Assembly (NCBI GenBank): GCA_028280165.1
Contig: JANQMI010000214.1
Span: 132 to 64,131, forward strand
Direction: 5' to 3'
DNA from: Oceanicaulis sp.
Lineage (GTDB): Bacteria; Pseudomonadota; Alphaproteobacteria; Caulobacterales; Maricaulaceae
Length of the DNA stretch: 64,000 nt
Every line of letters starts with the position of its first letter. The first letter of the stretch is position 1. This document shows, piece after piece, positions 1-64,000 of the stretch. The position numbers and the translations under genes were made by a program. The notes beneath the pieces were generated by a model. The model made no database searches. It had not been told where the DNA came from and saw nothing but the letters and a program-made list of their open reading frames with translations.

Positions 1-511
1 CGCGGCCATAGCCCTCTTGCCACGCGGTGACTTCAGCGCCCATGGCCGCAGGGGTCCAGTCGAGCTTTGCCCGAAGGTCTGGATCACAATACCAGGCGGC
101 TTTGTCGGCGAGGAAAGGCACGGCGGACAGCATTTCGACCCCACCAGCCAAGACCAGGTGATCGCGCTGTGCGCCGGCCCAAGCGGCACCCAGATTCACC
201 GCCGTCAGCCCGCCGGCGCAGTAATTGTTGAGCGTGGTCGCCGCGCAGGATTCGGGCAAGTCTGAGACAAGTTTCGACAACAGGGCGAGATGGCCCCCTT
301 GGGCACCGACCTGGCCGACACAGGCCAGAAAGAGCTGTCCGACAGCAGGCGAAATCGCGGTTGGGTTACGCGCATCCAACGCATCGATGAGTTGGCGCAC
401 GAGGTCTTGGGGACGCAAGTGGGCCAACCCACCTGCCGGTTTATCCTTCGAAGCTGCAATGCCTCGGCCCCGCGGGGTTCGCACCGCGTCAAAGATGAAT
501 ACCGGTTCCAT
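1..511 (-). CDS. Thiolase (acetyl-CoA C-acyltransferase) family protein, N-terminal part, truncated by the window edge
   Basis: Manual translation from ATG at 511 gives MEPVFIFDAVRTPRGRG...TTLNNYCAGGLTAV...VLAGGVEMLS: thiolase N-terminal RTP motif, active-site Cys region and AGGVE motif. Absent from the ORF track because it has no stop in the window. Confidence 0.85.
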   Translation of the reverse strand, partial: MEPVFIFDAVRTPRGRGIAASKDKPAGGLAHLRPQDLVRQLIDALDARNPTAISPAVGQLFLACVGQVGAQGGHLALLSKLVSDLPESCAATTLNNYCAGGLTAVNLGAAWAGAQRDHLVLAGGVEMLSAVPFLADKAAWYCDPDLRAKLDWTPAAMGAEVTAWQEGYGR

Positions 512-621
512 ATGTTTTCAATCATTATGCCTTTGCGTCCATCAAAGCGCACCACAGCGGCTCCGCAAAGTCTCGAATGCGACAGCTGTTCCGCAAAAGC
601 TTGATCCCTTCCGCCAGGGTC

Positions 622-636
622 TGACACGAGGTGTCA
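622..636. promoter_or_regulatory. Perfect palindrome TGACAC-N3-GTGTCA, candidate operator upstream of the thiolase
   Basis: tgacac gag gtgtca, about 110 bp upstream of the thiolase ATG; single occurrence noticed. Confidence 0.35.
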
Positions 637-721
637 CTCAGAAGTGGTGGGCCAGATGCCCGGCCGATACCCTGAACGCGCTGGGCGGAGGATTTGCTGC
701 CGGCATGCGGGTTCGAGATCA

Positions 722-780
722 AGCAAAACGCAACGGGTTGCCCCTGCGTTCAAACCCAGGAGCAACCCGTCTCGTTTGCT
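722..780 (-). terminator. Long hairpin downstream of the alginate-export-family gene, probable terminator
   Basis: acgggttgc (733-741) pairs with gcaacccgt (762-770), extended by agcaaa/tttgct. Lies 37 nt after the 817 stop; the minus-strand 3' arm is T-rich. Confidence 0.5.
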
Positions 781-816
781 GGCCGCCGGCGGGGATAATC
801 GCCTGCAGCCGGAGGA

Positions 817-2202
817 TTAGTATCTATAGGTCAGGCCCAGGATGGCGTTGCCACTGGATACGTCGCGCGCAGTTCCAGTGAACACATCACCAGGCTCGAA
901 ATGCCCCGCATAGGCAAAGGCGGCGAGGTGGTTGGTCAAGGCCAGGCGTGCATTGATGCCAACATCCAGACCGACAAAATCACCATCGCCGGTGTTTGCT
1001 GGCAGGAGCGGGGTATTGAACAAGGTGTAAAGCGCATCCTCACTTTCCACCCGCCAATAGGCGTGGACATAGGGTGTGACCCGCAGGCGCTCGGCGGCCT
1101 GGAGCGGAACTGACGCTTTCACCCAGGCCAGATTGCCCGGACCCAAGGGCTGTGTGACGTCTTCATAGACCAGGCCAGAGGCTTGCGGGGCTAAGAAGGT
1201 ATCGATGCGCTCGTCGGTCGGATTGCTATCACCGGTGGTGTAAAGGCCCTCCAGCGTTGGCGTCGGGCGGCCGGGTAAATCGTTGAAGGCACGGGCCACA
1301 CGGCCACCGATCTGGAAGCCTCGAATGTCCTCGTCGGTGGCTTCCACCGACCCGAACTGGATGGTCGCTTCGACATCCCAGCTCCAATGCTCGCCCGCCG
1401 TGCCAGAGGCGCGTGCGCCAGCAAAATGACGCACCACGTCTGACCGGCCTAGGATTTGGTCGCGATCCCAGCGCACGCCGTATAGATCGACGGCCACACC
1501 GCCCAGCGTGCCGCTGGAATAGATGCCGCTCAGGCTGACGCTATCGTCCGTGCCATTGTCGAAGATGTCATTGCCATCCTCAACGCCGTAAAATCCAAAA
1601 GCATCGGTGACCCAGGTGCCATGACGATAGCGCACCAGCGCCCCATCATAGTCGTCGCGCATGATCCGTCCGGCTCGAATGGCCAGCAGGCGGCCAGCTC
1701 CATAGTGCAGCTCCTGGCGGCCCAGACGGATCAACACATCATCGCGTGACTGTCCCAGCATATCGCCGAGCGCAAACTCGGCGAAGCCCTGGTGCAGATC
1801 CAGCGGATCATCAATCGCCGCCGGGGTTGAGGCTTCACGCCCGGCCACACTGGCGTGCTTGATCGCGCCAAACAGGCGCACGCGGTTGTTGAAGGTCACC
1901 GAGGCCCAGGGTGTCAGGCGCAGGAAGACTGATTCATCACTACCGGGAATGGCCCCGAAGGCCTCGTTGTCGAAATGCTCGACATGCAAGCGTGCATCCA
2001 GGCCGATTGAGCTCGAGATGGCTCCGTGGTTCCAGCTTTGATGCTTATAGGCGGGTGCGGAGGTGCCTGCGGCACTCCAGTCTTCGTCTTGCGGGAGCAA
2101 AGCCCTCACATGCGGGGCTTGAACCGTGCCAGGTGCGCGCGGGCGGACATCGGTGTCCGGCTCCGTCGCGCCGAGCGCGGCGAGGAGGACGGCGGTCATC
2201 AT
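817..2202 (-). CDS. Alginate export (AlgE-like) family outer-membrane beta-barrel protein
   Basis: LDLHQGFAE...IRLGRQELHYGAGRLL...DDYDG pattern, amphipathic strands, C-terminal YRY; RBS aaggag upstream. Confidence 0.8.
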   Translation of the reverse strand: MMTAVLLAALGATEPDTDVRPRAPGTVQAPHVRALLPQDEDWSAAGTSAPAYKHQSWNHGAISSSIGLDARLHVEHFDNEAFGAIPGSDESVFLRLTPWASVTFNNRVRLFGAIKHASVAGREASTPAAIDDPLDLHQGFAEFALGDMLGQSRDDVLIRLGRQELHYGAGRLLAIRAGRIMRDDYDGALVRYRHGTWVTDAFGFYGVEDGNDIFDNGTDDSVSLSGIYSSGTLGGVAVDLYGVRWDRDQILGRSDVVRHFAGARASGTAGEHWSWDVEATIQFGSVEATDEDIRGFQIGGRVARAFNDLPGRPTPTLEGLYTTGDSNPTDERIDTFLAPQASGLVYEDVTQPLGPGNLAWVKASVPLQAAERLRVTPYVHAYWRVESEDALYTLFNTPLLPANTGDGDFVGLDVGINARLALTNHLAAFAYAGHFEPGDVFTGTARDVSSGNAILGLTYRY

Positions 2203-2294
2203 GGTCCAGCTCCTTGTTGAGTGTTCTGGGGGGAGGGGGTACGGGGCCCAGTGATCACACCGGGCCCCGCGCCGTGGGACGCTCGCGCCGGGCC

Positions 2295-3029
2295 TTAGTT
2301 GGTGGCCTGGGAATGCGCCATGTAGCTTTCGATCACCGAGCCGTATTCCGGCGTGACGAGCGAGTAGGCTTCAGCCATCAGCGGCGTATTGGCTTCATCC
2401 CAGGTATCGTGGACCTGGCTGAGGACCGAGAAGGTGCTTTCCACAACCACACCGGCCTGCTGCAAGCGGGCAATCGTGGTCTGGCTGGCCAGATCGGAAT
2501 AGTCACCTGACGCGTCGATCACGGCGATCACGTGATAGCCCTCTTGCGCCATTTCGATGGCCGGGAAAGCCACGCAAACGCTGGTCAGGATGCCAGAGAT
2601 CACAATGGTATTGCGACCGGTGGCTTCAACAGCCTCGCGGATCCGCACATCATCCCAGGCATTGATTGGGCCAGCGCGGTCAATCACGATCGCGGACGGC
2701 GCGTTCTCGGTGACTTCGCGGATCAGCGGACCGTTCGGGCCACCGGGCACCGAAGTCGACGCAATGACCGGGATGTCGAAAAACTCAGCGACCATACCCT
2801 TGGCGGCGACGTTGCGGCGAAGCTGGGTCTGGTCGATATCGTTGACGATCTGCATCAGACCCGCCTGGTGGTCGAGCATCAGGAAGACCGCATCATCACG
2901 TTCCAGCAGGCGTTGGCCGTTTTCGGTCACCGGTACGGACTGCGCAAAGGCAGCCGTGGCGGTCACGGCTGCCGCTGCGACGGCCATAGAAACGCTGCGG
3001 AGAGGGGCGGAGAAGAACGAGTTCAGCAT
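2295..3029 (-). CDS. YcaC-like isochorismatase-family cysteine hydrolase with N-terminal signal peptide
   Basis: FLMLDHQAGL, GPNGPL, INAWDD, TGR...ISGILTSVCVAFPA (catalytic Cys), IDASG; Ala-rich leader ending AFA-Q. Confidence 0.85.
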   Translation of the reverse strand: MLNSFFSAPLRSVSMAVAAAAVTATAAFAQSVPVTENGQRLLERDDAVFLMLDHQAGLMQIVNDIDQTQLRRNVAAKGMVAEFFDIPVIASTSVPGGPNGPLIREVTENAPSAIVIDRAGPINAWDDVRIREAVEATGRNTIVISGILTSVCVAFPAIEMAQEGYHVIAVIDASGDYSDLASQTTIARLQQAGVVVESTFSVLSQVHDTWDEANTPLMAEAYSLVTPEYGSVIESYMAHSQATN

Positions 3030-3140
3030 GGAGCAATTCCTTCGTTGAGACAGCCGACATGGCCGTCGTGACGAAGAGGCATATGGGCGAGGCTGAGCGC
3101 GCGCTGTACCGCATTGAGGGGAAAGAGAAAGTTGCTAAAT

Positions 3141-3178
3141 TGGAATATATTGGGCCTATATATCCCTATTATATTCCA
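3141..3178. promoter_or_regulatory. AT-rich inverted repeat upstream of the YcaC-like gene, candidate regulator site
   Basis: tggaatata (3141-3149) / tatattcca (3170-3178), 20-nt spacer with inner ggg/ccc. Confidence 0.4.
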
Positions 3179-3245
3179 TAGATGACTTAATTGCCGTGTC
3201 CTTCACCTAGCGCGAGAAGCACCGTGATCAGCCTTCTCACACGCC

Positions 3246-4526
3246 CTAGCCCATGGGATCGTCGATCGATGTGGCGTGGGAGGTGAATAGGCGTGGGCCG
3301 TCTTCAGTCATATAGACGCAGTCTTCGGTCCGCACGCCAAAGCGTCCAGGAATGTAGATTCCCGGCTCGTTGGAGAAGCACATGCCCGGCGCGAGCGGTG
3401 TCTCATTGCCGCGCACGACAAACTGATCCTCATGCACGTCCATGCCGATACCATGACCGGTGCGGTGGGACAGGCCCGGCAGGTCGTAATCACCACCCCA
3501 GCCTTCACTGTCATAATAGCGGCGGACGGCATCATCGATTTGGCCAATCGGCGTGCCCAGCTGGGCCATCTCCATGACGATATCCTGGCCCCTGCGGGTG
3601 GTGTTCCAGACCCGGCGATGCTCATCGCTGGGTTCGCCAAACACCCAGGTGCGTGAAATGTCGGACTTATAGCCGTGGACATCACAGCCGCAGTCCATCA
3701 GCAGGATTTCACCCTCTGTGAGCCGGTAGACTTCCTTCGAGCCATGGGGATAGGCGCTGGCTTCGCCCACCAGCGCCAGCGTGAAGACCACGCGGCCACC
3801 GCGCGCACGGGTGGCGGCATTCATCAGCGCGGCCACGTCGTCACCCGTCATGCCGGCTTCAATTTGGGGATAGATATCGCGATAGGCGGCCATGGTGATG
3901 TCATTGGCCGCCTGCATGAGTTCCAGTTCGCGGGCACTCTTTATCTGACGCAGCGCGCGCACCACGGGGGTCGCTGACACGATATCGCGTCCAGGCGCAT
4001 CGGCGCGCAGGCCTTCAGCGACGAAGAAGCGGGCGGTGCGTTCAAGGCCGATGGGCCCGGCGACACCGCGATCATCCAAGACGCTGGCAATCTGTGCGTA
4101 GGGACTTTCATGCTCCTGCCACGTGCGGACCTCCATCTCCATGACCATCAATTCACGCAGCTTGCCCTCTTCGAAGGCGGGCGCAACGATCACCGGGTCA
4201 CCGTCGGCCGGGATGACCAGCGCGGTGACTCGGCTGGCCTGACGCCAGGCCAGGCCCGAGAAATAGAGCATGGAGGTGCCCGCTTCGATGACGATTCCAG
4301 CCAAACCCTGCTCGCCCATCAAGTCCTGAGCGCGGGCAATGCGCCCCTCGCGTTCCGCATTGGAAATGGGGGGCGGGAGCGCGTCAGGTGGTGTTTGGGT
4401 CAAAGCCTTGGCGGTCGCGGCTGCGGCCCCACCACTGGCACCCAGCGCGGGTAGGCCCAGCGCAGCAAACTTCAACAGGTCACGTCTGGAGGTCACAGGC
4501 TCTTCCTCAAGCGGGTCATAGGTCAC
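3246..4526 (-). CDS. Xaa-Pro peptidase family (M24B) protein, Tat-exported
   Basis: SRRDLLK Tat motif; metal ligands in MDCGC...SDISRT, HRTGHGIGMDVHE, NEPGIY, RTED. Confidence 0.9.
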   Translation of the reverse strand: MTYDPLEEEPVTSRRDLLKFAALGLPALGASGGAAAATAKALTQTPPDALPPPISNAEREGRIARAQDLMGEQGLAGIVIEAGTSMLYFSGLAWRQASRVTALVIPADGDPVIVAPAFEEGKLRELMVMEMEVRTWQEHESPYAQIASVLDDRGVAGPIGLERTARFFVAEGLRADAPGRDIVSATPVVRALRQIKSARELELMQAANDITMAAYRDIYPQIEAGMTGDDVAALMNAATRARGGRVVFTLALVGEASAYPHGSKEVYRLTEGEILLMDCGCDVHGYKSDISRTWVFGEPSDEHRRVWNTTRRGQDIVMEMAQLGTPIGQIDDAVRRYYDSEGWGGDYDLPGLSHRTGHGIGMDVHEDQFVVRGNETPLAPGMCFSNEPGIYIPGRFGVRTEDCVYMTEDGPRLFTSHATSIDDPMG

Positions 4527-5154
4527 AATACGTCGCGTGGGGCAGACTTGCCCAACGCCCCCGCTAAATCAATCGCGCCTCATCGTGGCGTCGCGTAACG
4601 GGCCAATGGCGCGGGTGTTGGCGCAGTGAGATTTTGCCCGGCAGGGTCGAGGTGATGCGCCTCGCAGGCTGACGCCCAGATCGGTGATCCAGAATAATTG
4701 CAGACATTTCGAAGGCTCAACCCGCGCTCAAGGGGCAGCTCCGGATCCTCGGAAAATCAACCTGGGGTAAAGCCAAGATCGCAAGATTTGAAGTATACTG
4801 TGAAGGTGTTGTCACATAGATCAACGATGCGTTGAATAGAGGCCTCACAAGATTAGAAGATTACCGCAGGATGAAATAAAAATAATACGTAAAAACTTAC
4901 ATTTAGGGTGCGGGCAACTCGCCTCGACGCGTCTTATTCTATGAACAGTTGATTGTTCTACGGCGGCCCATCGGGTCGCTCATAAAAGCTCTCGATTGTT
5001 CCCCTTATAAACTTATGGGCTATTACGGTGTTCACGCGCCAGGTCCAGGGTCGGCGTGGCGCAGCTCTTCGAGCGGCTACGCCGACCCGCCCTTTTCCTC
5101 AGGCAAACTGTCTTGTGCCGCATCCGCACTAAGCCGAAAGCTGGGCGTGCGGTT

Positions 5155-5188
5155 AAGGGGGCGTGTTTGAGCAGGGCCACGCCCCCTT
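5155..5188. terminator. Stem-loop directly downstream of the MCP gene
   Basis: aagggggcgtg / cacgccccctt 11-bp stem, 17 nt after the MCP stop; no strong U-tract on the minus strand. Confidence 0.5.
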
Positions 5189-5205
5189 TGCGCCTCGTGC
5201 AGGGC

Positions 5206-7377
5206 TCAGCTCGCTCGGACTTTCTGAGCGAACTGGTCCACCTCATTGCGCAGACCGTCGGCTTGGCGTGCGAGTTCACCGGCTGACGCCAAGACTTCGC
5301 TCGCCGACACATTGGCTTCATCGGCAGATGCGCTGACCTGCACAATATTATGGGAGACCTCTTGGGTCCCTTCGGCCGCCTGTTGGACGTTGCGGGCGAT
5401 TTCTTGCGCCGCAGCGGCTTGCTCTTCAACCGCGCTCGCGATGCTCGTGGCAATCTCGTTGAGGGTCTCGATCGTGCCGGACACGTCCGAGATGGCTCCG
5501 ACCGAGTTCTCCGTGGCGTCCTGAATTTCGGCAACCGTGGTGGCGATATCATTGGTCGCCTTGCTGGTCTGTTCGGCAAGGGCTTTGACCTCGCTGGCGA
5601 CCACCGCAAAGCCTTTGCCGGCTTCGCCTGCGCGGGCGGCTTCGATCGTGGCGTTCAGCGCCAAGAGATTGGTTTGTTCTGCAATGCCTTGAATAAGCAC
5701 GACAACGTCGCCGATCCGCTTGGCCGCGTCGGACAAGCGGCTGACTTTTTCCATCGCGTCCCGGGCTTCTTCGCTCGCGGCACCAGCCTTTGAAGAGGAA
5801 TCGCTGGCTTGGCGGCCAATCTCGCTGACAGAGGCGGAGATCTCATTGGCGGCAGACGCGACCGTGTGCACATTCGTCGAAGCTTGGTCGGACGCGGTTG
5901 CGACAGCGGTTGAGCGCGCACTGGTCTGCTCGGCGATGCCCGTCATGTTCTGTGCCGAGCCCTGGAGCTGGCGAGAGGCTGCTGAGACCGCTTCGACGAC
6001 GCCGCCAACGGCGGTCTCAAAGTCACCAACGAAGCGTTCGAGAGTGGCTTTGCGGTCGGCTTCGGCCTGCGCTTTCGTCGCTGCGTCGCGTTGCTCAAGC
6101 TCGGCTTTCTCAACGGCGTTTTGGTGGAAGACCCCGAGCGCGGACCCCAGCCGGCCAATTTCGTCTTTGCGCTCCGTTTGTTCCAGTGTGACGTCCAGCT
6201 TGCCGCTCGCAAGTTGCGTCATGGCGGAAATCATTTTGGTGAGGGGTTGCGCAATCGTTTGACGGACAATGAGAAGCAGACCAATCGCAACCGCAAGAAT
6301 CATGGCGGACAAGACGGACACGACGACCAAGGCGGTCTGAAGCTGAGCTTCGGCTTGGTTGTCCATCGCAAGCGCAATCGCATCGCCGCGATCGGCAATG
6401 ACATTAAGCTCGGCAATCAACTGGTCTGCCAAGTCATCCACCCGTTCAGCAGAGGCATAGGCAGCCTGCATGGCTGTGAGCATGTCGTTATGGGTGTCGA
6501 AGACCTGCTCAGGCTGTTGGACAAAGGAGACCCATTCGCCAAATGACGCGCGAAGGCTGGTGACCTCTTCAAGGTCTGTTTCGGTTTCCGCAAGCGTCTC
6601 CATGAGGTCGAAATGCGGCGCGGCACCCGCCACCAAATCGGTGAATTCTCGACGCACGGGCTCCAGCTGTTGGACGTTTTCGATCGTCAAATAGCGTGTC
6701 GCCACCGATTCCAGTTGTTCAACAATGAGCTGGAGGTCTTTGGACGCTTCGACTGCCGGATAGTCGACTTCAAAAATCTCTCCGACAAGCGCGTTGATAC
6801 GCTGGGCAGATGCCCCGATAGCCGCCAGCCGGTCCGCTTCATCTTCGGCAATCTGCATCTCGGTTTCGTTGCGCTGTGCGAACGCTTGCAGTCGCGCGGT
6901 GAACTCGTCGCCTGCAGCATCGAACTGATCCATCTGGGTTTGAGCGACCCCTTCTTCAGACAGCTCGAGCCGGTGTTGATCGACCATGTCTGCCACAGCA
7001 GCGCTATAGGCTTGCCAGGTCTGATCGGCCCGATCCAATTGGGCTTGGATGTCGCGCTCCGTAACCAGCTCATCTAAAGACCGATAGCTGTCGTGGAAGC
7101 GCTCGGACGCCCGGTCAAATTCGCCGGTGCGAAAGTCAACATTCTCGACGGCATCGTCGGCGATGATCTCGACCGCGACTTTGTGGGATTCGGCGACCGC
7201 GTAGATCACATCATCGGTCGTCTCGACCAAGGGGCCCGCATATTCGGTGATCCGCTCCACTCCGGCTTCGATCCGCATCAACATCACGGCCCCTAAGAGG
7301 CCGGAGGCAAACCCAAGCGCAGACAGCGTTAAAATCCCGGCGAAAAGCTTTGTCGAAATCGGCAGATTGTTGAGCAT
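5206..7377 (-). CDS. Methyl-accepting chemotaxis protein (large periplasmic sensor, HAMP, signalling domain)
   Basis: Two TM helices; HAMP (QPLTKM...ERKDEIGRL); [37 protein letters not shown]. Start re-chosen at MLNNLP (7377). Confidence 0.92.
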
Positions 7378-7781
7378 TTTGAAGCCTGTGTACCAACCAA
7401 CGTGAGTGTTCGAGCCCACAGGCATTTCGCCAACACTCTTAATGTTTGGTTTCTCAAAATGCCGATTTCAATCATAAATTCAGTGAGTTGATTCAAAATC
7501 AAACCGGGCGTGAAAATTGACTATTCATGCGAGATTTCGCCTCTATTTAGGCGCGCAGTAAAAACCCCTATTTAATTATGATATTTAAATTATTACCATA
7601 AAATTATTACGACTATAGTGGTTCAAATTGGCTCTGTTCTAGCACTTGATGGGGCGTAGCCGCGATCGTGCTCCTATATCGCGAGCCGACACCAGTTCGC
7701 GAGACAGCAGTAGAGCGGCCCAGGGTGCCAGTCAGGATGGCGACCCTGTGCCGAACGCAGATGAGGCAGAGCCCGCCGCTC

Positions 7782-9500
7782 TTATTCCCCCGCCATCGAA
7801 GCATCGCGCACGGCGCGGAATTCGTTGCCCTCATACCAGGTTGGCCACGTATCGGAGTTGGCCACCTCAGCGGCGACGTCAAACATCAGCGCGGTGGATT
7901 GAACAAAGCCGCGCATATCCCAGTCTGGGTTAAACTCGTCAGACGGCTTGTGATAGCGGTCCAGGCGATAGCCCTGCTCAATCTGCGCGCCGTATTCAGC
8001 CCCCAGCTCGGCATGGATCGAGCCGGAATCGGCATACAGCATCGGAACGCCCCGGCGTGCCAGCGTCACATGGTCGGATCGATAATAATACCCAGCCTCC
8101 GGATTGGGGTCTGGGGTCAGATACATGCCGCGCGCTCCGGCCTGACTGCGCAGAACATCCTCGAGCTGTGATGAACCATACCCGATGACGACGATATCTT
8201 CGGTCGGGCCGATCGGCAGCATGCCGTCGAAGTTGAAACCGGCGACCGTTTGGGTCAGAGGGATTAGCGGGTCCTGAGCATAGTATTCACTGCCGAGCAG
8301 GCCCTGTTCTTCAGCGGTCACGGCCACGAAGATCAAAGAGCGTTCCGGCGGCGTATCGGTATTGGCGAAGGCTTCGGCGATCTCCAAGATGGCCGCGGTT
8401 CCGGTCGCATTATCTACGGCACCGTTATAGATCTGGTCGTCACCGGCAAAGTTCAGACGCTCGCCGATATGGTCCCAGTGGGCCATGAAGAGCACGTATT
8501 CGTCCGGATGTTCAGAGCCGCGGATTTGACCGGCCACATTGTCCGAGCTTAGTTCACGCAACGCATTGTTGAGCGTGGCCGACAGCTCAGCTCCGGCCAT
8601 CTCGACGGGCGTGAACTCACCCGAGGCGGCCCGAGCCGCTTCAGCGCTAAAGTCGAGACCTGCGGCCTCAAACAAGGCCACCGCCGTGTCCTCCGTGATC
8701 CAGGACTGCACGTCGACGAAGTCATTATTGGCTCCGGCGGCCAAGATGAATTGCGGGCCAGACCAGCTGGCGCGCACGGTCCCCCAAGGATAGCTGGCGG
8801 GCTCGGTCTGATGGACGATGATTGCGCCTTCCGCGCCTTGCCGGGCGGCTTCTTCAAACTTGTAGGTCCAGCGCCCATAATAGGTCATCGCTTCGCCGTT
8901 GAAGGCGTCGCCGCGATTGATAAAGCTGGGGTCATTGATCAGCATCACAACGGTTTTGCCCTCAACATCAATGCCCTGATAGTCATCCCAGCCATATTCG
9001 GGGGCCACCGTGCCATAGCCGACCCAGACGAGGTCAGAGGCTTGAAGGCTAACCGCCTCCATTGGATTCTGGCTCCAATAGGTCACGTCCTCCAAGGCGG
9101 TCAGGCCCATGGGTGCGCCATTGATGGTGATGTCGAAGCTGGAGCTGTCTTCCTGCAACGTGCTTTCAATCAAGGCGACAGGTTGGAACCAGCTCCCATC
9201 GACACCGGCGGGCTCTAAGCCCGCAGCTTCCATCTCAGTGGCGATCCACTGAGCGGCGGGCTCGCCTTTCTCGCTTGCAGGGCCCCGACCACCAAATCGA
9301 TCGTCGGACAGGGTCGATATCCGATAGACGAAATCCGCTTCGCTGATTGCGGCTTCAGTGGCTTGGTGGATGGGCCATTCTGCCTCCGCCGATGGGGGCG
9401 CTGCAGGGGGGCTTGATTCTGCCTCGATCGCGGGTTCGTTGGCGGGTCCGCAGGCCGAAAGCCCGAGTGCAATCGCGGAAAATGTTATAAAATAACGCAT
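7782..9500 (-). CDS. M28 family metallopeptidase lipoprotein with PA domain
   Basis: Lipobox LGLSAC; AHWDH, NGAVDNATG, TAEEQGLLGS, NFDG, YYRSDH, YHKPSD. Confidence 0.9.
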   Translation of the reverse strand: MRYFITFSAIALGLSACGPANEPAIEAESSPPAAPPSAEAEWPIHQATEAAISEADFVYRISTLSDDRFGGRGPASEKGEPAAQWIATEMEAAGLEPAGVDGSWFQPVALIESTLQEDSSSFDITINGAPMGLTALEDVTYWSQNPMEAVSLQASDLVWVGYGTVAPEYGWDDYQGIDVEGKTVVMLINDPSFINRGDAFNGEAMTYYGRWTYKFEEAARQGAEGAIIVHQTEPASYPWGTVRASWSGPQFILAAGANNDFVDVQSWITEDTAVALFEAAGLDFSAEAARAASGEFTPVEMAGAELSATLNNALRELSSDNVAGQIRGSEHPDEYVLFMAHWDHIGERLNFAGDDQIYNGAVDNATGTAAILEIAEAFANTDTPPERSLIFVAVTAEEQGLLGSEYYAQDPLIPLTQTVAGFNFDGMLPIGPTEDIVVIGYGSSQLEDVLRSQAGARGMYLTPDPNPEAGYYYRSDHVTLARRGVPMLYADSGSIHAELGAEYGAQIEQGYRLDRYHKPSDEFNPDWDMRGFVQSTALMFDVAAEVANSDTWPTWYEGNEFRAVRDASMAGE

Positions 9501-9590
9501 GATATCAAGCCCCTAGATAGAACGCCGCCATCGTGCATGACGATGGCGGCGAGGCAAGCTCTAGCGGCTTGATGCGGTGTGCGGCGAGGG

Positions 9591-10664
9591 TTAGGGGCGC
9601 GCAGGTAGGGCGTTGAGCCATGTCTCCATGGTCTCGTAATATCCCTCGCAGACTGGCGTTCCAGGCTCAATCTCCTCATTCGTCCCGCCGGTCACGGCCT
9701 GTTGCATGACGTGATTGCAGTCATCCAGATAGACGGTGGTGAGCGCCATGCCGCCATTTTCGGCCGCTCTAGAATACAGCGCGCTGGTGGCTTGCCAGTC
9801 GACGAGGGTGTCCAGGCGACCGAGGATCGCCAGCACCGGGATGGATAGGTCTGTGAGCGCTTGCTCCATATTTGGATACAGGATTGGCAGGTTGGTTTCT
9901 TCGTCGATCGCCATCCCGCTGGATTGGTAATAGCCTTGAATATTGGCCAAAATCTCTTCGGTCATGACGAAATTATTGGAATTGAAATAGGGGTCGCTCA
10001 TCAGATTCGATGTGGTCGCGAGGAATTCCTCAAACGTACCGCCCCGCACCAGAATGCGCTGATAGTCATCCCATTCGGACATCAGCATGGCGACCTCTTC
10101 GTCGCTTCTGCCTTCCACCTTGAGATTGGCTTGCGTACGATAGCGCTCATCGGCCAGTACACTTGTACCGCTCACCGAAATCCAGAACTTCACATCGTCG
10201 GACAGCTCGGTGATATTCGGCACGATCCAGCCGGCGCGGCTGATGCCCCACATGCCCAGGTTTTCAGAGTTGGGCAAACCCAGGGCTTTGATCGATGCAA
10301 GCGCGGCGACTGCTTCTTCGGCGCTGCTTTCAATACTCTGATTGTGATCATACTCGCCTTCGCTCAGGCCGGTGCCCGCCTTGTCCCAATAGGCCACGGC
10401 GTAATCCTGTTCGACAAAGAATTCGCGCTCGCCAATCCAGTCCTCGCCTTCAACGAAATCGGTGGGACCATGCCCAGGAATGATGACGATAAGGCCCTTG
10501 GGCTGGGCGTCGGGCACCATGACCTCACCAACATAAGTCAGATCCTGGTAAGAAAACTCAAACTGGCGCTCCTCGTAAGACGCGTCCGAGGAAGTGGCCA
10601 CCGCTGCTATGGTGAAGACGGACGCTGAGAGCGCGCCAAGGATGAGTAGGCTGGATTTTATCAC
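9591..10664 (-). CDS. Secreted alpha/beta hydrolase
   Basis: Signal peptide; IPGHGP, WDKAGTGLS, nucleophile elbow WGISRAG, late Asp and His (DTLVD, CNH); GTG start with RBS caggag. Confidence 0.8.
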   Translation of the reverse strand: MIKSSLLILGALSASVFTIAAVATSSDASYEERQFEFSYQDLTYVGEVMVPDAQPKGLIVIIPGHGPTDFVEGEDWIGEREFFVEQDYAVAYWDKAGTGLSEGEYDHNQSIESSAEEAVAALASIKALGLPNSENLGMWGISRAGWIVPNITELSDDVKFWISVSGTSVLADERYRTQANLKVEGRSDEEVAMLMSEWDDYQRILVRGGTFEEFLATTSNLMSDPYFNSNNFVMTEEILANIQGYYQSSGMAIDEETNLPILYPNMEQALTDLSIPVLAILGRLDTLVDWQATSALYSRAAENGGMALTTVYLDDCNHVMQQAVTGGTNEEIEPGTPVCEGYYETMETWLNALPARP

Positions 10665-11081
10665 TTATGGCTCCTGGGAAGAGACACACCGGTGCTTAAA
10701 GCAGAGGCGGTAATGCAGGTTTAACGAAGATCCGGGCTTCCCCCAAGAAAGCCCTGTGATTGATACTTGCGGGAGTCACAATGCGAATGGCTTTCCACGG
10801 CCTGTCTTTTTGGTAATTCAGGCAGGATTTGCAGGCGATGGTGGATAAACTGCAGCCAGATGCGGAAATTGCCGCACATACGCCTTTCGATCTGCCGAGC
10901 AGCCGCGCATTCCTTCGCGTGATTTGCCTGGGTCACCGCGAAAAATCACCGGGCGTTTGATGTTGCCCAAGGCCAGCCGCGTGATGCGGCGTCCTTCTGC
11001 GGGGTGTGGGCTGAGCCCAATCTGATATCTCGACAAGCTGACCCAACCCCGCCCATGCTCGGCTTTGAGTGGAGGGACATC

Positions 11082-11987
11082 ATGGATGCAGCGGCGCTAG
11101 ACGCGGTGCGGATTGATCTGGCACCTGGAGCGAGCGTGATCATGCCGATTGTGCTGGCCGTCATCATGATGTCGGTCGCGCTCAATCTTCACCTGTCTGA
11201 TTTCAAGATCATCAAGCGCGAACCCTGGCGGTTCGCCGGGGCGGCGACGCTGCAGCTCCTGGGGCTGCCGCTGCTGACATTGGGGCTGGTTCACCTGATC
11301 GATCCGATCCCGTCGATCGCGCTGGGCATGATTGTGGTGTCCTGCTGCCCCGGCGGAAATGTGTCGAATTTCTTTACCCATCTGGCTCGGGGCGACACGG
11401 CCCTTTCGGTCGCGTTGACCGCGACATCCAGCCTGTTTGCGGCGCTCCTTACACCGGTTTCGATCCTGTTTTGGACCAGTCTTTACGGGCCGGCTAATGC
11501 GCTCGTCAGCGAAATCAGTGTCGACCCTTGGGCCTTCGTCCTTCAAACGACGGTGCTATTGGCCGTACCGCTGGCGATTGGAATGGGCCTGGCCCACCGC
11601 TTTCCGAAGACCGCTGCGCGTATCCGCCCCGGCTTCATGGTTGCGGCCATTCTGGCGCTAACCTTTCTCGTCATAGGCGGTCTGGCGTCGAACTGGGAGA
11701 TTTTCACCGGAACCGCGCTGCTGGTCCTTGGCATCGCCATCGGACACAATGCGGCGGCCTTTGCCTTGGGGGCCATCGGCGCACGCCTGATGGGAATGGA
11801 AGCCAAGCAGCGCCGCTCGGTGACCGTTGAGGTGGGGATCCAGAATACCGGCCTGGCGCTGGTCATCCTGCTCTCCCAATTCGATGGATTAGGCGGTGCT
11901 GCCGCCATCACCGGGCTTTGGAGTGTCTGGCACCTGTTTGCCGGTGCCGGATTGACCGCCCTGTTCCGGTGGCGGTCTCATGCCTAA
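11082..11987 (+). CDS. Bile acid:sodium symporter (BASS) family transporter
   Basis: CCPGGNVSNFFTHLARGDTALSV and EVGIQNTGLA motifs, multiple TM helices; start re-chosen after RBS ggaggg. Confidence 0.9.
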   Translation: MDAAALDAVRIDLAPGASVIMPIVLAVIMMSVALNLHLSDFKIIKREPWRFAGAATLQLLGLPLLTLGLVHLIDPIPSIALGMIVVSCCPGGNVSNFFTHLARGDTALSVALTATSSLFAALLTPVSILFWTSLYGPANALVSEISVDPWAFVLQTTVLLAVPLAIGMGLAHRFPKTAARIRPGFMVAAILALTFLVIGGLASNWEIFTGTALLVLGIAIGHNAAAFALGAIGARLMGMEAKQRRSVTVEVGIQNTGLALVILLSQFDGLGGAAAITGLWSVWHLFAGAGLTALFRWRSHA

Positions 11988-11991
11988 CGGG

Positions 11992-12544
11992 CCTTCGAGA
12001 CGCGCTGCGCGCTCCTCGCCGATGAGGTGTTCGTCAAACTCCAACCGCCCTCATCCTGAGGAGTGAGCCCATGGCGAACGTCTCGAAGGACGCACCTCGC
12101 ATTGTGTTCGCCGCGAGGGGCAGGCTGTTATCCACACCACCACCGGCACCCGGTATACTGAGACCCTTTCTTTCCCATCCCTTCCTCTCTTTCCCGGCGA
12201 AGGCCGGGACCCAGAGATCACAAAATGCAGCGCTTGACGGCTCTGGGCCCCGACTTTCGTCGGGGAAGAGAAGTTTGTTTATAGACACCTCACTTTCGTC
12301 ATTCCCGCGCAGGCGGGAACCCAGAGCCGTCAAGCGCCGCGCCCTGCCATCCCTGGGTCCCCGCTTGCGCGGGGATGACGAGGAGGGGGTAGGCGCGCTT
12401 ATGTATTTTCATCAAGCACAAACGCCCCTCATCCTGAGGAGTGAGCCCTTGGCGAACGTCTCGAAGGACGCACCTCGCATTGTGTTCGCCGCGCGGGGAC
12501 GGTTGTTATCCGCACCACCGCCGGCACCCGGTATACTATGACCC
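11992..12544. repeat. Mosaic REP/BIME-like cluster: CTCATCCTGAGGAG..TCTCGAAGG units, two 84-bp REP doublets and a 119-bp direct duplication
   Basis: Doublets at 12187-12270 and 12297-12380; direct repeats 12048-12166 and 12426-12544 (offset 378, 9 mismatches counted by eye). Confidence 0.85.
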
Positions 12545-12582
12545 GCTCTTTGACATCACGAGCCTCTCTTCCGCGCCGTTTC

Positions 12583-12740
12583 AGGCCCGGAAACTCCCCG
12601 GTGATAGTCGTAATAGGAGACGAAATCCGGGCTTTGGTAAGAGTCCGTCCGGTCGGATATTCGCCCACCAAAAACCCCGATCTGGGAACCAGACCGGGGC
12701 TGTTGAGTGTCCGACGCCGTCAGGCATCGCAAGGCGAATA
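12583..12740. ncRNA. Candidate structured RNA-like element of unknown family
   Basis: Helices 12583-12591/12626-12634, 12652-12662/12705-12715 (11 bp with G-U), 12675-12685/12689-12699, and an alternative pairing 12658-12665/12733-12740. No known family recognised. Confidence 0.35.
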
Positions 12741-12845
12741 GCCGCCCACCGCCACCGGGCGTTCCTGGATCTTATGCATGCCCAGAATGCCGGACTGAGG
12801 CGCATTCAGGATCGAGCTGGACAGAAGCGAGCCATACACGCCCCC
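12741..12845 (-). pseudogene. sucB: Isolated 35-codon fragment of dihydrolipoamide succinyltransferase catalytic domain
   Basis: Minus strand reads [35 protein letters not shown], matching the SucB motif GGV(Y/F)[26 protein letters not shown]; no start and no rest of gene on either side. Confidence 0.8.
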
Positions 12846-12867
12846 TTGAGCCAAACCGCGCCTTGCG

Positions 12868-12882
12868 GTGAACTGTGTTCAC
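12868..12882. promoter_or_regulatory. Operator-like palindrome GTGAAC-N3-GTTCAC (site 1)
   Basis: gtgaac tgt gttcac, ending 20 bp before the ATG at 12903, just upstream of the RBS. Confidence 0.65.
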
Positions 12883-12902
12883 AAAATCAGGGGAGGATCG
12901 CC

Positions 12903-14687
12903 ATGGCTGACTATGATCTAAAGATCACCGGCGGCGTCATTTATTCAGGCGAGGGCGATGCGCCGGTCGCCGGCGATATCGGGATCAAGGCTGGCCGCAT
13001 CGTGGCGGTGGGCGAGGCGTCCGGCGATGCCACCGAAACGATTGACGCCAGTGGCTGCATCGTGACGCCGGGCTTCCTTGATGCTCACACCCATTATGAC
13101 GGCCAGGCCACCTGGGACGACCGGCTAGAACCCTCCATCAAACACGGTGTGACGACGGCGGTGATGGGCAATTGCGGGGTGGGTTTTGCGCCCGTACGGC
13201 CCAGTGATCATGAGCGCCTGATCAAGTTGATGGAAGGCGTGGAGGACATCCCTGGCACTGCGCTGGCTGAAGGTCTGACTTGGGAGTGGGAAAGCTTTCC
13301 CGACTATATGGACGCGTTGGAGCGTACCCCGCGCACCATGGATATCGCGGCCATGGTGGGCCACGATCCGTTACGCGTCTTCGTGATGGATGAAAGGGCG
13401 AGTTTTGACGCCCAGGCCACCGACGACGAAATTGCCAGGATGCGCGAGCTGGTCAATGAAGCGCTCGACGCCGGGGCGATCGGCTTTGCGACCGGACGCT
13501 CTGACCTGCATCGCACTGCCGATGGCGAATGGACTCCGGCCTCAGAAGCCACGGCCAAGGAGCTCGCCGGCATTGCCGAAGCCTTTAAGGGGCGCAGCCA
13601 TGGCGTGATCCAGGCGGTCAGCGATTTCGATCTGGAACGCGATGCGGAGAAATTCCCGGCCGAGTGGGCGGTGATCGAAGACTATGTGAAGGCGGCTGGC
13701 GGGCGGCCCTTCTCCATCTCGGTCATGCAGCGCGATTTCGCGCCCGACCAGTGGAAAAAAATCCTGACCGGTCTGGAAAAGCTCGATGCGGAGGGCTTCA
13801 CCGTGCGCGCGCAGGTTGCCCCGCGAGCGATTGGCGTTTTTCTGGGGCTGCAATGCACCTTCCACCCATTCATGGGGTATCCGGCCTATAAGGAAATCGC
13901 GCATCTGCCGCTCGATGAGCGTGTGGCGCTGATGAAGACGCCGGAGTTCAAAGCCAAAACGCTGGCTCAGACATCTGACAAGCTTGCGGGGCCGGGCAGC
14001 TCGATCCCACCGATTGCCGACATGCTGATCGAGGCCATGGAGTTTGCCGCTGAAAAGCTCTTCACCCTGTCCGAAAACCCTGATTACGAGCAGCCGCCGG
14101 AAAGCTCCATTGCCGCCAAGGCCCGCGCGCGGGGCGTGTCCGTGTGGGAACAGCTCTATGACACGGTCATCGACCGCGAAGGGCGGGAGCTCATCTACCT
14201 GCCGATCTATAACTATACCGAGCTAAGCTATGACAATGTCAAAGCCATGATGGACCATCCGCTGGCCATGATGGGTTTGAGCGATGGCGGAGCCCATGTG
14301 GGCACGGTGTGTGACGCCAGCTTCCCAACCTATCTGATGAGCTATTGGACCCGCGACCGCACCCGCGGCGACAAGATCTCCACCCAACGGGCGGTCCAGA
14401 TGCTAACCGCCGATATCGCTGATTATCTGGGCCTATCCGACCGGGCGCGCATCCGGCCGGGCTTGAAGGCCGATCTCAACGTCATTGATATGAACAAGCT
14501 GCGCCTGCACGCCCCGCGCCTGGTCCAGGACCTGCCTGCGGGCGGCCAGCGCTTGCTGCAAGACGCCGAAGGCTATCGCGCCACGATCGTGGCTGGCGAA
14601 GTTGTGGTGCGTGATGATGAAGTGACGGAGGCGAGGCCCGGACGGCTGGTGCGGGCCGGGCAGGAGAGGGCGGTGGCGGCGGAGTGA
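12903..14687 (+). CDS. N-acyl-D-amino-acid deacylase-like amidohydrolase
   Basis: TPGFLDAHTHYD, GVTTAVMGNCGVG, GLSDGGAH, PGLKADLNVID; RBS gggagg. The 5' extension in the ORF track is repeat sequence. Confidence 0.88.
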   Translation: MADYDLKITGGVIYSGEGDAPVAGDIGIKAGRIVAVGEASGDATETIDASGCIVTPGFLDAHTHYDGQATWDDRLEPSIKHGVTTAVMGNCGVGFAPVRPSDHERLIKLMEGVEDIPGTALAEGLTWEWESFPDYMDALERTPRTMDIAAMVGHDPLRVFVMDERASFDAQATDDEIARMRELVNEALDAGAIGFATGRSDLHRTADGEWTPASEATAKELAGIAEAFKGRSHGVIQAVSDFDLERDAEKFPAEWAVIEDYVKAAGGRPFSISVMQRDFAPDQWKKILTGLEKLDAEGFTVRAQVAPRAIGVFLGLQCTFHPFMGYPAYKEIAHLPLDERVALMKTPEFKAKTLAQTSDKLAGPGSSIPPIADMLIEAMEFAAEKLFTLSENPDYEQPPESSIAAKARARGVSVWEQLYDTVIDREGRELIYLPIYNYTELSYDNVKAMMDHPLAMMGLSDGGAHVGTVCDASFPTYLMSYWTRDRTRGDKISTQRAVQMLTADIADYLGLSDRARIRPGLKADLNVIDMNKLRLHAPRLVQDLPAGGQRLLQDAEGYRATIVAGEVVVRDDEVTEARPGRLVRAGQERAVAAE

Positions 14688-14694
14688 ACCCAGT

Positions 14695-14791
14695 CGCCAT
14701 CCCAAACTTGAATTGGGACCCAGTCAGCGCAGGCGCAGAGACTGGGTCCTGACTTTTCCTGATTTTCATCAGGACAGGCATCAGGATGACG
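14695..14791. repeat. REP doublet-like element between convergent genes
   Basis: cgccatcccaaacttgaattgggacccagtc...gactgggtcctg...catcaggatgacg; left arm resembles 49307-49335. Confidence 0.65.
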
Positions 14792-14854
14792 ATGGTGTGT
14801 GTTACCAATCCTCATCTCTTTGCCGGCTAAGACCGGAGATGAGAAATTGCCCCC

Positions 14855-15628
14855 CTAGCGCACATAACTCGCCCCGTTCACGTCAAACGTCGCGCCGGTC
14901 GCGCTGGGCGCGCCGCCGTCCAACAGGAAGGCGCAGAGCCGGCCCAATTCCTCGGGCGTCGCCATGTCGCCATAGGGCACTTCGGCGAGTGCTTTGGCGC
15001 GCTCTTTAGGGTCTTGCGGGGCCATTTCGGTATCAATCCAGCCCGGCGAGATGGCGTAGGCCAAAAGGCCTCGGCCCGAATAGGCGCGCGCGAATGTTTT
15101 GATCATGGCGATCATGCCGGCTTTTGAGGCCGCATAGGCGGGGTGCTCGAAATCGTCGCCGCGATGGGCCGCGCGCGAAGCGATGGCGATCAACGTGCCG
15201 CCATGCGCCTGGCCATCGCTGTCGCCGTCGACCCAATCGCGCAGGGCACAGCGGGCCAGGTCGGCTGCGCTTTGCAGATTCACCTGCAGGGTCCGCGTCC
15301 AGTTATCCCGCCAGGCTTCGGCGTCATCATGGACGCTGGCCCCTTCGAAAATGCCGTGATTGAGCACCAAGCCATCGAATCCGCCTCCGGCGGCATCGAT
15401 GGCGAAAGCCCAAGCCTCTTCGGCTTTGCCTGGAATGGCGAAATCAGCCTCGACCAGACCCACGACTTGGCGACGATTTTCCCAGGCAAAGGCTTCAAGG
15501 GCTTCGGTCCGCTTAGAAAACCCCATCACCACATCGGCCCCCGCGTTGAGCAGAGTCTGGGTGATGCCTTTGCCAGCGCCACGCGACGCGCCGGTGACGA
15601 AGATGGTTTGGTCGGCGAGGGCGGTCAT
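14855..15628 (-). CDS. SDR family oxidoreductase
   Basis: VTGASRGAGKGI, LNHG, YAASK, ISPGWIDT; start re-chosen at MTALADQ. Confidence 0.88.
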   Translation of the reverse strand: MTALADQTIFVTGASRGAGKGITQTLLNAGADVVMGFSKRTEALEAFAWENRRQVVGLVEADFAIPGKAEEAWAFAIDAAGGGFDGLVLNHGIFEGASVHDDAEAWRDNWTRTLQVNLQSAADLARCALRDWVDGDSDGQAHGGTLIAIASRAAHRGDDFEHPAYAASKAGMIAMIKTFARAYSGRGLLAYAISPGWIDTEMAPQDPKERAKALAEVPYGDMATPEELGRLCAFLLDGGAPSATGATFDVNGASYVR

Positions 15629-15700
15629 GTTTGGGGTCCTATAAAGGGGCCGTGGTGGCTGGAACATACCATCCGTCCCCATCGAGGGGAGGGACGGGCG

Positions 15701-18022
15701 TTAGTTCGCTGGGGTTAGCACCAACACCCGCGATCCTTCGGGCGCATCCGAGACACCCCAATCATCGCGGATCTCGAAATACTCGCCTCTGGCCCAGCGC
15801 TCGGTCAGGTTACCATGGTGGCGGGAAAGCGGATGCCCGCTTTGTCCTGGCGCATGCATGTAGAGCGAGTTGTTCAGGTCGGACAGGTCGTAAATCGCGC
15901 GCATCGAAGCGGCGTGGAACACGTCGTAGCTTCCCGATCGATAGCTGAAATGGGCGACATTCACCGTCGAGCCATCCCCCGGGATGCCCACTCGATTTTC
16001 AAACATGTCGCCAATAAAGGGTAGATCGCCGAAGGGATGATCGAAGTCGCCTTGATGAACGTCGCCCCAGCGCCAATCGTCGATATTGGCCCCGAAGGCC
16101 CCAGCGGTTTCAGCCATGGCCGCGTCCAGCGCCAGCCCTGCGGTCAACGCACAGGTTTCCATCTCGTCGGTGCGCACATCATCGCACCATGCCGTGGCCT
16201 CGCCCATCAGCACCTCTTCCAAAAAGGCCCTGCGAGGCTGGTTGAAGCTGCGGGCGGCTTCCGGGCCCAGCTCATCATTCCAGATTGAGGCCGACAAGAC
16301 GCGCAACCAGGCGGCCAGGACCAACGCCTCAGGGCCATCGGCGTCCATGGCTCCGTCCCAGCGCTCGAGGCGAGCGAGCGCCTCCACGCCCAGCTGGCTC
16401 TCCGGCTCAGCGGCAAACAGGGCTGGACGTAGGCGCGCGACTTGCTCGCTCACCACATCCATCTGCAGTGCGGCGAAGCTATCGAGCGAGTGCAGCGCCT
16501 GCGCCTCAAGCTGAGCCTCAATCCGCGGCGCGCGATAGACGCCGTAGCTGCCGGGCAGGGGATAGGGGTAGGCTTCGCCCGCCACCAGATTATTGCCCGA
16601 GGCAATTATTCCGCCGGCGGGATTGACCACGCGCGGCAAGGCCTCGAATGGCACAAAGCCAGTCCAGTCACCCGTCGCTTCATCGCGGATCGGCAACAGG
16701 CCTGCGGTCGTGTAGCCAATCGTGCCGTCCACATGGGCGAAATGCATATTCTGCATGGGCACAGTGTAACCGCGCGCAGCGTCAACAAAGGCGTCCCAGC
16801 TATCAGCCATCATTAGCTCGAAGGTGGCGTCCGCGCCGCGATTTCCAGGTTGATTGAGTGTGGAGCGCTGAATCACGGCCAGGTCTGGATGAAAGGGCGA
16901 CAGGTCGAACCAGTCTGTAGACAGGATCGGGCCCTCGACGGTTTCCTTCACTATGACCTCAACCGGATTGGCCATCCCCGCTACGTTGATCTCCTCAACC
17001 CGTTCGGTGATCTCCAGCGTGGCTGGATCACGCTCGACCAGATCGATGACATCAAAGCCGGTATTGGTGAACCCCCAGGCGATGGAGGCATTGCGGCCGA
17101 GGATAACAAAGGGGGCACCAGGTGCGGTCACGCCGATCACCGGACCGCTTTCGAGATTGAGGCGGGCATAATACCAGATCGAGGGTGTCGACAGGCCCAG
17201 ATGCGGGTCATTGGCCAAAAGCGGTGCTCCGGTTTCAGAGCGATCCGCGGACACCACCCAGGCGTTGGACCCAGGCAGATTGTCAGGCTGGGCGAGGGCT
17301 GGCGGCGGAGCGAGACTTTCAGTCTGAATGTCGCCAAAGCCAGCGCGGACATCCTCATCTTTTAGGGTGGTTGGGCCCCAGTCCGGATAGCCGGCCAGAA
17401 ATTGATCCAGCTGGGTTTCGTTCAGGATGTCCCGCAGACGCGCGCGCTCGATATCTGCGCCATCACCGGCGGCTAAATCGTCGGCAAAGCTGATCATCAC
17501 CGCGGCGGAATCGGTGATCGTCCAGTCTGCGGGAGCCTTGCGCAGTATCGCGTATTCAGGTGCGACACCACCTTCAGCCAGGCGCGCATTGACGCCCGCC
17601 ACATAGGCCTGCACGGCCGCGCGTGTCGGCCCCGACATGGTGTCCTGCAGGCGCTCGGACAGCTGGGCATAGCCCAGCGTGCGGGTGCGCGCATCGACGC
17701 GCAGATAGTCGGCTCCAAACAGCTCGGACAAGCGCCCGCGCACATAGCGGCGAATGAGATCCATCTGAAAGAAGCGTTCCGAGGCATGGGTGTAGCCCAG
17801 CGCGTGGAAGACTGCCGCATCGTTTTCGCCGAAGATATGCGCGACGCCGTTATCGTCGCGAACGATGTGTGCGGTGCCAGGCGCGGCCTCCAGGATCACC
17901 TCGCCGGACTCCTGCGGTTTCGACGCGTGAAAACGCTCCACAAGCCAACCCGCAGTCGCCGCAACACCGAGCACCAACACCGCTAGGACTGCCAGCCCGG
18001 CGCGCACCACCCAAGTCATCAT
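15701..18022 (-). CDS. Penicillin acylase family (Ntn-hydrolase) protein
   Basis: N-terminal TM helix; RDDNGVAHI, GYTHASERFFQMD, beta-chain start GSNAWVV, LLANDPHL, PGQSGHP. Confidence 0.92.
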   Translation of the reverse strand: MMTWVVRAGLAVLAVLVLGVAATAGWLVERFHASKPQESGEVILEAAPGTAHIVRDDNGVAHIFGENDAAVFHALGYTHASERFFQMDLIRRYVRGRLSELFGADYLRVDARTRTLGYAQLSERLQDTMSGPTRAAVQAYVAGVNARLAEGGVAPEYAILRKAPADWTITDSAAVMISFADDLAAGDGADIERARLRDILNETQLDQFLAGYPDWGPTTLKDEDVRAGFGDIQTESLAPPPALAQPDNLPGSNAWVVSADRSETGAPLLANDPHLGLSTPSIWYYARLNLESGPVIGVTAPGAPFVILGRNASIAWGFTNTGFDVIDLVERDPATLEITERVEEINVAGMANPVEVIVKETVEGPILSTDWFDLSPFHPDLAVIQRSTLNQPGNRGADATFELMMADSWDAFVDAARGYTVPMQNMHFAHVDGTIGYTTAGLLPIRDEATGDWTGFVPFEALPRVVNPAGGIIASGNNLVAGEAYPYPLPGSYGVYRAPRIEAQLEAQALHSLDSFAALQMDVVSEQVARLRPALFAAEPESQLGVEALARLERWDGAMDADGPEALVLAAWLRVLSASIWNDELGPEAARSFNQPRRAFLEEVLMGEATAWCDDVRTDEMETCALTAGLALDAAMAETAGAFGANIDDWRWGDVHQGDFDHPFGDLPFIGDMFENRVGIPGDGSTVNVAHFSYRSGSYDVFHAASMRAIYDLSDLNNSLYMHAPGQSGHPLSRHHGNLTERWARGEYFEIRDDWGVSDAPEGSRVLVLTPAN

Positions 18023-18042
18023 GTCAGCCCCCTAAAGCCGGT

Positions 18043-19476
18043 TCAGCCGCCCTGCAGCTTTTTGAAGAATTCAAACATCTTGCCATATGGCGGCTGGATG
18101 AGCCGGCTGGGGTGCCAGACCGGTGCCTCGAACACGGCGCGCTCATGGGTGAAGGTCAAAAAGCCGTACTCGCCATGATACGCGCCCTGGCCGGAATGAC
18201 CAACGCCGCCGAAGGGCAGGTCTTCGACAGACAGATGCAGCATCGGCACATTGACCGCTGCACCGCCCGACAGGGTTTTGGCCAGGAAGCTGCGCGCCGT
18301 CGTTGGCGACTTTGAATGAATGTAAAGCGCCAGCGGGCGTTCGCCCTGATTGATGTGTTTGGCGGCCTGGGTCAGACCATCGTGGCCGAGCACGGGCAGC
18401 ACAGGGCCGAATATCTCCTCCCGCATCAGCTGAAGGTCAGGCGACGGATTGATCACCACGGTGGGCGGGAAGAGGCGCGTATTGCCGGCTCTTGTGGCAT
18501 CGAAGTCCGCCTGCAGCACGGTGGCCCCGGAGTTGCGGGCTTCTTCGACCATTTCGCCCAGACGGGTGTGATGGCGCTCAGAGACAATGGCCGTGTAGTC
18601 GTCATTCTCTGCAACGTTCGGCCACATGCGATTGGCTTCGCGCATAATGGCCTCGCCAAAGCTGGCTTCAGAGCCGCGCGGGACCATGGCGTAGTCCGGC
18701 GCGACACAGGTCTGGCCGGCATTGAGGAATTTGCCCCAGGCGATGGTTTTCGCCGCTTCATCAAGATTGAAGTCCGGGGCCACCACGGTGGGCGACTTGC
18801 CGCCCAGCTCCAACGTCACCGGCGTCAGGTTCTCCGCTGCAGCCTTGGCGACGATCCGGCCCACATGGGTGGAGCCGGTGTAAAAGAGGTGATCGAAAGG
18901 CAGCGAAGAGAAGGCCGCCGCGACGTCAGGGCCGCCTTCGATAACGGCGACATGATCCTCGCTGAACAGGCCGCTCAGAGTCTCGAGCAATAGCTCCCCG
19001 GTCCGCGGGGTGAACTCCGAGGGTTTGATCATCACGCGGCAACCCGCCCCCAGCGCAGCCACCAGCGGGGCCAGGGCCAGCTGCATGGGATAGTTCCACG
19101 GCGCGATGATGCCAACGACCCCTTTCGGCTCGCGGCGCACATAGGCCTTACCCGGCACCAGCGTCATGGGCACCGGCTTGCGTTTGGTCGTGGCCCATTG
19201 GGTCAGGTGTTGGCGGGTGTGCTTGGCCGTGGCGATGGTGAAGCCGGTTTCGGCGACGGCGGTTTCGGAGTGGCTGCGCCGCGAGAAGTCGGCGTCGATG
19301 GCCTTGGCGAAGTCCTCCGCCCGGGCTTTGACCATGTCTTCGATTTTCTTCAGATCGGCCTTGCGCTGATCGATCGGGCGATGGCGTTCAGCTTCAAACG
19401 CGTCTTTCTGGTCAGAGAAGACGCGATTGAGGCGATCGATATCAGAGCTCGGGGCTTCGGCCAGTTCAGCAGTCAT
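18043..19476 (-). CDS. Class 3 aldehyde dehydrogenase (coniferyl-aldehyde dehydrogenase-like)
   Basis: IAPWNYP, FYTGST, LELGGKSP, NAGQTCVAPDY, EEIFGP, PFGGVGHSG. Confidence 0.92.
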   Translation of the reverse strand: MTAELAEAPSSDIDRLNRVFSDQKDAFEAERHRPIDQRKADLKKIEDMVKARAEDFAKAIDADFSRRSHSETAVAETGFTIATAKHTRQHLTQWATTKRKPVPMTLVPGKAYVRREPKGVVGIIAPWNYPMQLALAPLVAALGAGCRVMIKPSEFTPRTGELLLETLSGLFSEDHVAVIEGGPDVAAAFSSLPFDHLFYTGSTHVGRIVAKAAAENLTPVTLELGGKSPTVVAPDFNLDEAAKTIAWGKFLNAGQTCVAPDYAMVPRGSEASFGEAIMREANRMWPNVAENDDYTAIVSERHHTRLGEMVEEARNSGATVLQADFDATRAGNTRLFPPTVVINPSPDLQLMREEIFGPVLPVLGHDGLTQAAKHINQGERPLALYIHSKSPTTARSFLAKTLSGGAAVNVPMLHLSVEDLPFGGVGHSGQGAYHGEYGFLTFTHERAVFEAPVWHPSRLIQPPYGKMFEFFKKLQGG

Positions 19477-19490
19477 GGGTCAGCTCCTTT

Positions 19491-21089
19491 TCAGGCTTCC
19501 GCCAGGATCATATCAGCTGCGCGCGTGGCAATCATGATGGTCGGCGCATTGGTGTTACCGCCCACCACAGTGGGCATCACAGAGGCATCGACAACCCGCA
19601 GATTGGATACGCCGCGCACTTTACAGGTGGGATCAACGACAGCCATGTCGCCCCTTCCCATCGCGCAGGTGGATGTCGGGTGGTAGAGCGTTTCGGCGCG
19701 CGCGCGCATGTCGGCTTCCAACGAAGCGCGGTCGCCGTTGACATCGGTTGGCAGGTCCAACTCCGAAAACTCGCCATCGAACGCGTCGGACAACAGGATA
19801 TCGCGCGCAGTTTCCAGGCAATCGGTCATCACTGCCACGTCTTCATCATGGCTGAGATAATTCGGATTGATCACCACGTGGTCGTTCGGATCGCCGCTTT
19901 GCAGCGTCAGGCGGCCGCGGCTCTTCGGGTAGAGATGGCAGGCATGAAGGCTCATGCCATGGCCGGTCAGCGTTTCGCGCCCATGGGGGCTGGCCAGCGC
20001 CGGAATGAAGACCAGCTGGATGTCGGGCAGATCGCCTGCCCGGCTCGATTTGATAAAGCCGCAGCCCTGAACCGGATTGACAGTGAAGTTGCCGGTGCCG
20101 GTGGTGGCCCATTGCAGAACGTCGCGCGCGGTGGCGGGGAATTTGCGGACCGAATATCCGATCGACGTGGGCTTCTTCGTGCGTGCCCGCGCCATGATGT
20201 CCAAATGGTCCTGCAGGTTTTCACCCACGCCCGGCAGGTCTTGTTCCACCGAAATCCCGTGTTCGCGTAAATGATCTGCGGGGCCGATGCCTGAAAGCAT
20301 CAGAGTGTGTGGCGAGTTGAGAGCGCCGCCCGAAAGGATGACCTCTTTGGTGGCGATGACTTCTTTGCGTTCGCCTGCAATCTCTATCTCAACGCCCTGG
20401 GCTTCACCGTTTTCAATCAAGACGCGGCGCACCATGGCTTCAGTCACCACCGTTAAGTTCGGTCGCTGCATGGCAGGCTTTAAGAAGGCGTCAGCCGCCG
20501 AGCAGCGCTTGCCGCCCTTCTGAGTGACTTGATACACGCCGAAGCCTTCCTGGCGCTCGCCATTATGATCCGGACATTCGGGGATCTGTTTCTTGCGGCA
20601 AGCCTCGTAATACATCTCTGTAAGAGCATTGAGGGGCTCGATGGATTTCACATTGAGCGGGCCGCCCTTGCCGTGCCAGGGCGTGCCGTGGTTTTCGTTG
20701 TTTTCGACCCGGATGAAGGCTTCGAGCGCGGCCTGACCCGACCAACCGTCGCAGCCATGATCTTCCCGCCAGCTGTCATAATTTTCCAGCGCGCCGCGCA
20801 TGTAGTGCATGGCGTTGATGGAGGAAGATCCACCCAGCGTCTTACCGCGTGGCCAGTAGAGCTTGCGACCATCGAGATTTTTCTGTGGTTCGGTCCAATA
20901 GTCCCAGTTGATGGAGCTATCCGTGATCGTGAACTGCAGCAGCATGGGAGTTTGGATATTGGTCTTGTTGTCCTTGCCGCCGGCCTCCAGCACACAGACC
21001 GTCGATTTGCCATCCGCCGATAAGCGGTCGGCCAGCACGCAACCTGCAGAGCCTGCCCCAACGATCACATAGTCAAAGACATCGCTCAT
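19491..21089 (-). CDS. GMC family oxidoreductase (AlkJ/choline dehydrogenase-like)
   Basis: [51 protein letters not shown]. Confidence 0.92.
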
Positions 21090-22369
21090 GGATTCGCGTC
21101 CTCAGAAACCGCCTCGTCCTCTCTCCCGTCCACCGCAGCGAGAGGGGCCGGGCGCTCCGCCAGAGGGCTGACATGCTCGGAGACCGCGCGGAAGAAGGCA
21201 TGCGCCTCTGCAGTGCGGGCAAACCAGGTCGGGTCGCCCGCATTCTGGGCGATCACCACGCCGCGATGGCGGTCCACCCAGACATATTGGCCAAACACGC
21301 CAGCCATGTAGAACTCGCCATCATAGCCTTCCGGTACCCAGAAATGCAGGCCATAGCCGCGCATCGGATAGCGGGTCGCGCCTGGCTCCTGGAAGTCGGC
21401 CTGCGGCGTTGTGGCCTCGATACTCCAGCCTTCGGGCAGCATGCGCAGCCCATTCCATACGCCATCCAGGCGATAGAATTCACCAAAGCGCGCATAGTCT
21501 TCGCTGGTCGCTTGCAGACAGCAATAACCCACCCCAATGCCGTCCTCGCCGACCTTGTTTTGTAGCCAGCTGGCGTCGCTGGTCATGCCCAGCGGCGTCC
21601 AGATCTGTTCGGTGACGACATCGGCGAGACGCCCGCCATAAACCGCGCGCGCAACGGCGGCGAGCACGTGGGTGTTGGGGCTGGTATAGTGTAGGTCCTG
21701 ACCCGGTTCGCGATCGCGCTCGATCTCACCGACCATGGTGTCGATATTCCGACCCAGGATGAAGGCGTTGAAGAAGAGCGGGCGGATATCGCTAGGGCGG
21801 TCCGGGTCATAGCCTTCGTTGAAGTCCACGCCCGCCGACATCATCAGAATGTGGCGCAGGCTGGTGCGGCCGTAGTCCGTGCCGGCGAATTGCGGCGCGT
21901 AGGTCTCCGCTGTGTCGTCCAGGCTGTTGATCAGCCCGTCTTCAACTGCTTTGGCGATCAGGCTGGCAACAAAGGATTTAGCCACCGACCAGCTGGTAAA
22001 CAACGTGTCTTCGTCGGCCCCCTGAAAGAAGGCCTGGTTAAGCACCACACCATCACGCATCACGGTCAGGCCCGTGATGTTGGCGTCCACGATATAGTCA
22101 GCGACCGATAGTCTCTCACCGTCGACTTCAAAGTTTTCAGGCAGGTTTGCCTGCCCGGTTGGCAGCGGGGCGGGGGCTCCGGCGGTCACTACCGAATAGG
22201 GCAGGATTTCATCCATGCGCTGGAAGGTCGCCGGGTATTCCTCCGGCACGTCTAGCGCGGTGATTTTCGCCGGCGAGTAATCCGACCAAGGCCGATAATA
22301 CCAGCCGCCAAAGGCCAGGGCCGCGACCACAATAAGGGCCACCAGCGCGAATCCGATGCGCTTCATCAC
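21086..22369 (-). CDS. Serine hydrolase, beta-lactamase-related (NylB/esterase-like), membrane-anchored
   Basis: N-terminal TM helix; SWSVAKS (SxxK), HYTSPNT, AGVFGQ; 4-bp overlap with the GMC start. Confidence 0.85.
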
Positions 22370-22429
22370 AATGTCCTCCCCTTGAGGGTCCCGCTATCAT
22401 GGCGCAGCGGTGACTCTCGGCGAGTAGAA

Positions 22430-22444
22430 GTGAACACTGTTCAG
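22430..22444. promoter_or_regulatory. Operator-like palindrome GTGAAC-N3-GTTCAG (site 2, one mismatch)
   Basis: gtgaac act gttcag, about 60 bp upstream of the 22369 start of the five-gene minus-strand run. Confidence 0.6.
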
Positions 22445-22476
22445 TGCGTGTTGGCCAGAGGGGGTGTCCCGCAGGA

Positions 22477-23634
22477 TCAGTCAGCCGGCGTCAGCCGCAC
22501 CAGCCTACCGTCTGCCCCATCGGTTAGCACCCACAGGGCTCCATCGGGACCGGTGGCCACCTGGCGGATACGCGGTTGGCCGTCCAGAATGATGCGGTTC
22601 TCCGCGATCACAGTGCCGTTGGCATCCAGGTCGAGATGATGGATCGCTTGGCCAGCCAGCGCGGCGACAAACAGATCGCCGCCCCATTCGGAAAACAAAT
22701 CGCCGTCATAAACGGTCAGCCCGGCGGGGGCGATGGAGGGAGTCCAGCCCCAGATCGGGCCAGTGAAACCCTGCTCTTCGTGATCCTCGAACGGGGAAAT
22801 GCGCGCACCGTTGTAGTCGCGGCCTTCGGTGACGATGGGCCATCCATAGTTTGCACCGGGGCTGAGCTGGTTGAGCTCATCGCCGCCTGCGGGCCCATGC
22901 TCATGCTCCCAGATGATGCCACGCCGGCTATCAAAGGCAATGCCCTGCACATTGCGATGGCCGTAGGAATAAACGAAGGCTGCGGCCCCGCCTTCATCGA
23001 AGAAGGGATTGTCCGCCGGCGGTGTGCCATCGGTGGTCAGGCGCACCACCGTGCCCAGGTGATTGTCATAGCGCTGGGCTTGTTCGCGATAGGCAAAGGC
23101 GTCGCCCAGAGTCAGAAGCAGCGTACCGTCCGGCAGAAAGGTCACCCGCCCCCCATAGTGGGCGTCGGTATCGCGGTCTGGGCTGGAGCGGAAGATGGTC
23201 TCGCCCCCGACCAGCGCCTCGCCATCAAATCGCGCCTTGAACACGGCGGTATGGTTAGCCTCGGCGTCTCCGCCCGAATAGGTCAAAATAACCTCACCGG
23301 TCTCAGCGAAGTCCGGGGTGGCTTCGACTTCCAGGAGACCGCCCTGCCCAGCAAAGAAGCTCTCGGGCACGCCGGCCACCGGGCTCACCGTCAGTGCGCC
23401 GTCGCGTATGAGCCGCAGCGCTCCGTCGCGCTCGGTCACCAATATGTCACCGCCAGGAAGGAAAGCGACGTCCCAAGGATAGGATAGGCCTTCAGCAATG
23501 ACCGCCTCGCTGAAGCTGGCACTCTCGATCAAGGGCGCTTCAGAGCGATCGGTGGGGCCGCCGCAGGCCGCCAGACCGGCAGCCAGAGCGACCACTGCAG
23601 ACGAGTGAGCGAGGGCGGACAAACGCGAAGCCAT
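22477..23634 (-). CDS. PQQ-dependent sugar dehydrogenase (glucose/sorbosone DH family) lipoprotein
   Basis: Lipobox LAAC; GLSYPWDVAFLP, GQGGLL, HYGGR, YSYGHRNVQG, EHGPAGGDELN, NYGWP, PSIAPAG. Confidence 0.9.
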   Translation of the reverse strand: MASRLSALAHSSAVVALAAGLAACGGPTDRSEAPLIESASFSEAVIAEGLSYPWDVAFLPGGDILVTERDGALRLIRDGALTVSPVAGVPESFFAGQGGLLEVEATPDFAETGEVILTYSGGDAEANHTAVFKARFDGEALVGGETIFRSSPDRDTDAHYGGRVTFLPDGTLLLTLGDAFAYREQAQRYDNHLGTVVRLTTDGTPPADNPFFDEGGAAAFVYSYGHRNVQGIAFDSRRGIIWEHEHGPAGGDELNQLSPGANYGWPIVTEGRDYNGARISPFEDHEEQGFTGPIWGWTPSIAPAGLTVYDGDLFSEWGGDLFVAALAGQAIHHLDLDANGTVIAENRIILDGQPRIRQVATGPDGALWVLTDGADGRLVRLTPAD

Positions 23635-23742
23635 AGGGCTCTCCTGTCGATACTTCGATCACGCCGGGTTTGCCGACGAGCTGTGAATCGGCATCCTAGC
23701 GAGGGTGCTGTAAAACGCACCTCATTCATCGGAGGGCCGATC

Positions 23743-24192
23743 GTGAGATTTTTTACCGCCGTTCTGGGCTTTGTCCTGGCGACTGTTTTGCTAACGGTCC
23801 TTGCCGTAATTTTCCAGACCGGCTTCGTGCTGTCGATGCTGAGCGAAGTTGGCGCAGAGATCGGAATTGGCGCGGCGCTGTCCATGATCATCGATGACCT
23901 CATCGGGTTTGGCCCGCTTTATGGAGTGCTGATCGCGGTTGGCCTGGTGATTGCCTTCCCAGCCGCTGCGCTTGTGCACCGCCTCACCAAGCTGTCACGC
24001 GAATTAGTATTTGCCTGCGCCGGCGCAGCCTGTTTGCTGGTCATGCTGATCGCCATGGAACAGGCCTTTTTTGGCGTTCAGCTGGTGGCTGGAGCCCGCA
24101 CACTGCCAGGCCTGATTGGTCAGGTGCTTGCCGGCGGTCTCGGTGGGCTTGCCTATGCAATGATAACCGCTCCGCCGCGTCCCAATATCTGA
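23743..24192 (+). CDS. Small multi-pass membrane protein, divergent from the PQQ dehydrogenase
   Basis: About four hydrophobic helices; GTG start after RBS ggaggg. Confidence 0.7.
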   Translation: MRFFTAVLGFVLATVLLTVLAVIFQTGFVLSMLSEVGAEIGIGAALSMIIDDLIGFGPLYGVLIAVGLVIAFPAAALVHRLTKLSRELVFACAGAACLLVMLIAMEQAFFGVQLVAGARTLPGLIGQVLAGGLGGLAYAMITAPPRPNI

Positions 24193-24416
24193 CGCCCTAA
24201 GATGAACCTCCTTCCAGAGCTCATTCGGCCACTGGAGTTTTGGGGCTAGAGCAGAACTGGTTTCGCGCTCGCTTGGCGGGCCCATATGAGCAGGGCTGTC
24301 ATGCGAATTAACGTGCGACTACGCGCTCTAAAGTGCGGGTGCCCTGACCGATACGAACCCGGCGTGACGCGAAGGGTGATTGCAAAAAGAATTGCTGTTG
24401 CAGGGCTGTTTGTCTC

Positions 24417-24449
24417 TTGACGGGGGCGATTAGTCAGCGTGCGATACTC
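24417..24449 (+). promoter_or_regulatory. Possible sigma70 promoter of the TonB-dependent receptor
   Basis: TTGACG at 24417-24422 and gcgatactc about 18 bp downstream, similar to the Caulobacter-type -10. Confidence 0.35.
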
Positions 24450-24638
24450 ATAAGTCTATGAATGCGGCGCGGATTCGCGTCGGGTGCGGCGATGTGGCCT
24501 ATCCGCCACTATTTCACCTCGCATCAATCAGCCCGCATGACAAATAGGCCGAATGCGGCATAAGCTGTGCATTGGATCGGTAAGCAGCGGCGATAAGCTG
24601 CGCCGCGATTTAAAAATTCTCAGGGGGAGGAAACCTGA

Positions 24639-27290
24639 ATGAAGCGTTCCATTAAAGCTGTTGCTCTCGGCGCGACGGCACTCGCCGCGGGTCTTGTGAC
24701 CACCGGTGCCATGGCACAGACGCCAGACGTCATCACCGTTACCGCGCAAAAGCGTGAACAGACCCTGCAGGAAGTTCCGATCGCCGTGTCGGTGGTTCAG
24801 GCAGAGACGCTGGAAAATGCTCAGATCGTTGATGCGATTGATCTTCAGTCTGTCATTCCTGCGCTGCGCGTCAGCCAGCTCGAGCGCAGCTCGAATGCCA
24901 CCTTCATCATTCGTGGCCAAGGTAATGGCGCGAACAACCCCGGAATTGAGCCGTCAGTGGCGGTCTATATCGATGGGGTGTTCCGCAACCGCGCGGGGAC
25001 CGCGCTGTCCGACCTTATTGGAATTGAGCGCGTGGAAGTCCTGCGGGGCCCGCAGTCGACGCTGTTCGGTAAGAATGCCACCGCCGGTGTGGTCAGCATC
25101 ATCACCGCTGAGCCCGATTTTGAATTCGGCGGCACTGCTGAGGCGACTTTCGGCAACTATAATCAGACTATTCTGAAAGGTTCGGTTACGGGGCCCTTGA
25201 GCGAAAACGTCGCGTTCTCGCTGGCCGGCAGTATCAATCAGCGTGACGGTTATTATGAAAATCTCGGCCCAGCCGGTGATTTCAACAATCGTGACCGTTG
25301 GGCCATTCGCGGTCAGCTGCTGATGATCCCGAGCGATAATCTGGAACTGCGCCTGATCGCCGACTATGACGAAATCGACGAGCAATGCTGCGGTACTGAT
25401 CGTGTGATCGACGGTGCTGCCGGTCCTGTGCTGCGCGGCCTTCTGGGCGGCCAGACGTCAGCGGGCCCGGGCTTCAACTACCAGATCGCCACCGACTTCG
25501 CGAACCAGAACACGATCGAGAATTCTGGCGTGTCCTTGCAGGCCGATTGGACCCTGGGTGAGACCACAACGCTGAGCTCGATCACAGCCTACCGCAATTA
25601 TGACGACTTCATTGACTATGAGGGTGACTTCACCACGCTCGCTTTGCTTGGTGAAAACGTCCGCGGTTTGGATATCGGCACCTTTAGCCAGGAATTCCGC
25701 CTAACCGGGGACTGGAATAACCGGGCTTTCTATCTACTGGGGGCCTATTACTCCAACGAGGATATGACGGTTGAAGATGCGCGTATCTATGGCGCTGACA
25801 CCCGCGCCTATGTGGATATCCTGACCGGCGGTGCGCTCGCAGGTCTCGAGGCCGCGACCGGCTTCGCACCTGGCAGCTTCTTCGCAGACGGGGGCGGGAC
25901 CCGCTTCACCGCTGAGCAATCCGACGAGCAATACCAGATCTTCGGTCAGGTCGACTTTAACCTGTCTGACCGTTTGGTTCTGACTGCGGGTCTGGCCTAT
26001 TTTGAGACCACGAAGGAAGTGGACTTCACCAATGTGGTCCGGACCAACCCCTTCTCCGACCTGAACCTTGTGCAGGTTGGATTGGGATCCTTCCTGGCCA
26101 GTGCTGGGGTGAACCCGAATGACCCGGCTCAAGTCGGTGCGTTCGCAGCGGCTCAGCCAGGCGTTTTCGCCGCGTTCCAAAGCGCGTCGACGACCTTCAA
26201 TTCCGTCGGTCTTGCCAATGGTGGTGTTTTGGTTGGGGGAGTCGTGGTCGATCCGATCACCGGCTTGCCGCTCGCCAACCCGCTTTTGGACTTCTTCGCT
26301 TTGGGACTGCAGCCGCTCGGCGCGCTGACCCCGTTCCCGAATTCGGTAGAAGACGGCACCACGACCGACTCGGACTGGCCGTACACGATCCGGCTGGCGT
26401 TTGACGCGACCGATCGTACGAATGTCTACGCCTCCTTCTCGCGCGGCTTTAAAGCTTCGTCCTGGAACCTGACCCCGGATACGCGTCCGGCGTCATCGGA
26501 CATTGCTGCCCTGCGGGCGGCTGGCGAACTGGCGGCTGACAATGCGCTGGGCCTGCCCACCGTGGTCAACACCGCTGAAGCGCTCGGCGTGGCCGGCAAC
26601 CAGCGCTTCGCGCGTCCGGAAATCACCGAGACCTTCGAGATTGGCTTCAAGACCCGCTTTAGCTTCGGCTCGCTGGATGTGGCCTTCTTTGACCAGACCG
26701 TCACAGACTTCCAGTCCTCGGTCTTCCAGGGCGCTGGCTTTGCGGTGATCAACGCCGGTGAGCAATCCGCTCAGGGTCTCGAGTTTGACAGTGTCATCAA
26801 CCCACCACAGATCGAGGGTCTGACCCTGACTTTGTCGGGCATCTGGATGGATGCTGAATATGACGACTTCCAGGGTGCTCCGGTTGTGTCCGGCAGCGCG
26901 ATCGACCTGGCGGACGGTGTTCAGGACGGTACGGGCGATCTCAGTGGTGAATCGGTGTCCGGTATTCCGGAATTCGCCGGCTCCTTTGGGGTTCAGTACA
27001 ATCGTGAGACCTCCTTCGGTGAGCTGTTGATGCGTGCGGACTGGCAGTATGAGTCCGAAGTGCGGCTTCTGGAGAATCTGCCTGAAACGATCACGCGTGA
27101 GGTCTCGACGATCAATGCGTCGATCGGCCTGAACTTTAACAATGGCTTCGAAGCTTTGGCGTGGGCTCGTAATCTCAATGATGACGAGTACTACACCTCG
27201 GGCTTCCCAACCACGCTGCAGTCGGGGTCGTTCTCGACCTATCCGAATGCGCCGCGCACTTATGGCATTACGCTGCGCAAGGACTTCTAA
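24639..27290 (+). CDS. TonB-dependent receptor
   Basis: Signal peptide; ITVTAQKREQTLQEVPIAVS plug start, ERVEVLRGPQSTLFGKNA, C-terminal PRTYGITLRKDF. Confidence 0.95.
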   Translation: MKRSIKAVALGATALAAGLVTTGAMAQTPDVITVTAQKREQTLQEVPIAVSVVQAETLENAQIVDAIDLQSVIPALRVSQLERSSNATFIIRGQGNGANNPGIEPSVAVYIDGVFRNRAGTALSDLIGIERVEVLRGPQSTLFGKNATAGVVSIITAEPDFEFGGTAEATFGNYNQTILKGSVTGPLSENVAFSLAGSINQRDGYYENLGPAGDFNNRDRWAIRGQLLMIPSDNLELRLIADYDEIDEQCCGTDRVIDGAAGPVLRGLLGGQTSAGPGFNYQIATDFANQNTIENSGVSLQADWTLGETTTLSSITAYRNYDDFIDYEGDFTTLALLGENVRGLDIGTFSQEFRLTGDWNNRAFYLLGAYYSNEDMTVEDARIYGADTRAYVDILTGGALAGLEAATGFAPGSFFADGGGTRFTAEQSDEQYQIFGQVDFNLSDRLVLTAGLAYFETTKEVDFTNVVRTNPFSDLNLVQVGLGSFLASAGVNPNDPAQVGAFAAAQPGVFAAFQSASTTFNSVGLANGGVLVGGVVVDPITGLPLANPLLDFFALGLQPLGALTPFPNSVEDGTTTDSDWPYTIRLAFDATDRTNVYASFSRGFKASSWNLTPDTRPASSDIAALRAAGELAADNALGLPTVVNTAEALGVAGNQRFARPEITETFEIGFKTRFSFGSLDVAFFDQTVTDFQSSVFQGAGFAVINAGEQSAQGLEFDSVINPPQIEGLTLTLSGIWMDAEYDDFQGAPVVSGSAIDLADGVQDGTGDLSGESVSGIPEFAGSFGVQYNRETSFGELLMRADWQYESEVRLLENLPETITREVSTINASIGLNFNNGFEALAWARNLNDDEYYTSGFPTTLQSGSFSTYPNAPRTYGITLRKDF

Positions 27291-27333
27291 GACTGAACGT
27301 CGTCAACCTGCCCTTGGGCCGGGTTGCAAAGAG

Positions 27334-27366
27334 ACGCCACCGGGGAAACCCGGTGGCGTTTTTTTA
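27334..27366 (+). terminator. Rho-independent terminator
   Basis: acgccaccggg-gaaa-cccggtggcgt followed by a T run. Confidence 0.9.
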
Positions 27367-27535
27367 TCTCCGGTCGCTCCATCCCCCCTCTCGACCTCGA
27401 AGAATGTTGGTGCCCAATGCCCGAAAACGCTGAGCATGACATCCCCTGGGGCCCGCCTCAGCCAGGAAGGTTGAATGGGTGCGGCAACACATCCTTGCCC
27501 TTGAATTTCAAAACCAAAGCCAGTTCATTGCGGAC

Positions 27536-27982
27536 ATGAGCGAGGTCATCACCCTGATTATCGTCATTGGAGCCTCCGCGCTTGCGGTCGGGCTTTTAGT
27601 GGCGTTGAACGCTTTTATGGGCGGATGGACGCGCGCGCGCCTGAGCGATGTGACGGCGGCCGGCGAGCGGATTGGCGTGGACGTGCTGGGCTTTCGTCCC
27701 AGCCCGATGGCGACCCTTGATGCTGAGCGCCGCACCGCCCTGGTCTTTGAACAGGGCGGAGCGCGTCTCGGTTTAGCGGTCTGCCGCGGCGATAAAATCA
27801 CGGTCCGGGCGCTGCGCCCGAACGAGCTTGTCAGCGCCGATGCGGTGGGCTCAGAACTGGGGCTTAGGCTTGACGACTATACCCTGCCGCAGGTCAGCTT
27901 GCGCCTTGGCGATCCAACCCAGGCTCAGCGCTGGGTGGACGATATCAAGGCCTTTATGAGCCAAGCGGACTCGAAAGACTGA
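27536..27982 (+). CDS. Hypothetical protein with N-terminal membrane anchor
   Basis: One N-terminal TM helix, genome-typical codon usage, stop 2 bp before the desaturase start. Confidence 0.7.
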   Translation: MSEVITLIIVIGASALAVGLLVALNAFMGGWTRARLSDVTAAGERIGVDVLGFRPSPMATLDAERRTALVFEQGGARLGLAVCRGDKITVRALRPNELVSADAVGSELGLRLDDYTLPQVSLRLGDPTQAQRWVDDIKAFMSQADSKD

Positions 27983-27984
27983 CC

Positions 27985-28908
27985 ATGCCGAACCTGCCTG
28001 ATCCGATCTTTGTGGCGATCCCCGCCTTCGTGATCTTAGTCATTGCGGAGATGATCTATGCGCGCACGAGCGGTGGGGCGAGATATGAGCCGCGTGATAC
28101 CGCTGCCAGCCTCACCATGGGCTTGGGTAATACGATTTCCGGTGTGCTTCTGGGCGGCATCGCCGTGTACTGGTTCACCCTGATCGAGCCGTTCGGCCTG
28201 TTCGATATCGGTTGGGCGTGGTGGGCTTTTGCCCTCGCTTTCTTGCTTGATGACTTGGTCTATTACTGGAGCCATCGCTTTGCCCACACGGTGCGGTGGT
28301 GGTGGGCCGATCACGTGGTCCACCATTCCAGTCAGCACTACAATCTGTCCACGGCCTTGCGTCAGCCTTGGCTTAGTCCGCTGACTCTGAAATTCATTGT
28401 CTTTGGGTCCTGGCTGGTATTGCTGGGCTTTCCACCGGCCATGATCGCCTTCGTTGCGGCGCTAAATCTGGTCTACCAGTTCTGGATCCACACTGAAGCT
28501 ATTGGCAAGATGTGGGCTCCGATCGAGTGGATCATGAACACGCCGAGCCACCACCGCGTCCATCACGCCACCAACCCGCGCTATCTCGATCGCAATTATG
28601 CGGGCGTCTTCATTATCTGGGACCGCCTCTTCGGCACATTCGAAGCTGAGCGGAAGGATGAGCCTTGCCGCTATGGCATCGTGCGCAATCTGGGCACGTT
28701 TAATCCCATCAAGATTTGCCTGCATGAATGGCTCGCCATCATCAGGGATGTGCGCGGGTCAAAGTCGGTCAGCGAGGCGCTGGGCTATTGGCTTGGCCCG
28801 CCAGGATGGTCACCCGATGGCAGCCGCGACAGCTCCAAAATTCTCAAAGCCCGCTGGAAGGCTCGGCAGGAAGAGAAGAGCGACCCCACCAAGGTGGCCG
28901 CGGAGTGA
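27985..28908 (+). CDS. Sterol desaturase / fatty acid hydroxylase family protein (alkylglycerol monooxygenase-like)
   Basis: His boxes YYWSHRFAH, HVVHHSS, QFWIHT, SHHRVHH; NYAGVFIIWDRLFGTF. Confidence 0.9.
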   Translation: MPNLPDPIFVAIPAFVILVIAEMIYARTSGGARYEPRDTAASLTMGLGNTISGVLLGGIAVYWFTLIEPFGLFDIGWAWWAFALAFLLDDLVYYWSHRFAHTVRWWWADHVVHHSSQHYNLSTALRQPWLSPLTLKFIVFGSWLVLLGFPPAMIAFVAALNLVYQFWIHTEAIGKMWAPIEWIMNTPSHHRVHHATNPRYLDRNYAGVFIIWDRLFGTFEAERKDEPCRYGIVRNLGTFNPIKICLHEWLAIIRDVRGSKSVSEALGYWLGPPGWSPDGSRDSSKILKARWKARQEEKSDPTKVAAE

Positions 28909-29053
28909 CGTGAGCTGGGCGAGTGATGTCCTTCCCCGCCAGCAGGGGGAGACACCCGCGAAAATCCCTTAAAGCCCCGCTCCAGTTCGTCGCACCGCGA
29001 AGCCCTAAAGCCTGGCTTGCCAAACGGGCCTTCCTCCCACACACTCGATGAAA

Positions 29054-29068
29054 GTGAACGCTGTTCAC
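29054..29068. promoter_or_regulatory. Operator-like palindrome GTGAAC-N3-GTTCAC (site 3)
   Basis: gtgaac gct gttcac, about 98 bp upstream of the diiron oxygenase ATG. Confidence 0.65.
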
Positions 29069-29166
29069 ACCTGCGGGAAAGACAGGGGGAACAGCACAAG
29101 CGAGCCAGCGCGCTCGTGGCAGGCACGGCGCGACAGGCGGCTCGCTGATGATGCGGGAGGAACGCC

Positions 29167-30288
29167 ATGACGGCGCTGCGCGATCTTTATCCGATGCCGG
29201 ACATCGACAAGCACTGGCATGTGCCCAACGAATTCGAAGCCGTCTTCGACTGGCGCTTCGACGAAGGGCGGACCACGCTCATGCACTTGTACCAGAAGGG
29301 CAAGGACATGCAGTGGGATGCGCTGAACCGTATCGATTGGCAGCTGGATCTCGACCCCGAAGATCCCATGCAGATGCCCGATGAGGCCGTCCCGATTTTT
29401 GGGTCCTCGGTTTGGGACAAGATGAACCGACAAGAAAAGGCCGAAATGCGTCGCCATGGTCAGGCCTGGAATATCTCCCAATTCCTGCAGGGCGAGCAGG
29501 CGGCTCTTTTGGCCGCTTCAAAAATCGTTCAATCCGTCCCCGATCTCGATGCGAAATTCTACGCCGCCACGCAGGTGATGGATGAAGCCCGCCATGTGGA
29601 GGCCTATAAAAAGCTGCTGGGCAAGTTTGGCGTCGCCTATCCGATGACCGATCCGCTCCAGGAGCTGGTCAATGATGCGCTGTCCGACAGCCGCTGGGAT
29701 GTCACCTACCTGGCCATGCAGGTGGTCATCGAAGGCCTGGCGCTCGCCGCCTTCGGCACCATTCGTGATCTGGCGCAGAACCCGCTGGCCAAGCAGGTCA
29801 ACGCCTATGTCATGGAAGACGAGGCGCGCCACGTGGCCTTCGGGCGGTTATCGCTGCGCGACTATTATCCGGAGTTGACCCAGAAAGAGCGTGATGAGCG
29901 TGAAGAGTTTCTGGTGGAGGCCTGCTATTTGATGCGCGATCGCATGACCCAGTCCAGCGTGGTGTATGAGCAGCTCGGCCTGCCGGTTAAAGAGTGCGTA
30001 GACTTCACCGAGCAGTCAGAGATCGTGAAGCTGTACCGCACCATGCTATTCCAACGCATTGTCCCGATCGTGAAGGATATCGGGCTTTGGGGTGATAAGA
30101 TCCAGAAATGCTATGAGGATATGGGCGTGCTGCACTATGCCGAACTCGATCCTCAGCTCTTGATGGATGAAGATGAACGCATCGCCAAGGAGATCGAAGC
30201 CGCTGCGGAAGGTATCGATCCGACCAAGGCGCGCCGCGATTATATCCATGCCGTGGCCAAGCAGGGCGCGGCCGGTCACGCCGAATAG
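29167..30288 (+). CDS. Ferritin-like diiron-carboxylate protein (AurF/CmlI-like fold)
   Basis: Paired E...DEARH motifs: QGEQAA / MDEARH and IEGLAL / EDEARH. Confidence 0.82.
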   Translation: MTALRDLYPMPDIDKHWHVPNEFEAVFDWRFDEGRTTLMHLYQKGKDMQWDALNRIDWQLDLDPEDPMQMPDEAVPIFGSSVWDKMNRQEKAEMRRHGQAWNISQFLQGEQAALLAASKIVQSVPDLDAKFYAATQVMDEARHVEAYKKLLGKFGVAYPMTDPLQELVNDALSDSRWDVTYLAMQVVIEGLALAAFGTIRDLAQNPLAKQVNAYVMEDEARHVAFGRLSLRDYYPELTQKERDEREEFLVEACYLMRDRMTQSSVVYEQLGLPVKECVDFTEQSEIVKLYRTMLFQRIVPIVKDIGLWGDKIQKCYEDMGVLHYAELDPQLLMDEDERIAKEIEAAAEGIDPTKARRDYIHAVAKQGAAGHAE

Positions 30289-30449
30289 CCCCGTCTTCTA
30301 CAGTCAGTTCGCTGATGCGGTTCTTGGGCGCGTAGACGTCTAACCTTGCAAAGCTCACCACTTCGCAGGGGCGTCTTTGCATCTTCGTCATTTGCCAAAC
30401 TCTGCGACTTGCCTAAAACGGCGGGCTTCAAACTTTGATGAGGCGCGCT

Positions 30450-31457
30450 ATGCGACATTTTCTGTCGACTGAAGACTGGTCCCGTGACGATCTCCAACAG
30501 ATGATCGACCGAGCGCGCGCCTTCCGATCAAGCCCTGAAGGTGATGCGCTGCGCGGCAAGTCGGTCGCGCTGCTCTTCTTCAATCCATCTTTGCGCACCC
30601 GCTCCAGTTTTGACATTGGCGTGCACCAGCTTGGCGGTCACGCCATCGTGCTGGATGCCCAGGGTCAAACCTGGCCGCTGGAATTCGAAGAGGGCGCGGT
30701 CATGGACGGCGGCCCGGAAGAGCACGTCAAAGAGGCGGCGCGCGTGCTGTCGCGCTATGTCGACCTGATCGCCATTCGCTGCTTCCCAAAATTCGTTGAC
30801 TGGAGTGCTGAGCGCGAAGACCCGCTCATCAGCGCCTATGCGAGATACGCCACCGTGCCAGTGATCAATATGGAAACCATCGTTCATCCCTGTCAGGAGC
30901 TGGCGATGATGATGGCGTTGCAGGACCGTATCGGCGATGTGCGCGGCAAGGATTTCCTGTTGACCTGGGTGCCCCATCCCAAACCGCTCAACACCGCGGT
31001 GGCGAACTCTGCGCTACTGATCGCGTCCAAATTCGGGATGAATGTGCGTCTGCTCATCCCCGATAATGTCTACCGCCTGGACGAGCGTTACATGGGGGCG
31101 GCGGAACGCTTCTGTGCAGACGCCGGCACTACGTTCACTATTACCACCGATCCGGAAGCGGGCTATGCCGGAGCCGATGCGGTTTATGGCAAGAGCTGGG
31201 GCGCGTTGCCCTTCTTCGGACGCTGGGACGACGAAGCGCCGTTCCGTGCCAAAGGGGCGAGCTTCATGATTGATGAAGCGAAGATGGCGCTCACCCAAGG
31301 CGGTGTCGTCAGCCACTGCCTGCCCATGCGCCGCAATGTGAAGATTGCCGACGCGGTTGTGGATGGCCCTGATTTCCTGGGCATTGAGGAGGCGGAGAAC
31401 CGGCTTCACGTGCAAAAGGCGATCATGGAGCGGTTGATGATTGAGGCCGGATCATGA
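30450..31457 (+). CDS. argF: N-acetylornithine carbamoyltransferase (ArgF')
   Basis: NPSLRTR, HPCQ, HPKPLNTAVANS, KSWGALPFFG, HCLP as in Xanthomonas AOTCase. Confidence 0.9.
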   Translation: MRHFLSTEDWSRDDLQQMIDRARAFRSSPEGDALRGKSVALLFFNPSLRTRSSFDIGVHQLGGHAIVLDAQGQTWPLEFEEGAVMDGGPEEHVKEAARVLSRYVDLIAIRCFPKFVDWSAEREDPLISAYARYATVPVINMETIVHPCQELAMMMALQDRIGDVRGKDFLLTWVPHPKPLNTAVANSALLIASKFGMNVRLLIPDNVYRLDERYMGAAERFCADAGTTFTITTDPEAGYAGADAVYGKSWGALPFFGRWDDEAPFRAKGASFMIDEAKMALTQGGVVSHCLPMRRNVKIADAVVDGPDFLGIEEAENRLHVQKAIMERLMIEAGS

Positions 31458-32788
31458 GCCAGGAGACCAAGCTGTCCCGGCCTCCGGTGCGTGCAGCGAT
31501 TGTGGAGCTGCTTTCCCACATGCGTGACGGCAAGGAAATCCGCGAATATCTCAATCGCTTTTCGGAGCTGGATCAGGAACGTTTCGCCGTTATCAAGGTG
31601 GGCGGTGCGATCATTGAAGAGCAACTGGATGATCTCGCCCGCGCGTTGGCCTTTCTGCAGTCTGTGGGGCTGGCCCCGATCGTCGTGCATGGCGGCGGAC
31701 CGCAGCTCAACGCTGCGCTTGAATCTGCAGGCTTTCCCGAACAGCGCAAGGACGGCTTGCGGGTCACTCCGGCAGACGCCATTGGTACCGTGCGCGACAC
31801 GCTCACGGCGGTGAATGTGAAGCTGGTTCAAGCGGTCCGCGACCAGGGCGGCCGAGCTGCGTCGATCCCAATCGGTGTGTTTGAAGCTGAGCTGATCGAC
31901 GAAGTGGGCCTGGGCCGTGTCGGCGAGCCGTCCGGCATCCGCCTTGATCTCGTTGCGGCGGCGGCGAAGGCGGGCCAGGCTCCAATCCTGACCTGTCTGG
32001 GCGACACGGCCGACGGGCGATTGGTCAATATCAATGCCGACAGCGCCGTGCGCGCCCTGGTCGGTGAGCTTCAGCCCTATAAAATTGTCTTCCTGACTGG
32101 GACAGGGGCGCTTCTGGACGAGGGCGGGGCACCCATCTCCACGGTCAATCTGGCCACAGACTTTGACGAGTTGATGGGCAAGGATTGGGTCGCGGGCGGC
32201 ATGCGGCTGAAGCTGCAGGAGATTAAGCGCCTGCTCGACACGCTGCCATTGTCCAGCTCGGTTTCGATCACGCGGCCTGATGTGCTGGCGAAAGAACTCT
32301 TCACCCACGCCGGTGCCGGCACATTGGTGCGCCGCGGGGAGCGGATTGAAGAGCTCACGGACTTGGTCCAGCTCGATCAAAGTCGCGCTACGGCTCTGGT
32401 GGCTGAAAGCTTCGGGCGTCCCTTGAAGGCCGGCTATTTTGACAGCCTCGATTTTGATCGCGCCTTCGTGACGGAGAATTATCGTGCCGCAGCCATTACC
32501 GCCCGGCTAAACGATACGATCTATCTCGACAAATTCGCCGTGCTCGATGCGGCGCGTGGGGAGGGGCTTGGCGGAGCGGTGTGGAAGCGGCTGGTGGCCT
32601 ATGCGCCGCGGCTCTACTGGCGCTCGCGCCGGGACAATCCGATCAACGAGTTTTACTTCGCGGTTTGCGATAGCGCGATCAAGCGGGGCGAGTGGACCGT
32701 GTTTCAACGCGGTGAGACCGATCTGTCCCGCCTTCCGCAGCTGGCTGAACAGATTGCGGCCCTGCCGGCCAGCCTGGAGGAGGCGTGA
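31454..32788 (+). CDS. argB: Bifunctional N-acetylglutamate kinase/synthase (NAGS-K: AAK domain plus C-terminal NAT domain)
   Basis: VIKVGG, VHGGGPQ, NINAD, GGMRLKL; C-terminal YLDKFAV...RGEGLG...WRSRRDNPINEFY. Confidence 0.9.
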   Translation: MSQETKLSRPPVRAAIVELLSHMRDGKEIREYLNRFSELDQERFAVIKVGGAIIEEQLDDLARALAFLQSVGLAPIVVHGGGPQLNAALESAGFPEQRKDGLRVTPADAIGTVRDTLTAVNVKLVQAVRDQGGRAASIPIGVFEAELIDEVGLGRVGEPSGIRLDLVAAAAKAGQAPILTCLGDTADGRLVNINADSAVRALVGELQPYKIVFLTGTGALLDEGGAPISTVNLATDFDELMGKDWVAGGMRLKLQEIKRLLDTLPLSSSVSITRPDVLAKELFTHAGAGTLVRRGERIEELTDLVQLDQSRATALVAESFGRPLKAGYFDSLDFDRAFVTENYRAAAITARLNDTIYLDKFAVLDAARGEGLGGAVWKRLVAYAPRLYWRSRRDNPINEFYFAVCDSAIKRGEWTVFQRGETDLSRLPQLAEQIAALPASLEEA

Positions 32789-33732
32789 TGAAACGTATCG
32801 GTCTTGTGGGCGCGCGCGGTCACACCGGGCGGGAGCTGATCCGGATTCTCAGCCAGCGTGATGATCTGGCGCTGGGATTTGCTGTGTCGCGGGCGATGGC
32901 TGGACACCCGGTCACCGAGCTGGCCCCGGAAGCCGACCCCTCGCTGGTCTTTGAGGCGCTGACCCCGCAGGACATCGCCAAGTGCGGCGTGGACGCCATC
33001 ATCCTGGCCATGCCCAATGGCGCGGCCGCGGATTATGTCGCTGCGATCGAGGCACAGGCACCAGATGCCGTGATTGTTGACCTCTCGGCTGACCATCGCT
33101 TTGACGAGGCTTGGATTTATGGCCTGCCAGAAATCTATGGCCGTGATCAGATTAAAGGCGCAACGCGTATCGCCAATCCCGGTTGCTACGCCACAGCAGG
33201 TCAGCTCGCAGTGGCTCCGGTGCGTTCTTGGCTGTCTGGCCCGGCGCACCTGTTTGGCGTGTCTGGATACTCCGGCGCGGGCACGACGCCCAGCCGAAAG
33301 AATGATACCGAAGCACTGAAAGACAATCTCATGCCTTATGGCCTTCTGGGCCATATGCACGAGCGTGAGATGACCCGCCAGCTCGGCACAGACTTGCGCT
33401 TTAGCCCGCACGTGGCCGCTTTCTTCCGGGGTATCACGCTGACCGCACAGCTGGAATTCGCGAACCCTGTGACGGTGGAACAGCTGCGCGCTATCTATCA
33501 TACGGCCTATGCCGACGAACCCTTGATCGAGGTGAAAGACGCGATCCCGGAGATTGCCGACGGGGCCTTCAAACCCGGCGCGGTCGTGGGTGGCTTCACG
33601 TTATCCGAGGACGGCCGGCGCGCGGTCGTGGTGTCGGCGCTCGACAACCTGCTCAAGGGCGCGGCGGTGCAAGCCGTCCAGAACCTGGCACTGGCACTGG
33701 GGCTGGAGGAGCTGAAGGGGATTGCGGAGTAA
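32785..33732 (+). CDS. argC: N-acetyl-gamma-glutamyl-phosphate reductase
   Basis: GARGHTG, VDLSADHR, IANPGCYAT, SGYSGAG, DNLLKGAA. Confidence 0.93.
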   Translation: MMKRIGLVGARGHTGRELIRILSQRDDLALGFAVSRAMAGHPVTELAPEADPSLVFEALTPQDIAKCGVDAIILAMPNGAAADYVAAIEAQAPDAVIVDLSADHRFDEAWIYGLPEIYGRDQIKGATRIANPGCYATAGQLAVAPVRSWLSGPAHLFGVSGYSGAGTTPSRKNDTEALKDNLMPYGLLGHMHEREMTRQLGTDLRFSPHVAAFFRGITLTAQLEFANPVTVEQLRAIYHTAYADEPLIEVKDAIPEIADGAFKPGAVVGGFTLSEDGRRAVVVSALDNLLKGAAVQAVQNLALALGLEELKGIAE

Positions 33733-33762
33733 CATCCAGCACCGAGCGTTCACTTGGAAAGT

Positions 33763-33858
33763 CCTTCGAGACACGCGTTTCACGCGCTCCTCAGGATGAG
33801 ATTTTCTTCGAGCTCCGACTTGCCTCATCCTGAGGAGGCCGAAGCCCGTCTCGAAGGG
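33763..33858. repeat. Inverted pair of CTCATCCTGAGGAG..TCTCGAAGG REP units
   Basis: ccttcgagac...ctcctcaggatgag then cctcatcctgaggag...gtctcgaaggg; same family as 11992-12090. Confidence 0.8.
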
Positions 33859-33955
33859 CGCAGCACGCCCCTAACGCCTCCGTGAACAGCTGTGACTTGG
33901 CTCTGGCGCCGACTGCGCCACATTAGGCGGAGGACACCCAGCCAAGAGAGTATCG

Positions 33956-34603
33956 ATGTACCGTCCCGTCTTCCTTGCCGCCGCCCTGTTTGTCATGCCT
34001 GCTGCCGCCTGCGCGCAGGATGCTGGGGCCTATGCCACTTCCGCAACGCCTGACGGTGCGGACCTGCCTGACGGACTGGCCCACGCGGTGTTTGCATCAG
34101 GCTGTTTCTGGTGCACCGAAGCGGACTTTGAAAAGCTTGATGGCGTGGTCGAAGTGGTCTCCGGCTTTGCAGGCGGGACTGAAGACAATCCGGGTTATTA
34201 CGATGTGGTCTATGGACGGACCAGCCATTCAGAGGCCGCCCGTGTGATCTATGATCCGGCGGTGGTCAGCTATCAGCAGCTCTTGGATCATTACTGGGTC
34301 AATGTCGATCCGTTTGATCGCGACGGTCAATTCTGTGACCGCGGTGGTGCCTACGCACCGCATATCTTCCCCATCGATGACGCGCAGCGAGCGCTGGCTG
34401 TGGCGTCTGCTGAAAGCGTGGAGGCTCGCTTTGAGCGAAGCGTTGCGGTGGATATCGAGCTTCTCACGACGTTCTGGCCGGCAGAAGCGAACCACCAGAA
34501 TTTCGCCGACACCAACCCGATCCGTTATCAGCGTTATCGCTTTGGCTGCCGCCGCGATCAGCGCCTGCGCCAGATTTGGGGCGATCAGGCGCTCGGCGGG
34601 TAA
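33956..34603 (+). CDS. msrA: Peptide-methionine (S)-S-oxide reductase, exported
   Basis: GCFWC, GFAGG, HSEA, GQFCDRG, AEANHQNF; signal peptide. Confidence 0.92.
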   Translation: MYRPVFLAAALFVMPAAACAQDAGAYATSATPDGADLPDGLAHAVFASGCFWCTEADFEKLDGVVEVVSGFAGGTEDNPGYYDVVYGRTSHSEAARVIYDPAVVSYQQLLDHYWVNVDPFDRDGQFCDRGGAYAPHIFPIDDAQRALAVASAESVEARFERSVAVDIELLTTFWPAEANHQNFADTNPIRYQRYRFGCRRDQRLRQIWGDQALGG

Positions 34604-34663
34604 TCCGACGGATGAGCTTGCGAGCCCGCGTATACCCTCCCATGCAAAACGGGGAGACTGATC

Positions 34664-35695
34664 ATGTGGCTCAGGCGCACAGGAATGGCTGCCAGTGTAG
34701 CGATCGCGATGGCAGCCGCCGCTCAGGCGCAGGATTGCGCCGCGCTGGCCGCATTTAACACCGAGCGCGCAGGTGTCAGTTTGGTGGTCCTGCGCGGCGG
34801 CGAGCTTGTCTGCGAAGACTACGCCAATGGCGGGAGCGCAGAGGCCGGCTGGCGGCTGGCGAGCGGGACAAAGAGCTTTTCCGGCATCATAGCCGCGGCC
34901 GCCGTTCAAGATGGGCTGCTGACCTTAGATGAGCGCGTTTCGGACACGCTGCCGACCTGGGGCGAGGACCCGTTCCTGCGTGAGGTCACCCTTGCCGAGC
35001 TTCTGTCCCTGACCTCTGGTGCCGATTTTCCTGGCTTTCGGCGGGCGGGTCGGATGCCCTCCTATGATGAGGCTGTGGAGGCCGCGGTTGGGCTCGCTGA
35101 GCCAGGTACACGTTTCCAGTATGGCTCTGGGCCGTTTCAGGTCTTCGGTGCTCTGATGATGGTCAAGCTGGACAACGCGGGCCTTGATGCAGATCCCCAA
35201 GCCTATCTGCAGCGCCGGGTTTTGGATCCGATCGGCGTTGCACCGACCGAGTGGGTCGCACGCCGCGGCGGGCTGCCCCATTTGCCCGCCGGGGCGGCCT
35301 TTACGGCGCGCGACTGGGCTCAGTTCGGTCAATTTGTTCTACAGGGTGGGCGCTGGGATGGTCGGCAGCTGGTCGACTCGGCCGCCCTTGAGCGTCTGTT
35401 CGAAGGCAGCGCGGCGAACCCCGCCTATGGTCTGACCTGGTGGTTGGCAGCGCCGGTGGATGCCGACTTACGGGCCCGCATCCCTCAACTGCGCAGAGCC
35501 ACAGATCTGGCGGGTCACGACGCTGACTTTGGACTGGTTTGGATGGCCGCCGGTGCGGGCCGGCAGCGGCTTTATGTGGTCCCGGATGCGGACATGGTCA
35601 TCGTGCGTCAGACGGATCGGGTCATGGCATCCTTGATGGCGCGCGCGCCAGACTGGTCGGATCGTGACTTCGTCGCCCTGGCCCTTTCCGATTAG
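34664..35695 (+). CDS. Serine hydrolase, beta-lactamase-related, secreted
   Basis: Signal peptide; ASGTKS (SxxK), FQYGS, AAGAGRQ. Confidence 0.82.
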   Translation: MWLRRTGMAASVAIAMAAAAQAQDCAALAAFNTERAGVSLVVLRGGELVCEDYANGGSAEAGWRLASGTKSFSGIIAAAAVQDGLLTLDERVSDTLPTWGEDPFLREVTLAELLSLTSGADFPGFRRAGRMPSYDEAVEAAVGLAEPGTRFQYGSGPFQVFGALMMVKLDNAGLDADPQAYLQRRVLDPIGVAPTEWVARRGGLPHLPAGAAFTARDWAQFGQFVLQGGRWDGRQLVDSAALERLFEGSAANPAYGLTWWLAAPVDADLRARIPQLRRATDLAGHDADFGLVWMAAGAGRQRLYVVPDADMVIVRQTDRVMASLMARAPDWSDRDFVALALSD

Positions 35696-37242
35696 CGCAG
35701 GTCGGAGAATTGCGCTTCGAACTCTGGTGTCCGCTCAAGGGGCGCATAGCCTTCGGCCAGGAATAACTGGTAGCGGCGCTCAATATCCCCGCCCAGATTG
35801 ACGACAATTTCACCGGCCGGTTCAAAGCGGTCGAAATCAGCCCTGATCACCGGAATCTCCCAATGGCGCTCGGACACAATCAGGATCGGGCCTTCTACGT
35901 CCTCGGTGAGTGGCCAGGTGGCTTCCGCAAAGCTTTGCGGACCGGACTGGCGCAGCCACATATAAAGGTTCGCCTCCATGTCTGGGCCATAGCGCTGAGT
36001 CTGGTGGAAGTCGTTACGGTTATCAAATGCGATCGACTGAACGCCGGCGTCCTCAGCAGCGCGGATAACCGCCTGCGCGCTGGCCGGCCATTCCCGGACA
36101 CGCTTGAAGTCGTTCTCACGTCCGAGCGCATCGGTGAAGGCGGGCGAGGCGGCCATGCTGAGAAACAGCCCGCCTACCGCCACGTGGAAAGCGACCGAGC
36201 CATAGATCACAAAGCGCCGCCAGCGCGGGCCATCGGTCAAAAGCCAGGCGATCAGCAGAGTTGCCGCAACAAAGGCAGATGCGGCCCAGTTGGCATGGGC
36301 GCGGCTGATAAAGGCTTGGCCGGCAACAATTACAAGCGCCGGAACCGCAAAGCCCGCCAGCATCAGGAGCACACGCTCATCCTGCCCAGGTTTGAAGCGG
36401 CGTATGGCGACAACAATAGCGGCGATAAAGGCGATAAAAGTAGCTGGACCGAAAACCAGGAATTGATCACCGATGAACTGGGTGAGCTCTTCAAAGTTAA
36501 ACAAGCTGCCCTGCCAGTTTGCGTTGGCGGCTGTGTGCGACACGGTCGCGAAATCATTGGCTGAGTTCCAAAGCACATTGCCGCTGATCAGCGCCAGGAA
36601 AAGCGTCAGCGCGGCTCCACCTTGCAGGCTTAGAAGCGCGCGGCGGCTTGGCCCATCCACCACAATGGCGAGCGCGGTCCCGATCAGAAAATAGAGCGTG
36701 GCGTATTTCGACAGAAAGGCCCAACCGGCTGCCGCACCCAAGATCAAGGCGTATGTCCAGCTGCGCTGCTCGCGCAGGCGCACAAGTGCATAGAGCCCAA
36801 TGCTCCAGCCGACCATCATCACGCCATCAGTGGAGATGATGATGGAGGATAGCCAAACCGCCGGCATCAGCACCCAGAGCGCGGCGGCCCAGAAGCCCGC
36901 GCGCGGGCCGAATAGCCGGGCTGCGGTCAAACCCAAGAAGCTGGCGGTGACGAGGTGCAGGATCGGTGCACTGAAACGCACGGCCCAATCGGAGTCTCCG
37001 AACACGCTTGTGGTCAGCCAGATCATCCAGGCAATCATGGGCGGCTTGGAGAAATAGCCCCAATCGAGGGACTGCGCCCACAGCCAATACTGAGTTTCGT
37101 CGGCATAAAGGCTGTTAGGATCAATCCATAGAACCACGAGCCGAACCAGCGTCAGCGATCCGAGCAGAACCATGGCCGCGCGTAGCGCGGTGCGTGGGTT
37201 GTCGAGCGGTGACGATATCTGAGGCGCGTAGAGCTGGGTCAT
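35692..37242 (-). CDS. Glycosyltransferase family 39 (ArnT/PMT-like) membrane protein
   Basis: DETQYWLWAQSLDWGYFSKPPMIAW, FLSKYA, many TM helices. Confidence 0.85.
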   Translation of the reverse strand: MTQLYAPQISSPLDNPRTALRAAMVLLGSLTLVRLVVLWIDPNSLYADETQYWLWAQSLDWGYFSKPPMIAWMIWLTTSVFGDSDWAVRFSAPILHLVTASFLGLTAARLFGPRAGFWAAALWVLMPAVWLSSIIISTDGVMMVGWSIGLYALVRLREQRSWTYALILGAAAGWAFLSKYATLYFLIGTALAIVVDGPSRRALLSLQGGAALTLFLALISGNVLWNSANDFATVSHTAANANWQGSLFNFEELTQFIGDQFLVFGPATFIAFIAAIVVAIRRFKPGQDERVLLMLAGFAVPALVIVAGQAFISRAHANWAASAFVAATLLIAWLLTDGPRWRRFVIYGSVAFHVAVGGLFLSMAASPAFTDALGRENDFKRVREWPASAQAVIRAAEDAGVQSIAFDNRNDFHQTQRYGPDMEANLYMWLRQSGPQSFAEATWPLTEDVEGPILIVSERHWEIPVIRADFDRFEPAGEIVVNLGGDIERRYQLFLAEGYAPLERTPEFEAQFSDLR

Positions 37243-37508
37243 GGACGGCTAGATGCGCATGCTTGGCCCGCTTGTCAAAGCGCACGTGAACCGATTCTCC
37301 GCTTCCTCGGCCCGGGTGCGACATCGTGGCCTTAATGCAACGCTTGTTGAGGAGTCAGCACCCGGTGCATCGGGCGTTGATCCGGCCGGGTGCCACGCAT
37401 GGTGCGGTGCATCAATGCGGTCCGGGATGCGATCTAACGGTATTATTGGGAAAATTAACTATTTAAGGGAGAGCGGGTAATCCGTGGACGGAGCACCGTT
37501 CAGAGTGG

Positions 37509-37548
37509 GTGTAATAAAAGCTTCATAAATGCGTCATCGAACCGTCAG
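37509..37548 (+). promoter_or_regulatory. Tandem Pho box (PhoB sites) upstream of the TonB-dependent receptor
   Basis: 11-bp period: GTGTAAT-AAAA / GCTTCAT-AAAT / GCGTCAT-CGAA / CCGTCAG, against consensus CTGTCAT-N4; phoD lies downstream. Confidence 0.65.
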
Positions 37549-37630
37549 ACCTGACCTGTACCGCCCGCCTTCGAAGCGTCGGCATTCTGTCTGCGCTGTT
37601 CATTGTTGGTCGATTAGGGGGACCTCCTTG

Positions 37631-40600
37631 ATGTTAAAGAAGCTCGCTTACGGCGCTTCCATTGCCACGCTTGCTGCGCTGGCTCCGGTTGCCGCCGTCT
37701 ACGCTCAGTCCACCACCGCGTCTCTGCGCGGTACAGTTGTTGACGCGTCCGGCACTCCGGTGTCTGACGCTTCGGTGACCATCCTGCACGTCCCGACCGG
37801 GTCTGTGTCGGTGACCACCACCTCTGCAAACGGTTCGTTCTTCGAAAGCGGCCTGCGTCCGGGTGGTCCTTATACCATCACCGTGACCGCTTCTGGTCAG
37901 GAGCCTCAGCGCGCTGAAGGCGTCCGTCTGTCCACCGGTCAGGTCAACTCCTTTAATGCGACCCTGAACGCTGCAGCGACTTCTGACGTCATCACCGTGG
38001 TCGGCACGGCCATCCAGTCCGAGCTTGGCCTGAATGGCGGCGTCGGTACCGTGTTCGACGCTGCTGACCTCGCCGGTCAGCCGTCCATCCAACGCGACGT
38101 GATTTCCTCGCTCCTGGCCGATCCGTTCGTGACCACCACGACCTTCTCCGGCCGTGGCCGCTCGAATGGTGTGGTCTCGGTTGCTGGTCAGGCCCCACGC
38201 TTCAACGGCTTCGTGATCGACGGCCTGGCACAAGGCAACGACTTTGGTCTCGACCAGGGCCTCTTCCCGACCCTGCGTCAGCCGATCTCCATCGACTGGG
38301 TCGAGGAAGCTTCTGTTCAGGCGTCTGACTACTCGGTTCTGTCCGGCGGCTTTACGGGCGGCCTGGTGAACCTGGTGACCAAGTCCGGTACCAATGAATT
38401 TGACGGCGGTGCGTACTACTATTTCCGTGACCAGAGCTTCGTGGGCGAGAATGCCTTCGGCGGCACTGTGTCCAACGACGACTTCCAGGAAGACGAATAC
38501 GGCTTCTTCGTCGGCGGCCCGATCATCGAAGACCGTCTGTTCTTCTTCGCGGGTTATGAGTCGGTGACGAACTCCCGTCCGCTGAACTTCGACTTCAACG
38601 GCGCGCAGCCGCAGATCTTCGACATCATCCGCGACATCACCCAGAACACGTATAATTACGATCCTGGTTCGAAGTCCGACACCTCGGTGGACGAAGAGTC
38701 CGAATCCACGCTGATCAAGCTGGACTGGGACATCAACGCCGACCACCGCTTCACGGTGTCCTGGCAGTCCTCTGAGGACAGCCTGCTGACCAACACCGGC
38801 ACCTTCCGCTTCCCGACCGGCTACTATGTGCTGTCGTCGGAACAGGACGTCTACCGTGCCGAGCTGGTGTCCGACTGGACGGATAACTTCTCCACGACCT
38901 TCCGCGTGGCTCGCAAAGAATATGTCCGTGGCCAGGATTCGCTGGGCGATACGTCTGCCACCGGTACTTCCTTCGGTGAATTCATCATCGAAGTTGACCC
39001 GTCCGACGCTTACTTCGCGGCCAACGGCCTTGATGGCAATGCGCTGCTGGGTAATGACGACCGCGAATTCTCGCTGGGCCCGGACCAGTTCCGTCACCAC
39101 AACGCGTTCGAAGACGAGCGTACCGTGTTCTACGGTCAGGGTGACTATATCTGGGGCGATCACGTGATCACCTTTGGCGGTCAGTGGGAGCAGTATGAGC
39201 TGTTCAACATCTTCGGCCAGCGTTCGCGCGGTCTGTTCGAGTTCAGCTCGCTGACTAACTATGTGAACCAGGTCGCTGATGTGTCCTACATCAACGCCCA
39301 GTCCAACGTTTCTGACGATGTGGCTGCTGAGTGGGGCTACGACCAGCTGACCCTGTTCGTGCAGGACTCCTGGCAGGTGCGTCCGGACCTGAACCTCACC
39401 TATGGCGTCCGCTATGACCGCGTGTATCAGGATGATGTGCCGCCGGCTCCGGAACTGGTGCCGAGCGGGTCGAACACCCAGCTCCTGCCGTTTGAAACCG
39501 TTTACGGCTTCTCTGGCACTGACAATCTGGACGGCGTCGACCTGATCCAGCCACGCTTTGGCTTCGTCTACACCCCGCTGGACCGCTTGACGCTGTCCGG
39601 TGGTATCGGCCTGTACTCGGGTGGTAACCCGCAAGTCTGGGCGTCGAACAACTTCACCCCGGCCACCTTCTTCTCCAGCGAAGACGATGTTGCTGGCGTG
39701 ACGGGTGCAGTTCCGACCGGCATTCTGACGGACGTGTCGCAGGGTGTGACCCTGGGTGGCGCGAACCAGAATATCGACGTGTTCGCACCGGGCTTCGACA
39801 TGCCGAACGTGATGCGCGCCTCGCTGCGTGCGGACTATGAGCTGAACCTCGAGCGCTGGGGTCTGGGCGACGGCTACTTCGTCTCCGCCTCGGTCCTGCA
39901 CTCCGATCGTCGTGAAGCTCTGATCTGGCGTAACCTGGCGTTTGATCGTCCGGACCTTGGCTTCTCGCGCGGTGTGGCACCGGACGGTCGTCCGATCTAC
40001 CCGGACCTGGGCGACATTCCGCAGCTGTCTGACGCTCGCAACACTGACAATGACGAGAACACCAACGGTTCTGAGTTCCGCCTACCGGACGCATTTGTCA
40101 TCGACACCACGGAAGGTGGGACCGCCACGTCCTACGCACTTCAGGTTGCCAAGCAGTATGACGCTGGCCTGGGCTTCCGCTTCGGTTACACCTACACCGA
40201 TGCTGAAGACCTGCTGGAGTACACCTCGTCGCGTGCCGTTTCGGCATGGCGCGGTATCGTCGGCACCGACCGGAACAACCCGACCGTGGCGACGTCTTCG
40301 AATGAAATCCAGCACAAGTTCACCGTGAGCCTGAACTATGAGCGGGAATTCTTCGCGGACCTGACCTCACGCTTCAACGTGTTCGGCCTGATCCAATCTG
40401 GCCAGCCGTTCAGCTATGGCTTCAACGTATCCGGCGGTAACCCGATCTTCGGTCGTGCCCTGGGTGGTTCGCCGCGTGACGGTGCGGATCTGCTTTACGT
40501 GCCGCTGGCAGGTGGTGACCCAGCTGTTGAATTCGCATCGGCTGCTGATGAAGCTGCGTTCAACAACTTCATCCAGCAAGAAGGCCTGGGCAAATTCCGT

Positions 40601-41005
40601 GGCACCTTTGTGCCGCGTAACTACGGTCGTTCGCCTTGGACCCAGCGTTGGGACTTCCGCTTCACTCAGGACCTGCCGGGTATCCCGGGTGCTGAAGAGT
40701 ATGTTGGCGACAACCGCTTCCAGTTCGTCCTGGACGTGGAGAACTTCGCAAACCTGCTCAACGACGAGTGGGGCACCCAGTACGGTCGTTCCGGTAGCTT
40801 TGGTCGCGTGAATGTGGCCAACGTGTCCCTGCGCGAACTGGCTGGCGGCGAAGTCCTCAGCGACAACGAGCCGGGCGAGTTCTGTAAGGCCGCGACGGAC
40901 TGCCGTTACATCTACTCGGGCATCTCCAGCCCGACGCAGATTGACCGTCAGGACCGGAACAACTCGGTCTGGCGCATCCGCATGGGTCTGCGTTACGAAT
41001 TCTAA
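37631..41005 (+). CDS. Oar-like TonB-dependent receptor with N-terminal carboxypeptidase-regulatory-like domain
   Basis: Signal peptide; LRGTVVDASG...GLRPGGPYTITVT; FVIDG...NDFGL; TKSGTNEFDG; C-terminal RMGLRYEF; strongly biased codons. Confidence 0.93.
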   Translation: MLKKLAYGASIATLAALAPVAAVYAQSTTASLRGTVVDASGTPVSDASVTILHVPTGSVSVTTTSANGSFFESGLRPGGPYTITVTASGQEPQRAEGVRLSTGQVNSFNATLNAAATSDVITVVGTAIQSELGLNGGVGTVFDAADLAGQPSIQRDVISSLLADPFVTTTTFSGRGRSNGVVSVAGQAPRFNGFVIDGLAQGNDFGLDQGLFPTLRQPISIDWVEEASVQASDYSVLSGGFTGGLVNLVTKSGTNEFDGGAYYYFRDQSFVGENAFGGTVSNDDFQEDEYGFFVGGPIIEDRLFFFAGYESVTNSRPLNFDFNGAQPQIFDIIRDITQNTYNYDPGSKSDTSVDEESESTLIKLDWDINADHRFTVSWQSSEDSLLTNTGTFRFPTGYYVLSSEQDVYRAELVSDWTDNFSTTFRVARKEYVRGQDSLGDTSATGTSFGEFIIEVDPSDAYFAANGLDGNALLGNDDREFSLGPDQFRHHNAFEDERTVFYGQGDYIWGDHVITFGGQWEQYELFNIFGQRSRGLFEFSSLTNYVNQVADVSYINAQSNVSDDVAAEWGYDQLTLFVQDSWQVRPDLNLTYGVRYDRVYQDDVPPAPELVPSGSNTQLLPFETVYGFSGTDNLDGVDLIQPRFGFVYTPLDRLTLSGGIGLYSGGNPQVWASNNFTPATFFSSEDDVAGVTGAVPTGILTDVSQGVTLGGANQNIDVFAPGFDMPNVMRASLRADYELNLERWGLGDGYFVSASVLHSDRREALIWRNLAFDRPDLGFSRGVAPDGRPIYPDLGDIPQLSDARNTDNDENTNGSEFRLPDAFVIDTTEGGTATSYALQVAKQYDAGLGFRFGYTYTDAEDLLEYTSSRAVSAWRGIVGTDRNNPTVATSSNEIQHKFTVSLNYEREFFADLTSRFNVFGLIQSGQPFSYGFNVSGGNPIFGRALGGSPRDGADLLYVPLAGGDPAVEFASAADEAAFNNFIQQEGLGKFRGTFVPRNYGRSPWTQRWDFRFTQDLPGIPGAEEYVGDNRFQFVLDVENFANLLNDEWGTQYGRSGSFGRVNVANVSLRELAGGEVLSDNEPGEFCKAATDCRYIYSGISSPTQIDRQDRNNSVWRIRMGLRYEF

Positions 41006-41043
41006 GAGTTCGCAATACGCAGGCACCATCGGTGCCAAGATTT

Positions 41044-41073
41044 GGGGCGGTGTCGAAAGGCACCGCCCTTTTT
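41044..41073 (+). terminator. Rho-independent terminator
   Basis: gggcggtgtc-gaaa-ggcaccgccc followed by a T run. Confidence 0.85.
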
Positions 41074-41199
41074 CTTTGCCTGTCCTCCTTCGCCTCCGCT
41101 CAGTCGGGCGCGACGATAGCCCCCTAAGCGGTCATCAACCGTTCTAGACCGTCGCTAAGCTTCTGGAGTGTTGTTCTATCGATTTTCCCAACCCACCTT

Positions 41200-41375
41200 C
41201 GTCATCCCGGACTTGATCCGGGACCGAGAGGCCATCGAATGAAAGCACCTGAAGCACTGGGTCCTCGTCTGCGCGGGGATGACGAGAGGAAGGCACCCCG
41301 ACGCCGTAGGCGTCGCAAGGGTGACCGCCCGCCCGCAGCGCGAGCGAGGACCGACAGGACGGACGTCCTGGAGGA
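41200..41375. repeat. CGTC-tagged REP doublet (41200-41284) plus an adjacent palindromic repeat
   Basis: cgtcatcccggacttgatccggga...gcgcggggatgacg, then gggtgaccgcccgcccgcagcgcgagcgagga. Confidence 0.75.
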
Positions 41376-41454
41376 CAGAAGAAATGTCATGAAATTGAGC
41401 ACTCGACGCGCTATCTCACCTTCAATAGCGAGGTGCGAATCTGGGGAGTTCACA

Positions 41455-43050
41455 ATGGGTCGCTCACGTCTAGCCTTACCGTCCCGCCGTCTTGTCCTGG
41501 GTTCAGCCGCTGCTGGGGCCGCACTGGCACTGGGAACAGGCTGCCGTGTGGCTTCGGGCGGCTCAGCACCTGTGTTCCGCAATGATCCCTTCTCGCTGGG
41601 CGTGGCATCAGGTGATCCGGCTTCGGATGGGTTTGTCTTATGGACGCGCCTGGCCCCCAACCCGCTGGATCCGGATGGCGGCATGGCCCCTGAAGCGGTG
41701 GATGTGGCCTGGGAGATCGCCAGTGATGACGCCTTCGTCCAGATTGTGCGGGCTGGCGTGGAGCGGGCGCTGCCAAGCCATGGCCACGCGGTGCACGCCG
41801 AAATCCACGGCCTGGAGGCCGGGCGGGAGTATTTCTATCGATTCCATGTCGGCGGCGTGACCAGTCCGGTCGGCCGCGCTTTGACGACGCCGGCCTATGG
41901 CGCAGGCGTTGATGCCATGAAAATCGCCTGGGCCAGCTGCGCGCACTATGAGCAGGGCTATTTTCACGCCTATCGCGACATGGCTGAGGAGCGGGTCGAT
42001 CTGGTGATCCACACCGGCGATTATATCTATGAGAGCAGCTGGGGTCCGCAGGTCCGCCGTCATGTGACGCCGGAACCCTATACGCTGGCGGATTATCGCC
42101 GCGTGCACGCCAACTACCGGCTCGACCCCGATCTTCAGGCCGCTGCAGCCATCGCGCCCTGGCTGGTGACCTGGGATGATCACGAGGTGGACAATGATTA
42201 TGCCGGCGACATTTCCGAAGAACCGTTTGTCAGCGTTGAGGACTTCCGCGCGCGCCGTCTGGCCGCCTACCAGGCCTATTGGGAAAACATGCCGCTGCGC
42301 CGTCGCTCCATGCTGGAGCGCGCCTCTGGCCGCATGCGCATCTGGGGCCAGACCGTGTTCGGCAATTTGGCTGAAATCAACATGACCGACGGCCGCCAGT
42401 TCAAGACGCCTATGGCCTGTCCGAGCGAGGGAGATCGCGGAGGCCAGGTCATAGACCCGGCAAGCTGCCCTGAGCGGGAGGATGAAACGCGCACCTATCT
42501 GGGCGAGCGCCAGGAAAGCTGGCTGCGTCGCAGCTTTGCACGCTCAGGCGCGAGCTGGAGTTTTATGGTCCAACCCACCCTCTTTAGTCAGTTCTACACC
42601 ACCAACCCCGAAACGGGTCAGCCCACCAGTTGGACGGATGGCTGGGATGGCTATCCGGCCGCGCGCCGCCGGCTGGCCGAAACGATTGCGTCGCGTGAGG
42701 ATGCCGATCCGATCATCTTGGGCGGGGACACCCACTGCTACTGGGTCACTGAGGTGAAGACTGACTATGCCGACCCCGCGAGCCTGTCTGTAGGCTCTGA
42801 ATTCGTCACAACGGCGGTGACGAGCCATCACAGCAATCACGATCTGTTTGCCGCGAATGCGGCCAATTTCGATCACATCAAGCATTTCGATGCCCGTGAG
42901 CGCGGCTATGGCCTGATCAATTTGACCCAGCAGCGCGCTGAAGTGCATTTGCGCACGGTGGGTGAAGTGAAAAGACAGGACGGCTACGCCCCAGCCGATC
43001 AAAAAGTGTACGTGGTCGAACGCGGTGCGCGTCGTCCGATCGAAGCCTAG
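41455..43050 (+). CDS. phoD: Alkaline phosphatase D family, Tat-exported
   Basis: SRRLVLG Tat motif; FSLGVASGDP, VLWTRLAP, HTGDYIYE, TWDDHEVDND, DGWDGY, GGDTH. Start re-chosen after RBS ggggag. Confidence 0.92.
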   Translation: MGRSRLALPSRRLVLGSAAAGAALALGTGCRVASGGSAPVFRNDPFSLGVASGDPASDGFVLWTRLAPNPLDPDGGMAPEAVDVAWEIASDDAFVQIVRAGVERALPSHGHAVHAEIHGLEAGREYFYRFHVGGVTSPVGRALTTPAYGAGVDAMKIAWASCAHYEQGYFHAYRDMAEERVDLVIHTGDYIYESSWGPQVRRHVTPEPYTLADYRRVHANYRLDPDLQAAAAIAPWLVTWDDHEVDNDYAGDISEEPFVSVEDFRARRLAAYQAYWENMPLRRRSMLERASGRMRIWGQTVFGNLAEINMTDGRQFKTPMACPSEGDRGGQVIDPASCPEREDETRTYLGERQESWLRRSFARSGASWSFMVQPTLFSQFYTTNPETGQPTSWTDGWDGYPAARRRLAETIASREDADPIILGGDTHCYWVTEVKTDYADPASLSVGSEFVTTAVTSHHSNHDLFAANAANFDHIKHFDARERGYGLINLTQQRAEVHLRTVGEVKRQDGYAPADQKVYVVERGARRPIEA

Positions 43051-43059
43051 GGGCCAAGC

Positions 43060-43437
43060 TTAGGTCTCGGCGGTTGCGCACGCGCCTTCATGAACGATGC
43101 TGGCACGGTTCGATGCAGCCACACAGGCATTGGGATAGGTCTGGCCATCACAGCCGCAAACGGGGCGATACTCGCGTGTGCAGGCCTGGGGCACGGGGGT
43201 GCACACACCCATCTGGTCGGCGGCCCCGCACATCGTACCAGCCTGCCACTGGCAGAAATTCACGCCCCTATCTTCGCCCTCACACGTCAGCCCCATCATG
43301 CCGCCGCACAGTTCGCCCAGCCCAACGATTGAGCCAATAGGCGGTGGCGTGCTGGGGATTGGCTCAGGCGGCCTTTCAGGTGCGGTGCAGCTTGCGAGCA
43401 CGAGACTGGTGATGAGGATCAGCACTAGGCGCACCAT
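43060..43437 (-). CDS. Lipoprotein with Kazal-type serine protease inhibitor domain
   Basis: Lipobox LASC; CTREYRPVCGCDGQTYPNAC...C plus a preceding Cys-rich module. Confidence 0.85.
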   Translation of the reverse strand: MVRLVLILITSLVLASCTAPERPPEPIPSTPPPIGSIVGLGELCGGMMGLTCEGEDRGVNFCQWQAGTMCGAADQMGVCTPVPQACTREYRPVCGCDGQTYPNACVAASNRASIVHEGACATAET

Positions 43438-43518
43438 GATTTTCGCTCCGATGGTGGTCATCTTCTGCTCAGCACTCTATCACGTCGCCAAACCAATGAG
43501 AGATGAACGAGATCTGCC

Positions 43519-44448
43519 ATGAGCTTGCGCCTAGCCTTTATGGGGACCCCAGACTTTGCGGCCGCCTCCCTGGCCGAAATTGTCGGCGCTGGTCATGAGG
43601 TGGTGGTCGTATACACCCAGCCGCCGCGCCGTCGTGGGCGCGGGCAGTTGGAAACTAAAACTCCGGTTCATCAACTGGCCGAGCAATTCGGCATTCCGGT
43701 CGAAACGCCGGAAAAATTTAACGATGAGGCTGTCTTAGAGCAGTTCGAGGCGCTGGATCTCGATGCGGCCTGTGTTGTGGCCTATGGCCAGATCCTGCCG
43801 CAGCGCGCGCTCGATGCGCCTGAGCTTGGCTGCTTGAATCTGCACGGCTCGCTCTTGCCGCGCTGGCGCGGGGCGGCACCCATCCAGCGCGCCATTATGG
43901 CCGGCGACGAAGTGACCGGAGTTCAGATTATGCAGATGGAGGCCGGTCTTGATACGGGCCCGGTGCTGATGAGCGAAGTGGTGCCGATCGCCGAAACCGA
44001 TACCGCGGGTACGCTGCACGACACGCTGATGAGAATTGGGGCCATGCTTTGGCCGCGCACGCTGGCAGCGCTGGCGCGCGGGTCACTGGGCGCGACGCCC
44101 CAAGCCGAGGAGGGCGTGACTTATGCCCACAAGCTGACCGCGCAGGACCGCCGGATCGATTGGTCGAAACCTGCCAGTGAGGTTGCCGATCAGATTCGCG
44201 GCCTTTCGCCGTTTCCAGGGGCTTACTTTGAAATTCCGGGCGATAAGCCTGTGCGCGTGAAGGTGCATTTCGCGGAGCTGGAAGCCGGGCAGGGTGAGCC
44301 GGGTGAGGTTCTGGATGACCAACTCCTGATCGCCTGCGGGCGAGGCGCGGTGCGCCTCACCCGCTTGCAGCGCGAAGGCAAGGGCGTCATGGACGGCGCA
44401 GATTTCGTGCGTGGCAATGCCGTGCCTGTAGGGATGGTGTTGGGCTAG
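43519..44448 (+). CDS. fmt: Methionyl-tRNA formyltransferase
   Basis: FMGTPDFA, VYTQPPR, VVAYGQIL, NLHGSLLPRWRGAAPIQ, GLDTGP. Confidence 0.96.
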   Translation: MSLRLAFMGTPDFAAASLAEIVGAGHEVVVVYTQPPRRRGRGQLETKTPVHQLAEQFGIPVETPEKFNDEAVLEQFEALDLDAACVVAYGQILPQRALDAPELGCLNLHGSLLPRWRGAAPIQRAIMAGDEVTGVQIMQMEAGLDTGPVLMSEVVPIAETDTAGTLHDTLMRIGAMLWPRTLAALARGSLGATPQAEEGVTYAHKLTAQDRRIDWSKPASEVADQIRGLSPFPGAYFEIPGDKPVRVKVHFAELEAGQGEPGEVLDDQLLIACGRGAVRLTRLQREGKGVMDGADFVRGNAVPVGMVLG

Positions 44449-44678
44449 AGCCTGAAGGTGCTCTTGAGGATGTTCACCAATTCTTTGGCTCGTTCCTCGT
44501 CAAGTTGGATAGTCTGGCTGAGCTTGTTAGGGCGCTCGCGCTTGTCGGAGCCGTAGGTGTTAAGCTGGAGCAGCCGGGCATCCCCGCTTTCTACAACGCC
44601 AAAAGAGCATTCAACATCAGTTGGGTGCCTCTTGGTTGGGACACTCTCCATCGGTACAAAGTACGAAACGACCGCCAT
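44445..44678 (-). CDS. Small (77 aa) lower-GC hypothetical protein, antisense between fmt and truA
   Basis: MAVVSYF...LLQLNTYGSDKRERPNKLSQTIQLDEERAKELVNIL; RBS gggag; GC visibly below the neighbours. Confidence 0.75.
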   Translation of the reverse strand: MAVVSYFVPMESVPTKRHPTDVECSFGVVESGDARLLQLNTYGSDKRERPNKLSQTIQLDEERAKELVNILKSTFRL

Positions 44679-44707
44679 TTTTCTCTCCCAGGAACTCAAC
44701 TCTTAGT

Positions 44708-45463
44708 ATGCCTCGCTACAAGCTCACAGTCGAATATGACGGCCGTCCCTTTGTGGGCTGGCAGCGCCAGGACAATGGTCCGAGCGTCCAGGCGGCGCTG
44801 GATGAGGCAGCACGCAAGCTCGACCCGAAGGCTGGCGACATTTACGGAGCTGGGCGGACCGACTCTGGCGTGCATGCGCTGGGGCAGGTCGCTCATCTCG
44901 ATTTACAAAAGGATTTGCCTGCCGACACGGTGCGCGATGCACTGAACCATCACCTGAAGCCGAACCCGATTGCTGTGGTTGAGGCCGAAGGCGTCAGCGA
45001 TGATTTCCATGCCCGTTTTAGCGCCACCAAGCGCGGCTATATCTACCGCATCATTGCCCGCCGCGCGCCGTTGGCGTTGGACCAAGGCAAAGCCTGGCGC
45101 GTGCCCAAAGCGTTGGACAGCGAAGCGATGCATAGTGCCGCCCAGCACCTGGTGGGCACCCACGACTTTACCACCTTTCGCGATGCCCAGTGCCAGGCCG
45201 AGAGCCCGGTACGGTCCCTGGAGGCGATTTCTGTGTCCAGCCTGCCTGGCGGCGAAATCGAGATCCGGGTCCAGGCGATCAGCTTCTTGCATCGCCAGGT
45301 CCGCTCTATCGTAGGCTCGCTGGTGGAAGTCGGACTGGGTAAGTGGAGCCCGGCGGACTTCAAAGCCGCTCTGGACGCTGCCGACCGCACCCGCTGCGGA
45401 CCCGTAGCCCCGTCCGACGGGCTCTATCTTCATTTCGTCCGCTATCATCACGAGGACAGCTGA
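44708..45463 (+). CDS. truA: tRNA pseudouridine(38-40) synthase
   Basis: EYDGRPFVGWQRQ, GAGRTDSGVHA, FHARFSA, GTHDFTTFR, FLHRQVR. Confidence 0.95.
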   Translation: MPRYKLTVEYDGRPFVGWQRQDNGPSVQAALDEAARKLDPKAGDIYGAGRTDSGVHALGQVAHLDLQKDLPADTVRDALNHHLKPNPIAVVEAEGVSDDFHARFSATKRGYIYRIIARRAPLALDQGKAWRVPKALDSEAMHSAAQHLVGTHDFTTFRDAQCQAESPVRSLEAISVSSLPGGEIEIRVQAISFLHRQVRSIVGSLVEVGLGKWSPADFKAALDAADRTRCGPVAPSDGLYLHFVRYHHEDS

Positions 45464-45508
45464 GCGTTGAGACTTGGCAATTTCGCCAGATCGCTTAAGT
45501 GAGCGGGT

Positions 45509-46096
45509 ATGAATATTAAATCTGTTTGCGTTTATTGCGGAGCCAGCTTCGGCTCCGACCCAATCTACACCGAAGCGGCCAAAGCTATGGGCCGCGCCCT
45601 GGCGGACCGCGGCCTGCGTCTGGTGTATGGCGGCGGTCAGGTGGGCCTGATGGGCGTCGTGGCCGATGCCTGCATCGATGCCGGCGGTCAGGTGACAGGG
45701 GTTATCCCAGACTTTCTCGATAAAAAAGAAATCGCGCACCCGCGCGTGCAGGACATGCATATCGTCACCTCGATGCATGAGCGCAAGTTGATGATGGCTG
45801 ACCAAGCCGATGCCTTCATTGCCATGCCGGGCGGTTTGGGCACGATGGAAGAGCTGTTCGAAGTCTGGACCTGGTCGCAGCTCGGCCGTCATCAGAAGCC
45901 GGTCGCGCTTTTGAACATGAATGGGTATTGGGACAAGCTCACTGCCTTCCTGGATCACATGCGCGATGAAGGCTTCGTCGAAGCCAAGCACCGCGACATG
46001 CTATTGTCCGGCGAAACGCCAGAAGCGGCGCTGGCTGCCCTTGAAGGCTATGAATTCCCCGGGGTGATTGCGAGCCTGGATCGGGCGCAGACATAA
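45509..46096 (+). CDS. LOG family (TIGR00730-type) protein
   Basis: [31 protein letters not shown]. Confidence 0.92.
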
Positions 46097-46152
46097 GGCT
46101 TTAAACGTCAGACGCTTTGCATCCGCGCTTCGGCGTCGTAACAGTCCTGTCC

Positions 46153-47226
46153 ATGAGTATTCAAAACGCCAAACTTGATCAGGTAATTGATCGCTTCGAC
46201 CAGGTCGAAGCGCGGCTTGGAGCTGCGACGCAGTCTGAGGAAATCGTCGCGCTGTCCAAAGAGCATTCCGAGCTGAAGACGGTGGCGGATAAGGCGCGCG
46301 AGCTCAAATCTGCGCGCGCGGATCTGGCTGAGGCTGAAGCCATCATCGCCGAGGGCTCGGACGCTGAGATGGTCGAGCTGGCGACCGAAGAATTGCAAGA
46401 CCTGAAGAAACAGGTGCCCGAGCTGGAGCGCGAGCTGCAGCTCCTGCTCCTTCCGAAAGACAAAGACGACGAAGCGTCGATCATGCTGGAGATACGCGCC
46501 GGCACCGGTGGTGATGAGGCCGCGCTGTTCGCGGGTGACCTGTTTCGCATGTATGAGCGATACGCCTCGAAACATGGCTGGTCGGTTTCGGTGGTCGAGG
46601 CCAGCGAGGCCGAGGTCGGCGGGTATAAGGAAATCGTCGCCAGTGTGTCCGGAAAGGGCGTATTTGGTCAGATGAAGTTTGAATCCGGTGTGCACCGGGT
46701 CCAACGCGTTCCCGTGACTGAAAGCGGGGGTCGAATTCATACGTCCGCGGCCACGGTGGCCGTGCTGCCTGAACCAGAAGACGTCGATATCGAGATTCGT
46801 GACGAAGATATCCGCATCGATACTATGCGCGCCTCGGGTGCCGGCGGGCAGCACGTCAACAAGACCGAATCGGCGGTGCGAATGACCCACCTGCCGACAG
46901 GCATCATGGTCGTGAGCTCTGAGAAGTCTCAGCATCAGAACCGCGCGATTGCCATGCAGGTGCTCAAGGCCCGTCTTTACGAGAAGGAACGCGCGGAGAA
47001 GGATGCGGCGCGTGCTGCGGAACGCAAAGGACAGGTGGGCTCTGGCGACCGATCCGAGCGCATTCGCACCTATAATTTCCCGCAAGGCCGGGTCAGTGAT
47101 CACCGCATCAATCTAACCCTGTATAAGCTCGACGAAATCTTGGCCGGTGAGGGGCTGGATGAAGTGATCGAAGCCCTGCTGGCTGAAGATCAGGCCGCAA
47201 AGCTTGCTGCCATGGAAGACGCCTAA
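46153..47226 (+). CDS. prfA: Peptide chain release factor 1
   Basis: [19 protein letters not shown] (PxT), [19 protein letters not shown]. Confidence 0.96.
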
Positions 47227-47230
47227 GGCG

Positions 47231-48079
47231 ATGACGCGGACAGAGGCCTTGCGCGCCGCCGTGGCGCGGCTTCTGGAAGCCGGGCTCGAAGACAGGGCCG
47301 CTGATGATACACGCCTTATGCTGGAGCACAGCTCAGATCTGTCGCGCGCGGGGCTGATTTCGAATATGGATAGGCCTCAGCCCGCCGACGAAGCCCAACA
47401 CTTCGAGGCGCTTATCGATCGGCGAGCGCGCCGTGAGCCCCTGTCTCACATCCTGGGTAAGGTTGGCTTCTGGACGCTGGAGCTTGAGGTTGGGCCAGAG
47501 GTGCTCACGCCTCGCGCCGATACTGAAACCGTCGTTGAGGCTGCGCTCGCCGCTGTCCAAGACCGCCAGGCCCCTCTTCGGATCCTGGACATCGGCACAG
47601 GGTCTGGCGCGATTGCGCTAGCGCTCTTAAGCGAGCTACCTAACGCCATCGCCGTCGCCACTGATCTGTCGCAAAAAGCGCTGGATATCGCGTCTGTAAA
47701 CGCGGTCCGCAACGGGTTGGGCGAGCAGTGCATACTCGTCCGGACCCGCTGGGCGGATGGGGTCGATCCAGGCTATGATCTGGTCATGTCCAATCCGCCC
47801 TATATCGCCAGTGCCGTGATCGACACGCTGGACCCAGAAGTCCGCGACTTTGAACCCCGTCTGGCCCTTGATGGCGGGGCTGACGGATTGGCTCCATACC
47901 CCCATCTGATTGCTGAGGCACAACGCCTGTTAAAGCCCGGCGGGACGGCTGTGTTCGAGATTGGATATGACCAGGGCGCGGCGGTTTTGAGCCTGGCGCA
48001 GGCCGCAGGGGCGCGCGTTCAGCTGCGCCAGGATTTGGCGGGCCGAGACCGCGCCGTGGTCTGTCGCTTCATGCCTTGA
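47231..48079 (+). CDS. prmC: Release factor glutamine methyltransferase
   Basis: REPLSHILG, PRADTE, LDIGTGSG, SNPPY, ALDGGADGL; follows prfA. Confidence 0.94.
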   Translation: MTRTEALRAAVARLLEAGLEDRAADDTRLMLEHSSDLSRAGLISNMDRPQPADEAQHFEALIDRRARREPLSHILGKVGFWTLELEVGPEVLTPRADTETVVEAALAAVQDRQAPLRILDIGTGSGAIALALLSELPNAIAVATDLSQKALDIASVNAVRNGLGEQCILVRTRWADGVDPGYDLVMSNPPYIASAVIDTLDPEVRDFEPRLALDGGADGLAPYPHLIAEAQRLLKPGGTAVFEIGYDQGAAVLSLAQAAGARVQLRQDLAGRDRAVVCRFMP

Positions 48080-48355
48080 GGGCCTGACGTGAAAAAACGC
48101 TTGGAAATGCACCACAGAAACGGCTAGTTTATCCGAGTCACGACTGCGGCGCTGACCGGGACAGGGGCTGCCCCGATATTTCGCTTCGCGATCGCAGCTG
48201 ACATTTTGGCCCTAACACTGTTGAGCTTAAGTCCGGGAGACCGGGTGTTTGGCTTAACCGAGCGGCAGGTCTGCGAGATGCAGATTCTATGCGCCGTCAG
48301 ACTTCGGACCCGAGCGACTTTCGCCTAGCTAAAAAACACAACTCAGGTTTTTTTC

Positions 48356-49021
48356 ATGAAGCGTCAACGTGGACGCGGGCGTAAGCCCGGCAACAACAAT
48401 AACCGTAATTTCGAGAGCAATGGCCCGGATGTGAAAATTCGTGGTAATGCCTCTCATATCTACGACAAATACATGCAGCTGGCGCGCGACGCGACATCGT
48501 CTGGCGATCGCGTGATGGCTGAAAACTATTATCAGCATGCCGAACACTATTTGCGCATCGTGCAAGCCAATCAGGCGGCCCAGCAACAAAAGCGCGAAGA
48601 GCAGGACGGCGACGATAATCGCGGGCAAAATCGGCGTCAGGACCAGGCTGAACGTTCAGATGAGCCCGGTTCGGCTGAAGCTGGCGAGGGCGGTGAAGGC
48701 GAAGGCCGCAGCCGCAACCGTCGGGGGCGGGGCCGCCGTCGCGAAGAAGAGGCACCCCAGCCGGTGGTCAGCGATGATCCGCTTCAGGTCGTCAATCCGG
48801 ACGCCAGAGATGACGCGCCAGTGGCCGCTGAAGGTGAGGCCGAGGCACCGCGCCGAGGCCGTGGTCGCCGCCGCAAGGACGAGGACGGGGAGGCCGAGGC
48901 GAATGGCGAAGCTAAACCGCGTCGCCGCACCCGCCGCGCGCCTGATCCAGATGCTGAAGCCGCGCTCAATGCTGTGGACGGCGAAGGCGGTGCGCCCTCA
49001 GAAGATGGCGCGGCGGCTTAA
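48356..49021 (+). CDS. DUF4167 domain-containing protein
   Basis: FESNGPDVKIRGNA...YDKYMQLARDA...GDRVMAENYYQHAEHY; Arg/Glu-rich low-complexity tail; usual position after prfA-prmC. Confidence 0.88.
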   Translation: MKRQRGRGRKPGNNNNRNFESNGPDVKIRGNASHIYDKYMQLARDATSSGDRVMAENYYQHAEHYLRIVQANQAAQQQKREEQDGDDNRGQNRRQDQAERSDEPGSAEAGEGGEGEGRSRNRRGRGRRREEEAPQPVVSDDPLQVVNPDARDDAPVAAEGEAEAPRRGRGRRRKDEDGEAEANGEAKPRRRTRRAPDPDAEAALNAVDGEGGAPSEDGAAA

Positions 49022-49154
49022 CTCGAGCGCATTCGAGCGCACGATCCGTGCCTTGATGCGCAGGGTGTCTGTGGAACTAAGGGGTGGGGTGGAACTCATC
49101 CAGCGCCCTGGCTGCCCGCAACCGACCAAGGCTTCGCTCTGAAACCTCATCGTT

Positions 49155-49391
49155 CTCTTCCCCGACGAAGGTCGGGGCCTAGAGCCATTGGGCGCTGAGC
49201 GTGTGATCCTCTGGGTCCCGACCTTCGTCGGGAAAGAGATAAGAGTTGGGATGAAGGCTGTGTGGGGCACCGGCGCTTTTCCCACTCTCAAATGCCCCAT
49301 CACCACCTCTTTCCCAAACTTGATTTGGGACCCAGGGTCATCAAACGCGGCCTTTGATGATCTCTGGATCCCGACTTTTGTCGGGAAAGAG
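49155..49391. repeat. Two CTCT-tagged 84-85-bp REP doublets
   Basis: 49155-49238 (reverse-complement homologue of 12187-12270) and 49307-49391. Confidence 0.85.
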
Positions 49392-49562
49392 ATGGAGGGC
49401 AGAAAAGGTAGGCTCGATCCTGCACCCTCAACTTAACCCGGAGCGTCGGTGATCGGGGTACAGGTGAAACGGCCCGAGCACGTCCCAAACTGTCATGGTC
49501 CGGCTTGGTTCCCCGGATAAACCGGCTGAAAACAAACTGAATTCTGAGTGAGCGGTAAGACG

Positions 49563-50201
49563 CTACCAGCGGGCCTGAACGCCGACACCGAAATAGTGTT
49601 CGTCTTCTTCCCAATCCTCGGTGCCGAGGCTGAATTTACGATTTTCTCGCACGTAGCCGAGCGAGGCATAGGCGTTGTCGTTAAGGGCAAACGCCACACC
49701 CAGATGGGCATCGCCAATGGTGGTCTCAGCGGTCACCGGCGCGACGGTGAACTCACGCAGACCTGCCGGGGCCACGGCATAGGTTTCGCGACCTGCGCCG
49801 CCGACCAACCACCACCGGCCCTGTTCGGTTTCAAAGGGAGCCGCGGTGATTTCAAGACCGACGGCTTCACCGCTCCAAGCCGGCCCTGAAGGTGCGCTGG
49901 CCCGAGTCGACACGCGCACGCCAGGTGGCGGGGTGAGTTGATCCTGGGATAGAGTCGCACGGGCAAAGCGGGTCGTCTGAGCCTCGCCGCTCAAGACCTG
50001 GGCGGCAACCGCTTGAGAGGGGGCTGATAACTCTAAATCTGCGAATTCGCTGGCATCAATCTGGGCGAGCGGTGCATCCATGACTGGCGGCTGATAGAAT
50101 CCTCGCTCATTGGAGTTCGCTCCGGGAACGAAGGCCGCAAACATAGCCGCCCCGGCTACCAGTGCCGCGAGTGAGATTTCTAGCTTGCGTGTCCCCGTCA
50201 T
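49563..50201 (-). CDS. Exported protein with C-terminal amphipathic beta-strands, putative outer-membrane protein
   Basis: Signal peptide; Pro/Ala linker; ends YFGVGVQARW. Confidence 0.65.
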   Translation of the reverse strand: MTGTRKLEISLAALVAGAAMFAAFVPGANSNERGFYQPPVMDAPLAQIDASEFADLELSAPSQAVAAQVLSGEAQTTRFARATLSQDQLTPPPGVRVSTRASAPSGPAWSGEAVGLEITAAPFETEQGRWWLVGGAGRETYAVAPAGLREFTVAPVTAETTIGDAHLGVAFALNDNAYASLGYVRENRKFSLGTEDWEEDEHYFGVGVQARW

Positions 50202-50264
50202 CGCACCGCGCCTTAACCGGGCCCCCCGCCCGTTTGTGTGCGCGTATTAAGCTATTGGTTACAT

Positions 50265-50279
50265 TTGAAATCAAGTTAA
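50265..50279. promoter_or_regulatory. Near-consensus CtrA box TTGA-N7-TTAA
   Basis: ttga aatcaag ttaa, about 65 bp upstream of the 50201 start, with extra TTAA half-sites nearby. Confidence 0.45.
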
Positions 50280-50472
50280 ATGCGCGCCCTGCGACAACCC
50301 GGATCAGGTTGTCGCCTGAAAAGCACATTTGGCGCGCTACTCCCCCTCCTACGGGCGAGCAGCGTACGTGCTGGATGATTTCCGCCCCGCCCGTCCGCTA
50401 CGCGGCTGTTCGCTCGCCTTGCGACCGCATTGTCAATCACGGGCAGGCAGGGCAATCACTGGAGTGCGGGCT

Positions 50473-50892
50473 CTAATGCGCCGCGCGACGCATTTGGCCT
50501 GCGATTTCATCCATTTCGGCCTGCTCGGCTGCGCGCACTGAGTCTTGAATACGCGCCAGGCGGCGCTCTTCAAGCAGCTCGTACTTCTTCAGCTCCGCAA
50601 AGGCATCTTCCAATCGCACACGAAGGGCATCGGCTTGCCCTGCCACTTCATCAAGCGAGGCGCGCAGGTTTTCTTTGCGCTGGATCACCGACCGGGCATA
50701 GCTGCCATAGGCCAGATAGCCATCTTTATCCTCGGCCGCGACGGCCTGTTCTTCAGGCACGCTTTGTTCAAGCCGCGCAATTTGGCCGCCGATCGAAGCG
50801 CGGGCGCGCTCAATCTCAGCCATCTGTTTTTGAAGTTCTTCGACCTTGAACCGCGCAAGTCGGATCAAGGGCGCATGAGACCTGTTAGCCAT
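50473..50892 (-). CDS. fliJ: Flagellar export protein FliJ
   Basis: Coiled-coil protein directly after fliI; AFAELKKYELLEERR...EQAEMDE. Confidence 0.88.
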   Translation of the reverse strand: MANRSHAPLIRLARFKVEELQKQMAEIERARASIGGQIARLEQSVPEEQAVAAEDKDGYLAYGSYARSVIQRKENLRASLDEVAGQADALRVRLEDAFAELKKYELLEERRLARIQDSVRAAEQAEMDEIAGQMRRAAH

Positions 50893-50904
50893 GGTCTACC
50901 CCTT

Positions 50905-52218
50905 TCACTCTCCACCCAAAATTCCAGCCAGGTCTGCGAAGCTCTGCTCGATTGAGCCGGCATCGTCTTTTCCCTGACCTAGGAATTGTTCCAGCGGCTC
51001 ATTGACCGCTATCGCCCGGTCCACCTCCGGGTTTGTCCCCTGGGCATAAGCACCCAGGCGGATCAGTTCCTCCATATCGCCGTAGGTGGCGAGGAGGGCG
51101 CGCGCCTGCTTGGCCAAAGGCACCTCTTCGGGTGCGTAAACCTCTGGCGCAGTGCGCGAAATTGATTTCAAAACGTCGATTGCGGGGAAGCGACCTCGCT
51201 CGGCGATGGCGCGGCTCATCACCACATGTCCATCCAAGATACCGCGCACAGCATCCGCAATCGGTTCATTATGGTCGTCGCCGTCAACTAAGACGGTGAA
51301 CAAGCCGGTGATTGAGCCGCAGCCTTCCGGTCCGGGCCCTGCGCGCTCTAGAAGCGCAGGCAATTCAGCAAAGACAGAGGGCGTATAGCCGCGCGTGGTT
51401 GGCGGTTCGCCGGCGGCCAGACCAATCTCGCGCTGAGCCAGCGCAAAGCGTGTGACCGAATCCATCAGACACAGAACATTCAAGCCCTGATCGCGGAAAT
51501 ACTCTGCCACAGTCAGCGTGGCGTAAGCGGCGCGGCGACGCGCCAGCGCCGGCGTATCACTGGTCTCGGTGATGACCACCGAGCGCGCACGACCATCCGC
51601 GCCCAGCGTGTCTTCGACAAATTCGCGTGCCTCACGTCCGCGTTCGCCAATCAGGCCAATGACGATGATATCGGCTTGGGCCCCGCGGGCGAGCATCGAC
51701 ATCAGGACCGATTTGCCCACGCCCGAGCCGGCAAAAATGCCCAGGCGCTGGCCTCGCCGCATAGGTGCGAAGACATTCAGAGCCTTGACGCCGAGGTCCA
51801 TGCGTTCACCCAAGCGCTGGCGGGAATGGGCGCAGGGCGCGCGGCCTTTCAGCGGGTAGGTCTGTTCGCCTTCTGGCAAAGCCCCACCGCCATCGCGGGG
51901 GCGGGCAAAGCTGTCCATGACCCGACCGAGCCAGGCGTGGCAGGGGCGCAAGACCGAGCCTTCTGGATCAATGTGGGCTTTGGCACCCGGGCGGACGCCC
52001 GAGAGATCGCCATAGGCCATCATCAGTGCGGTATCTCCGCGAAAGCCGACGATTTCCAGATCGGATGCGTCAGACCCTGCCGAAAGGCGGGCACTTGCGC
52101 CAAGCGTCAACGCCGATTTCGGGCCCTGAGCTTCAACGAGCAGGCCGTTAATCGCGCTAATGCGCCCCGTATAGCTGAGGGCTGGCGTTGCCGAGACCCG
52201 TTCAATCAGCCTGTCCAC
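50905..52218 (-). CDS. fliI: Flagellar protein export ATPase FliI
   Basis: [46 protein letters not shown]; GTG start chosen at 52218. Confidence 0.95.
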
Positions 52219-52303
52219 CGCAATTCTCGCGTTGCTACGGCGTCTTTTTGCGCCGTGTTGAGGCGCGTTATGCGCCAAGAGAATCACACAGTAACCGAAC
52301 GCG

Positions 52304-52319
52304 GTTGAGACCCGGTAAA
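52304..52319 (-). promoter_or_regulatory. CtrA-box-like site upstream of fliI
   Basis: Minus strand TTTA-ccgggtc-TCAAC against TTAA-N7-TTAAC (two mismatches). Confidence 0.4.
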
Positions 52320-52607
52320 CGCGGTGAAATTACCCTACCTGGCAGTCAGATTTATGGACCTGACGCCTTAATTTTGGCAGCCAGCTGTGGCCAAGCCCTG
52401 GTTAATCGCCTATTTCAAACCGGTAGCCCCGCTCCGCTGCTGACCCGGTCGGACCGCTCGAGGCCACACCGACGCGTGCCCCGCTTTATGGGCATCTGAA
52501 TCGATAGCGGACAGACGCGCGCATTCCTGCTGCTAAGCGTGTGTTCGAACTGAATTAACACTGGCGCCGACATTGCCGCCGACCGATGAGGCCGACGAGA
52601 AACCGCT

Positions 52608-54053
52608 ATGCCTTTTGATCATAAGCCCGAACCGATTGCCATTTCTCGCCCGAAGGAAAAAGCGCGAACCCGTCGCCACAAAGACAACCTGTACGGTCAG
52701 ATTTCCGAGACCAAGTTCAATCGCTATGTCGTCCACGACATCAAGCGCTATCGCAAATATGTCGAAGAAGGTGGAGCCGCCGTCTATTCTCAAGACGAGC
52801 TGGACGCGTTGGAGGCCTCTGGGATTTCTGATCGTCTGCCACCGCGTGCAACCGGCTACTATCTAGACTTGGCCAAGCGTTCGACGGCTGTTCGCAACCT
52901 GATCAAGGCGCGCCCAGAGGAGATGGAAGACCTCTCCGGTGAAAAGGACCCGTCTAACCAGCTGCGCTACAGCCCAGTTCCGGGCCTACTGCACAAATAT
53001 GAGCTTTGCTTGATTTATGTGGTGCGCACTTGCTCCAGCTGGTGCCGCTATTGCTATCGCTCCGATTTCCTGACCGGCAAGACGGAGAAGGACACCGCCT
53101 CTATCCACGAGATCACTGACTATATCCAAAGCCACAACGCTAAAGTGGGAGCCGGTGAGATCACAGATAAGCCGCGCATTCGCGAAGCGCTATTGTCCGG
53201 CGGTGATCCGATGGTGCTCTCAAACCGCAATCTGTTTGATTATCTCAACGCGCTGGCCGAAGCCGGTCTGGAGATCATCCGGATTGGGACCAAGGAAATG
53301 GCCTTTTTCCCGGAACGCTTCGACGACAACTTCTTTGAGATGCTCGACCTGTTCCATGAACTACACCCGCACGTGCTGGTGGCCTTCATGGTGCATTTCA
53401 CCCATCCAGACGAGGTCTTGCACGTGACCGAGGGCGGCGAGTGGGTGCGCGACGAGCATGGCCGCTTTTTGCGCAATCGATTGGTCGAAAGCGCTGCACA
53501 GCGCCTGCGCTCGCGAGCCTTCGTGACGCTGGAAAACCAGACCCCGATCATCGATTCCGTCAATGACAATGCCGACGTCCTGCGCATCCTGCAGCAAGAG
53601 CTGAAACGCATGGGCGTGAATAATCATTATTATTTCCAGTGCCGTGAGATCGAGGGCTTCCGCGCCTTCGCCGTTCCGGTGGAGACCGCCTGGAAAATCC
53701 ACGCCGACAGCCAGCATGGCCTGTCCGGGATTGAGCGCTCGCGCTTCGCCTTGTCGACTGAGGCCGGCAAGATGGAATTGGTCAGCGTAATCGAGGGCGA
53801 TGAGCGTTTGGCCTCGATCGGTGGACCGTTGGGCGAAGCTTTGGCCGACGGACTGGTGATTTTCCGCCTGCACCGAACGCCATATGAGAACCGCCAGAGT
53901 GACCTGGTGATTGCCCGCCGCAATCCGGATGCGCTTTGGATCACCGGTTATGAAGATCGCATCCTCTATGATGGTCGTCGCGAGGACGCCCAGGACAAGT
54001 TCGGGCCGCTACTGGCGGCGCTGGGACCGGCGTTGCTCAACGCGGCGGAGTAA
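52608..54053 (+). CDS. KamA-family radical SAM/PLP aminomutase-like protein
   Basis: CSSWCRYCYR (CxxxCxxC), LLSGGDP, RIGTK, HFTHPDE, ENQTP, YYFQC, EAGK. Confidence 0.85.
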   Translation: MPFDHKPEPIAISRPKEKARTRRHKDNLYGQISETKFNRYVVHDIKRYRKYVEEGGAAVYSQDELDALEASGISDRLPPRATGYYLDLAKRSTAVRNLIKARPEEMEDLSGEKDPSNQLRYSPVPGLLHKYELCLIYVVRTCSSWCRYCYRSDFLTGKTEKDTASIHEITDYIQSHNAKVGAGEITDKPRIREALLSGGDPMVLSNRNLFDYLNALAEAGLEIIRIGTKEMAFFPERFDDNFFEMLDLFHELHPHVLVAFMVHFTHPDEVLHVTEGGEWVRDEHGRFLRNRLVESAAQRLRSRAFVTLENQTPIIDSVNDNADVLRILQQELKRMGVNNHYYFQCREIEGFRAFAVPVETAWKIHADSQHGLSGIERSRFALSTEAGKMELVSVIEGDERLASIGGPLGEALADGLVIFRLHRTPYENRQSDLVIARRNPDALWITGYEDRILYDGRREDAQDKFGPLLAALGPALLNAAE

Positions 54054-54136
54054 GCGCCTCCCCGTGAACAATATCAGAGCCCGCAGCGCAGGCTGCGGGC
54101 TTTTTGCTGCACCAAACGGACAGAATTTCTCTGGAC

Positions 54137-54370
54137 GAATCTGGGGATAAGTCAGGCGTCAATCCACAGCCTGTTTCTCGCCGAATGCATTTATTAATTT
54201 CGATGCAGTTTTGTTAACCCTCTGAGATTCAAGCCTCACAAGTGATTCTTCGTCCGCACGGACTCGATTCCACATGTGGAGTCAAACCCTCGTTAACCTC
54301 TCAGTTACGATTGTCGCCACACAGTGCGAATAAGGTTAACGCTAGGTGCAATCGAGGAGATGAACGATTC
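54137..54370 (+). promoter_or_regulatory. ctrA promoter region: GANTC (CcrM) cluster and GTTAAC half-sites
   Basis: GANTC at 54137, 54226, 54244, 54261, 54266, 54279, 54366; GTTAAC at 54213, 54292, 54335. Confidence 0.75.
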
Positions 54371-54401
54371 GTCTCACCGAACGCCTTGGAAGGGGGAACC
54401 G

Positions 54402-55097
54402 ATGCGGGTTCTGTTGATCGAAGACGATCGCGCGACAGCGCAGGGCATCGAGCTGATGCTCAAGTCCGAAGGCTTTAACGTCTACGTCACCGACTATGGT
54501 GAAGAAGGCGTCGATCTCGGCAAGCTCTATGACTACGACATCATCCTATTGGACCTGAACCTGCCGGATATGCCGGGCTTTGACGTGCTCAAGACCCTGC
54601 GTGTGGCCAAGGTCGATACGCCGATCCTGATCCTGTCAGGCAATGCCGACATCGATAACAAGGTTCGCGGTCTGGGCTCCGGCGCTGATGATTACATGAC
54701 CAAGCCCTTCCACAAGGAAGAGCTGATCGCACGCATCCACGCTGTGGTGCGCCGCTCCAAAGGTCACAGCCAGTCCATCATCAAGACCGGCGACATCGCG
54801 GTGAATCTCGACGCCAAGACCGTCGAAGTGAATTCCCAGCGTGTGCATCTGACTGGCAAGGAATACCAGATGCTGGAGCTGCTCTCGCTGCGCAAGGGCA
54901 CCACGCTGACCAAAGAAATGTTCCTCAACCACCTTTATGGCGGCATGGACGAGCCGGAGCTGAAGATTATCGACGTCTTCATCTGTAAGCTCCGCAAAAA
55001 GCTTTCTGCAGCCACCAATGGTGACAACCATATTGAAACCGTCTGGGGCCGCGGCTACGTGCTGCGCGATCCGGTTGAAGAGCAGAAGGCGTCCTAA
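54402..55097 (+). CDS. ctrA: Cell cycle master response regulator CtrA
   Basis: MRVLLIEDD...[25 protein letters not shown]...[24 protein letters not shown]...[11 protein letters not shown]. Confidence 0.98.
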
Positions 55098-55130
55098 CAG
55101 ACCCATTGCTCACCGCTGAACACAGAAACG

Positions 55131-55158
55131 CCCCGGCGCGCATCCGCCGGGGTTTTTT
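55131..55158 (+). terminator. Rho-independent terminator of ctrA
   Basis: ccccggcg / cgccgggg stem followed by tttttt. Confidence 0.85.
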
Positions 55159-55317
55159 GTTTGCGAATCTTGACGGGGCGAGAGGTGAGGGGCATGACCC
55201 TTTCGTTCCTAAGGAGGGCCCTGACGATGAAGCAGACTCGCTAGACCCATGCCGCGGCCGGTTTCGGCCTTTTGGTCCGCATGCCATGCGGACGCTGTCT
55301 AGATGCAGGATAGCTTC

Positions 55318-56127
55318 ATGAAATCACTGCAATCGAAAATCGCCCTTGTCACCGGTGCGGGGAGGGGGATTGGCGCAGCCATCGCCCGGGCCTTCGTTGA
55401 CGAGGGCGCGTTCGTTTTTGTGACCGACATCGACGCGAAGGGGGCCGAGATTGTGGCGAAGGATCTTGGCGACAGGGCCGAAGCGTTGACGCTGGATGTT
55501 CGAGATTCGGCCGCCTGGGCCAACGCCGAAGCCCTTGTTCGCGAACGTTTCGGCGGGTTGGACATTCTGGTCAATAATGCTGGAATTACAGGGTTTTTGG
55601 AAACGCCAGGCCCTCACGATCCGGAGCATTTCGATCTTGAAAGCTGGCGGACGGTGCAGGCGGTCAATGTGGAGGGCACGGCGCTGGGCTGTCAGTCGGC
55701 CATCCGCCTGATGAAGCACCGCCAGGCTGCGGCAATTATCAATCTGTCTTCGCGCTCTGGAGTCGTTGGGATCCCTGCGGCAGCGGCCTATGCAGCTTCG
55801 AAGGCGGCCATCCTCAATCACACGCGAAGCGTCGCGCTATATTGCGCCGAACAGGGCTATCCCATTCGCTGCAACGCCATTTTGCCCGCCGCCATTATGA
55901 CACCGATGTGGGACGGTATGCTGGGGACCCGTGAAGCGCGCAAAGCGGCCATCGCCGGTGTTGAAGCAGGCATTCCCATGGGCCGGTTTGGTCGTGCTGA
56001 CGAAGTGGCTGATGTCGCGGTTTTCCTGGCGTGCGAAAAGTCCAGCTATATGACTGGCGGCGACATTCATTTGGATGGCGGCATTCTCGCCGGGGCTCAG
56101 GCGCGCCCGGAACGTGCAGAAAACTGA
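55318..56127 (+). CDS. SDR family oxidoreductase
   Basis: VTGAGRGIG, NNAG, NLSS, YAASK, RCNAILP. Confidence 0.9.
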   Translation: MKSLQSKIALVTGAGRGIGAAIARAFVDEGAFVFVTDIDAKGAEIVAKDLGDRAEALTLDVRDSAAWANAEALVRERFGGLDILVNNAGITGFLETPGPHDPEHFDLESWRTVQAVNVEGTALGCQSAIRLMKHRQAAAIINLSSRSGVVGIPAAAAYAASKAAILNHTRSVALYCAEQGYPIRCNAILPAAIMTPMWDGMLGTREARKAAIAGVEAGIPMGRFGRADEVADVAVFLACEKSSYMTGGDIHLDGGILAGAQARPERAEN

Positions 56128-56204
56128 ACGATCTGCCTGTCTCAAGGGCTGCGCTGCCGTCACGCCTTCAAACATGGTAGCATGCCGGCATAGAGGAGGT
56201 TGCC

Positions 56205-56750
56205 ATGTCTCTCACGGTTGCGGCCCTCGCGCTCATGCTGTCTTCGCACACTCAACCGGCTCTGGTTCTGGGCGAGACCCCAGCCAGCGACTGCCTGGCG
56301 GCCGCGCGCTCGACGATTGTCATGCCCGATGATGTCGAAGCCTGTGAGCATGCCATTGAAAACTTGAGGCTTCCGCGTACCGATCGTGCGGCCAGCCTGG
56401 TCAATTACGGCATCGTGCTTCGAAAGCGCGGGCGTTCGGTTGATGCTGTTGCCGCCTATGACCGGGCCGTGGCCCTGACCCCAGACTTGGCTGAAGCCTA
56501 TCTCAACCGCAGTGCCGCCCTGGTCGAGCTGGGTCGCACTGAGGCTGCGCTCGCCGACATCGAACAGGCCCTGGCCCTCGGTCCGCTCATGCCCCATGTG
56601 GCTTATTATAACCGCTCTTTGATTTATGAGCTGCAGGACGAGCTGGCCCTGGCGTATCGCGACTTGCAACAGGCTGTTGCGCTGCAGCCGGATTACACCC
56701 CGGCCTTAACAGCGTTGGAGCGCTATCAGGTTGTTCGCGCAGGCGGTTAG
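56205..56750 (+). CDS. Exported tetratricopeptide-repeat protein
   Basis: Signal peptide; TPR units AYDRAVALTPDLAEAYLNR, DIEQALALGP...YYNR, DLQQAVALQPDY. Confidence 0.85.
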   Translation: MSLTVAALALMLSSHTQPALVLGETPASDCLAAARSTIVMPDDVEACEHAIENLRLPRTDRAASLVNYGIVLRKRGRSVDAVAAYDRAVALTPDLAEAYLNRSAALVELGRTEAALADIEQALALGPLMPHVAYYNRSLIYELQDELALAYRDLQQAVALQPDYTPALTALERYQVVRAGG

Positions 56751-58453
56751 TCCTCAGCGCGGAAAACGATGTCTCCATCGACCACGGTCATCACCGGACG
56801 CGCGTCGCGCAAGTCCAGATCCGGCACAGTCATCAGGTCTCGGTCGAAAACCGAAAAGTCCGCGATCTTGCCCACTTCAATTGTGCCCAGCTCATCCTCG
56901 CGGAAGCTGGCATGGGCGGGCCAGATCGTGAAGAGTTTCAACGCTGTTTCCCGGTCGAGTGCCTGATCGAGATTCCAGCCTTCACCTGCATAGCCATTGA
57001 GATCGCGGCGCACCGCAGTGGCATAGAATTCGATGCGGGCTTCTCCGCGCTCAACCGGGGCGTCCGAGCCGCCGGCAATCATCGCGCCGGTATCAATCAG
57101 CGTACGCCAGGCATAGGCACCGTCCAGGCGTTGCAGGCCAATCCGGGACGGTGCGAAGTGCAAATCCCCAATGGCGTGACTGGGTTGCATGGAAGCAATC
57201 ACATCCATTTCGCCAAAGCGTGGAATATCGACCGGGGCCAGGACCTGGGCATGTTCCACGCGCCAGCGCGGATCAGTGACCGTGCGGTCTGCCTCCGGGA
57301 CCGCCTCGAAGCTGGCTTCCATCCAATTGAGCAGGCGCTGATTTCCGGCATCGCCGATGGCGTGGACGGCCAGCTGCACCCCATCTGCCAGCGCCTGGCG
57401 CATCATCTCTTCAGAGCTCGGGCGGGTGGACAGGAAAAGCCCTGAATTGTCAGGCGCATCGTCATAGGGCGCGAGCAGGGCCGCTCCGCGCGAGCCCAGG
57501 GCACCATCCATGTAGAATTTCACCCCGCGAGCGATGACCCGGCCATCAGCTTCGATGCGCGGAGCTGCGGCGGCAACCGCGTCATAGTCTTCAGGGTTGG
57601 CGTAAACCATTGTTCGGATGGCGAAACGGCCTTCTTCGGCCAGCTCGGCCATCAGGTCCACATCGGCATAATTCACGCTCATATCATGGACCCCGGTCCA
57701 GCCGGACGCGGCCAGCACCTGAGCCCCTAACTCATAGAGATATTTGCGTTCTTCGCGTGTCGGATCGGGGCTTAGCGCGGCGAAGGGGGCCATGGCGGTG
57801 TCGATGATCATGCCGGTCGCCAGGCCATTTTCATCGCGGCGGATCGCACCGCCCTCTGGATCAGGCGTGTCATTGGTGATTCCGACCGCATTCATGGCGG
57901 CGGTATTGGCGACCAAGGCGTGACCATCGGCCCGGATCAGCACCACCGGACGGTCCGATTCCACGGCGTCGAGATCTGCTGCGGTTGGAAATCGGCCCTC
58001 TGGCCAATGGGTCTCAATCCAGCCGCGTCCGGAGATGATAGATGCGGTGGCGTCTTGCGCCGCGTTGGCGATGGAGGCCTGCAATTCGGTGATGGATGCG
58101 ACCCCTTCCAGATTGAGATTGCGTTCGCGAGACCCCACGCCGATGACATGGACATGGCTGTCGGTGAATCCGGGGAACATCGCCGCGCCCTGAAGGTCCA
58201 CCGTCTCGGTGTTCGCCCCGATAAAGGCGGCCGCGCCCGCTGCGTCCCCGACATAGACAATGCGCCCCTCATCGACCGCCACCAGCTCGGCCATCGCCAA
58301 TCCCTCAAGACCGGTATAGATCGGGCCCCCCGTGAAGATGCGGTCGGCAGGCGAGGGGGTCTGAGTGTCAGGGATTGCGGATTCGGGGGCTTCGCAGGCG
58401 GCGAGGACGACCATTGCAGTCACGCAGGTCGAAGCGGTCAGGATCAATCGCAT
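56747..58453 (-). CDS. Amidohydrolase family 3 (YtcJ-like) lipoprotein
   Basis: Lipobox LAAC; PGFTDSHVH, DGHA, KFYMDGALGSRGA, HAIGD, RVEHAQ, GGSDAP, GKIADF. Confidence 0.9.
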   Translation of the reverse strand: MRLILTASTCVTAMVVLAACEAPESAIPDTQTPSPADRIFTGGPIYTGLEGLAMAELVAVDEGRIVYVGDAAGAAAFIGANTETVDLQGAAMFPGFTDSHVHVIGVGSRERNLNLEGVASITELQASIANAAQDATASIISGRGWIETHWPEGRFPTAADLDAVESDRPVVLIRADGHALVANTAAMNAVGITNDTPDPEGGAIRRDENGLATGMIIDTAMAPFAALSPDPTREERKYLYELGAQVLAASGWTGVHDMSVNYADVDLMAELAEEGRFAIRTMVYANPEDYDAVAAAAPRIEADGRVIARGVKFYMDGALGSRGAALLAPYDDAPDNSGLFLSTRPSSEEMMRQALADGVQLAVHAIGDAGNQRLLNWMEASFEAVPEADRTVTDPRWRVEHAQVLAPVDIPRFGEMDVIASMQPSHAIGDLHFAPSRIGLQRLDGAYAWRTLIDTGAMIAGGSDAPVERGEARIEFYATAVRRDLNGYAGEGWNLDQALDRETALKLFTIWPAHASFREDELGTIEVGKIADFSVFDRDLMTVPDLDLRDARPVMTVVDGDIVFRAED

Positions 58454-58471
58454 GGGTCTCGTCCTTAAAGC

Positions 58472-59050
58472 TTAAAGCCCTTCGTCGCCCCAGGCGGGCG
58501 GCGGGGTGTCTACAGGGCGGGTTAAATCGAACGCGGCGCGGAAATGCCGGTTCGGCCGGTTTAGCGCGTAGACATAGGCGGTGTCGGTCACGCTGACCGA
58601 CCAGGTATTTTGCATGGAATCGGGAATGCCTTCGCGCTCAAACAGATCTTTTGACGCCTGGTCAGCGGGAAAGTCGAGGGCGGCACCAATCGCTGCGCCG
58701 GTCGTGCGCCCGCCATACCAGGACAGGGCGTCCTGTTCGCCGTCTTCATGGCGGTGATTATGCTTCAGTTCGATCCCGCCATCGCTGGTCCGGGTGAACA
58801 CCCAGACGCGGGAGCGATCCTCACCCACATGGAAAGGCACGCGCACAACGCCCGGCTCGCAGTCGCGCACATGCATGACCAGGCGCTGGCTGGCAAAGGC
58901 CTCATCGCGTGGATCTTCGGAGGTGACGCGGCCTTCAAAGGACTGACCGCACAGCGCGGTCAGCGCTTCGATCAAATCAGGTGAGGCCTCTTCAGCCGGC
59001 GAACAGCTGGCAAGGCCTAAACTGGCGACAGTCAGAATTGCGATACGCAT
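58472..59050 (-). CDS. Hypothetical lipoprotein
   Basis: Lipobox LASC; LCGQSFEG, MHVRDC, FHVGEDRSR, LKHNHRHEDG...YGG pattern; start re-chosen at MRIAIL. Confidence 0.75.
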   Translation of the reverse strand: MRIAILTVASLGLASCSPAEEASPDLIEALTALCGQSFEGRVTSEDPRDEAFASQRLVMHVRDCEPGVVRVPFHVGEDRSRVWVFTRTSDGGIELKHNHRHEDGEQDALSWYGGRTTGAAIGAALDFPADQASKDLFEREGIPDSMQNTWSVSVTDTAYVYALNRPNRHFRAAFDLTRPVDTPPPAWGDEGL

Positions 59051-59134
59051 AAGCCTCCCCAAACCCGAAGTGGGCAAGAGGCTAGCCGATTTGTTTGAAG
59101 ATGAAAGGGGTTACACTATTACAGTGCAAGCCGC

Positions 59135-59650
59135 CTAGACGGTCGCGGCGCGCGCGCGAACCAGTTTCTGAACCTTTTTGACCGCCCGCTCACGCTTCAG
59201 CCGCGACAGATAGTCAATAAAGACGATGCCTTCCAGGTGATCCATCTCATGCTGGATACAGACGGCGAACAGGTCGGTGGCGATCTCCTCGCGCCGTTCG
59301 CCATCATAGTCCAGATACTCAACCTTCACTTCAATCGGACGATCGACATCGTCAAACACGTCTGGCACGGACAAGCAGCCTTCCTGATAAGGCTTGGCAT
59401 CCTCGGTCAGCGGGGTGATCACCGGATTGACGAAGAATTTCGGATCATTGCGATCATCCGACAAATCCATGACGATGACCCGCTTATCGACCCCCACCTG
59501 GATGGCGGCCAGGCCAATGCCATTGGCGTCATACATGGTCTCCACCATGTCATCCATCAGCGCCCGCAACGCATCATCCACCCCCTCAACGGGTTTGGAC
59601 ACCAGCTTCAGGCGCGGGTCGGGAACGGTCAGGATTTCGCGTACAGCCAT
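59135..59650 (-). CDS. def: Peptide deformylase
   Basis: [22 protein letters not shown]. Confidence 0.97.
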
Positions 59651-59705
59651 GGCTTTTAGGTAGTCGAGGAGAGCGCAGCGTTCAAGATTGAGGTGTAGGT
59701 GAAGC

Positions 59706-60300
59706 TTATACCCCCTCGAACGCAGGGGCCCAGGGATGGCAGGGCGCAGCGTTTCATGGCTCTAGGTTCCCGCCTGCGTCGGGAAAGAGAGGAGGGTTTG
59801 AGATGGATAGGCGTAAATACCGTGTGGGAGGCGGTGCCGGCGCTCGATGATCTCCACCCCACCCGTCGGCTACGCCGACACCCTCCCCATCGAGGGGAGG
59901 GATGGATGTTCGGCCGAGTGTAGGGTTTGCACCCGTCCCTCCCCCTCGTGGGGAGGGTGAGCCGGAGCTCTGCTCCGGGTCGGGTGGGGGGCTGCGCCCA
60001 CGCTTGCCCTCATGAATCCCAGCTTCCACCGGGAAAGAGATACCAACGCCCTCGTCATCCCCACGAAGGTGGGGACCCAGAGATGGCAGGGCGCAGCGTT
60101 TCAAGGCTCTGGGTTCCCGCCTGCGCGGGAATGACGAAGGAGATGGAGGTTTCAGGCTATCTCCCGTCCCTCCCCTTGATGGGGAGGGTGTCCGCGTGAG
60201 CGGACGGGTGGGGTGGAGATCGTCGAGCGTCGGCGCTGCCCCCCACCCGACCAAGCCTTTCGGCTTGCCCACCCTCCCCACAGAGGGGGAGGGACAGGAG
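59706..60300. repeat. Dense mosaic of palindromic repeats between def and rmuC
   Basis: 84-bp doublets at 59706-59789 and 60053-60136, interleaved with CCCACCCG..CCCTCCCC..GGGGAGGG units in both orientations (about 59855-59900, 59933-59992, 60163-60215, 60240-60295). Confidence 0.88.
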
Positions 60301-60403
60301 ACATACCCGTCGCAGCGCCATGGCACTCGTCCCTCCCCCTTTGTGGGAGGTGTTCAGGGTCCGAATGGTTCCCCCCAGTTCATCCAGGCGAGGACAGAGT
60401 CTT

Positions 60404-61795
60404 CTACTCGGCGGCCTCAGGCCCGCTGACCGCCCTGGGGGTTTCATCCACTTGGGCTGGGGCGTCGAGCGCCTTGGTTTGACCGTTGAGCTCCGCCATT
60501 TTGCGCGCTGACACCAAGACCCGGCCTTCTAAGGAGGCCACGGCCTTGTTGTAATTGCCCGTGGCGGACTTCAAGCCGGAACCCACGCGACCCAGATGGT
60601 CAGCGAACGTACCCAGCCGCTCGTGTAGCTCGGCCCCCAATGCGGCGATTTTTTCCGCATTCTGTTCGAGCTTTTCTTGGCGATAGCCATAGGCCACCGC
60701 TTTGGCGAGCGCGAGCAGGGTCGCCGGCGTGGTGATGATCACATTGGCCTTGATGGCGTCATCAAACAGGCCGGGGTCTTCTTCGATGGCGGCGGAGTAG
60801 AAGCTCTCACCGGGGATGAAGAGGGCGACAAAGTCGATCGCGCCGTCGACCGCGGCGGCATATTCCTTCTTAGCCAGCTGTTTGACATGGGTCTTCACTT
60901 GCTGGGCGTGGCGGCGCAGCGCGTCTCGGCGAGTGGCGTCATCACTGGCCTCCACGGCGTCGAGATAGGCGGTCAATGCCACCTTGGAGTCGATCACAAA
61001 GCGGCCGCCCCCCGGCAGGCGCACGACGAAGTCAGGCCGCAGGGCCGCGCCTTCGCTATCCCGGGTCTGATGCTGAGCGTCGTAATCGATGGTCTTGGTC
61101 AGGCCCGCCAGTTCCAGGATATTCTCCACCGTGCGTTCGCCCCACTGACCGCGGGTCGTGGATTTGCGCTGCAACGCATTGACCAGCTTGGCCGTCTCGC
61201 TTTGCTGGCGGCTCAGGCCCTCAGTCAGCAGGGTGATCTGCTGGGTCAGCTCGCCAGAAGACCGCGCGCGGTCGCGCTGGAGGTGCTCCACTTGGGTCTT
61301 TACCGCCTCAAGATTGGCTTTGATGGGATCGACCAGCGATTTGACCCCACCTTCGGCCAGTTTGGTGTTGTTGGCGAAGGTCTCTTTGGCCTGCTCCATG
61401 AGCTTGGTTGTGGAGGCGTCGAGGGCTTCACCCGCCAGCGCCTTGAAGCGGTCCTGCATGTCCACAGACAGCTTTGTCAGACGCTGACGCTCGGCTTCGA
61501 CGGCCTGCTCGCGTTCGTGCATCTGGGCGGACAGGCGTTCAATCTGCTTGTCAGCTTCGCTGCGCAGGGTGCGCTCGGTCACCAATTCCTGGCGCAGCCC
61601 GTCCAACTGCGCCACTTCGGCGCGGTGCTGGGCCAACTCCAATTCCGTCGACCGCATATCTTCGCGCGCGCTCTCCAATGCCTGATCGGTCGCCGCGGCG
61701 CGCTTCCAGGCATTAAGCGTTATGACGGTGAGCACAGCAATCGCGGCCAATCCGACACCGCCGACGGCCATAAGTGCGATGGTGTTGGGATCCAT
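60404..61795 (-). CDS. rmuC: DNA recombination protein RmuC
   Basis: N-terminal TM helix, coiled coil, RGQWGE, RPDFVVRLPG..VIDSK, FIPGE, TPATLLA; start re-chosen at MDPNT after RBS ggagagg. Confidence 0.92.
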   Translation of the reverse strand: MDPNTIALMAVGGVGLAAIAVLTVITLNAWKRAAATDQALESAREDMRSTELELAQHRAEVAQLDGLRQELVTERTLRSEADKQIERLSAQMHEREQAVEAERQRLTKLSVDMQDRFKALAGEALDASTTKLMEQAKETFANNTKLAEGGVKSLVDPIKANLEAVKTQVEHLQRDRARSSGELTQQITLLTEGLSRQQSETAKLVNALQRKSTTRGQWGERTVENILELAGLTKTIDYDAQHQTRDSEGAALRPDFVVRLPGGGRFVIDSKVALTAYLDAVEASDDATRRDALRRHAQQVKTHVKQLAKKEYAAAVDGAIDFVALFIPGESFYSAAIEEDPGLFDDAIKANVIITTPATLLALAKAVAYGYRQEKLEQNAEKIAALGAELHERLGTFADHLGRVGSGLKSATGNYNKAVASLEGRVLVSARKMAELNGQTKALDAPAQVDETPRAVSGPEAAE

Positions 61796-61897
61796 GATGG
61801 AACCTCTCCCAATCCAGAACGAAACAAGACCATAGCGGATTCGCGTTCGGCGCGCGCCTTGCATCTTCACCTGCGAATGGCAGCCCAGGAGTGCAGA

Positions 61898-63028
61898 ATG
61901 CGCCTGTTTGAAACACCGCTGAACGAGCTTGGAGCCCTGGATCGCACCGCCTGGCGCGAATTGGCGCATCGTGACGGTGAGCTGATCAGCCCCTATCTGC
62001 TGCCTGAATTTGCCGATCTGGTGAATGCGGAGCGCCATGATGTACGCGTCGTGATCGCGGAAGAAAACGGTGCGCCGGTCGGCTATTTTGCCTGTCATCA
62101 AGCGGTGGGCGGTGTCGTGCGCCCCGTGGGGGCACCGCTGTCGGACTATCAGGGATTTGCCGCAAAGCCAGGCTTTGCGATCGAGCCCGAGGCGCTGTTG
62201 GATGTGCTGGGGGCCAGCGCCCTGATTTATGATAACTGGCAGGGTCGAGCGCCCGGCCGGATTCGCGACCGCGCCGGGTCGTCCATATTGGACTTAAGCG
62301 ACGGCGCGGAGCATTGGTTTGCGAAACGGCGCAGCCTGCACCGGTCGCATTTTAAGAAGATGAAGCAGCGAATCCGCAAAGCCGAGCGCGAATTCGGTGA
62401 GATTCGTGTGGTTTTCGGCGACCCGCTGGGTGAGCGCTATGACGCGCTAAAATCCTGGAAGAGCCAGCAATACCGAGATGCCGGCCTGATTGACCTTTTC
62501 GCCGTACCCTGGACCGAAGGGGTGATGGCGCGGGCCTCGGCCCGCTCTTTTGGACCCTTCCGGGGGCTGACGGCCGCGCTCTATCTGGGCAACCGACTGG
62601 CTGCGGTGGAAACCGGGCTTGTCGCGGGGGGGACGTATCACAGCTGGATGCCAGCCTATGATCGGCGCTTTGCCAGCGTCTCGCCCGGGTTGATCCTCCT
62701 GCATGGCATTATCGATGCTGCGGACGAGCTGGGCCTGTCGCGCATTGATCTGGGCAAGGGCGAGCACGCCTATAAGGCCTATTATACCGACTTTGAGATG
62801 CCTCTGGCCTCAGGCCGCGCTCTACGCCCCGGCGTCACTGCGGCCCGCGTGGCGGGCTGGGAGCTTGCTGAACAGGCCGGGGCCATCCTTCCCGGACCGC
62901 TGTCAAAGGCTCCGATCAAATTGCGCCGGCGCTGGGCTCAGACTGCGGCGATTGAACCGGACTATGGAGCGCGTCTGATGCGCTTTGCGGTCGCCTTCGC
63001 CCAGGCCCCGAAGCGGATTGCTGCATAG
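61898..63028 (+). CDS. GNAT family N-acetyltransferase (CelD/BcsL-like)
   Basis: ISPYLLPEFA, GAPLSDYQG, WMPAYD...SPGLILL, IDLGKGEHAYK; RBS aggag. Confidence 0.85.
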   Translation: MRLFETPLNELGALDRTAWRELAHRDGELISPYLLPEFADLVNAERHDVRVVIAEENGAPVGYFACHQAVGGVVRPVGAPLSDYQGFAAKPGFAIEPEALLDVLGASALIYDNWQGRAPGRIRDRAGSSILDLSDGAEHWFAKRRSLHRSHFKKMKQRIRKAEREFGEIRVVFGDPLGERYDALKSWKSQQYRDAGLIDLFAVPWTEGVMARASARSFGPFRGLTAALYLGNRLAAVETGLVAGGTYHSWMPAYDRRFASVSPGLILLHGIIDAADELGLSRIDLGKGEHAYKAYYTDFEMPLASGRALRPGVTAARVAGWELAEQAGAILPGPLSKAPIKLRRRWAQTAAIEPDYGARLMRFAVAFAQAPKRIAA

Positions 63029-63111
63029 CGTCATCACAGAGCTGTCAGTTCCGTTTTGCGTTTGGCGCGCTATGTAGCGCGTCAACCCGCCACGCTTAAC
63101 GGAGACAAGCC

Positions 63112-64000
63112 ATGCTTCGCCTTTGCGCTGCCAGCCTTTTTGCCCTGACGGTCGCTCTTCCGGCCTTTGCTCAGGAAGACTTCATTGAAACCGAGCAGGA
63201 AAGCTTCACCGTCGCCGTGGTGGCAGAGGGGCTGGAATATCCCTGGTCCATTGCCTTTCTGCCGTCTGGCGAAATGCTGGTGAGTGAGCGCGAAGGTCGC
63301 CTACGCGTTGTGACGACCGATGGCGGTCTGCGTGACGCGCCGGTGGCGGGCATTCCCGATGACTTGCTGGTGGAACGCCAGGGCGGCCTGATGGATATCG
63401 CGCTGGCACCCGATTTTGAGACCAGCCGGCATGTTTACTTCACCTATGCCGAAGGCAGCTCAGAGGCCAACCGAACCACGCTGGCGCGCGGCCGGCTGAA
63501 TGAGGCGCTGACAGCTCTGGACGGCGTCGAAGATCTGTTCCGCGTTAATCGGGATACCCCGGCCGGTTTCCATTTCGCAGGCCGGATCCTGTTCAATGAC
63601 GACGGCACGCTCTTTGTCACAATCGGCGATGGCGGACGCACGCTGCAACAGGCTCAAAATGTTGAGAACCATCTCGGCACGGTCGTACGCCTGAACCTGG
63701 ATGGCTCGATTCCGGATGATAATCCGGCGATTGAGGGTGCGGCCGAGGGCATTTACAGCTTTGGTCATCGCAATCCCCAGGGCATTGCGCGCCATCCCGA
63801 AACCGGGACGGTTTGGACCCATGAACACGGCCCACGCGGCGGCGATGAGCTGAACATCATTATGCCGGGGGCGAATTTTGGCTGGCCGACCGTCAGCTAT
63901 GGGATCAATTATTCCGGCACAGTGCTGACTGATGAGCGCGAGCGTGACGAGTTTGTCGGCCCGCTTTGGTATTGGGTGCCCTCAATCGCACCGTCCGGCA
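63112..64000 (+). CDS. PQQ-dependent sugar dehydrogenase (second paralogue), truncated by the window edge
   Basis: Manual translation: signal peptide, GLEYPWSIAFLP, QGGLMD, YSFGHRNPQG, EHGPRGGDELN, NFGWP, WVPSIAPSG. Confidence 0.9.
   Translation, partial: MLRLCAASLFALTVALPAFAQEDFIETEQESFTVAVVAEGLEYPWSIAFLPSGEMLVSEREGRLRVVTTDGGLRDAPVAGIPDDLLVERQGGLMDIALAPDFETSRHVYFTYAEGSSEANRTTLARGRLNEALTALDGVEDLFRVNRDTPAGFHFAGRILFNDDGTLFVTIGDGGRTLQQAQNVENHLGTVVRLNLDGSIPDDNPAIEGAAEGIYSFGHRNPQGIARHPETGTVWTHEHGPRGGDELNIIMPGANFGWPTVSYGINYSGTVLTDERERDEFVGPLWYWVPSIAPSG

Follow-up and report, generated by a model that had tools for sequence, protein, structure and literature searches.

The window (the whole 64-kb stretch of DNA that was analysed) carries two plus-strand genes separated by a 916-bp spacer (11988-12902). 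Upstream of the spacer is a gene for a transporter of the SBF family (bile acid/sodium symporter family; 11004-11987; PF01758, E 8.6e-32), and downstream is a gene for an Amidohydro_3-family, D-aminoacylase-like amidohydrolase (12903-14687; PF07969, E 1.8e-48). The best matches of the amidohydrolase were found in two Oceanicaulis MAGs, with 91% and 83% protein identity, so the source of the window is an Oceanicaulis-like member of the Maricaulaceae. From the transporter towards the amidohydrolase, the spacer consists of a repeat mosaic, a structured element, a piece of sucB on the minus strand, 22 unremarkable bases, a palindrome and a ribosome-binding site, which is followed by the amidohydrolase start. 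The other ORFs in the spacer had no family match in Pfam, and no second captured gene piece was found among them. When the region 11500-13500 was scanned with Rfam and for tRNAs and tmRNAs, only sub-threshold microRNA-type matches to the long palindromes were returned, and none of the matches was to the structured element on the left of the sucB piece.

Organisation of the transporter-amidohydrolase spacer

The repeat mosaic (12030-12578) is built from two direct-repeat copies (12030-12199 and 12408-12578; family D1), which are 150-170 nt in length with a period of 378. Between these copies is a 74-nt inverted repeat (12174-12247 and 12320-12393; family I1), made of REP-like palindromes. By using blastn within the window, additional copies of the mosaic repeats were found at 33763-33868, 41254-41288, 49153-49399 and 59711-60138; the last three of these, like 12174-12393, carry REP-like palindromes of the ATTCCCGCGCAGGCGGGAA type. 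In the coral metagenome, the REP-like palindromes reached a contig depth of 1000-3000x, indicating that they are common to many of the organisms present in it. They translate into the familiar spurious 'PAFAG...' and 'LRGNDE' peptides, and in Rfam they appeared only as sub-threshold look-alikes of microRNA precursors.

Three coral-metagenome runs (X1, X2 and X3) hold the locus, and their Logan contigs were used for comparison with the window. One X3 contig joins 12071 to 12450, with exactly one 378-bp unit missing. The 378-bp unit is polymorphic, and this points either to a recent tandem duplication or to a deletion via recombination between the copies.

The structured repeated element forms the left flank of the sucB piece (12540-12740), with folding z-scores of -3.4 and -3.5 on the two strands. 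In its closing stem, ATATTCGCC (12658-12666) pairs with GGCGAATA (12733-12740), and the stem stops exactly at 12740/12741, which is where the initial annotation had placed the left boundary of the sucB piece. The inverted-repeat arms at this junction are located at 12651-12665 and 12733-12747. On the minus strand, the repeated element includes a terminator-like hairpin (12670-12699; 11-bp stem, loop UUC, then UUUUU), which was evident from the sequence itself, present in both the minimum-free-energy and centroid structures and absent from the listing of the consensus terminator scan. In a copy of the element from X3, a stem change at 12685 (G>A) would retain the pairing as a wobble pair.

On the other side of the sucB piece, the palindrome GTGAACtgtGTTCAC (12868-12882), a candidate operator, is located 20 bases before the start codon of the amidohydrolase. 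It had been described as the right boundary of the sucB piece, but it lies 22 bases away from it and does not abut it. A pattern search of the window for GTGAAC-N3-GTTCAC identified 6 matches at ≤2 mismatches, compared to 1.8 expected. Two of the sites are exact (12868-12882 and 29054-29068) and one has a single mismatch (22430-22444). Each of these three lies in an intergenic region upstream of a gene: the first precedes the amidohydrolase (12903), the second the gene for an AurF-like di-iron oxygenase (29167) and the third a beta-lactamase-family gene (start 22369, minus strand). The palindrome was absent upstream of the amidohydrolase orthologues in the two Oceanicaulis MAGs. GTGAAC-N3-GTTCAC could be the operator of some regulator, and we regard it as a candidate.

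Identification of a sucB fragment on the minus strand

Translation of the window on the minus strand showed that positions 12741-12845 contain 105 bases, or 35 whole, stop-free codons, that are sucB-like and correspond to approximately residues 329-363 of the SucB protein of about 408 residues. The fragment matched the catalytic domain of the 2-oxoacid_dh family in Pfam (PF00198; 27.5 bits, E 2.7e-6, profile positions 156-189 of 232) and, with higher scores, both sucB equivalogs in NCBIfam (NF004309, 59.7 bits, E 3.3e-16, positions 329-362 of 408; TIGR01347, 55.9 bits). The top NCBIfam model for pyruvate-dehydrogenase E2 reached 17.6 bits, more than 40 bits below NF004309. As the sucB equivalogs far outscored the pyruvate-dehydrogenase E2 model, the fragment is specifically of the sucB type.

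At the DNA level, positions 12691-12900 were compared by blastn with two unrelated alphaproteobacterial sucB genes. The alignment covered exactly 12741-12845 in one of them (L082; 81%, E 1e-24) and 12747-12845 in the other (L081; 77%), and neither flank of the fragment was aligned to either gene. In frame, the fragment is preceded by RGLAQ and followed by YSPCDA and a stop codon, both unlike sucB. The edges of the fragment are therefore abrupt, because the blastn alignment stops at them and the in-frame flanks are not sucB. This agrees with the initial annotation, in which a 35-codon antisense match to SucB with abrupt ends had been described from the letters alone; Pfam, NCBIfam, blastn and the flanking frames all bear it out, and the similarity to sucB is significant for both protein (E 3.3e-16) and DNA (E 1e-24).

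The fragment does not have the architecture of a functional sucB (E2o), in which a lipoyl domain and a subunit-binding domain accompany a complete catalytic domain, as it covers only profile positions 329-362 of 408 between unrelated, stop-terminated flanking frames, and it is without the lipoyl domain, the remaining catalytic domain and the DHRxxDG active-site motif. Being truncated and having significant family-specific similarity, it has the character of an ectopic gene fragment or pseudogene relic. No further E2-like sequence was found in the 64-kb window, where the fragment is single-copy.

Junctions and likely donor of the fragment

Both junctions between sucB and non-sucB DNA are present in the reads, because each of them is crossed by an X1 contig with zero mismatches. 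A 235-nt contig (depth 11) covers 12540-12774 and spans the left junction, while a 923-nt contig (depth 8.8) covers 12774-13300 and spans the right junction. The coral runs are possibly the source data of the window assembly, in which case this support for the junctions is not independent. At the k-mer level, there was no sign of the assembly chimera that the initial annotation had named as a way in which its proposal could fail.

An assembly artefact could be imagined in which two contigs were joined via highly conserved sucB words, as the Logan contigs break at 12774, within the piece, and no 31-mer bridges its two halves by covering both of the diagnostic differences at 12744 and 12792. The break at 12774 can be explained by the words of 12745-12791, which are common to the locus and true sucB. 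The 47-nt unitig of this stretch had a depth of 27, which fits a single-copy locus together with the true sucB genes that share the same words. For an artefact, there would also have to be two independent truncated pieces of sucB whose ends happen to fall in one and the same shared 47-mer. Each junction was found within a contig that has no mismatches and equals the genome in depth. We consider an artefact highly improbable.

True sucB was also present in the coral runs, on contigs with a length of 442 nt (depth 8.85), 433 nt (depth 10.4) and, in X2, 243 nt. These contigs align to the window with 2-4 mismatches, starting at 12741, 12762 or 12808 and reaching 12842. Past the 12741 end they read GAGGTGGTGATCCGGCCGATGATGTATCTG (EVVIRPMMYL), and past 12842 they read CAGGGCGCGACCTTCACCATCTCCAACGGA (QGATFTISNG), the expected continuation of sucB; at both ends the window diverges from them at once. 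Based on mismatch counts on nested stretches, there are 5 differences between the fragment and the true sucB contigs over 105 bases, which is an identity of ~95%. The difference at 12792 (G to C, synonymous) was read directly, and the one at 12744 was placed from a k-mer break together with the two mismatches counted in 12741-12792. Two others are only bracketed, one in 12793-12818 and one in 12819-12842, and the last, at 12843, is synonymous.

The initial annotation also suggested that a conserved MSTP motif had decayed to LSSS in the copy. The decay was overstated: with two base differences in 12793-12842 between the fragment and the closest sucB contigs, at most two of the three motif residues could have been altered after copying. 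A native motif of GSLMSSPILN, in which M changed to L and P changed to S in the copy, would fit these differences, at positions that are bracketed and not read. GSLMSSPILN was seen in sibling X3 contigs and in several SucB pieces in the database.

In the same run, and at ~95% identity, the depth of the true sucB contig was 8.85 and that of the locus was 8.83, for contigs that are not tied to the same genome. From this depth and identity, we infer that the segment was probably donated by the sucB gene of the organism itself or of a very close relative.

Comparison with related loci

Orthologous loci were compared in the two Oceanicaulis MAGs (L001 and L002) and in a Maricaulis MAG (L004). The transporter orthologue sits immediately upstream of the amidohydrolase in all three. 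The spacer between them is about 225 bp with different palindromes in L002 and about 30-55 bp with no repeats noted in L001, and there is none (~0 bp) in L004, where the stop and start codons essentially overlap. Neither sucB-like sequence nor the rest of the window's spacer was found in the three loci. As the spacers of the relatives are 0-225 bp and do not contain the sucB piece, the insertion is recent, derived and lineage-specific. The ancestral state looks like a two-gene transporter-amidohydrolase operon.

In L002 (5777-6000), the same spacer contains its own unrelated palindromic repeat pair, of the CCCTCCCC...GGGGAGGG type. This indicates that the transporter-amidohydrolase spacer takes up repeats repeatedly, and it can be described as a hotspot that was independently remodelled in sister species.

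The amidohydrolase genes of the sister species have 79-83% DNA identity to that of the window, compared to ~95% between the fragment and sucB. Judged by this divergence, the sucB piece was acquired long after the lineage had separated from the sister species. A metagenome collection was also scanned with the shared 47-mer, which gave no exact match, and with a degenerate protein pattern of the SucB segment, for which the result was empty.

Origin of the sucB fragment

The 105 bases are probably an ectopic copy, without function, of a segment from within sucB, which was fixed by homology-independent insertion. The native flanks of the segment (CACCACCTC on the left and TCCGTTGGAG on the right) and the flanks in the window (GGCGAATA and TTGAGCCAAA, respectively) differ immediately at the junctions. 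No direct repeat bracketing the piece, target-site duplication or terminal (inverted) repeat was found at the junctions. The homology-independent route is favoured because both breakpoints are inside the sucB frame and the piece is flanked neither by homology nor by any of these repeats or duplications; in these respects, the junctions have the properties of end joining.

The copy would have become fixed in the transporter-amidohydrolase spacer after the lineage split from the sequenced Oceanicaulis relatives, and there are two routes by which this could have happened. A short sucB DNA fragment could have been ligated into a double-strand break, that is, by end joining with captured filler DNA. 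Alternatively, there could have been two template switches during replication at the hairpin-rich repeat element, which makes up the left junction. Either insertion would have been followed by neutral drift.

A precedent for the first route is available in another alphaproteobacterium, Sinorhizobium meliloti, in which end joining by Ku/LigD at a double-strand break in the chromosome was shown to incorporate heterologous DNA in both possible orientations (PMC6379672). The junctions here are similar in having neither homology nor target duplication. The S. meliloti experiment used an electroporated cassette, whereas here the insert is a natural 105-bp genomic piece and the mechanism is read from the scar alone. 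Neither Ku nor LigD was found among the scanned ORFs of the 64-kb window, which is part of the genome only. In eukaryotes, filler DNA and NUMT insertions are analogues of fragment capture.

In the initial annotation, DNA was proposed to have been captured from the chromosomal sucB locus by repeat-associated or illegitimate recombination. The origin from sucB stands in outline, given the ~95% identity to sucB in the same runs and the absence of the piece in relatives. The repeat-mediated route does not, as recombination between repeats could not excise the piece when both breakpoints are within the sucB coding region.

The association with repeats could still be explained if the piece had been cargo of a mobile REP/MITE-like repeat element and was brought by its transposition, since it is immediately adjacent to a structured and repeated element, within a mosaic of repeats, with the left junction at the foot of the element's stem. 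However, other copies of the element do not contain the sucB piece, which argues against it being cargo. In X1, a 92% copy of 12540-12706 runs into unrelated DNA, and in X3 a 90% copy of 12637-12725 has no sucB attached. Since X1 has only one allele of the flanking genes, its copy of the element is a paralogue rather than an allele with an empty site. In addition, the piece occurs only once in the window, and none of the scanned window ORFs was found to encode a transposase, REP-associated or otherwise. Transposition as cargo is thus very unlikely, and the suggested link to the repeats is circumstantial. The spacer as a whole is comparable to REP, BIME and MITE mosaics, as it consists of palindromic, structured, multi-copy elements, contains a 378-bp duplication that is polymorphic and varies among close relatives, but the sucB piece is single-copy and outside any repeat unit.

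Another possibility is that the piece is the remnant of a larger sucB (or sucAB) copy, duplicated or horizontally acquired, of which nearly all was deleted. The end state would be the same as that of a homology-independent insertion, as a longer copy trimmed by deletions looks identical, and failed horizontal transfers commonly yield pseudogenes in prokaryotes (PMC522871). However, there is no residual sucB similarity on either side in DNA or protein, and with only ~5% divergence any flanking sucB would be recognisable unless two deletions had removed it cleanly. In the relatives, the two genes are also closely spaced, and nothing indicates an ancestral insertion between them. As nothing sucB-like is found beside a piece that is only 5% diverged, later trimming of a longer ectopic copy is the weaker alternative to fragment insertion, and we regard it as unlikely.

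Prokaryotic intergenic DNA is known to contain truncated gene fragments, which form a recognised class (PMC522871; Pseudofinder, PMC9336565). The sucB piece is like these pseudogene relics in being short, promoterless, truncated and between intact genes, and in being recognisable only through similarity to its parent family. It differs from them in consisting of 35 mid-gene codons with clean edges and ~95% identity to the parent, and it did not decay in place, as the relatives have no gene at this site.

Possible functions of the sucB fragment

Lack of function is the default reading of the fragment. The spacer is probably transcribed on the plus strand, because the flanking genes are operon-like in relatives (0-55 bp apart in L001 and L004) and the scan found no plus-strand terminator in the spacer. 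In the scan for sigma-70-type promoters, one weak site was found in the first repeat copy (12131-12159) and none adjoining the sucB piece.

If a plus-strand RNA is made, it would carry 105 nt that are complementary to sucB mRNA, at ~95% to the true sucB, and the piece could therefore be a functional antisense module that lowers or tunes sucB expression by pairing over ~105 nt. The RNA would come from the transporter-amidohydrolase transcript or from the amidohydrolase leader, coupling the operon to the citric acid cycle. However, the piece is not conserved, since it is missing at the same site in both related Oceanicaulis genomes and had no exact match in the metagenome collection. The scans also found neither a promoter nor a terminator that would delimit a discrete RNA. 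Two of the five differences may be non-synonymous, and there is no sign of constraint. Known trans-acting bacterial sRNAs pair through short seeds, and a perfect-type duplex of 105 nt is far beyond this. The piece would resemble trans-encoded antisense RNAs in its complementarity but differs from them in its lack of conservation and in the length of the pairing, and no discrete transcription unit was found for it in the scans. An antisense function, whether of the piece itself or as a coupling of the operon to the citric acid cycle, is improbable.

It is even less probable that the captured segment has been co-opted and that a gene fragment has given rise to a new trans-antisense regulator. 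In that case, 105 nt of near-perfect antisense to sucB mRNA would be part of every operon transcript, and inducing the operon would lead to duplex-dependent cleavage or a translational block of the message for 2-oxoglutarate dehydrogenase E2.

The sucB piece is most likely an inert DNA-repair scar rather than a working part. As a single, young and probably neutral scar, it is of little importance alone. It does provide a clean natural case in which a segment from the interior of a gene was added to a bacterial chromosome without homology, and the same samples show both of its junctions as well as a probable donor with 95% identity. The case agrees with the laboratory demonstration that DNA can be captured by alphaproteobacterial end joining.

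The fragment is contained in a mechanical ORF of 44 codons on the minus strand (12720-12854), which is probably not a gene. The frame is open, with a TTG start and AAGG 8 nt upstream as a weak ribosome-binding site, and approximately 20 nt past its stop there is a terminator-like hairpin with a U-run, so the ORF could be taken for a small gene encoding a 44-residue peptide. However, the hairpin is a member of a repeat family, the scan found no promoter, and there is no homologous free-standing small protein. A small gene at this position is hardly credible.

A protein search with the 44-residue ORF did identify many PF00198 proteins of 47-77 residues, some of them on contigs of >100 kb. A conserved family of orphan sucB mini-ORFs was considered and rejected, as the sequences of these proteins are frameshifted continuations of sucB. 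The 44-codon ORF and similar short '2-oxoacid_dh' proteins in the databases should therefore not be annotated as genes. Two of the short-protein loci were examined, and both are inside sucA-sucB-lpdA operons that are broken by frameshifts in long-read assemblies. The short '2-oxoacid_dh' proteins in L081 (3020-4520) and L082 (1-662) are frameshifted sucB fragments and not independent genes.

Follow-up and report, generated by a model that had tools for sequence, protein, structure and literature searches.

Regulators of the TetR family use 15-bp dyads as operators, and their genes usually adjoin a target gene. According to an earlier note on this DNA, DesT and FabR operators have a longer spacer. 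In the HxlR family, QsrR recognizes the operator GTATA-N5-TATAC; the known members of this family are stress and electrophile sensors of Firmicutes with small regulons, and the targets of YodB, QsrR, and HxlR typically include oxidoreductases. The SOS boxes bound by LexA have the form GAAC-N4-GTTC in Gram-positive bacteria and are a direct repeat, GTTC-N7-GTTC, in Alphaproteobacteria. The actinobacterial TetR protein BioQ has a predicted operator, TGAAC-N3-GTTCA, upstream of bio genes, and serves as one regulator for several dispersed operons (PMC3398298). DesT has binding sites at the desCB and fabAB promoters and is responsive to acyl-CoAs (PMC10634369), and the operator of YodB is a 15-bp dyad, TACT-N7-AGTA (PMC8063818).

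The dyad studied here, GTGAAC-N3-GTTCAC, lies in a 64-kb window, by which we mean the whole stretch of DNA that was analysed. It resembles the BioQ operator in its half-site core, its 3-nt spacer, and its character as a palindromic promoter operator, and the regulon proposed below would likewise place several dispersed operons under one regulator; the two differ in phylum and in regulon, that of BioQ being biotin synthesis and uptake. With DesT and FabR it shares dyad operators at promoters and a lipid theme, but those proteins belong to Gammaproteobacteria and act on the unsaturated fatty acid genes fabAB and desCB, whereas the dyad precedes genes for hydrolases, oxidoreductases, and soluble di-iron proteins. 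YodB, QsrR, and HxlR act as dimeric repressors, recognizing 15-bp dyads that span two consecutive major grooves, and a member of their family is encoded in the orthologous supercluster of Maricaulis beside copies of the dyad; their half-site sequences are different. LexA boxes contain the same GAAC and GTTC tetranucleotides. An SOS box was nevertheless rejected, given the N3 spacer in place of N4 or a direct repeat and the absence of DNA-repair genes among the targets, which are hydrolases and oxidoreductases.

Results

The dyad in the window. Perfect copies were found at 12868-12882 (GTGAACTGTGTTCAC) and 29054-29068 (GTGAACGCTGTTCAC), together with a copy carrying one mismatch at 22430-22444 (GTGAACACTGTTCAG), which reads CTGAACAGTGTTCAC on the minus strand, the direction of the operon that it precedes. 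Dyad positions here carry no strand assignment. GAAC-N3-GTTC occurs nowhere else in the 64 kb. All three copies are non-coding, and a perfect match was absent from each of 100 dinucleotide-preserving shuffles of the window, so the earlier note was right both in placing the dyad at three intergenic sites and in considering a chance origin unlikely. It had also named membership in a repeat family or frequent occurrence in coding DNA as grounds for doubt, and neither applies. The 40-nt flanks of the copies are only 21 to 34% identical to one another, which is the random level, and with similarity confined to the core a dispersed repeat of the REP or MITE type was ruled out. A degenerate relic with three mismatches, CTGAACGTCGTCAAC, is located at 27293..27307, 2 nt past the stop codon of a TonB-receptor gene.

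The first copy (GTGAAC-TGT-GTTCAC) ends 20 nt 5' of the ATG of an Amidohydro_3 (D-aminoacylase-like) gene on the plus strand (12903..14687; Pfam PF07969, E 1.8e-48). That gap agrees with the earlier description; the start codon is at 12903 and not, as had been given, at 12904. The second copy lies 63 nt 5' of the ATG (22366), or 60 nt 5' of an alternative GTG (22369), of a minus-strand operon. Its first gene encodes a Beta-lactamase-family serine hydrolase (21086..22366; assigned by Pfam PF00144 and synteny), followed by a GMC oxidoreductase that is choline-dehydrogenase-like and scores under the BetA cut-off (19491..21089), an aldehyde dehydrogenase with MdlD-type as its best NCBIfam match (18043..19476), a penicillin-amidase-family N-acyl amidase (15701..18022; Pfam PF01804, E 5e-175), and, as the last gene, a short-chain dehydrogenase (14855..15682). 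The aldehyde dehydrogenase is of the class-3 type. The third copy (GTGAAC-GCT-GTTCAC) ends 98 nt 5' of the ATG of an AurF-like ferritin-type di-iron oxygenase gene on the plus strand (29167..30288; Pfam PF11583).

Three further plus-strand units belong to the surroundings. The TonB-dependent receptor gene (24639..27290) is a syntenic member of the cluster, and its own upstream region in the window is without a copy of the dyad. A membrane-anchored protein of no family, orf147, and an FA_hydroxylase-superfamily protein are encoded at 27539..28908; here this pair has only the relic, and in relatives it is associated with the dyad. A Bile-acid/Na+ symporter-family (SBF) transporter gene (11004..11987) forms one operon with the Amidohydro_3 gene in relatives, and in the window the two are parted by an insertion at 12030..12557 (no strand assigned), in which a 150-nt direct repeat (87% identical) flanks a 74-nt inverted repeat.

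The AurF-like protein is the most conserved member of the proposed regulon. Its E..EXXH..E..EXXH ligands are invariant, and members of the family from Alphaproteobacteria through to Streptomyces and Binatia share about 55% identity, the family being spread over many phyla. An AF2 model (pLDDT 79.6) had aldehyde-deformylating oxygenase (ADO), R2lox, and AurF/CmlI as its nearest folds. The ADO and R2lox folds are fatty-aldehyde- and fatty-acid-binding.

Conservation and enrichment in relatives. We compared a clade set consisting of Maricaulis, Glycocaulis, Hyphobacterium, Robiginitomaculum, and Oceanicaulis-like MAGs with other taxa. In 0.514 Mb of clade sequence, we counted 37 copies with at most one mismatch (expected, about 1.1), whereas the 2.16 Mb from the other taxa contained 4 (expected, about 4.8); the approximately 30-fold enrichment is confined to the one clade. 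All clade copies lie outside called genes or the ORFs mapped around each of them, a status judged site by site and not from a uniform gene call. One of these copies has a first base that is part of a stop codon.

The AurF-like promoter gave the clearest pattern. A dyad stands 47 to 99 nt 5' of the orthologue in all 12 Maricaulaceae-type loci (L001-L012), whereas the 68 loci of other taxa had none, and with L176 and L177 included it was present at each of the 15 clade promoters examined; the gene is thus a dyad target in every genome from which its promoter was recovered. Dyads precede the hydrolase operon at 10 clade promoters, and in L175, L176, L177, L003-L006, L008, and L012 the orthologous operon is preceded by a copy identical or nearly identical to the second window copy. 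The Amidohydro_3 or SBF promoter carries a dyad in three cases, limited to the window lineage, L175 (TTGAACGCAGTTCAC, 25 nt 5' of the start), and L083 (35 nt 5' of the SBF-Amidohydro_3 operon). All of the window sites recur among the closer relatives L175, L176, and Glycocaulis (L177), as the proposed check of conservation upstream of orthologues called for.

Other targets vary from genome to genome. Good dyads occupy the position of the relic, after the TonB-receptor stop codon, in L003, L005, L006, L008, and L012; a dyad is immediately 5' of orf151/FA_hydroxylase in L176; and Maricaulis has dyads 5' of the hydrolase operon and close to orf147/FA_hydroxylase. A pair of genes for a beta-helix protein and a diheme cytochrome c is preceded by dyads in relatives, and the penicillin-amidase-family gene of L002 has a copy of its own. 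The enrichment and the conservation at orthologous promoters bear out the view that this is a genuine cis-regulatory motif common to separate transcription units, and, judged by sequence comparison, the dyad is an evolutionarily conserved predicted binding site in Maricaulaceae.

Motif form and promoter placement. The refined consensus is GTGAAC-R-N-Y-GTTCAM, with about 23 bits of information; positions 7 and 9 are R and Y, making a 15-bp 7-1-7 dyad. The dyad could pair into a stem of 6 bp closed by a 3-nt loop, and it lies in 5' leaders or close to them, which could suggest an RNA hairpin. However, among 23 distinct copies no pair was altered on both sides, pair 1/15 was unpaired in 11 and pair 3/13 in 4, and an Rfam search gave no match. 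What has been kept is the sequence and not the pairing, with outer pairs often broken, and such uncompensated variants indicate a DNA site. Together with the unrelated flanks and the enrichment in a single clade, this makes it extremely improbable that the dyad acts as an RNA hairpin, arose by chance, or belongs to a dispersed repeat.

Upstream of the AurF-like gene, a putative promoter was recognized at 29017..29045 on the plus strand (TTGCCA, 17 nt, CACACT), with the dyad beginning 8 nt beyond it. The layout cccTTGCC(A), 17/18 nt, CAC(G/A)(T/C)T, 6 to 8 nt, dyad is common to 10 orthologous promoters. A promoter scan with an E. coli-type consensus returned no matches, so it is conservation that supports these boxes. 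The dyad starts 5 to 8 nt 3' of the conserved -10-like box or overlaps it, from which position a bound protein would occlude polymerase or block its escape, suggesting a repressor. Distances of 60 to 100 nt from dyad to start codon at several promoters might instead be read as those of an activator site. Against this, the dyad ends 20 to 24 nt from the ATG at other promoters (21 to 24 nt 5' of the hydrolase ATG in Maricaulis), with the ribosome-binding site between, which leaves no space for upstream-activator geometry, and the conserved -35/-10-like boxes are upstream of the dyad, not downstream. We therefore regard an activator site as very unlikely. One class of copies lies between the receptor-gene stop codon and a terminator-like hairpin, a location that is not classical for an operator.

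Discussion

We consider it likely that the dyad serves as operator for a pathway-specific transcription factor that binds as a homodimer, probably a ligand-released repressor encoded outside the window. One such dyad-binding factor would control three window promoters within an 18-kb supercluster: that of the AurF-like di-iron oxygenase gene, that of the Amidohydro_3 gene, and that of the operon for the hydrolase, GMC, ALDH, acylase, and SDR proteins. Its targets in related Maricaulaceae would also include orf147/FA_hydroxylase and the beta-helix/diheme cytochrome c pair, under the same operator. With the dyad occupied, RNA polymerase would be kept off the promoter or prevented from leaving it. 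We infer that the factor represses its targets and does not activate them, that a small molecule acts as inducer, and that the targets are co-expressed. The predicted regulon extends more widely than had been supposed and differs from it in part. The window indeed lacks a gene for the regulator. A substrate of acyl or lipid-like character, as suggested earlier, is compatible with the aldehyde dehydrogenase, the GMC alcohol oxidoreductase, the esterase- and acylase-type hydrolases, the FA_hydroxylase, and the di-iron protein, and the pathway may act on a lipid-derived compound, such as a fatty alcohol or aldehyde or an ester-, ether-, or amide-linked acyl group.

Two regulator families were weighed as the source of the binding protein. 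The earlier note had favored an acyl-CoA-sensing TetR repressor related to DesT and FabR. The length of the dyad matches the 15-bp dyads used by TetR regulators, the core and spacing are identical to those of the BioQ operator (PMC3398298), and lipid-like substrates suit the enzyme set. Among documented TetR operators, that of BioQ is the only one to combine this core with this spacing, an analogy that concerns the DNA word only, and a BioQ-like gene was not found near dyad targets. Indeed, no TetR (PF00440) gene is present in the window, and none was seen in 24 related clade loci (about 450 kb around the targets) by a consensus-based scan and in Pfam-annotated gene lists, although a TetR gene would usually be expected beside a target. 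The scan gave a single weak match, in the non-clade locus L022. Furthermore, the DesT/FabR spacing given in the earlier note differs from that of the dyad, and fab or des genes are absent among its targets. The assignment to TetR, and to DesT/FabR in particular, is accordingly not supported, and we hold a regulator of this kind to be unlikely.

The other candidate, about as doubtful, is the HxlR/YodB-family winged-helix regulator of the Maricaulis supercluster, a possible electrophile or aldehyde sensor that would be encoded elsewhere in the genome from which the window comes. An HxlR-family (PF01638) gene is the only regulator gene that recurs inside the supercluster, in Maricaulis-type loci; its orthologues are 64 to 92% conserved (76 to 92% among the Maricaulis type) and always divergent from SBF-Amidohydro_3. 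In L083, L162-164, L168, and L170/171, a dyad stands directly between the HxlR stop codon and the gene that follows, and L083 has a second dyad in the HxlR divergent promoter region. Members of the family bind 15-bp dyads, as with YodB and QsrR, the promoter of an HxlR paralogue carries GTTGC-N5-GCAAC, and our dyad fits the size pattern of about 15 bp over two consecutive major grooves (7-1-7). The HxlR gene is, however, absent from the window, and none linked to the targets was found there or in L082, L175-L177, or L001-L012. In L169, L172, and L174, which lack the beta-helix gene, no dyad is near the HxlR gene, and in L082 a dyad precedes the beta-helix gene with no HxlR gene adjoining; the dyad thus goes with the beta-helix gene, not with the regulator. 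The SBF-HxlR intergenic regions contain a different recurring box, GGTCGC/GCGACC, which may be the operator of HxlR itself, and a dyad occurs in this region only in L083, with none in L162, L165, L168, L169, L170, L172, or L174. The link of HxlR to the dyad is weak.

A more ambitious version would posit a Maricaulaceae-wide regulon in which a lipid-derived compound, with fatty alcohols and acyl chains in ether, ester, or amide linkage as candidate sources, is taken up and oxidised via a fatty aldehyde around the ADO/R2lox-like di-iron family, with an HxlR/YodB-type aldehyde or electrophile sensor as regulator. We think this improbable. If the HxlR reading were true, it would give the family an unusual multi-operon catabolic role, with one operator placed past a stop codon and ahead of a terminator.

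Leaving the identity of the regulator aside, the likely operator provides a handle, validated by comparative genomics, on uncharacterised enzymes of marine stalked Alphaproteobacteria, among them an uncharacterised di-iron oxygenase family. On the evidence of shared promoter sequence, these enzymes appear to be co-regulated across several Maricaulaceae genera. The operator could be used as bait for the regulator and, via its ligand, for the pathway substrate. Otherwise this is a standard local regulon, solid but ordinary, and no current concept is challenged by it. The host organism is known from coral metagenomes only.

A predicted palindromic operator upstream of three catabolic units

A pattern scan of the window found the dyad GTGAAC-N3-GTTCAC in perfect form at 12868-12882 and 29054-29068 and with one mismatch at 22430-22444. 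The copy at 12868-12882 lies 20 nt 5' of the ATG (12903) of an Amidohydro_3 gene encoding a D-aminoacylase-like protein. The copy at 22430-22444 lies about 63 nt 5' of the first gene in a minus-strand run, extending from 22366 down to 14855, that encodes a beta-lactamase-family serine hydrolase, a GMC oxidoreductase, an aldehyde dehydrogenase (ALDH), a penicillin-amidase-family acylase, and an SDR. The copy at 29054-29068 ends 98 nt 5' of an AurF-like di-iron gene (29167-30288). The earlier note had described these three copies and their placement, and both were confirmed by reading of the sequence and its annotation. It had also considered a chance origin unlikely; indeed, dinucleotide-preserving shuffles gave no perfect copy (0 of 100), and GAAC-N3-GTTC occurs nowhere else in the 64 kb. 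Two-mismatch matches at 31395, 31817, and 43912 fall inside coding DNA, and their number is at chance level. The sequences flanking the copies are unrelated to one another (21 to 34% identity), so the dyad is not a dispersed repeat. An Rfam search of the window gave no match. A second Amidohydro_3 paralogue (56747-58453, minus strand, 568 amino acids, E value of 2.5e-90) has no operator copy.

Conservation of the dyad across the Maricaulaceae

A search with the AurF-like protein, using one genome per species, yielded 80 loci. Within the same family (Maricaulis spp., Hyphobacterium, Robiginitomaculum, and Maricaulaceae MAGs), 12 of 12 loci have the dyad, perfect or with one mismatch, 47 to 99 nt 5' of the AurF-like orthologue; of the 68 loci from other taxa, among them Parvularculaceae, Kordiimonas, Binatia, and Streptomyces, none does. 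Synteny mapping showed a conserved supercluster in Maricaulis, with (SDR/acylase)-ALDH-GMC-hydrolase genes on one strand and a TonB-dependent receptor, orf147, FA_hydroxylase, and the AurF-like gene on the opposite strand, and with additional dyad copies 5' of the hydrolase operon and beside orf147/FA_hydroxylase. Closer relatives were retrieved via hydrolase homologues, and their copies correspond to those of the window. Of these relatives, L175 (84% identity) has CTGAACAGTGTTCAC 5' of the hydrolase operon and a dyad copy 25 nt 5' of the Amidohydro_3 start; L176 (78% identity) has copies 5' of the AurF-like gene, orf151/FA_hydroxylase, and the hydrolase operon; and Glycocaulis alkaliphilus (L177) has copies 5' of the AurF-like gene and the hydrolase operon. 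Running the Amidohydro_3 protein against metagenomes and looking up neighboring genes revealed an extra target, a gene pair in which one for a TIGR03805 beta-helix lipoprotein precedes one for a TIGR03806 SO2930-family diheme cytochrome c.

Across the clade, comprising 25 sequences and 0.514 Mb, the dyad occurred 16 times in perfect form and 21 times with one mismatch, where about 1.1 occurrences in all were expected, whereas 147 loci from other taxa (2.16 Mb) gave 0 perfect and 4 one-mismatch copies against about 4.8 expected. Every clade copy with at most one mismatch is noncoding. A looser pattern, NTRAAC-N3-GTTYAN, scanned over the window, the 12 same-family loci, and two further clade loci (L082 and L083) versus about 2.2 Mb of other loci, matched in the clade sequences and in one other locus only. 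This phylogenetic footprinting strongly supports the proposal of a shared regulon, not described before, with a regulator encoded beyond the window. The dyad is best described as the predicted palindromic operator of a small, pathway-specific regulon. Among sequence runs, the organism itself was found in coral metagenomes only and in none of the RNA runs, and a Logan look-up beyond the window returned a single 2.4-kb contig.

Nature of the site and promoter geometry

Oriented toward the downstream gene, 42 copies gave the consensus GTGAAC-R-N-Y-GTTCAM, carrying about 23 bits. Position 7 is a purine in 40 of the 42 copies and position 9 a pyrimidine in 41, so that the site is a 7-1-7 dyad. When it was treated as a hairpin, no compensatory changes were seen among 23 distinct copies, and pair 1/15 was broken in 11 of these and pair 3/13 in 4. 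Because conservation lies in sequence rather than in structure, the dyad is predicted to be a protein-binding DNA site.

Orthologous promoters were aligned by anchoring on the dyad. The AurF-like promoters share a cccTTGCC(A) box, a 17- to 18-nt spacer, a CAC(G/A)(T/C)T box, and then the dyad after 6 to 8 nt; the putative boxes in the window are TTGCCA at 29017-29022 and CACACT at 29040-29045, with the dyad from 29054. In the hydrolase operon promoters, a GCTAnnnT-type box, which resembles the Caulobacter -10 consensus, ends 5 nt 5' of the dyad, and in Maricaulis the dyad ends 21 to 24 nt 5' of the ATG, with the ribosome-binding site between. The Amidohydro_3 promoter of the window has a cccTTGAGC box 17 nt 5' of a -10 position located within the dyad. 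A scan for E. coli-type consensus promoters gave no match. From these positions relative to the conserved boxes, with the dyad on or just after the predicted transcription start, we infer a repressor-type site.

In five clade loci (L003, L005, L006, L008, and L012), an operator copy begins on the final base of the stop codon of the TonB receptor gene (e.g., L005, 7498-7512), and a terminator-like GC hairpin follows it, before orf147/FA_hydroxylase. Such a position, at the end of a receptor gene and ahead of a terminator-like hairpin, is unusual for an operator. A degenerate relic of this copy remains in the window at 27293-27307, with a terminator-like hairpin, identified by eye, at about 27338-27367. 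Relative to Maricaulis, the window and L175 to L177 also carry an insertion between the hydrolase operon and the TonB receptor, with genes for a PQQ-type glucose/sorbosone dehydrogenase and a small membrane protein (22477-24192 in the window), so that the operator is no longer in a divergent promoter region shared with the receptor.

Candidate regulators

The earlier note had placed the regulator outside the window and had assigned it to the TetR family, likening the half-site to DesT and FabR operators. The former stands: all open reading frames (ORFs) of the window were searched with Pfam, NCBIfam, a home-made panel of helix-turn-helix (HTH) consensus sequences, and an HxlR hidden Markov model, and no TetR protein or other small regulator was found. 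The sole DNA-binding regulator detected was an OmpR-type response regulator (54324-55097), encoded near a FliI-type flagellar ATPase gene (50905-52287) and with no dyad nearby. The assignment to the TetR family was not supported, as no TetR (PF00440) gene was seen in the window or, by HTH consensus scan and Pfam-annotated gene lists, in the 24 related clade loci. A TetR-family regulator nevertheless keeps a small share of the probability. The predicted operator of the actinobacterial BioQ, TGAAC-N3-GTTCA (PMC3398298), has the same core and N3 spacing and is the only documented TetR operator to do so, but the likeness is an analogy from another phylum and not evidence of membership. A literature search for the motif returned only this mention of BioQ.

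It is similarly doubtful, though conceivable, that the dyad is bound by the HxlR-family (PF01638) protein of the Maricaulis-type supercluster. No regulator gene but this one recurs inside the supercluster; it is in every case divergent from the SBF (bile-acid/Na+ symporter-family transporter)-Amidohydro_3 operon and is 76 to 92% identical among Maricaulis-type orthologues and 64 to 70% in two that have diverged further. Directly 3' of it there is often an operator copy, with the beta-helix gene next, and the family binds 15-bp dyads, such as the YodB site TACT-N7-AGTA (PMC8063818). However, the link is weak because the gene is missing from the window, because three loci without the beta-helix gene (L169, L172, and L174) have no dyad near the HxlR gene, because L082 has a dyad 5' of a beta-helix gene with no HxlR neighbor, and because the HxlR-SBF intergenic regions carry another recurring box, GGTCGC/GCGACC. 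An HxlR orthologue search in the organism's metagenome gave one 41-nt match, to some HxlR-family contig, and two more Logan HxlR contigs came from other samples. Overall, the HxlR and TetR families are each improbable, and most of the probability falls to other families.

The HxlR protein (L083, 8298-8762; L162, 10001-10471; and equivalents) has a Cys in its N-terminal sequence (MSCAIAQ) and is extended at the C terminus by about 45 amino acids. The GGTCGC/GCGACC boxes are found in SBF-HxlR intergenic regions (L083, 8762-9038; L162, 9721-10001; L165; L170; L172; and L174), in some loci as an inverted repeat 15 to 24 nt apart. They recur as ttGGTCGCnCCTGGGGAGG in AurF-like leaders of Maricaulis (L003 to L008 and L012), just 5' of the ribosome-binding site, and a box of this type is absent from the AurF-like leader of the window. 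GGTCGC/GCGACC is a possible second regulatory motif, to which the HxlR protein itself might bind.

Several other candidates were set aside. In Maricaulis, an XRE (ScfR/RamB-like) gene of about 480 codons lies 3' of the AurF-like gene, lacks a dyad in its vicinity, and is probably unrelated; an HTH_3 gene in L001 has no homologue in other loci; and Crp-type, LysR, and AraC genes each occur in single loci. The Fur/Mur gene 5' of the AurF-like gene in Parvularculaceae belongs to a different clade with a different motif. The CRP/FNR family uses an N6 spacer, a misfit to GTGA-N7-TCAC here, and the operators of BetI, Irr (ICE box), RirA, and LexA likewise differ in spacing from the N3 of the dyad.

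Enzymes of the proposed regulon

The set comprises a membrane-anchored beta-lactamase-family esterase or amidase, an Ntn-type N-acyl amidase, the D-aminoacylase-like amidohydrolase, which in relatives is co-operonic with the SBF transporter, a GMC alcohol oxidoreductase scoring under the BetA cutoff, an ALDH whose top NCBIfam match is MdlD-type, an SDR, an FA_hydroxylase-superfamily membrane di-iron enzyme, and the AurF-like protein (29167-30288). A reasonable reading of this content is that an acyl conjugate would be hydrolyzed and that oxidation of alcohol, aldehyde, and acid would follow; a fatty-aldehyde theme is suggestive.

The AurF-like ligands, E..EXXH..E..EXXH, are invariant. The AlphaFold model (pLDDT of 79.6) is nearest to cyanobacterial aldehyde-deformylating oxygenase (target-normalized TM-score of about 0.7), R2-like ligand-binding oxidases, and AurF/CmlI, with 11 to 20% sequence identity to the nearest structures. 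We found no characterized member or close solved structure, the best PDB sequence match having an E value of 0.002. The family (L027 to L080) shows 53 to 61% identity between the window protein and those of Binatia, Rokubacteria, Streptomyces, Acidimicrobiia, and Chloroflexi, and it is unusually well conserved across phyla. The dyad is mainly useful as a handle on such uncharacterized enzymes.

Neighboring elements

In L013 to L026, from the sister clade (Parvularculaceae, Marinicaulis, and Hyphococcus), the AurF-like gene is directly 3' of the Fur/Mur-type gene and would be under the control of another dyad: its promoter contains a conserved GTAAACT-N4-AGT(G/T)TAC, behind a TTGAC box and about 60 to 110 nt 5' of the AurF-like orthologue (locus positions of about 9890-9940). 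Its half-sites are similar to those of the window dyad, but its spacer is three bases longer.

The SBF transporter and Amidohydro_3 genes adjoin each other and form one operon in relatives; in the window, a repeat element at 12030-12557 separates them. A comparable gap, of about 1 kb, is found in L175. In the element, two direct 150-nt copies that are 87% identical (12030-12179 and 12408-12557) flank a 74-nt inverted repeat (12174-12247 and 12320-12393), and the 156-codon ORF at 12071-12541 is an artifact of the repeat. A minus-strand ORF of 133 codons (43060-43461) encodes a domain of the Kazal-type serine protease inhibitors (PF00050/PF07648), a domain uncommon in bacteria.

Follow-up and report, generated by a model that had tools for sequence, protein, structure and literature searches.

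An uncharacterized lineage of lysine 2,3-aminomutase-like enzymes in Oceanicaulis, with glutamate as a candidate substrate

The gene between fliI and ctrA in Oceanicaulis sp. (assembly GCA_028280165.1) encodes a protein, P0001, that by its sequence is a member of an uncharacterized branch of the lysine 2,3-aminomutase (KamA) family, a divergent sister clade of the classical enzymes. Lysine is almost certainly not the substrate of P0001; the pair that it interconverts is most likely glutamate and beta-glutamate. Our explanation as a whole, which we hold with about even confidence, is that P0001 is a functional 2,3-aminomutase dependent on PLP and on a [4Fe-4S] cluster with S-adenosylmethionine, that it belongs to a new subfamily (A), and that the interconversion of glutamate and beta-glutamate is the best candidate for its reaction. 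The window (the whole stretch of DNA analyzed, 64,000 nucleotides of contig JANQMI010000214.1) holds the following features in and around the gene.

50473..50892, minus strand: fliJ (Pfam FliJ; neighbor only)
50905..52287, minus strand: fliI, flagellar type III ATPase (Pfam ATP-synt_ab and T3SS_ATPase_C; neighbor only)
52288..52607, no strand: intergenic region between fliI and the aminomutase gene, with divergent promoters
52608..54053, plus strand: KamA-family radical SAM/PLP aminomutase of subfamily A (P0001; open reading frame with a 481-aa translation)
53031..53054, plus strand: codons of the [4Fe-4S] cluster triad C142-S-S-W-C146-R-Y-C149 (invariant; opposite LAM CSMYCRHC)
53199..53207, plus strand: codons of G198-G199-D200 in the SGGD S-adenosylmethionine-binding motif (invariant; opposite LAM LLSGGD)
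53643..53645, plus strand: codon of R346, which occupies the LAM Asp293 position (HMMER alignments; invariant in both subfamilies)
53754..53771, plus strand: codons of S383-T-E-A-G-K388, signature STExGK (from the signature table; the match to LAM D330...K337 is manual)
54399..55097, plus strand: ctrA, OmpR-type response regulator (Pfam Response_reg and Trans_reg_C; neighbor only)

P0001 has the full, invariant set of KamA catalytic motifs, compared here with LAM (KamA of Clostridium subterminale, 2A5H). An earlier, sequence-only reading of this DNA had noted the radical SAM triad and a candidate PLP lysine within EAGK, and both observations held when 40 diverse homologues were aligned: the triad (CSSWCRYC, spaced C142-x3-C146-x2-C149) was invariant and aligned to the LAM motif, and G387 and K388 of TEAGK, the latter being the candidate PLP lysine, were invariant as well. 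The pairing of K388 with LAM K337 is manual; the HMMER alignments end before K337. The two enzymes share the fold, CxxxCxxC, SGGD, NQ, and HxxHP, and probably the GK lysine, and a radical/PLP-based 1,2-amino shift is presumably common to both. 2A5H matched P0001 by sequence (HMMER; E = 4e-21), and it matched the AF2 model of P0001 (pLDDT 86.7, pTM 0.87) in Foldseek (E = 6e-18; TM 0.58/0.68; 25% identity over ~394 aligned columns), the next matches being generic radical SAM enzymes with an E value of 1e-4. The model thus has the LAM-like fold of the KamA family. Judging from dN/dS values of 0.05 to 0.19, the aminomutase gene of the Maricaulaceae is real, under purifying selection, and functional. 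The GC content of the gene (0.574) lies between those of ctrA (0.564) and the genome (0.609) and is not distinctive; a foreign base composition was rejected.

None of the NCBIfam equivalog models recognized P0001, which scored about 103 to 109 bits against cutoffs of 369 to 650: 103 versus 525 for lysine 2,3-aminomutase (TIGR03820), 103 versus 369 for EpmB (TIGR03821), 104.9 versus 650 for glutamate 2,3-aminomutase (TIGR04368), and 108.6 versus 600 for arginine 2,3-aminomutase (TIGR04468). The score with TIGR00238 was also below the KamA family cutoff (114.6 versus 199.2 bits). In a phylogenetic tree, the new clade, which comprises >1300 proteins from at least six phyla, was fully separate from classical KamA with an SH-aLRT value of 100; of 10 classical KamA outgroup sequences, none passed an NCBIfam equivalog cutoff. 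The clade itself divided into two separate subfamilies, A (SH-aLRT 96) and B (SH-aLRT 99). Subfamily A, whose members occur in aerobic Alphaproteobacteria, in Burkholderiales, and elsewhere, has the signature CYR[SL] ... FQCREI ... [LM]S[TS]ExGK; P0001 carries it and sits in clade A, where the Maricaulaceae sequences are nested beside "Rickettsiales" MAG sequences that are linked to aminotransferase and DUF849 genes. Subfamily B (Planctomycetota, Acidimicrobiia, and Sneathiella) has FCGRDI and THYKGK instead, and the second-site signatures (STExGK/CRE versus THYKGK/GRD) tell the two apart. A search of the Oceanicaulis genome with P0001 (E ≤ 1e-40) matched only P0001 itself, and our literature search found no paper on subfamily A or on a route combining an aminomutase, a transaminase, and a BKACE.

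The substrate pocket of P0001 differs from that of LAM in sequence. HMMER alignments, made with both the single sequence and the family profile, place LAM YIYQCD293 opposite P0001 YYFQCR346, in agreement with the Asp-to-Arg replacement read earlier by eye, and Arg346 is invariant throughout the new clade, in subfamilies A and B alike. LAM Asp293 binds the epsilon-amine of lysine, so an invariant arginine there suggests a substrate whose distal end is anionic. R151, the arginine after the third cysteine, corresponds to LAM R134, the ligand of the alpha-carboxylate. The second lysine-binding aspartate, Asp330, falls outside the tool-made alignments, which end at LAM residues 312 to 320. Aligned by eye, LAM TSGYAVPTFVVD330APGGGGK337 lies opposite P0001 LSGIERSRFALS383TEAGK388 with a 2-residue deletion, which would leave the glycine loop of P0001 2 residues shorter. 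The earlier assignment of Ser to this position is repeated by this second manual alignment, and Ser383 is a plausible counterpart of Asp330. P0001 is also longer than LAM by ~75 residues at the N terminus, and its C-terminal domain is unlike that of LAM; the alignments stop at about LAM residue 320, ahead of the C-terminal zinc-site cysteines of LAM. In the canonical glutamate 2,3-aminomutase pocket, the two positions are said, in work by Ruzicka and Frey from 2007, to be occupied by Lys and Asn. The Arg/Ser pair of P0001 is a counterpoint to our reading, and if P0001 is a glutamate enzyme, it would represent a nonorthologous solution.

Gene context in relatives was the second line of evidence on the substrate. 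Outside the Maricaulaceae, a partner gene lay within 6 kb of the subfamily A gene at 17 of 23 loci; the partners at these 23 loci were class III aminotransferases (8 cases), DUF849 proteins (7), and class I aminotransferases (7). The class III aminotransferase adjoining subfamily A passes NF005685 (766 bits versus a cutoff of 485) and is 57 to 60% identical to an S. meliloti aminotransferase whose gene adjoins the sole DUF849 gene of its 1.64 Mb replicon. In the A-linked DUF849 proteins, APNGA[RK]K, TSE, and GFENN replace the BKACE motifs ITGxxxT, STGG, and G[FL]ED, and they scored 115 to 138 bits on the Kce model (cutoff of 382), which makes them a non-Kce type. Residues R2, E6, and N21 distinguish BKACE group G6; in a published screen, the sole activity of this group was the decarboxylation of beta-ketoglutarate (16 cases), and beta-ketoadipate was not a substrate (PMC4922564). 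The signature of the A-linked proteins fits group G6, a comparison of three signature residues with the published residue list rather than with G6 sequences. S. meliloti Q92WR4 is listed as a G6 member (PMC4922564) and may be the S. meliloti DUF849 protein considered here. The acidic substrate proposed in the sequence-only reading is thus supported, as the best inference, independently of the pocket by the A-linked class III aminotransferase and the G6-type DUF849 protein. Further support comes from a DASS-type dicarboxylate/sulfate symporter gene that adjoins the cluster at loci L026 and L027.

The Maricaulaceae themselves carry the aminomutase alone, without the aminotransferase and DUF849 partners, so in their case we borrow the gene context of relatives whose proteins are 61 to 65% identical, which weighs against our reading. 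Possible partners elsewhere in the Oceanicaulis genome were considered and rejected for their low identity and unrelated contexts: a DUF849 protein (C183:12510-13367) is 25 to 28% identical to the partner in relatives and lacks the APNGARK/GFENN signature, and a class III aminotransferase fragment on contig C151 is 36 to 40% identical to its counterpart. We likewise rejected the idea that an SDR in the window (55303-56127) takes part in the pathway; this SDR is PRK07069-like, not of the YdfG-like type seen in relatives, with which it was grouped solely by loose single-linkage clustering.

Subfamily B follows the same logic as subfamily A, with an aminomutase, a class III aminotransferase, and a beta-keto acid enzyme, and it shares Arg346. 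Its neighbors are a class III aminotransferase with PcaIJ/PcaF-like genes or a 3-oxoadipate BKACE; among the cluster genes are those for a PcaF-like thiolase (574 bits versus a cutoff of 597), CoA-transferases of the pcaI/pcaJ family, and 3-oxoadipate:acetyl-CoA acetyltransferase (NF053568). This context points to 2-aminoadipate as the putative substrate of subfamily B, and the tie to 3-oxoadipate enzymes implies that the whole clade appears to handle acidic amino acids. P0001 could then be a 2-aminoadipate 2,3-aminomutase as well, feeding 3-aminoadipate via 3-oxoadipate into beta-ketoadipate steps, and its own genome does contain ScoAB/PcaIJ-family genes (C215:53764-55824). We nevertheless find this unlikely. 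The second-site signature of subfamily A is unlike that of B, the partner aminotransferases belong to different subfamilies (only 25 to 28% identity between A and B), and neither a thiolase nor a CoA-transferase gene was found near the surveyed subfamily A loci. The downstream enzymes of B are specific for 3-oxoadipate, whereas the A-linked DUF849 proteins reach only 84 to 106 bits on the 3-oxoadipate model NF053568 (cutoff of 350), and the G6 group that they resemble was inactive on beta-ketoadipate in the screen. The protein of locus L080, by comparison, passes this model with 488 bits, and the positional mapping used for G6 places its Ser on S1 of G4, an anionic group.

Still less probable is a small or neutral substrate, such as alanine converted to beta-alanine, with Arg346 and Glu385 merely closing the pocket. 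The clusters of two loci, L026 and L027, combine the class III aminotransferase and DUF849 genes with a YdfG-like SDR (327 bits versus a cutoff of 411), a possible 3-hydroxy acid/malonate-semialdehyde reductase, and malonate semialdehyde is accepted in vitro by many BKACEs (PMC11961710); panB or panC lies within a few kb of the aminomutase gene at L001 and L003. The YdfG-like SDR, however, is limited to one small clade, transamination already catabolizes alanine trivially, and the invariant arginine is more simply read as the ligand of an anionic group. Since panD is present in the Oceanicaulis genome and in 16 of the 19 genomes carrying subfamily A, another source of beta-alanine is not needed, and we rejected a role in supplying beta-alanine for pantothenate (panC was found in 18 of the 19 genomes, near full length in 14). 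That the SDR of L026 and L027 also fits the malonate-semialdehyde/beta-alanine node (PMC11961710) nonetheless counts against the glutamate reading.

We give very little credence to a lineage-specific role tied to the neighboring genes, be it modification of flagellar or cell cycle proteins or coregulation with ctrA. All Maricaulaceae with the gene keep the order fliJ-fliI, aminomutase gene, ctrA, and the N-terminal (basic) and C-terminal segments that P0001 has in addition to those of LAM could be read in the same direction. In relatives without the aminomutase gene, however, fliI and ctrA are directly adjacent, and a synteny survey of this junction indicated that adjacency is ancestral: between conserved ctrA and fliI flanks, two congeneric genomes differ by a clean indel (1934 bp versus 390 bp). 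Just 3 of the 151 genomes surveyed from the order have the gene, although ctrA was present in all 6 genomes of the family that were checked (orthologues 85 to 99% identical across the family), and fliI and/or fliJ lay beside ctrA at all 5 aminomutase-negative loci that were examined. Outside the Maricaulaceae, the subfamily A gene was never near flagellar genes or ctrA at the surveyed loci; the response regulators near the aminomutase genes of L001 and L003 are only 32 to 34% identical to CtrA. Within 52288..52607, we found no Rfam match, no CtrA box-like site within 1 mismatch, and no sigma-70 consensus, and the idea that a CtrA box or riboswitch precedes the aminomutase gene was dropped. Because of the indel, the sparse distribution, and the absence of such neighbors elsewhere, we reject the idea that the gene is functionally tied to fliI or ctrA; as judged from these genome comparisons, the position of the gene is an accident of insertion or deletion. 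The suggestion that the enzyme makes a beta-amino acid for flagellar or protein modification is not supported, given this result and the absence of EpmA. The further neighbors of the gene encode an SDR, a TPR protein, and an amidohydrolase, and a TTAA-N7-TTAA-like site lies upstream of ctrA at 54282-54296.

The least credible alternative is that P0001 is a lysine 2,3-aminomutase that makes beta-lysine, as an osmolyte or for EF-P modification: some source annotations do call it so (JGI: "lysine 2,3-aminomutase") and LAM is the closest solved structure, but an arginine at the Asp293 position would repel the epsilon-ammonium of lysine, the TIGR03820 and TIGR03821 scores are far under their cutoffs, no ablB-like acetyltransferase gene was found among the annotated neighbors, and EpmA/genX, earlier reported missing from the vicinity, is absent by profile score from the whole genome (best match of 25.6 bits versus a cutoff of 286.9), which also disposes of an EpmB-like role.

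We return to glutamate and beta-glutamate as the preferred pair. By analogy with LAM chemistry, the amino acid would take the place of K388 on PLP as an external aldimine; a 5'-deoxyadenosyl radical, formed with the help of the C142/C146/C149 cluster, would abstract a hydrogen from C3, and the amino group would move from C2 to C3 via an azacyclopropylcarbinyl radical. In relatives, this step may open a three-step catabolic route in which the subfamily A aminomutase interconverts L-glutamate and beta-glutamate, the dedicated class III aminotransferase converts beta-glutamate to 3-oxoglutarate, and the G6-type DUF849 protein converts 3-oxoglutarate to acetoacetate and CO2. Such a route would resemble lysine fermentation (KamA, KamDE, Kdd, and Kce) in that an aminomutase is followed by a DUF849/BKACE enzyme acting on a beta-keto acid. 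It would differ in that the subfamily A context has no 5,6-aminomutase or 3,5-diaminohexanoate dehydrogenase and a transaminase would create the beta-keto group. Since Oceanicaulis and the other Maricaulaceae have the aminomutase only, their stand-alone enzyme would act in a single step, either making beta-glutamate from the glutamate pool or salvaging scavenged beta-glutamate to glutamate.

Compared with Eam (Clostridioides difficile type, TIGR04368), P0001 belongs to the same superfamily and probably catalyzes the same reaction. It is not an orthologue (105 versus 650 bits), Arg/Ser replaces the Lys/Asn of Eam, and subfamily A in relatives is linked to catabolic partners, not to osmolyte or polyketide synthesis. 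As an osmolyte, beta-glutamate has been described chiefly in methanogens (PMC1224877). An osmolyte role for subfamily A is weakened by its presence in MAGs with non-marine-sounding names and by the catabolic nature of the partnered contexts. A further counterpoint is that breaking down glutamate with an oxygen-sensitive radical enzyme has no obvious rationale in aerobes. We offer a broader proposal tentatively and consider it somewhat less probable than the explanation given at the outset: subfamily A would be a second, nonorthologous glutamate 2,3-aminomutase with an arginine-based pocket in aerobes, forming a previously undescribed route with the aminotransferase and DUF849 protein; the aminotransferase-DUF849 pair by itself, of which S. 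meliloti offers an example, would constitute a module for beta-glutamate utilization, and Oceanicaulis would make or salvage beta-glutamate.

Within this window the aminomutase is an isolated accessory gene, and the local finding is accordingly modest. For the family, the consequences are wider. Annotation usually gives all KamA proteins the label "lysine 2,3-aminomutase," which is almost certainly wrong for this clade of >1300 proteins, and the gene contexts of its two subfamilies suggest that their acidic substrates differ. If subfamily A does act on glutamate and beta-glutamate, it would supply a gene for the production or consumption of beta-glutamate by aerobic bacteria of marine and fresh waters and give BKACE group G6 and the neighboring aminotransferase a physiological role. 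Radical aminomutases would then also have a second structural means of binding an acidic side chain, which would be useful for beta-amino acid biocatalysis.

P0001, the 481-aa translation of the open reading frame at 52608-54053 on the + strand, is an aminomutase of the KamA type whose pocket is new; the pathway context seen in its relatives is new as well. Its sole Pfam match was a sub-threshold one to Radical_SAM. The NCBIfam model of the KamA family (TIGR00238) gave 114.6 bits against a cut-off of 199.2, and the arginine, glutamate, EpmB, and lysine equivalogs gave 103-109 bits against cut-offs of 369-650. By these scores, P0001 lies near the KamA family, yet far under every NCBIfam cut-off. 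The only related solved structure is 2A5H, the lysine 2,3-aminomutase (LAM) of Clostridium subterminale (E 4e-21 for the sequence by itself, 4e-36 for the family profile). An AlphaFold2 model built with 40 homologues as input was confident (pLDDT 86.7, pTM 0.87), and its top PDB match by far was again 2A5H (E 6e-18; TM 0.58/0.68), followed by generic radical SAM enzymes at E of about 1e-4.

More than 1300 relatives were found in a collection of 5.8 billion proteins. About 50 clusters (50% identity) were closer than E 1e-30, with the classical KamA enzymes ranking only after those, and the closest relatives were from Oceanicaulis (identity up to 92%). We fetched 80 genome loci for the family survey. 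A maximum-likelihood tree set the whole new family apart from six classical KamA sequences (SH-aLRT 100) and divided it into two large subfamilies, A and B (support 96 and 99, respectively), with sharply different active-site signatures. Subfamily A holds P0001, all Maricaulaceae, "Rickettsiales"-labelled MAGs, Burkholderiales, one Chloroflexia MAG, and Marinamargulisbacteria; subfamily B holds Planctomycetota, Acidimicrobiia, Sneathiella, and several gammaproteobacteria. Both subfamilies have Arg346.

Active-site signatures of the two subfamilies
Subfamily A: CYR[SL] ... FQCREI ... [LM]STExGK
Subfamily B: CYRE ... FCGRDI ... ITHYKGK

Across 40 diverse homologues, C142/C146/C149, R151, G198-G199-D200, H263/H266, N310-Q311, Y341, R346, and G387-K388 were invariant. 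The sequence-only reading had D293 of LAM replaced by Arg, and this was borne out by two HMMER alignments, in which YIYQCD of LAM lies opposite YYFQCR of P0001. The change of D330 to Ser was seen by eye only, in agreement with that reading, and calls for deleting two residues from the Gly-rich loop that precedes the lysine; the position falls outside the tool alignments because these stop at LAM residues 312-320.

In the window, the gene has the following neighbours.

fliJ, - strand
fliI, - strand
ctrA
SDR
TPR protein
amidohydrolase

None of the 22 Maricaulaceae aminomutase loci carried partner genes, and the Oceanicaulis genome had no second P0001-like gene at E <= 1e-40 (self-match only). 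Five of eight Maricaulaceae genomes searched had a top match to the A-linked aminotransferase described below, at 37-38% identity in a 410-418-aa frame, which may be ArgD; the other three had no match at E <= 1e-30. The single DUF849 gene of the Oceanicaulis genome is of a different type from the A-linked one. It lies on contig C183 (12510-13367, within the region 10655-14703) between acyl-CoA-synthetase-like and biotin-carboxylase-like ORFs (both judged by eye), the latter extending to the contig end.

The aminomutase is under purifying selection (dN/dS of 0.05-0.19 against eight orthologues) and is an accessory gene, here an isolated copy, carried by 3 of the 151 genomes sampled from the order (for the family, 3 of 23). 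Its base composition is unremarkable, and the region upstream of it yielded no riboswitch, CtrA box, or consensus promoter. In relatives without the gene, ctrA directly adjoins fliI or a fliJ-like gene, and two congeneric genomes, whose ctrA and fliI flanks align well, show a clean replacement in between, one having 1934 bp with the gene where the other has 390 bp. Response regulators near "Rickettsiales" A loci share only 32-34% identity with CtrA. Since the occurrence at fliI-ctrA is sparse and indel-like, the position carries no functional information, and the flagellar tie proposed earlier is not supported.

Elsewhere in the window, positions 54282-54296, some 100 bp ahead of the ctrA start, hold a TTAA-N7-TTAA-like site (TCAAACCCTCGTTAA; one mismatch). 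CtrA autoregulation is known and the site would fit it; such sites are no more frequent in the window than by chance. The longest ctrA ORF begins at GTG 54324, and the true start is probably 54399, where orthologues align from MRVLLIEDD. A DUF4167 protein (48356-49021) is conserved, also in position, in other Oceanicaulis loci (cluster c42); its long C-terminal half is of low complexity and highly charged, being rich in Arg, Asp, and Glu.

For gene context in the relatives, ORFs were called in all loci and clustered by BLASTP. Near the B aminomutase we found a class III aminotransferase (15/33 loci), 3-oxoacid CoA-transferase A/B of the pcaI/scoA and pcaJ/scoB families (11/33), and a thiolase (4/33) whose top NCBIfam matches were without exception 3-oxoadipyl-CoA thiolase models, at 574 bits with the cut-off at 597. 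At the B locus L080, a BKACE passes the 3-oxoadipate:acetyl-CoA acetyltransferase equivalog (488 bits against 350). Two independent downstream modules thus indicate 3-oxoadipate and, through it, 2-aminoadipate as the B substrate.

Nine B loci (L037, L043, L044, L045, L052, L064, L067, L079, and L081; e.g., L043:7953-12505) have a compact operon in which, next to an RpiR or LysR regulator, the order is aminomutase, CoA-transferase A, CoA-transferase B, class III aminotransferase; that of Phycisphaerae additionally has a PcaF-like thiolase. L080 has the order aminomutase, aminotransferase, 3-oxoadipate-type BKACE. The B operons appear to encode an undescribed pathway that takes 2-aminoadipate to 3-oxoadipate. 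A Ser/Thr protein kinase-PilZ fusion just downstream of the B aminomutase in a gammaproteobacterial MAG (L036:9905-11098) is probably unrelated to it.

Among 23 subfamily A loci from outside the Maricaulaceae, a class III aminotransferase was nearby in 8, a DUF849 protein in 7, and no partner in 6. A class I aminotransferase lay upstream in 7, often overlapping, and two loci had a YdfG-like SDR with a DASS-family transporter. Other A genes were solitary, surrounded by housekeeping genes. The class I/II enzyme replaces class III at L039, L046, L047, L054, L056, L076, and L082 (Burkholderiales, a Chloroflexia MAG, and some alphaproteobacterial MAGs), with a LysR regulator downstream at the first three; it may either form the alpha-amino acid or take off the beta-amino group.

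The A-linked class III aminotransferases are 57-60% identical to one of Sinorhizobium meliloti but only 25-28% identical to the B-linked ones, a different subfamily. In S. meliloti (L103:4661-7843; CP050561.1, 440093-443275), the aminotransferase and an RpiR regulator stand with a divergent DUF849 gene, the only one on that 1.64-Mb replicon, and no aminomutase. The locus, which adjoins hydroxyproline catabolic genes, is a candidate utilisation module for a beta-amino acid, possibly beta-glutamate. Given the S. meliloti pair and the split between A- and B-linked aminotransferases, the aminotransferase-DUF849 pair is a module in its own right. The aminomutase was added in front of it in some lineages.

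The A-linked DUF849 proteins retain the zinc ligands, two histidines (HLHIRD) and a glutamate. APNGA[RK]K replaces ITGxxxT of BKACE, with Lys or Arg at the Kce Glu14 position; TSE replaces STGG, and GFENN replaces G[FL]ED. They score only 115-138 bits with the Kce model and 84-106 with the 3-oxoadipate model. BKACE group G6, described as "not BKACE, presenting decarboxylation activity," is distinguished by N21, F18, I14, E6, R2, and R17; its activity on beta-ketoglutarate is recorded in 16 cases, that on beta-ketoadipate in none (PMC4922564). Taking active-site positions in sequence order, the A-linked proteins match R2 (Arg two residues after the conserved Gly), E6 (Glu of TSE), and N21 (Asn of GFENN). 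By the same mapping, the Ser of L080 (ITGS) falls at S1, a marker of anionic group G4, which agrees with what NCBIfam independently assigned to that protein. S. meliloti, Sulfitobacter, Vibrio, and Cupriavidus are among the species listed for G6 (PMC4922564), and these genera are also prominent among plasmid matches of the A-linked proteins. The signature residues of the A-linked proteins make membership in G6 rather likely.

The ALTERNATIVES tested were pantothenate beta-alanine, EF-P beta-lysylation, lysine, 2-aminoadipate, and beta-alanine/malonate-semialdehyde. The last is a possible reading of the YdfG-containing A clusters (PMC11961710). 2-Aminoadipate is possible but disfavoured for subfamily A, whose signature and partners are distinct from those of B, and Arg346 makes lysine a very unlikely substrate of P0001. 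Supply of beta-alanine for pantothenate is unsupported because panD is already there, in this genome and in 16 of 19 A-carrying genomes, as is EF-P beta-lysylation because EpmA, noted earlier as missing nearby, is absent from the whole genome.

On balance, subfamily A would most likely interconvert L-glutamate and beta-glutamate. This reading draws on the invariant Arg where LAM holds the cationic side chain, on the tie of sister subfamily B to a C6 dicarboxylic amino acid, and on the partner transaminase and DUF849 protein of the type decarboxylating a C5 beta-keto dicarboxylate. Relatives may continue from beta-glutamate to 3-oxoglutarate and on to acetoacetate and CO2. We found no paper describing subfamily A or such a pathway; the known glutamate 2,3-aminomutase would be non-orthologous and would differ in its pocket residues. 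In Maricaulaceae, where the aminomutase stands alone, it may divert part of the glutamate pool to beta-glutamate, or it may convert scavenged beta-glutamate to glutamate in a single step.
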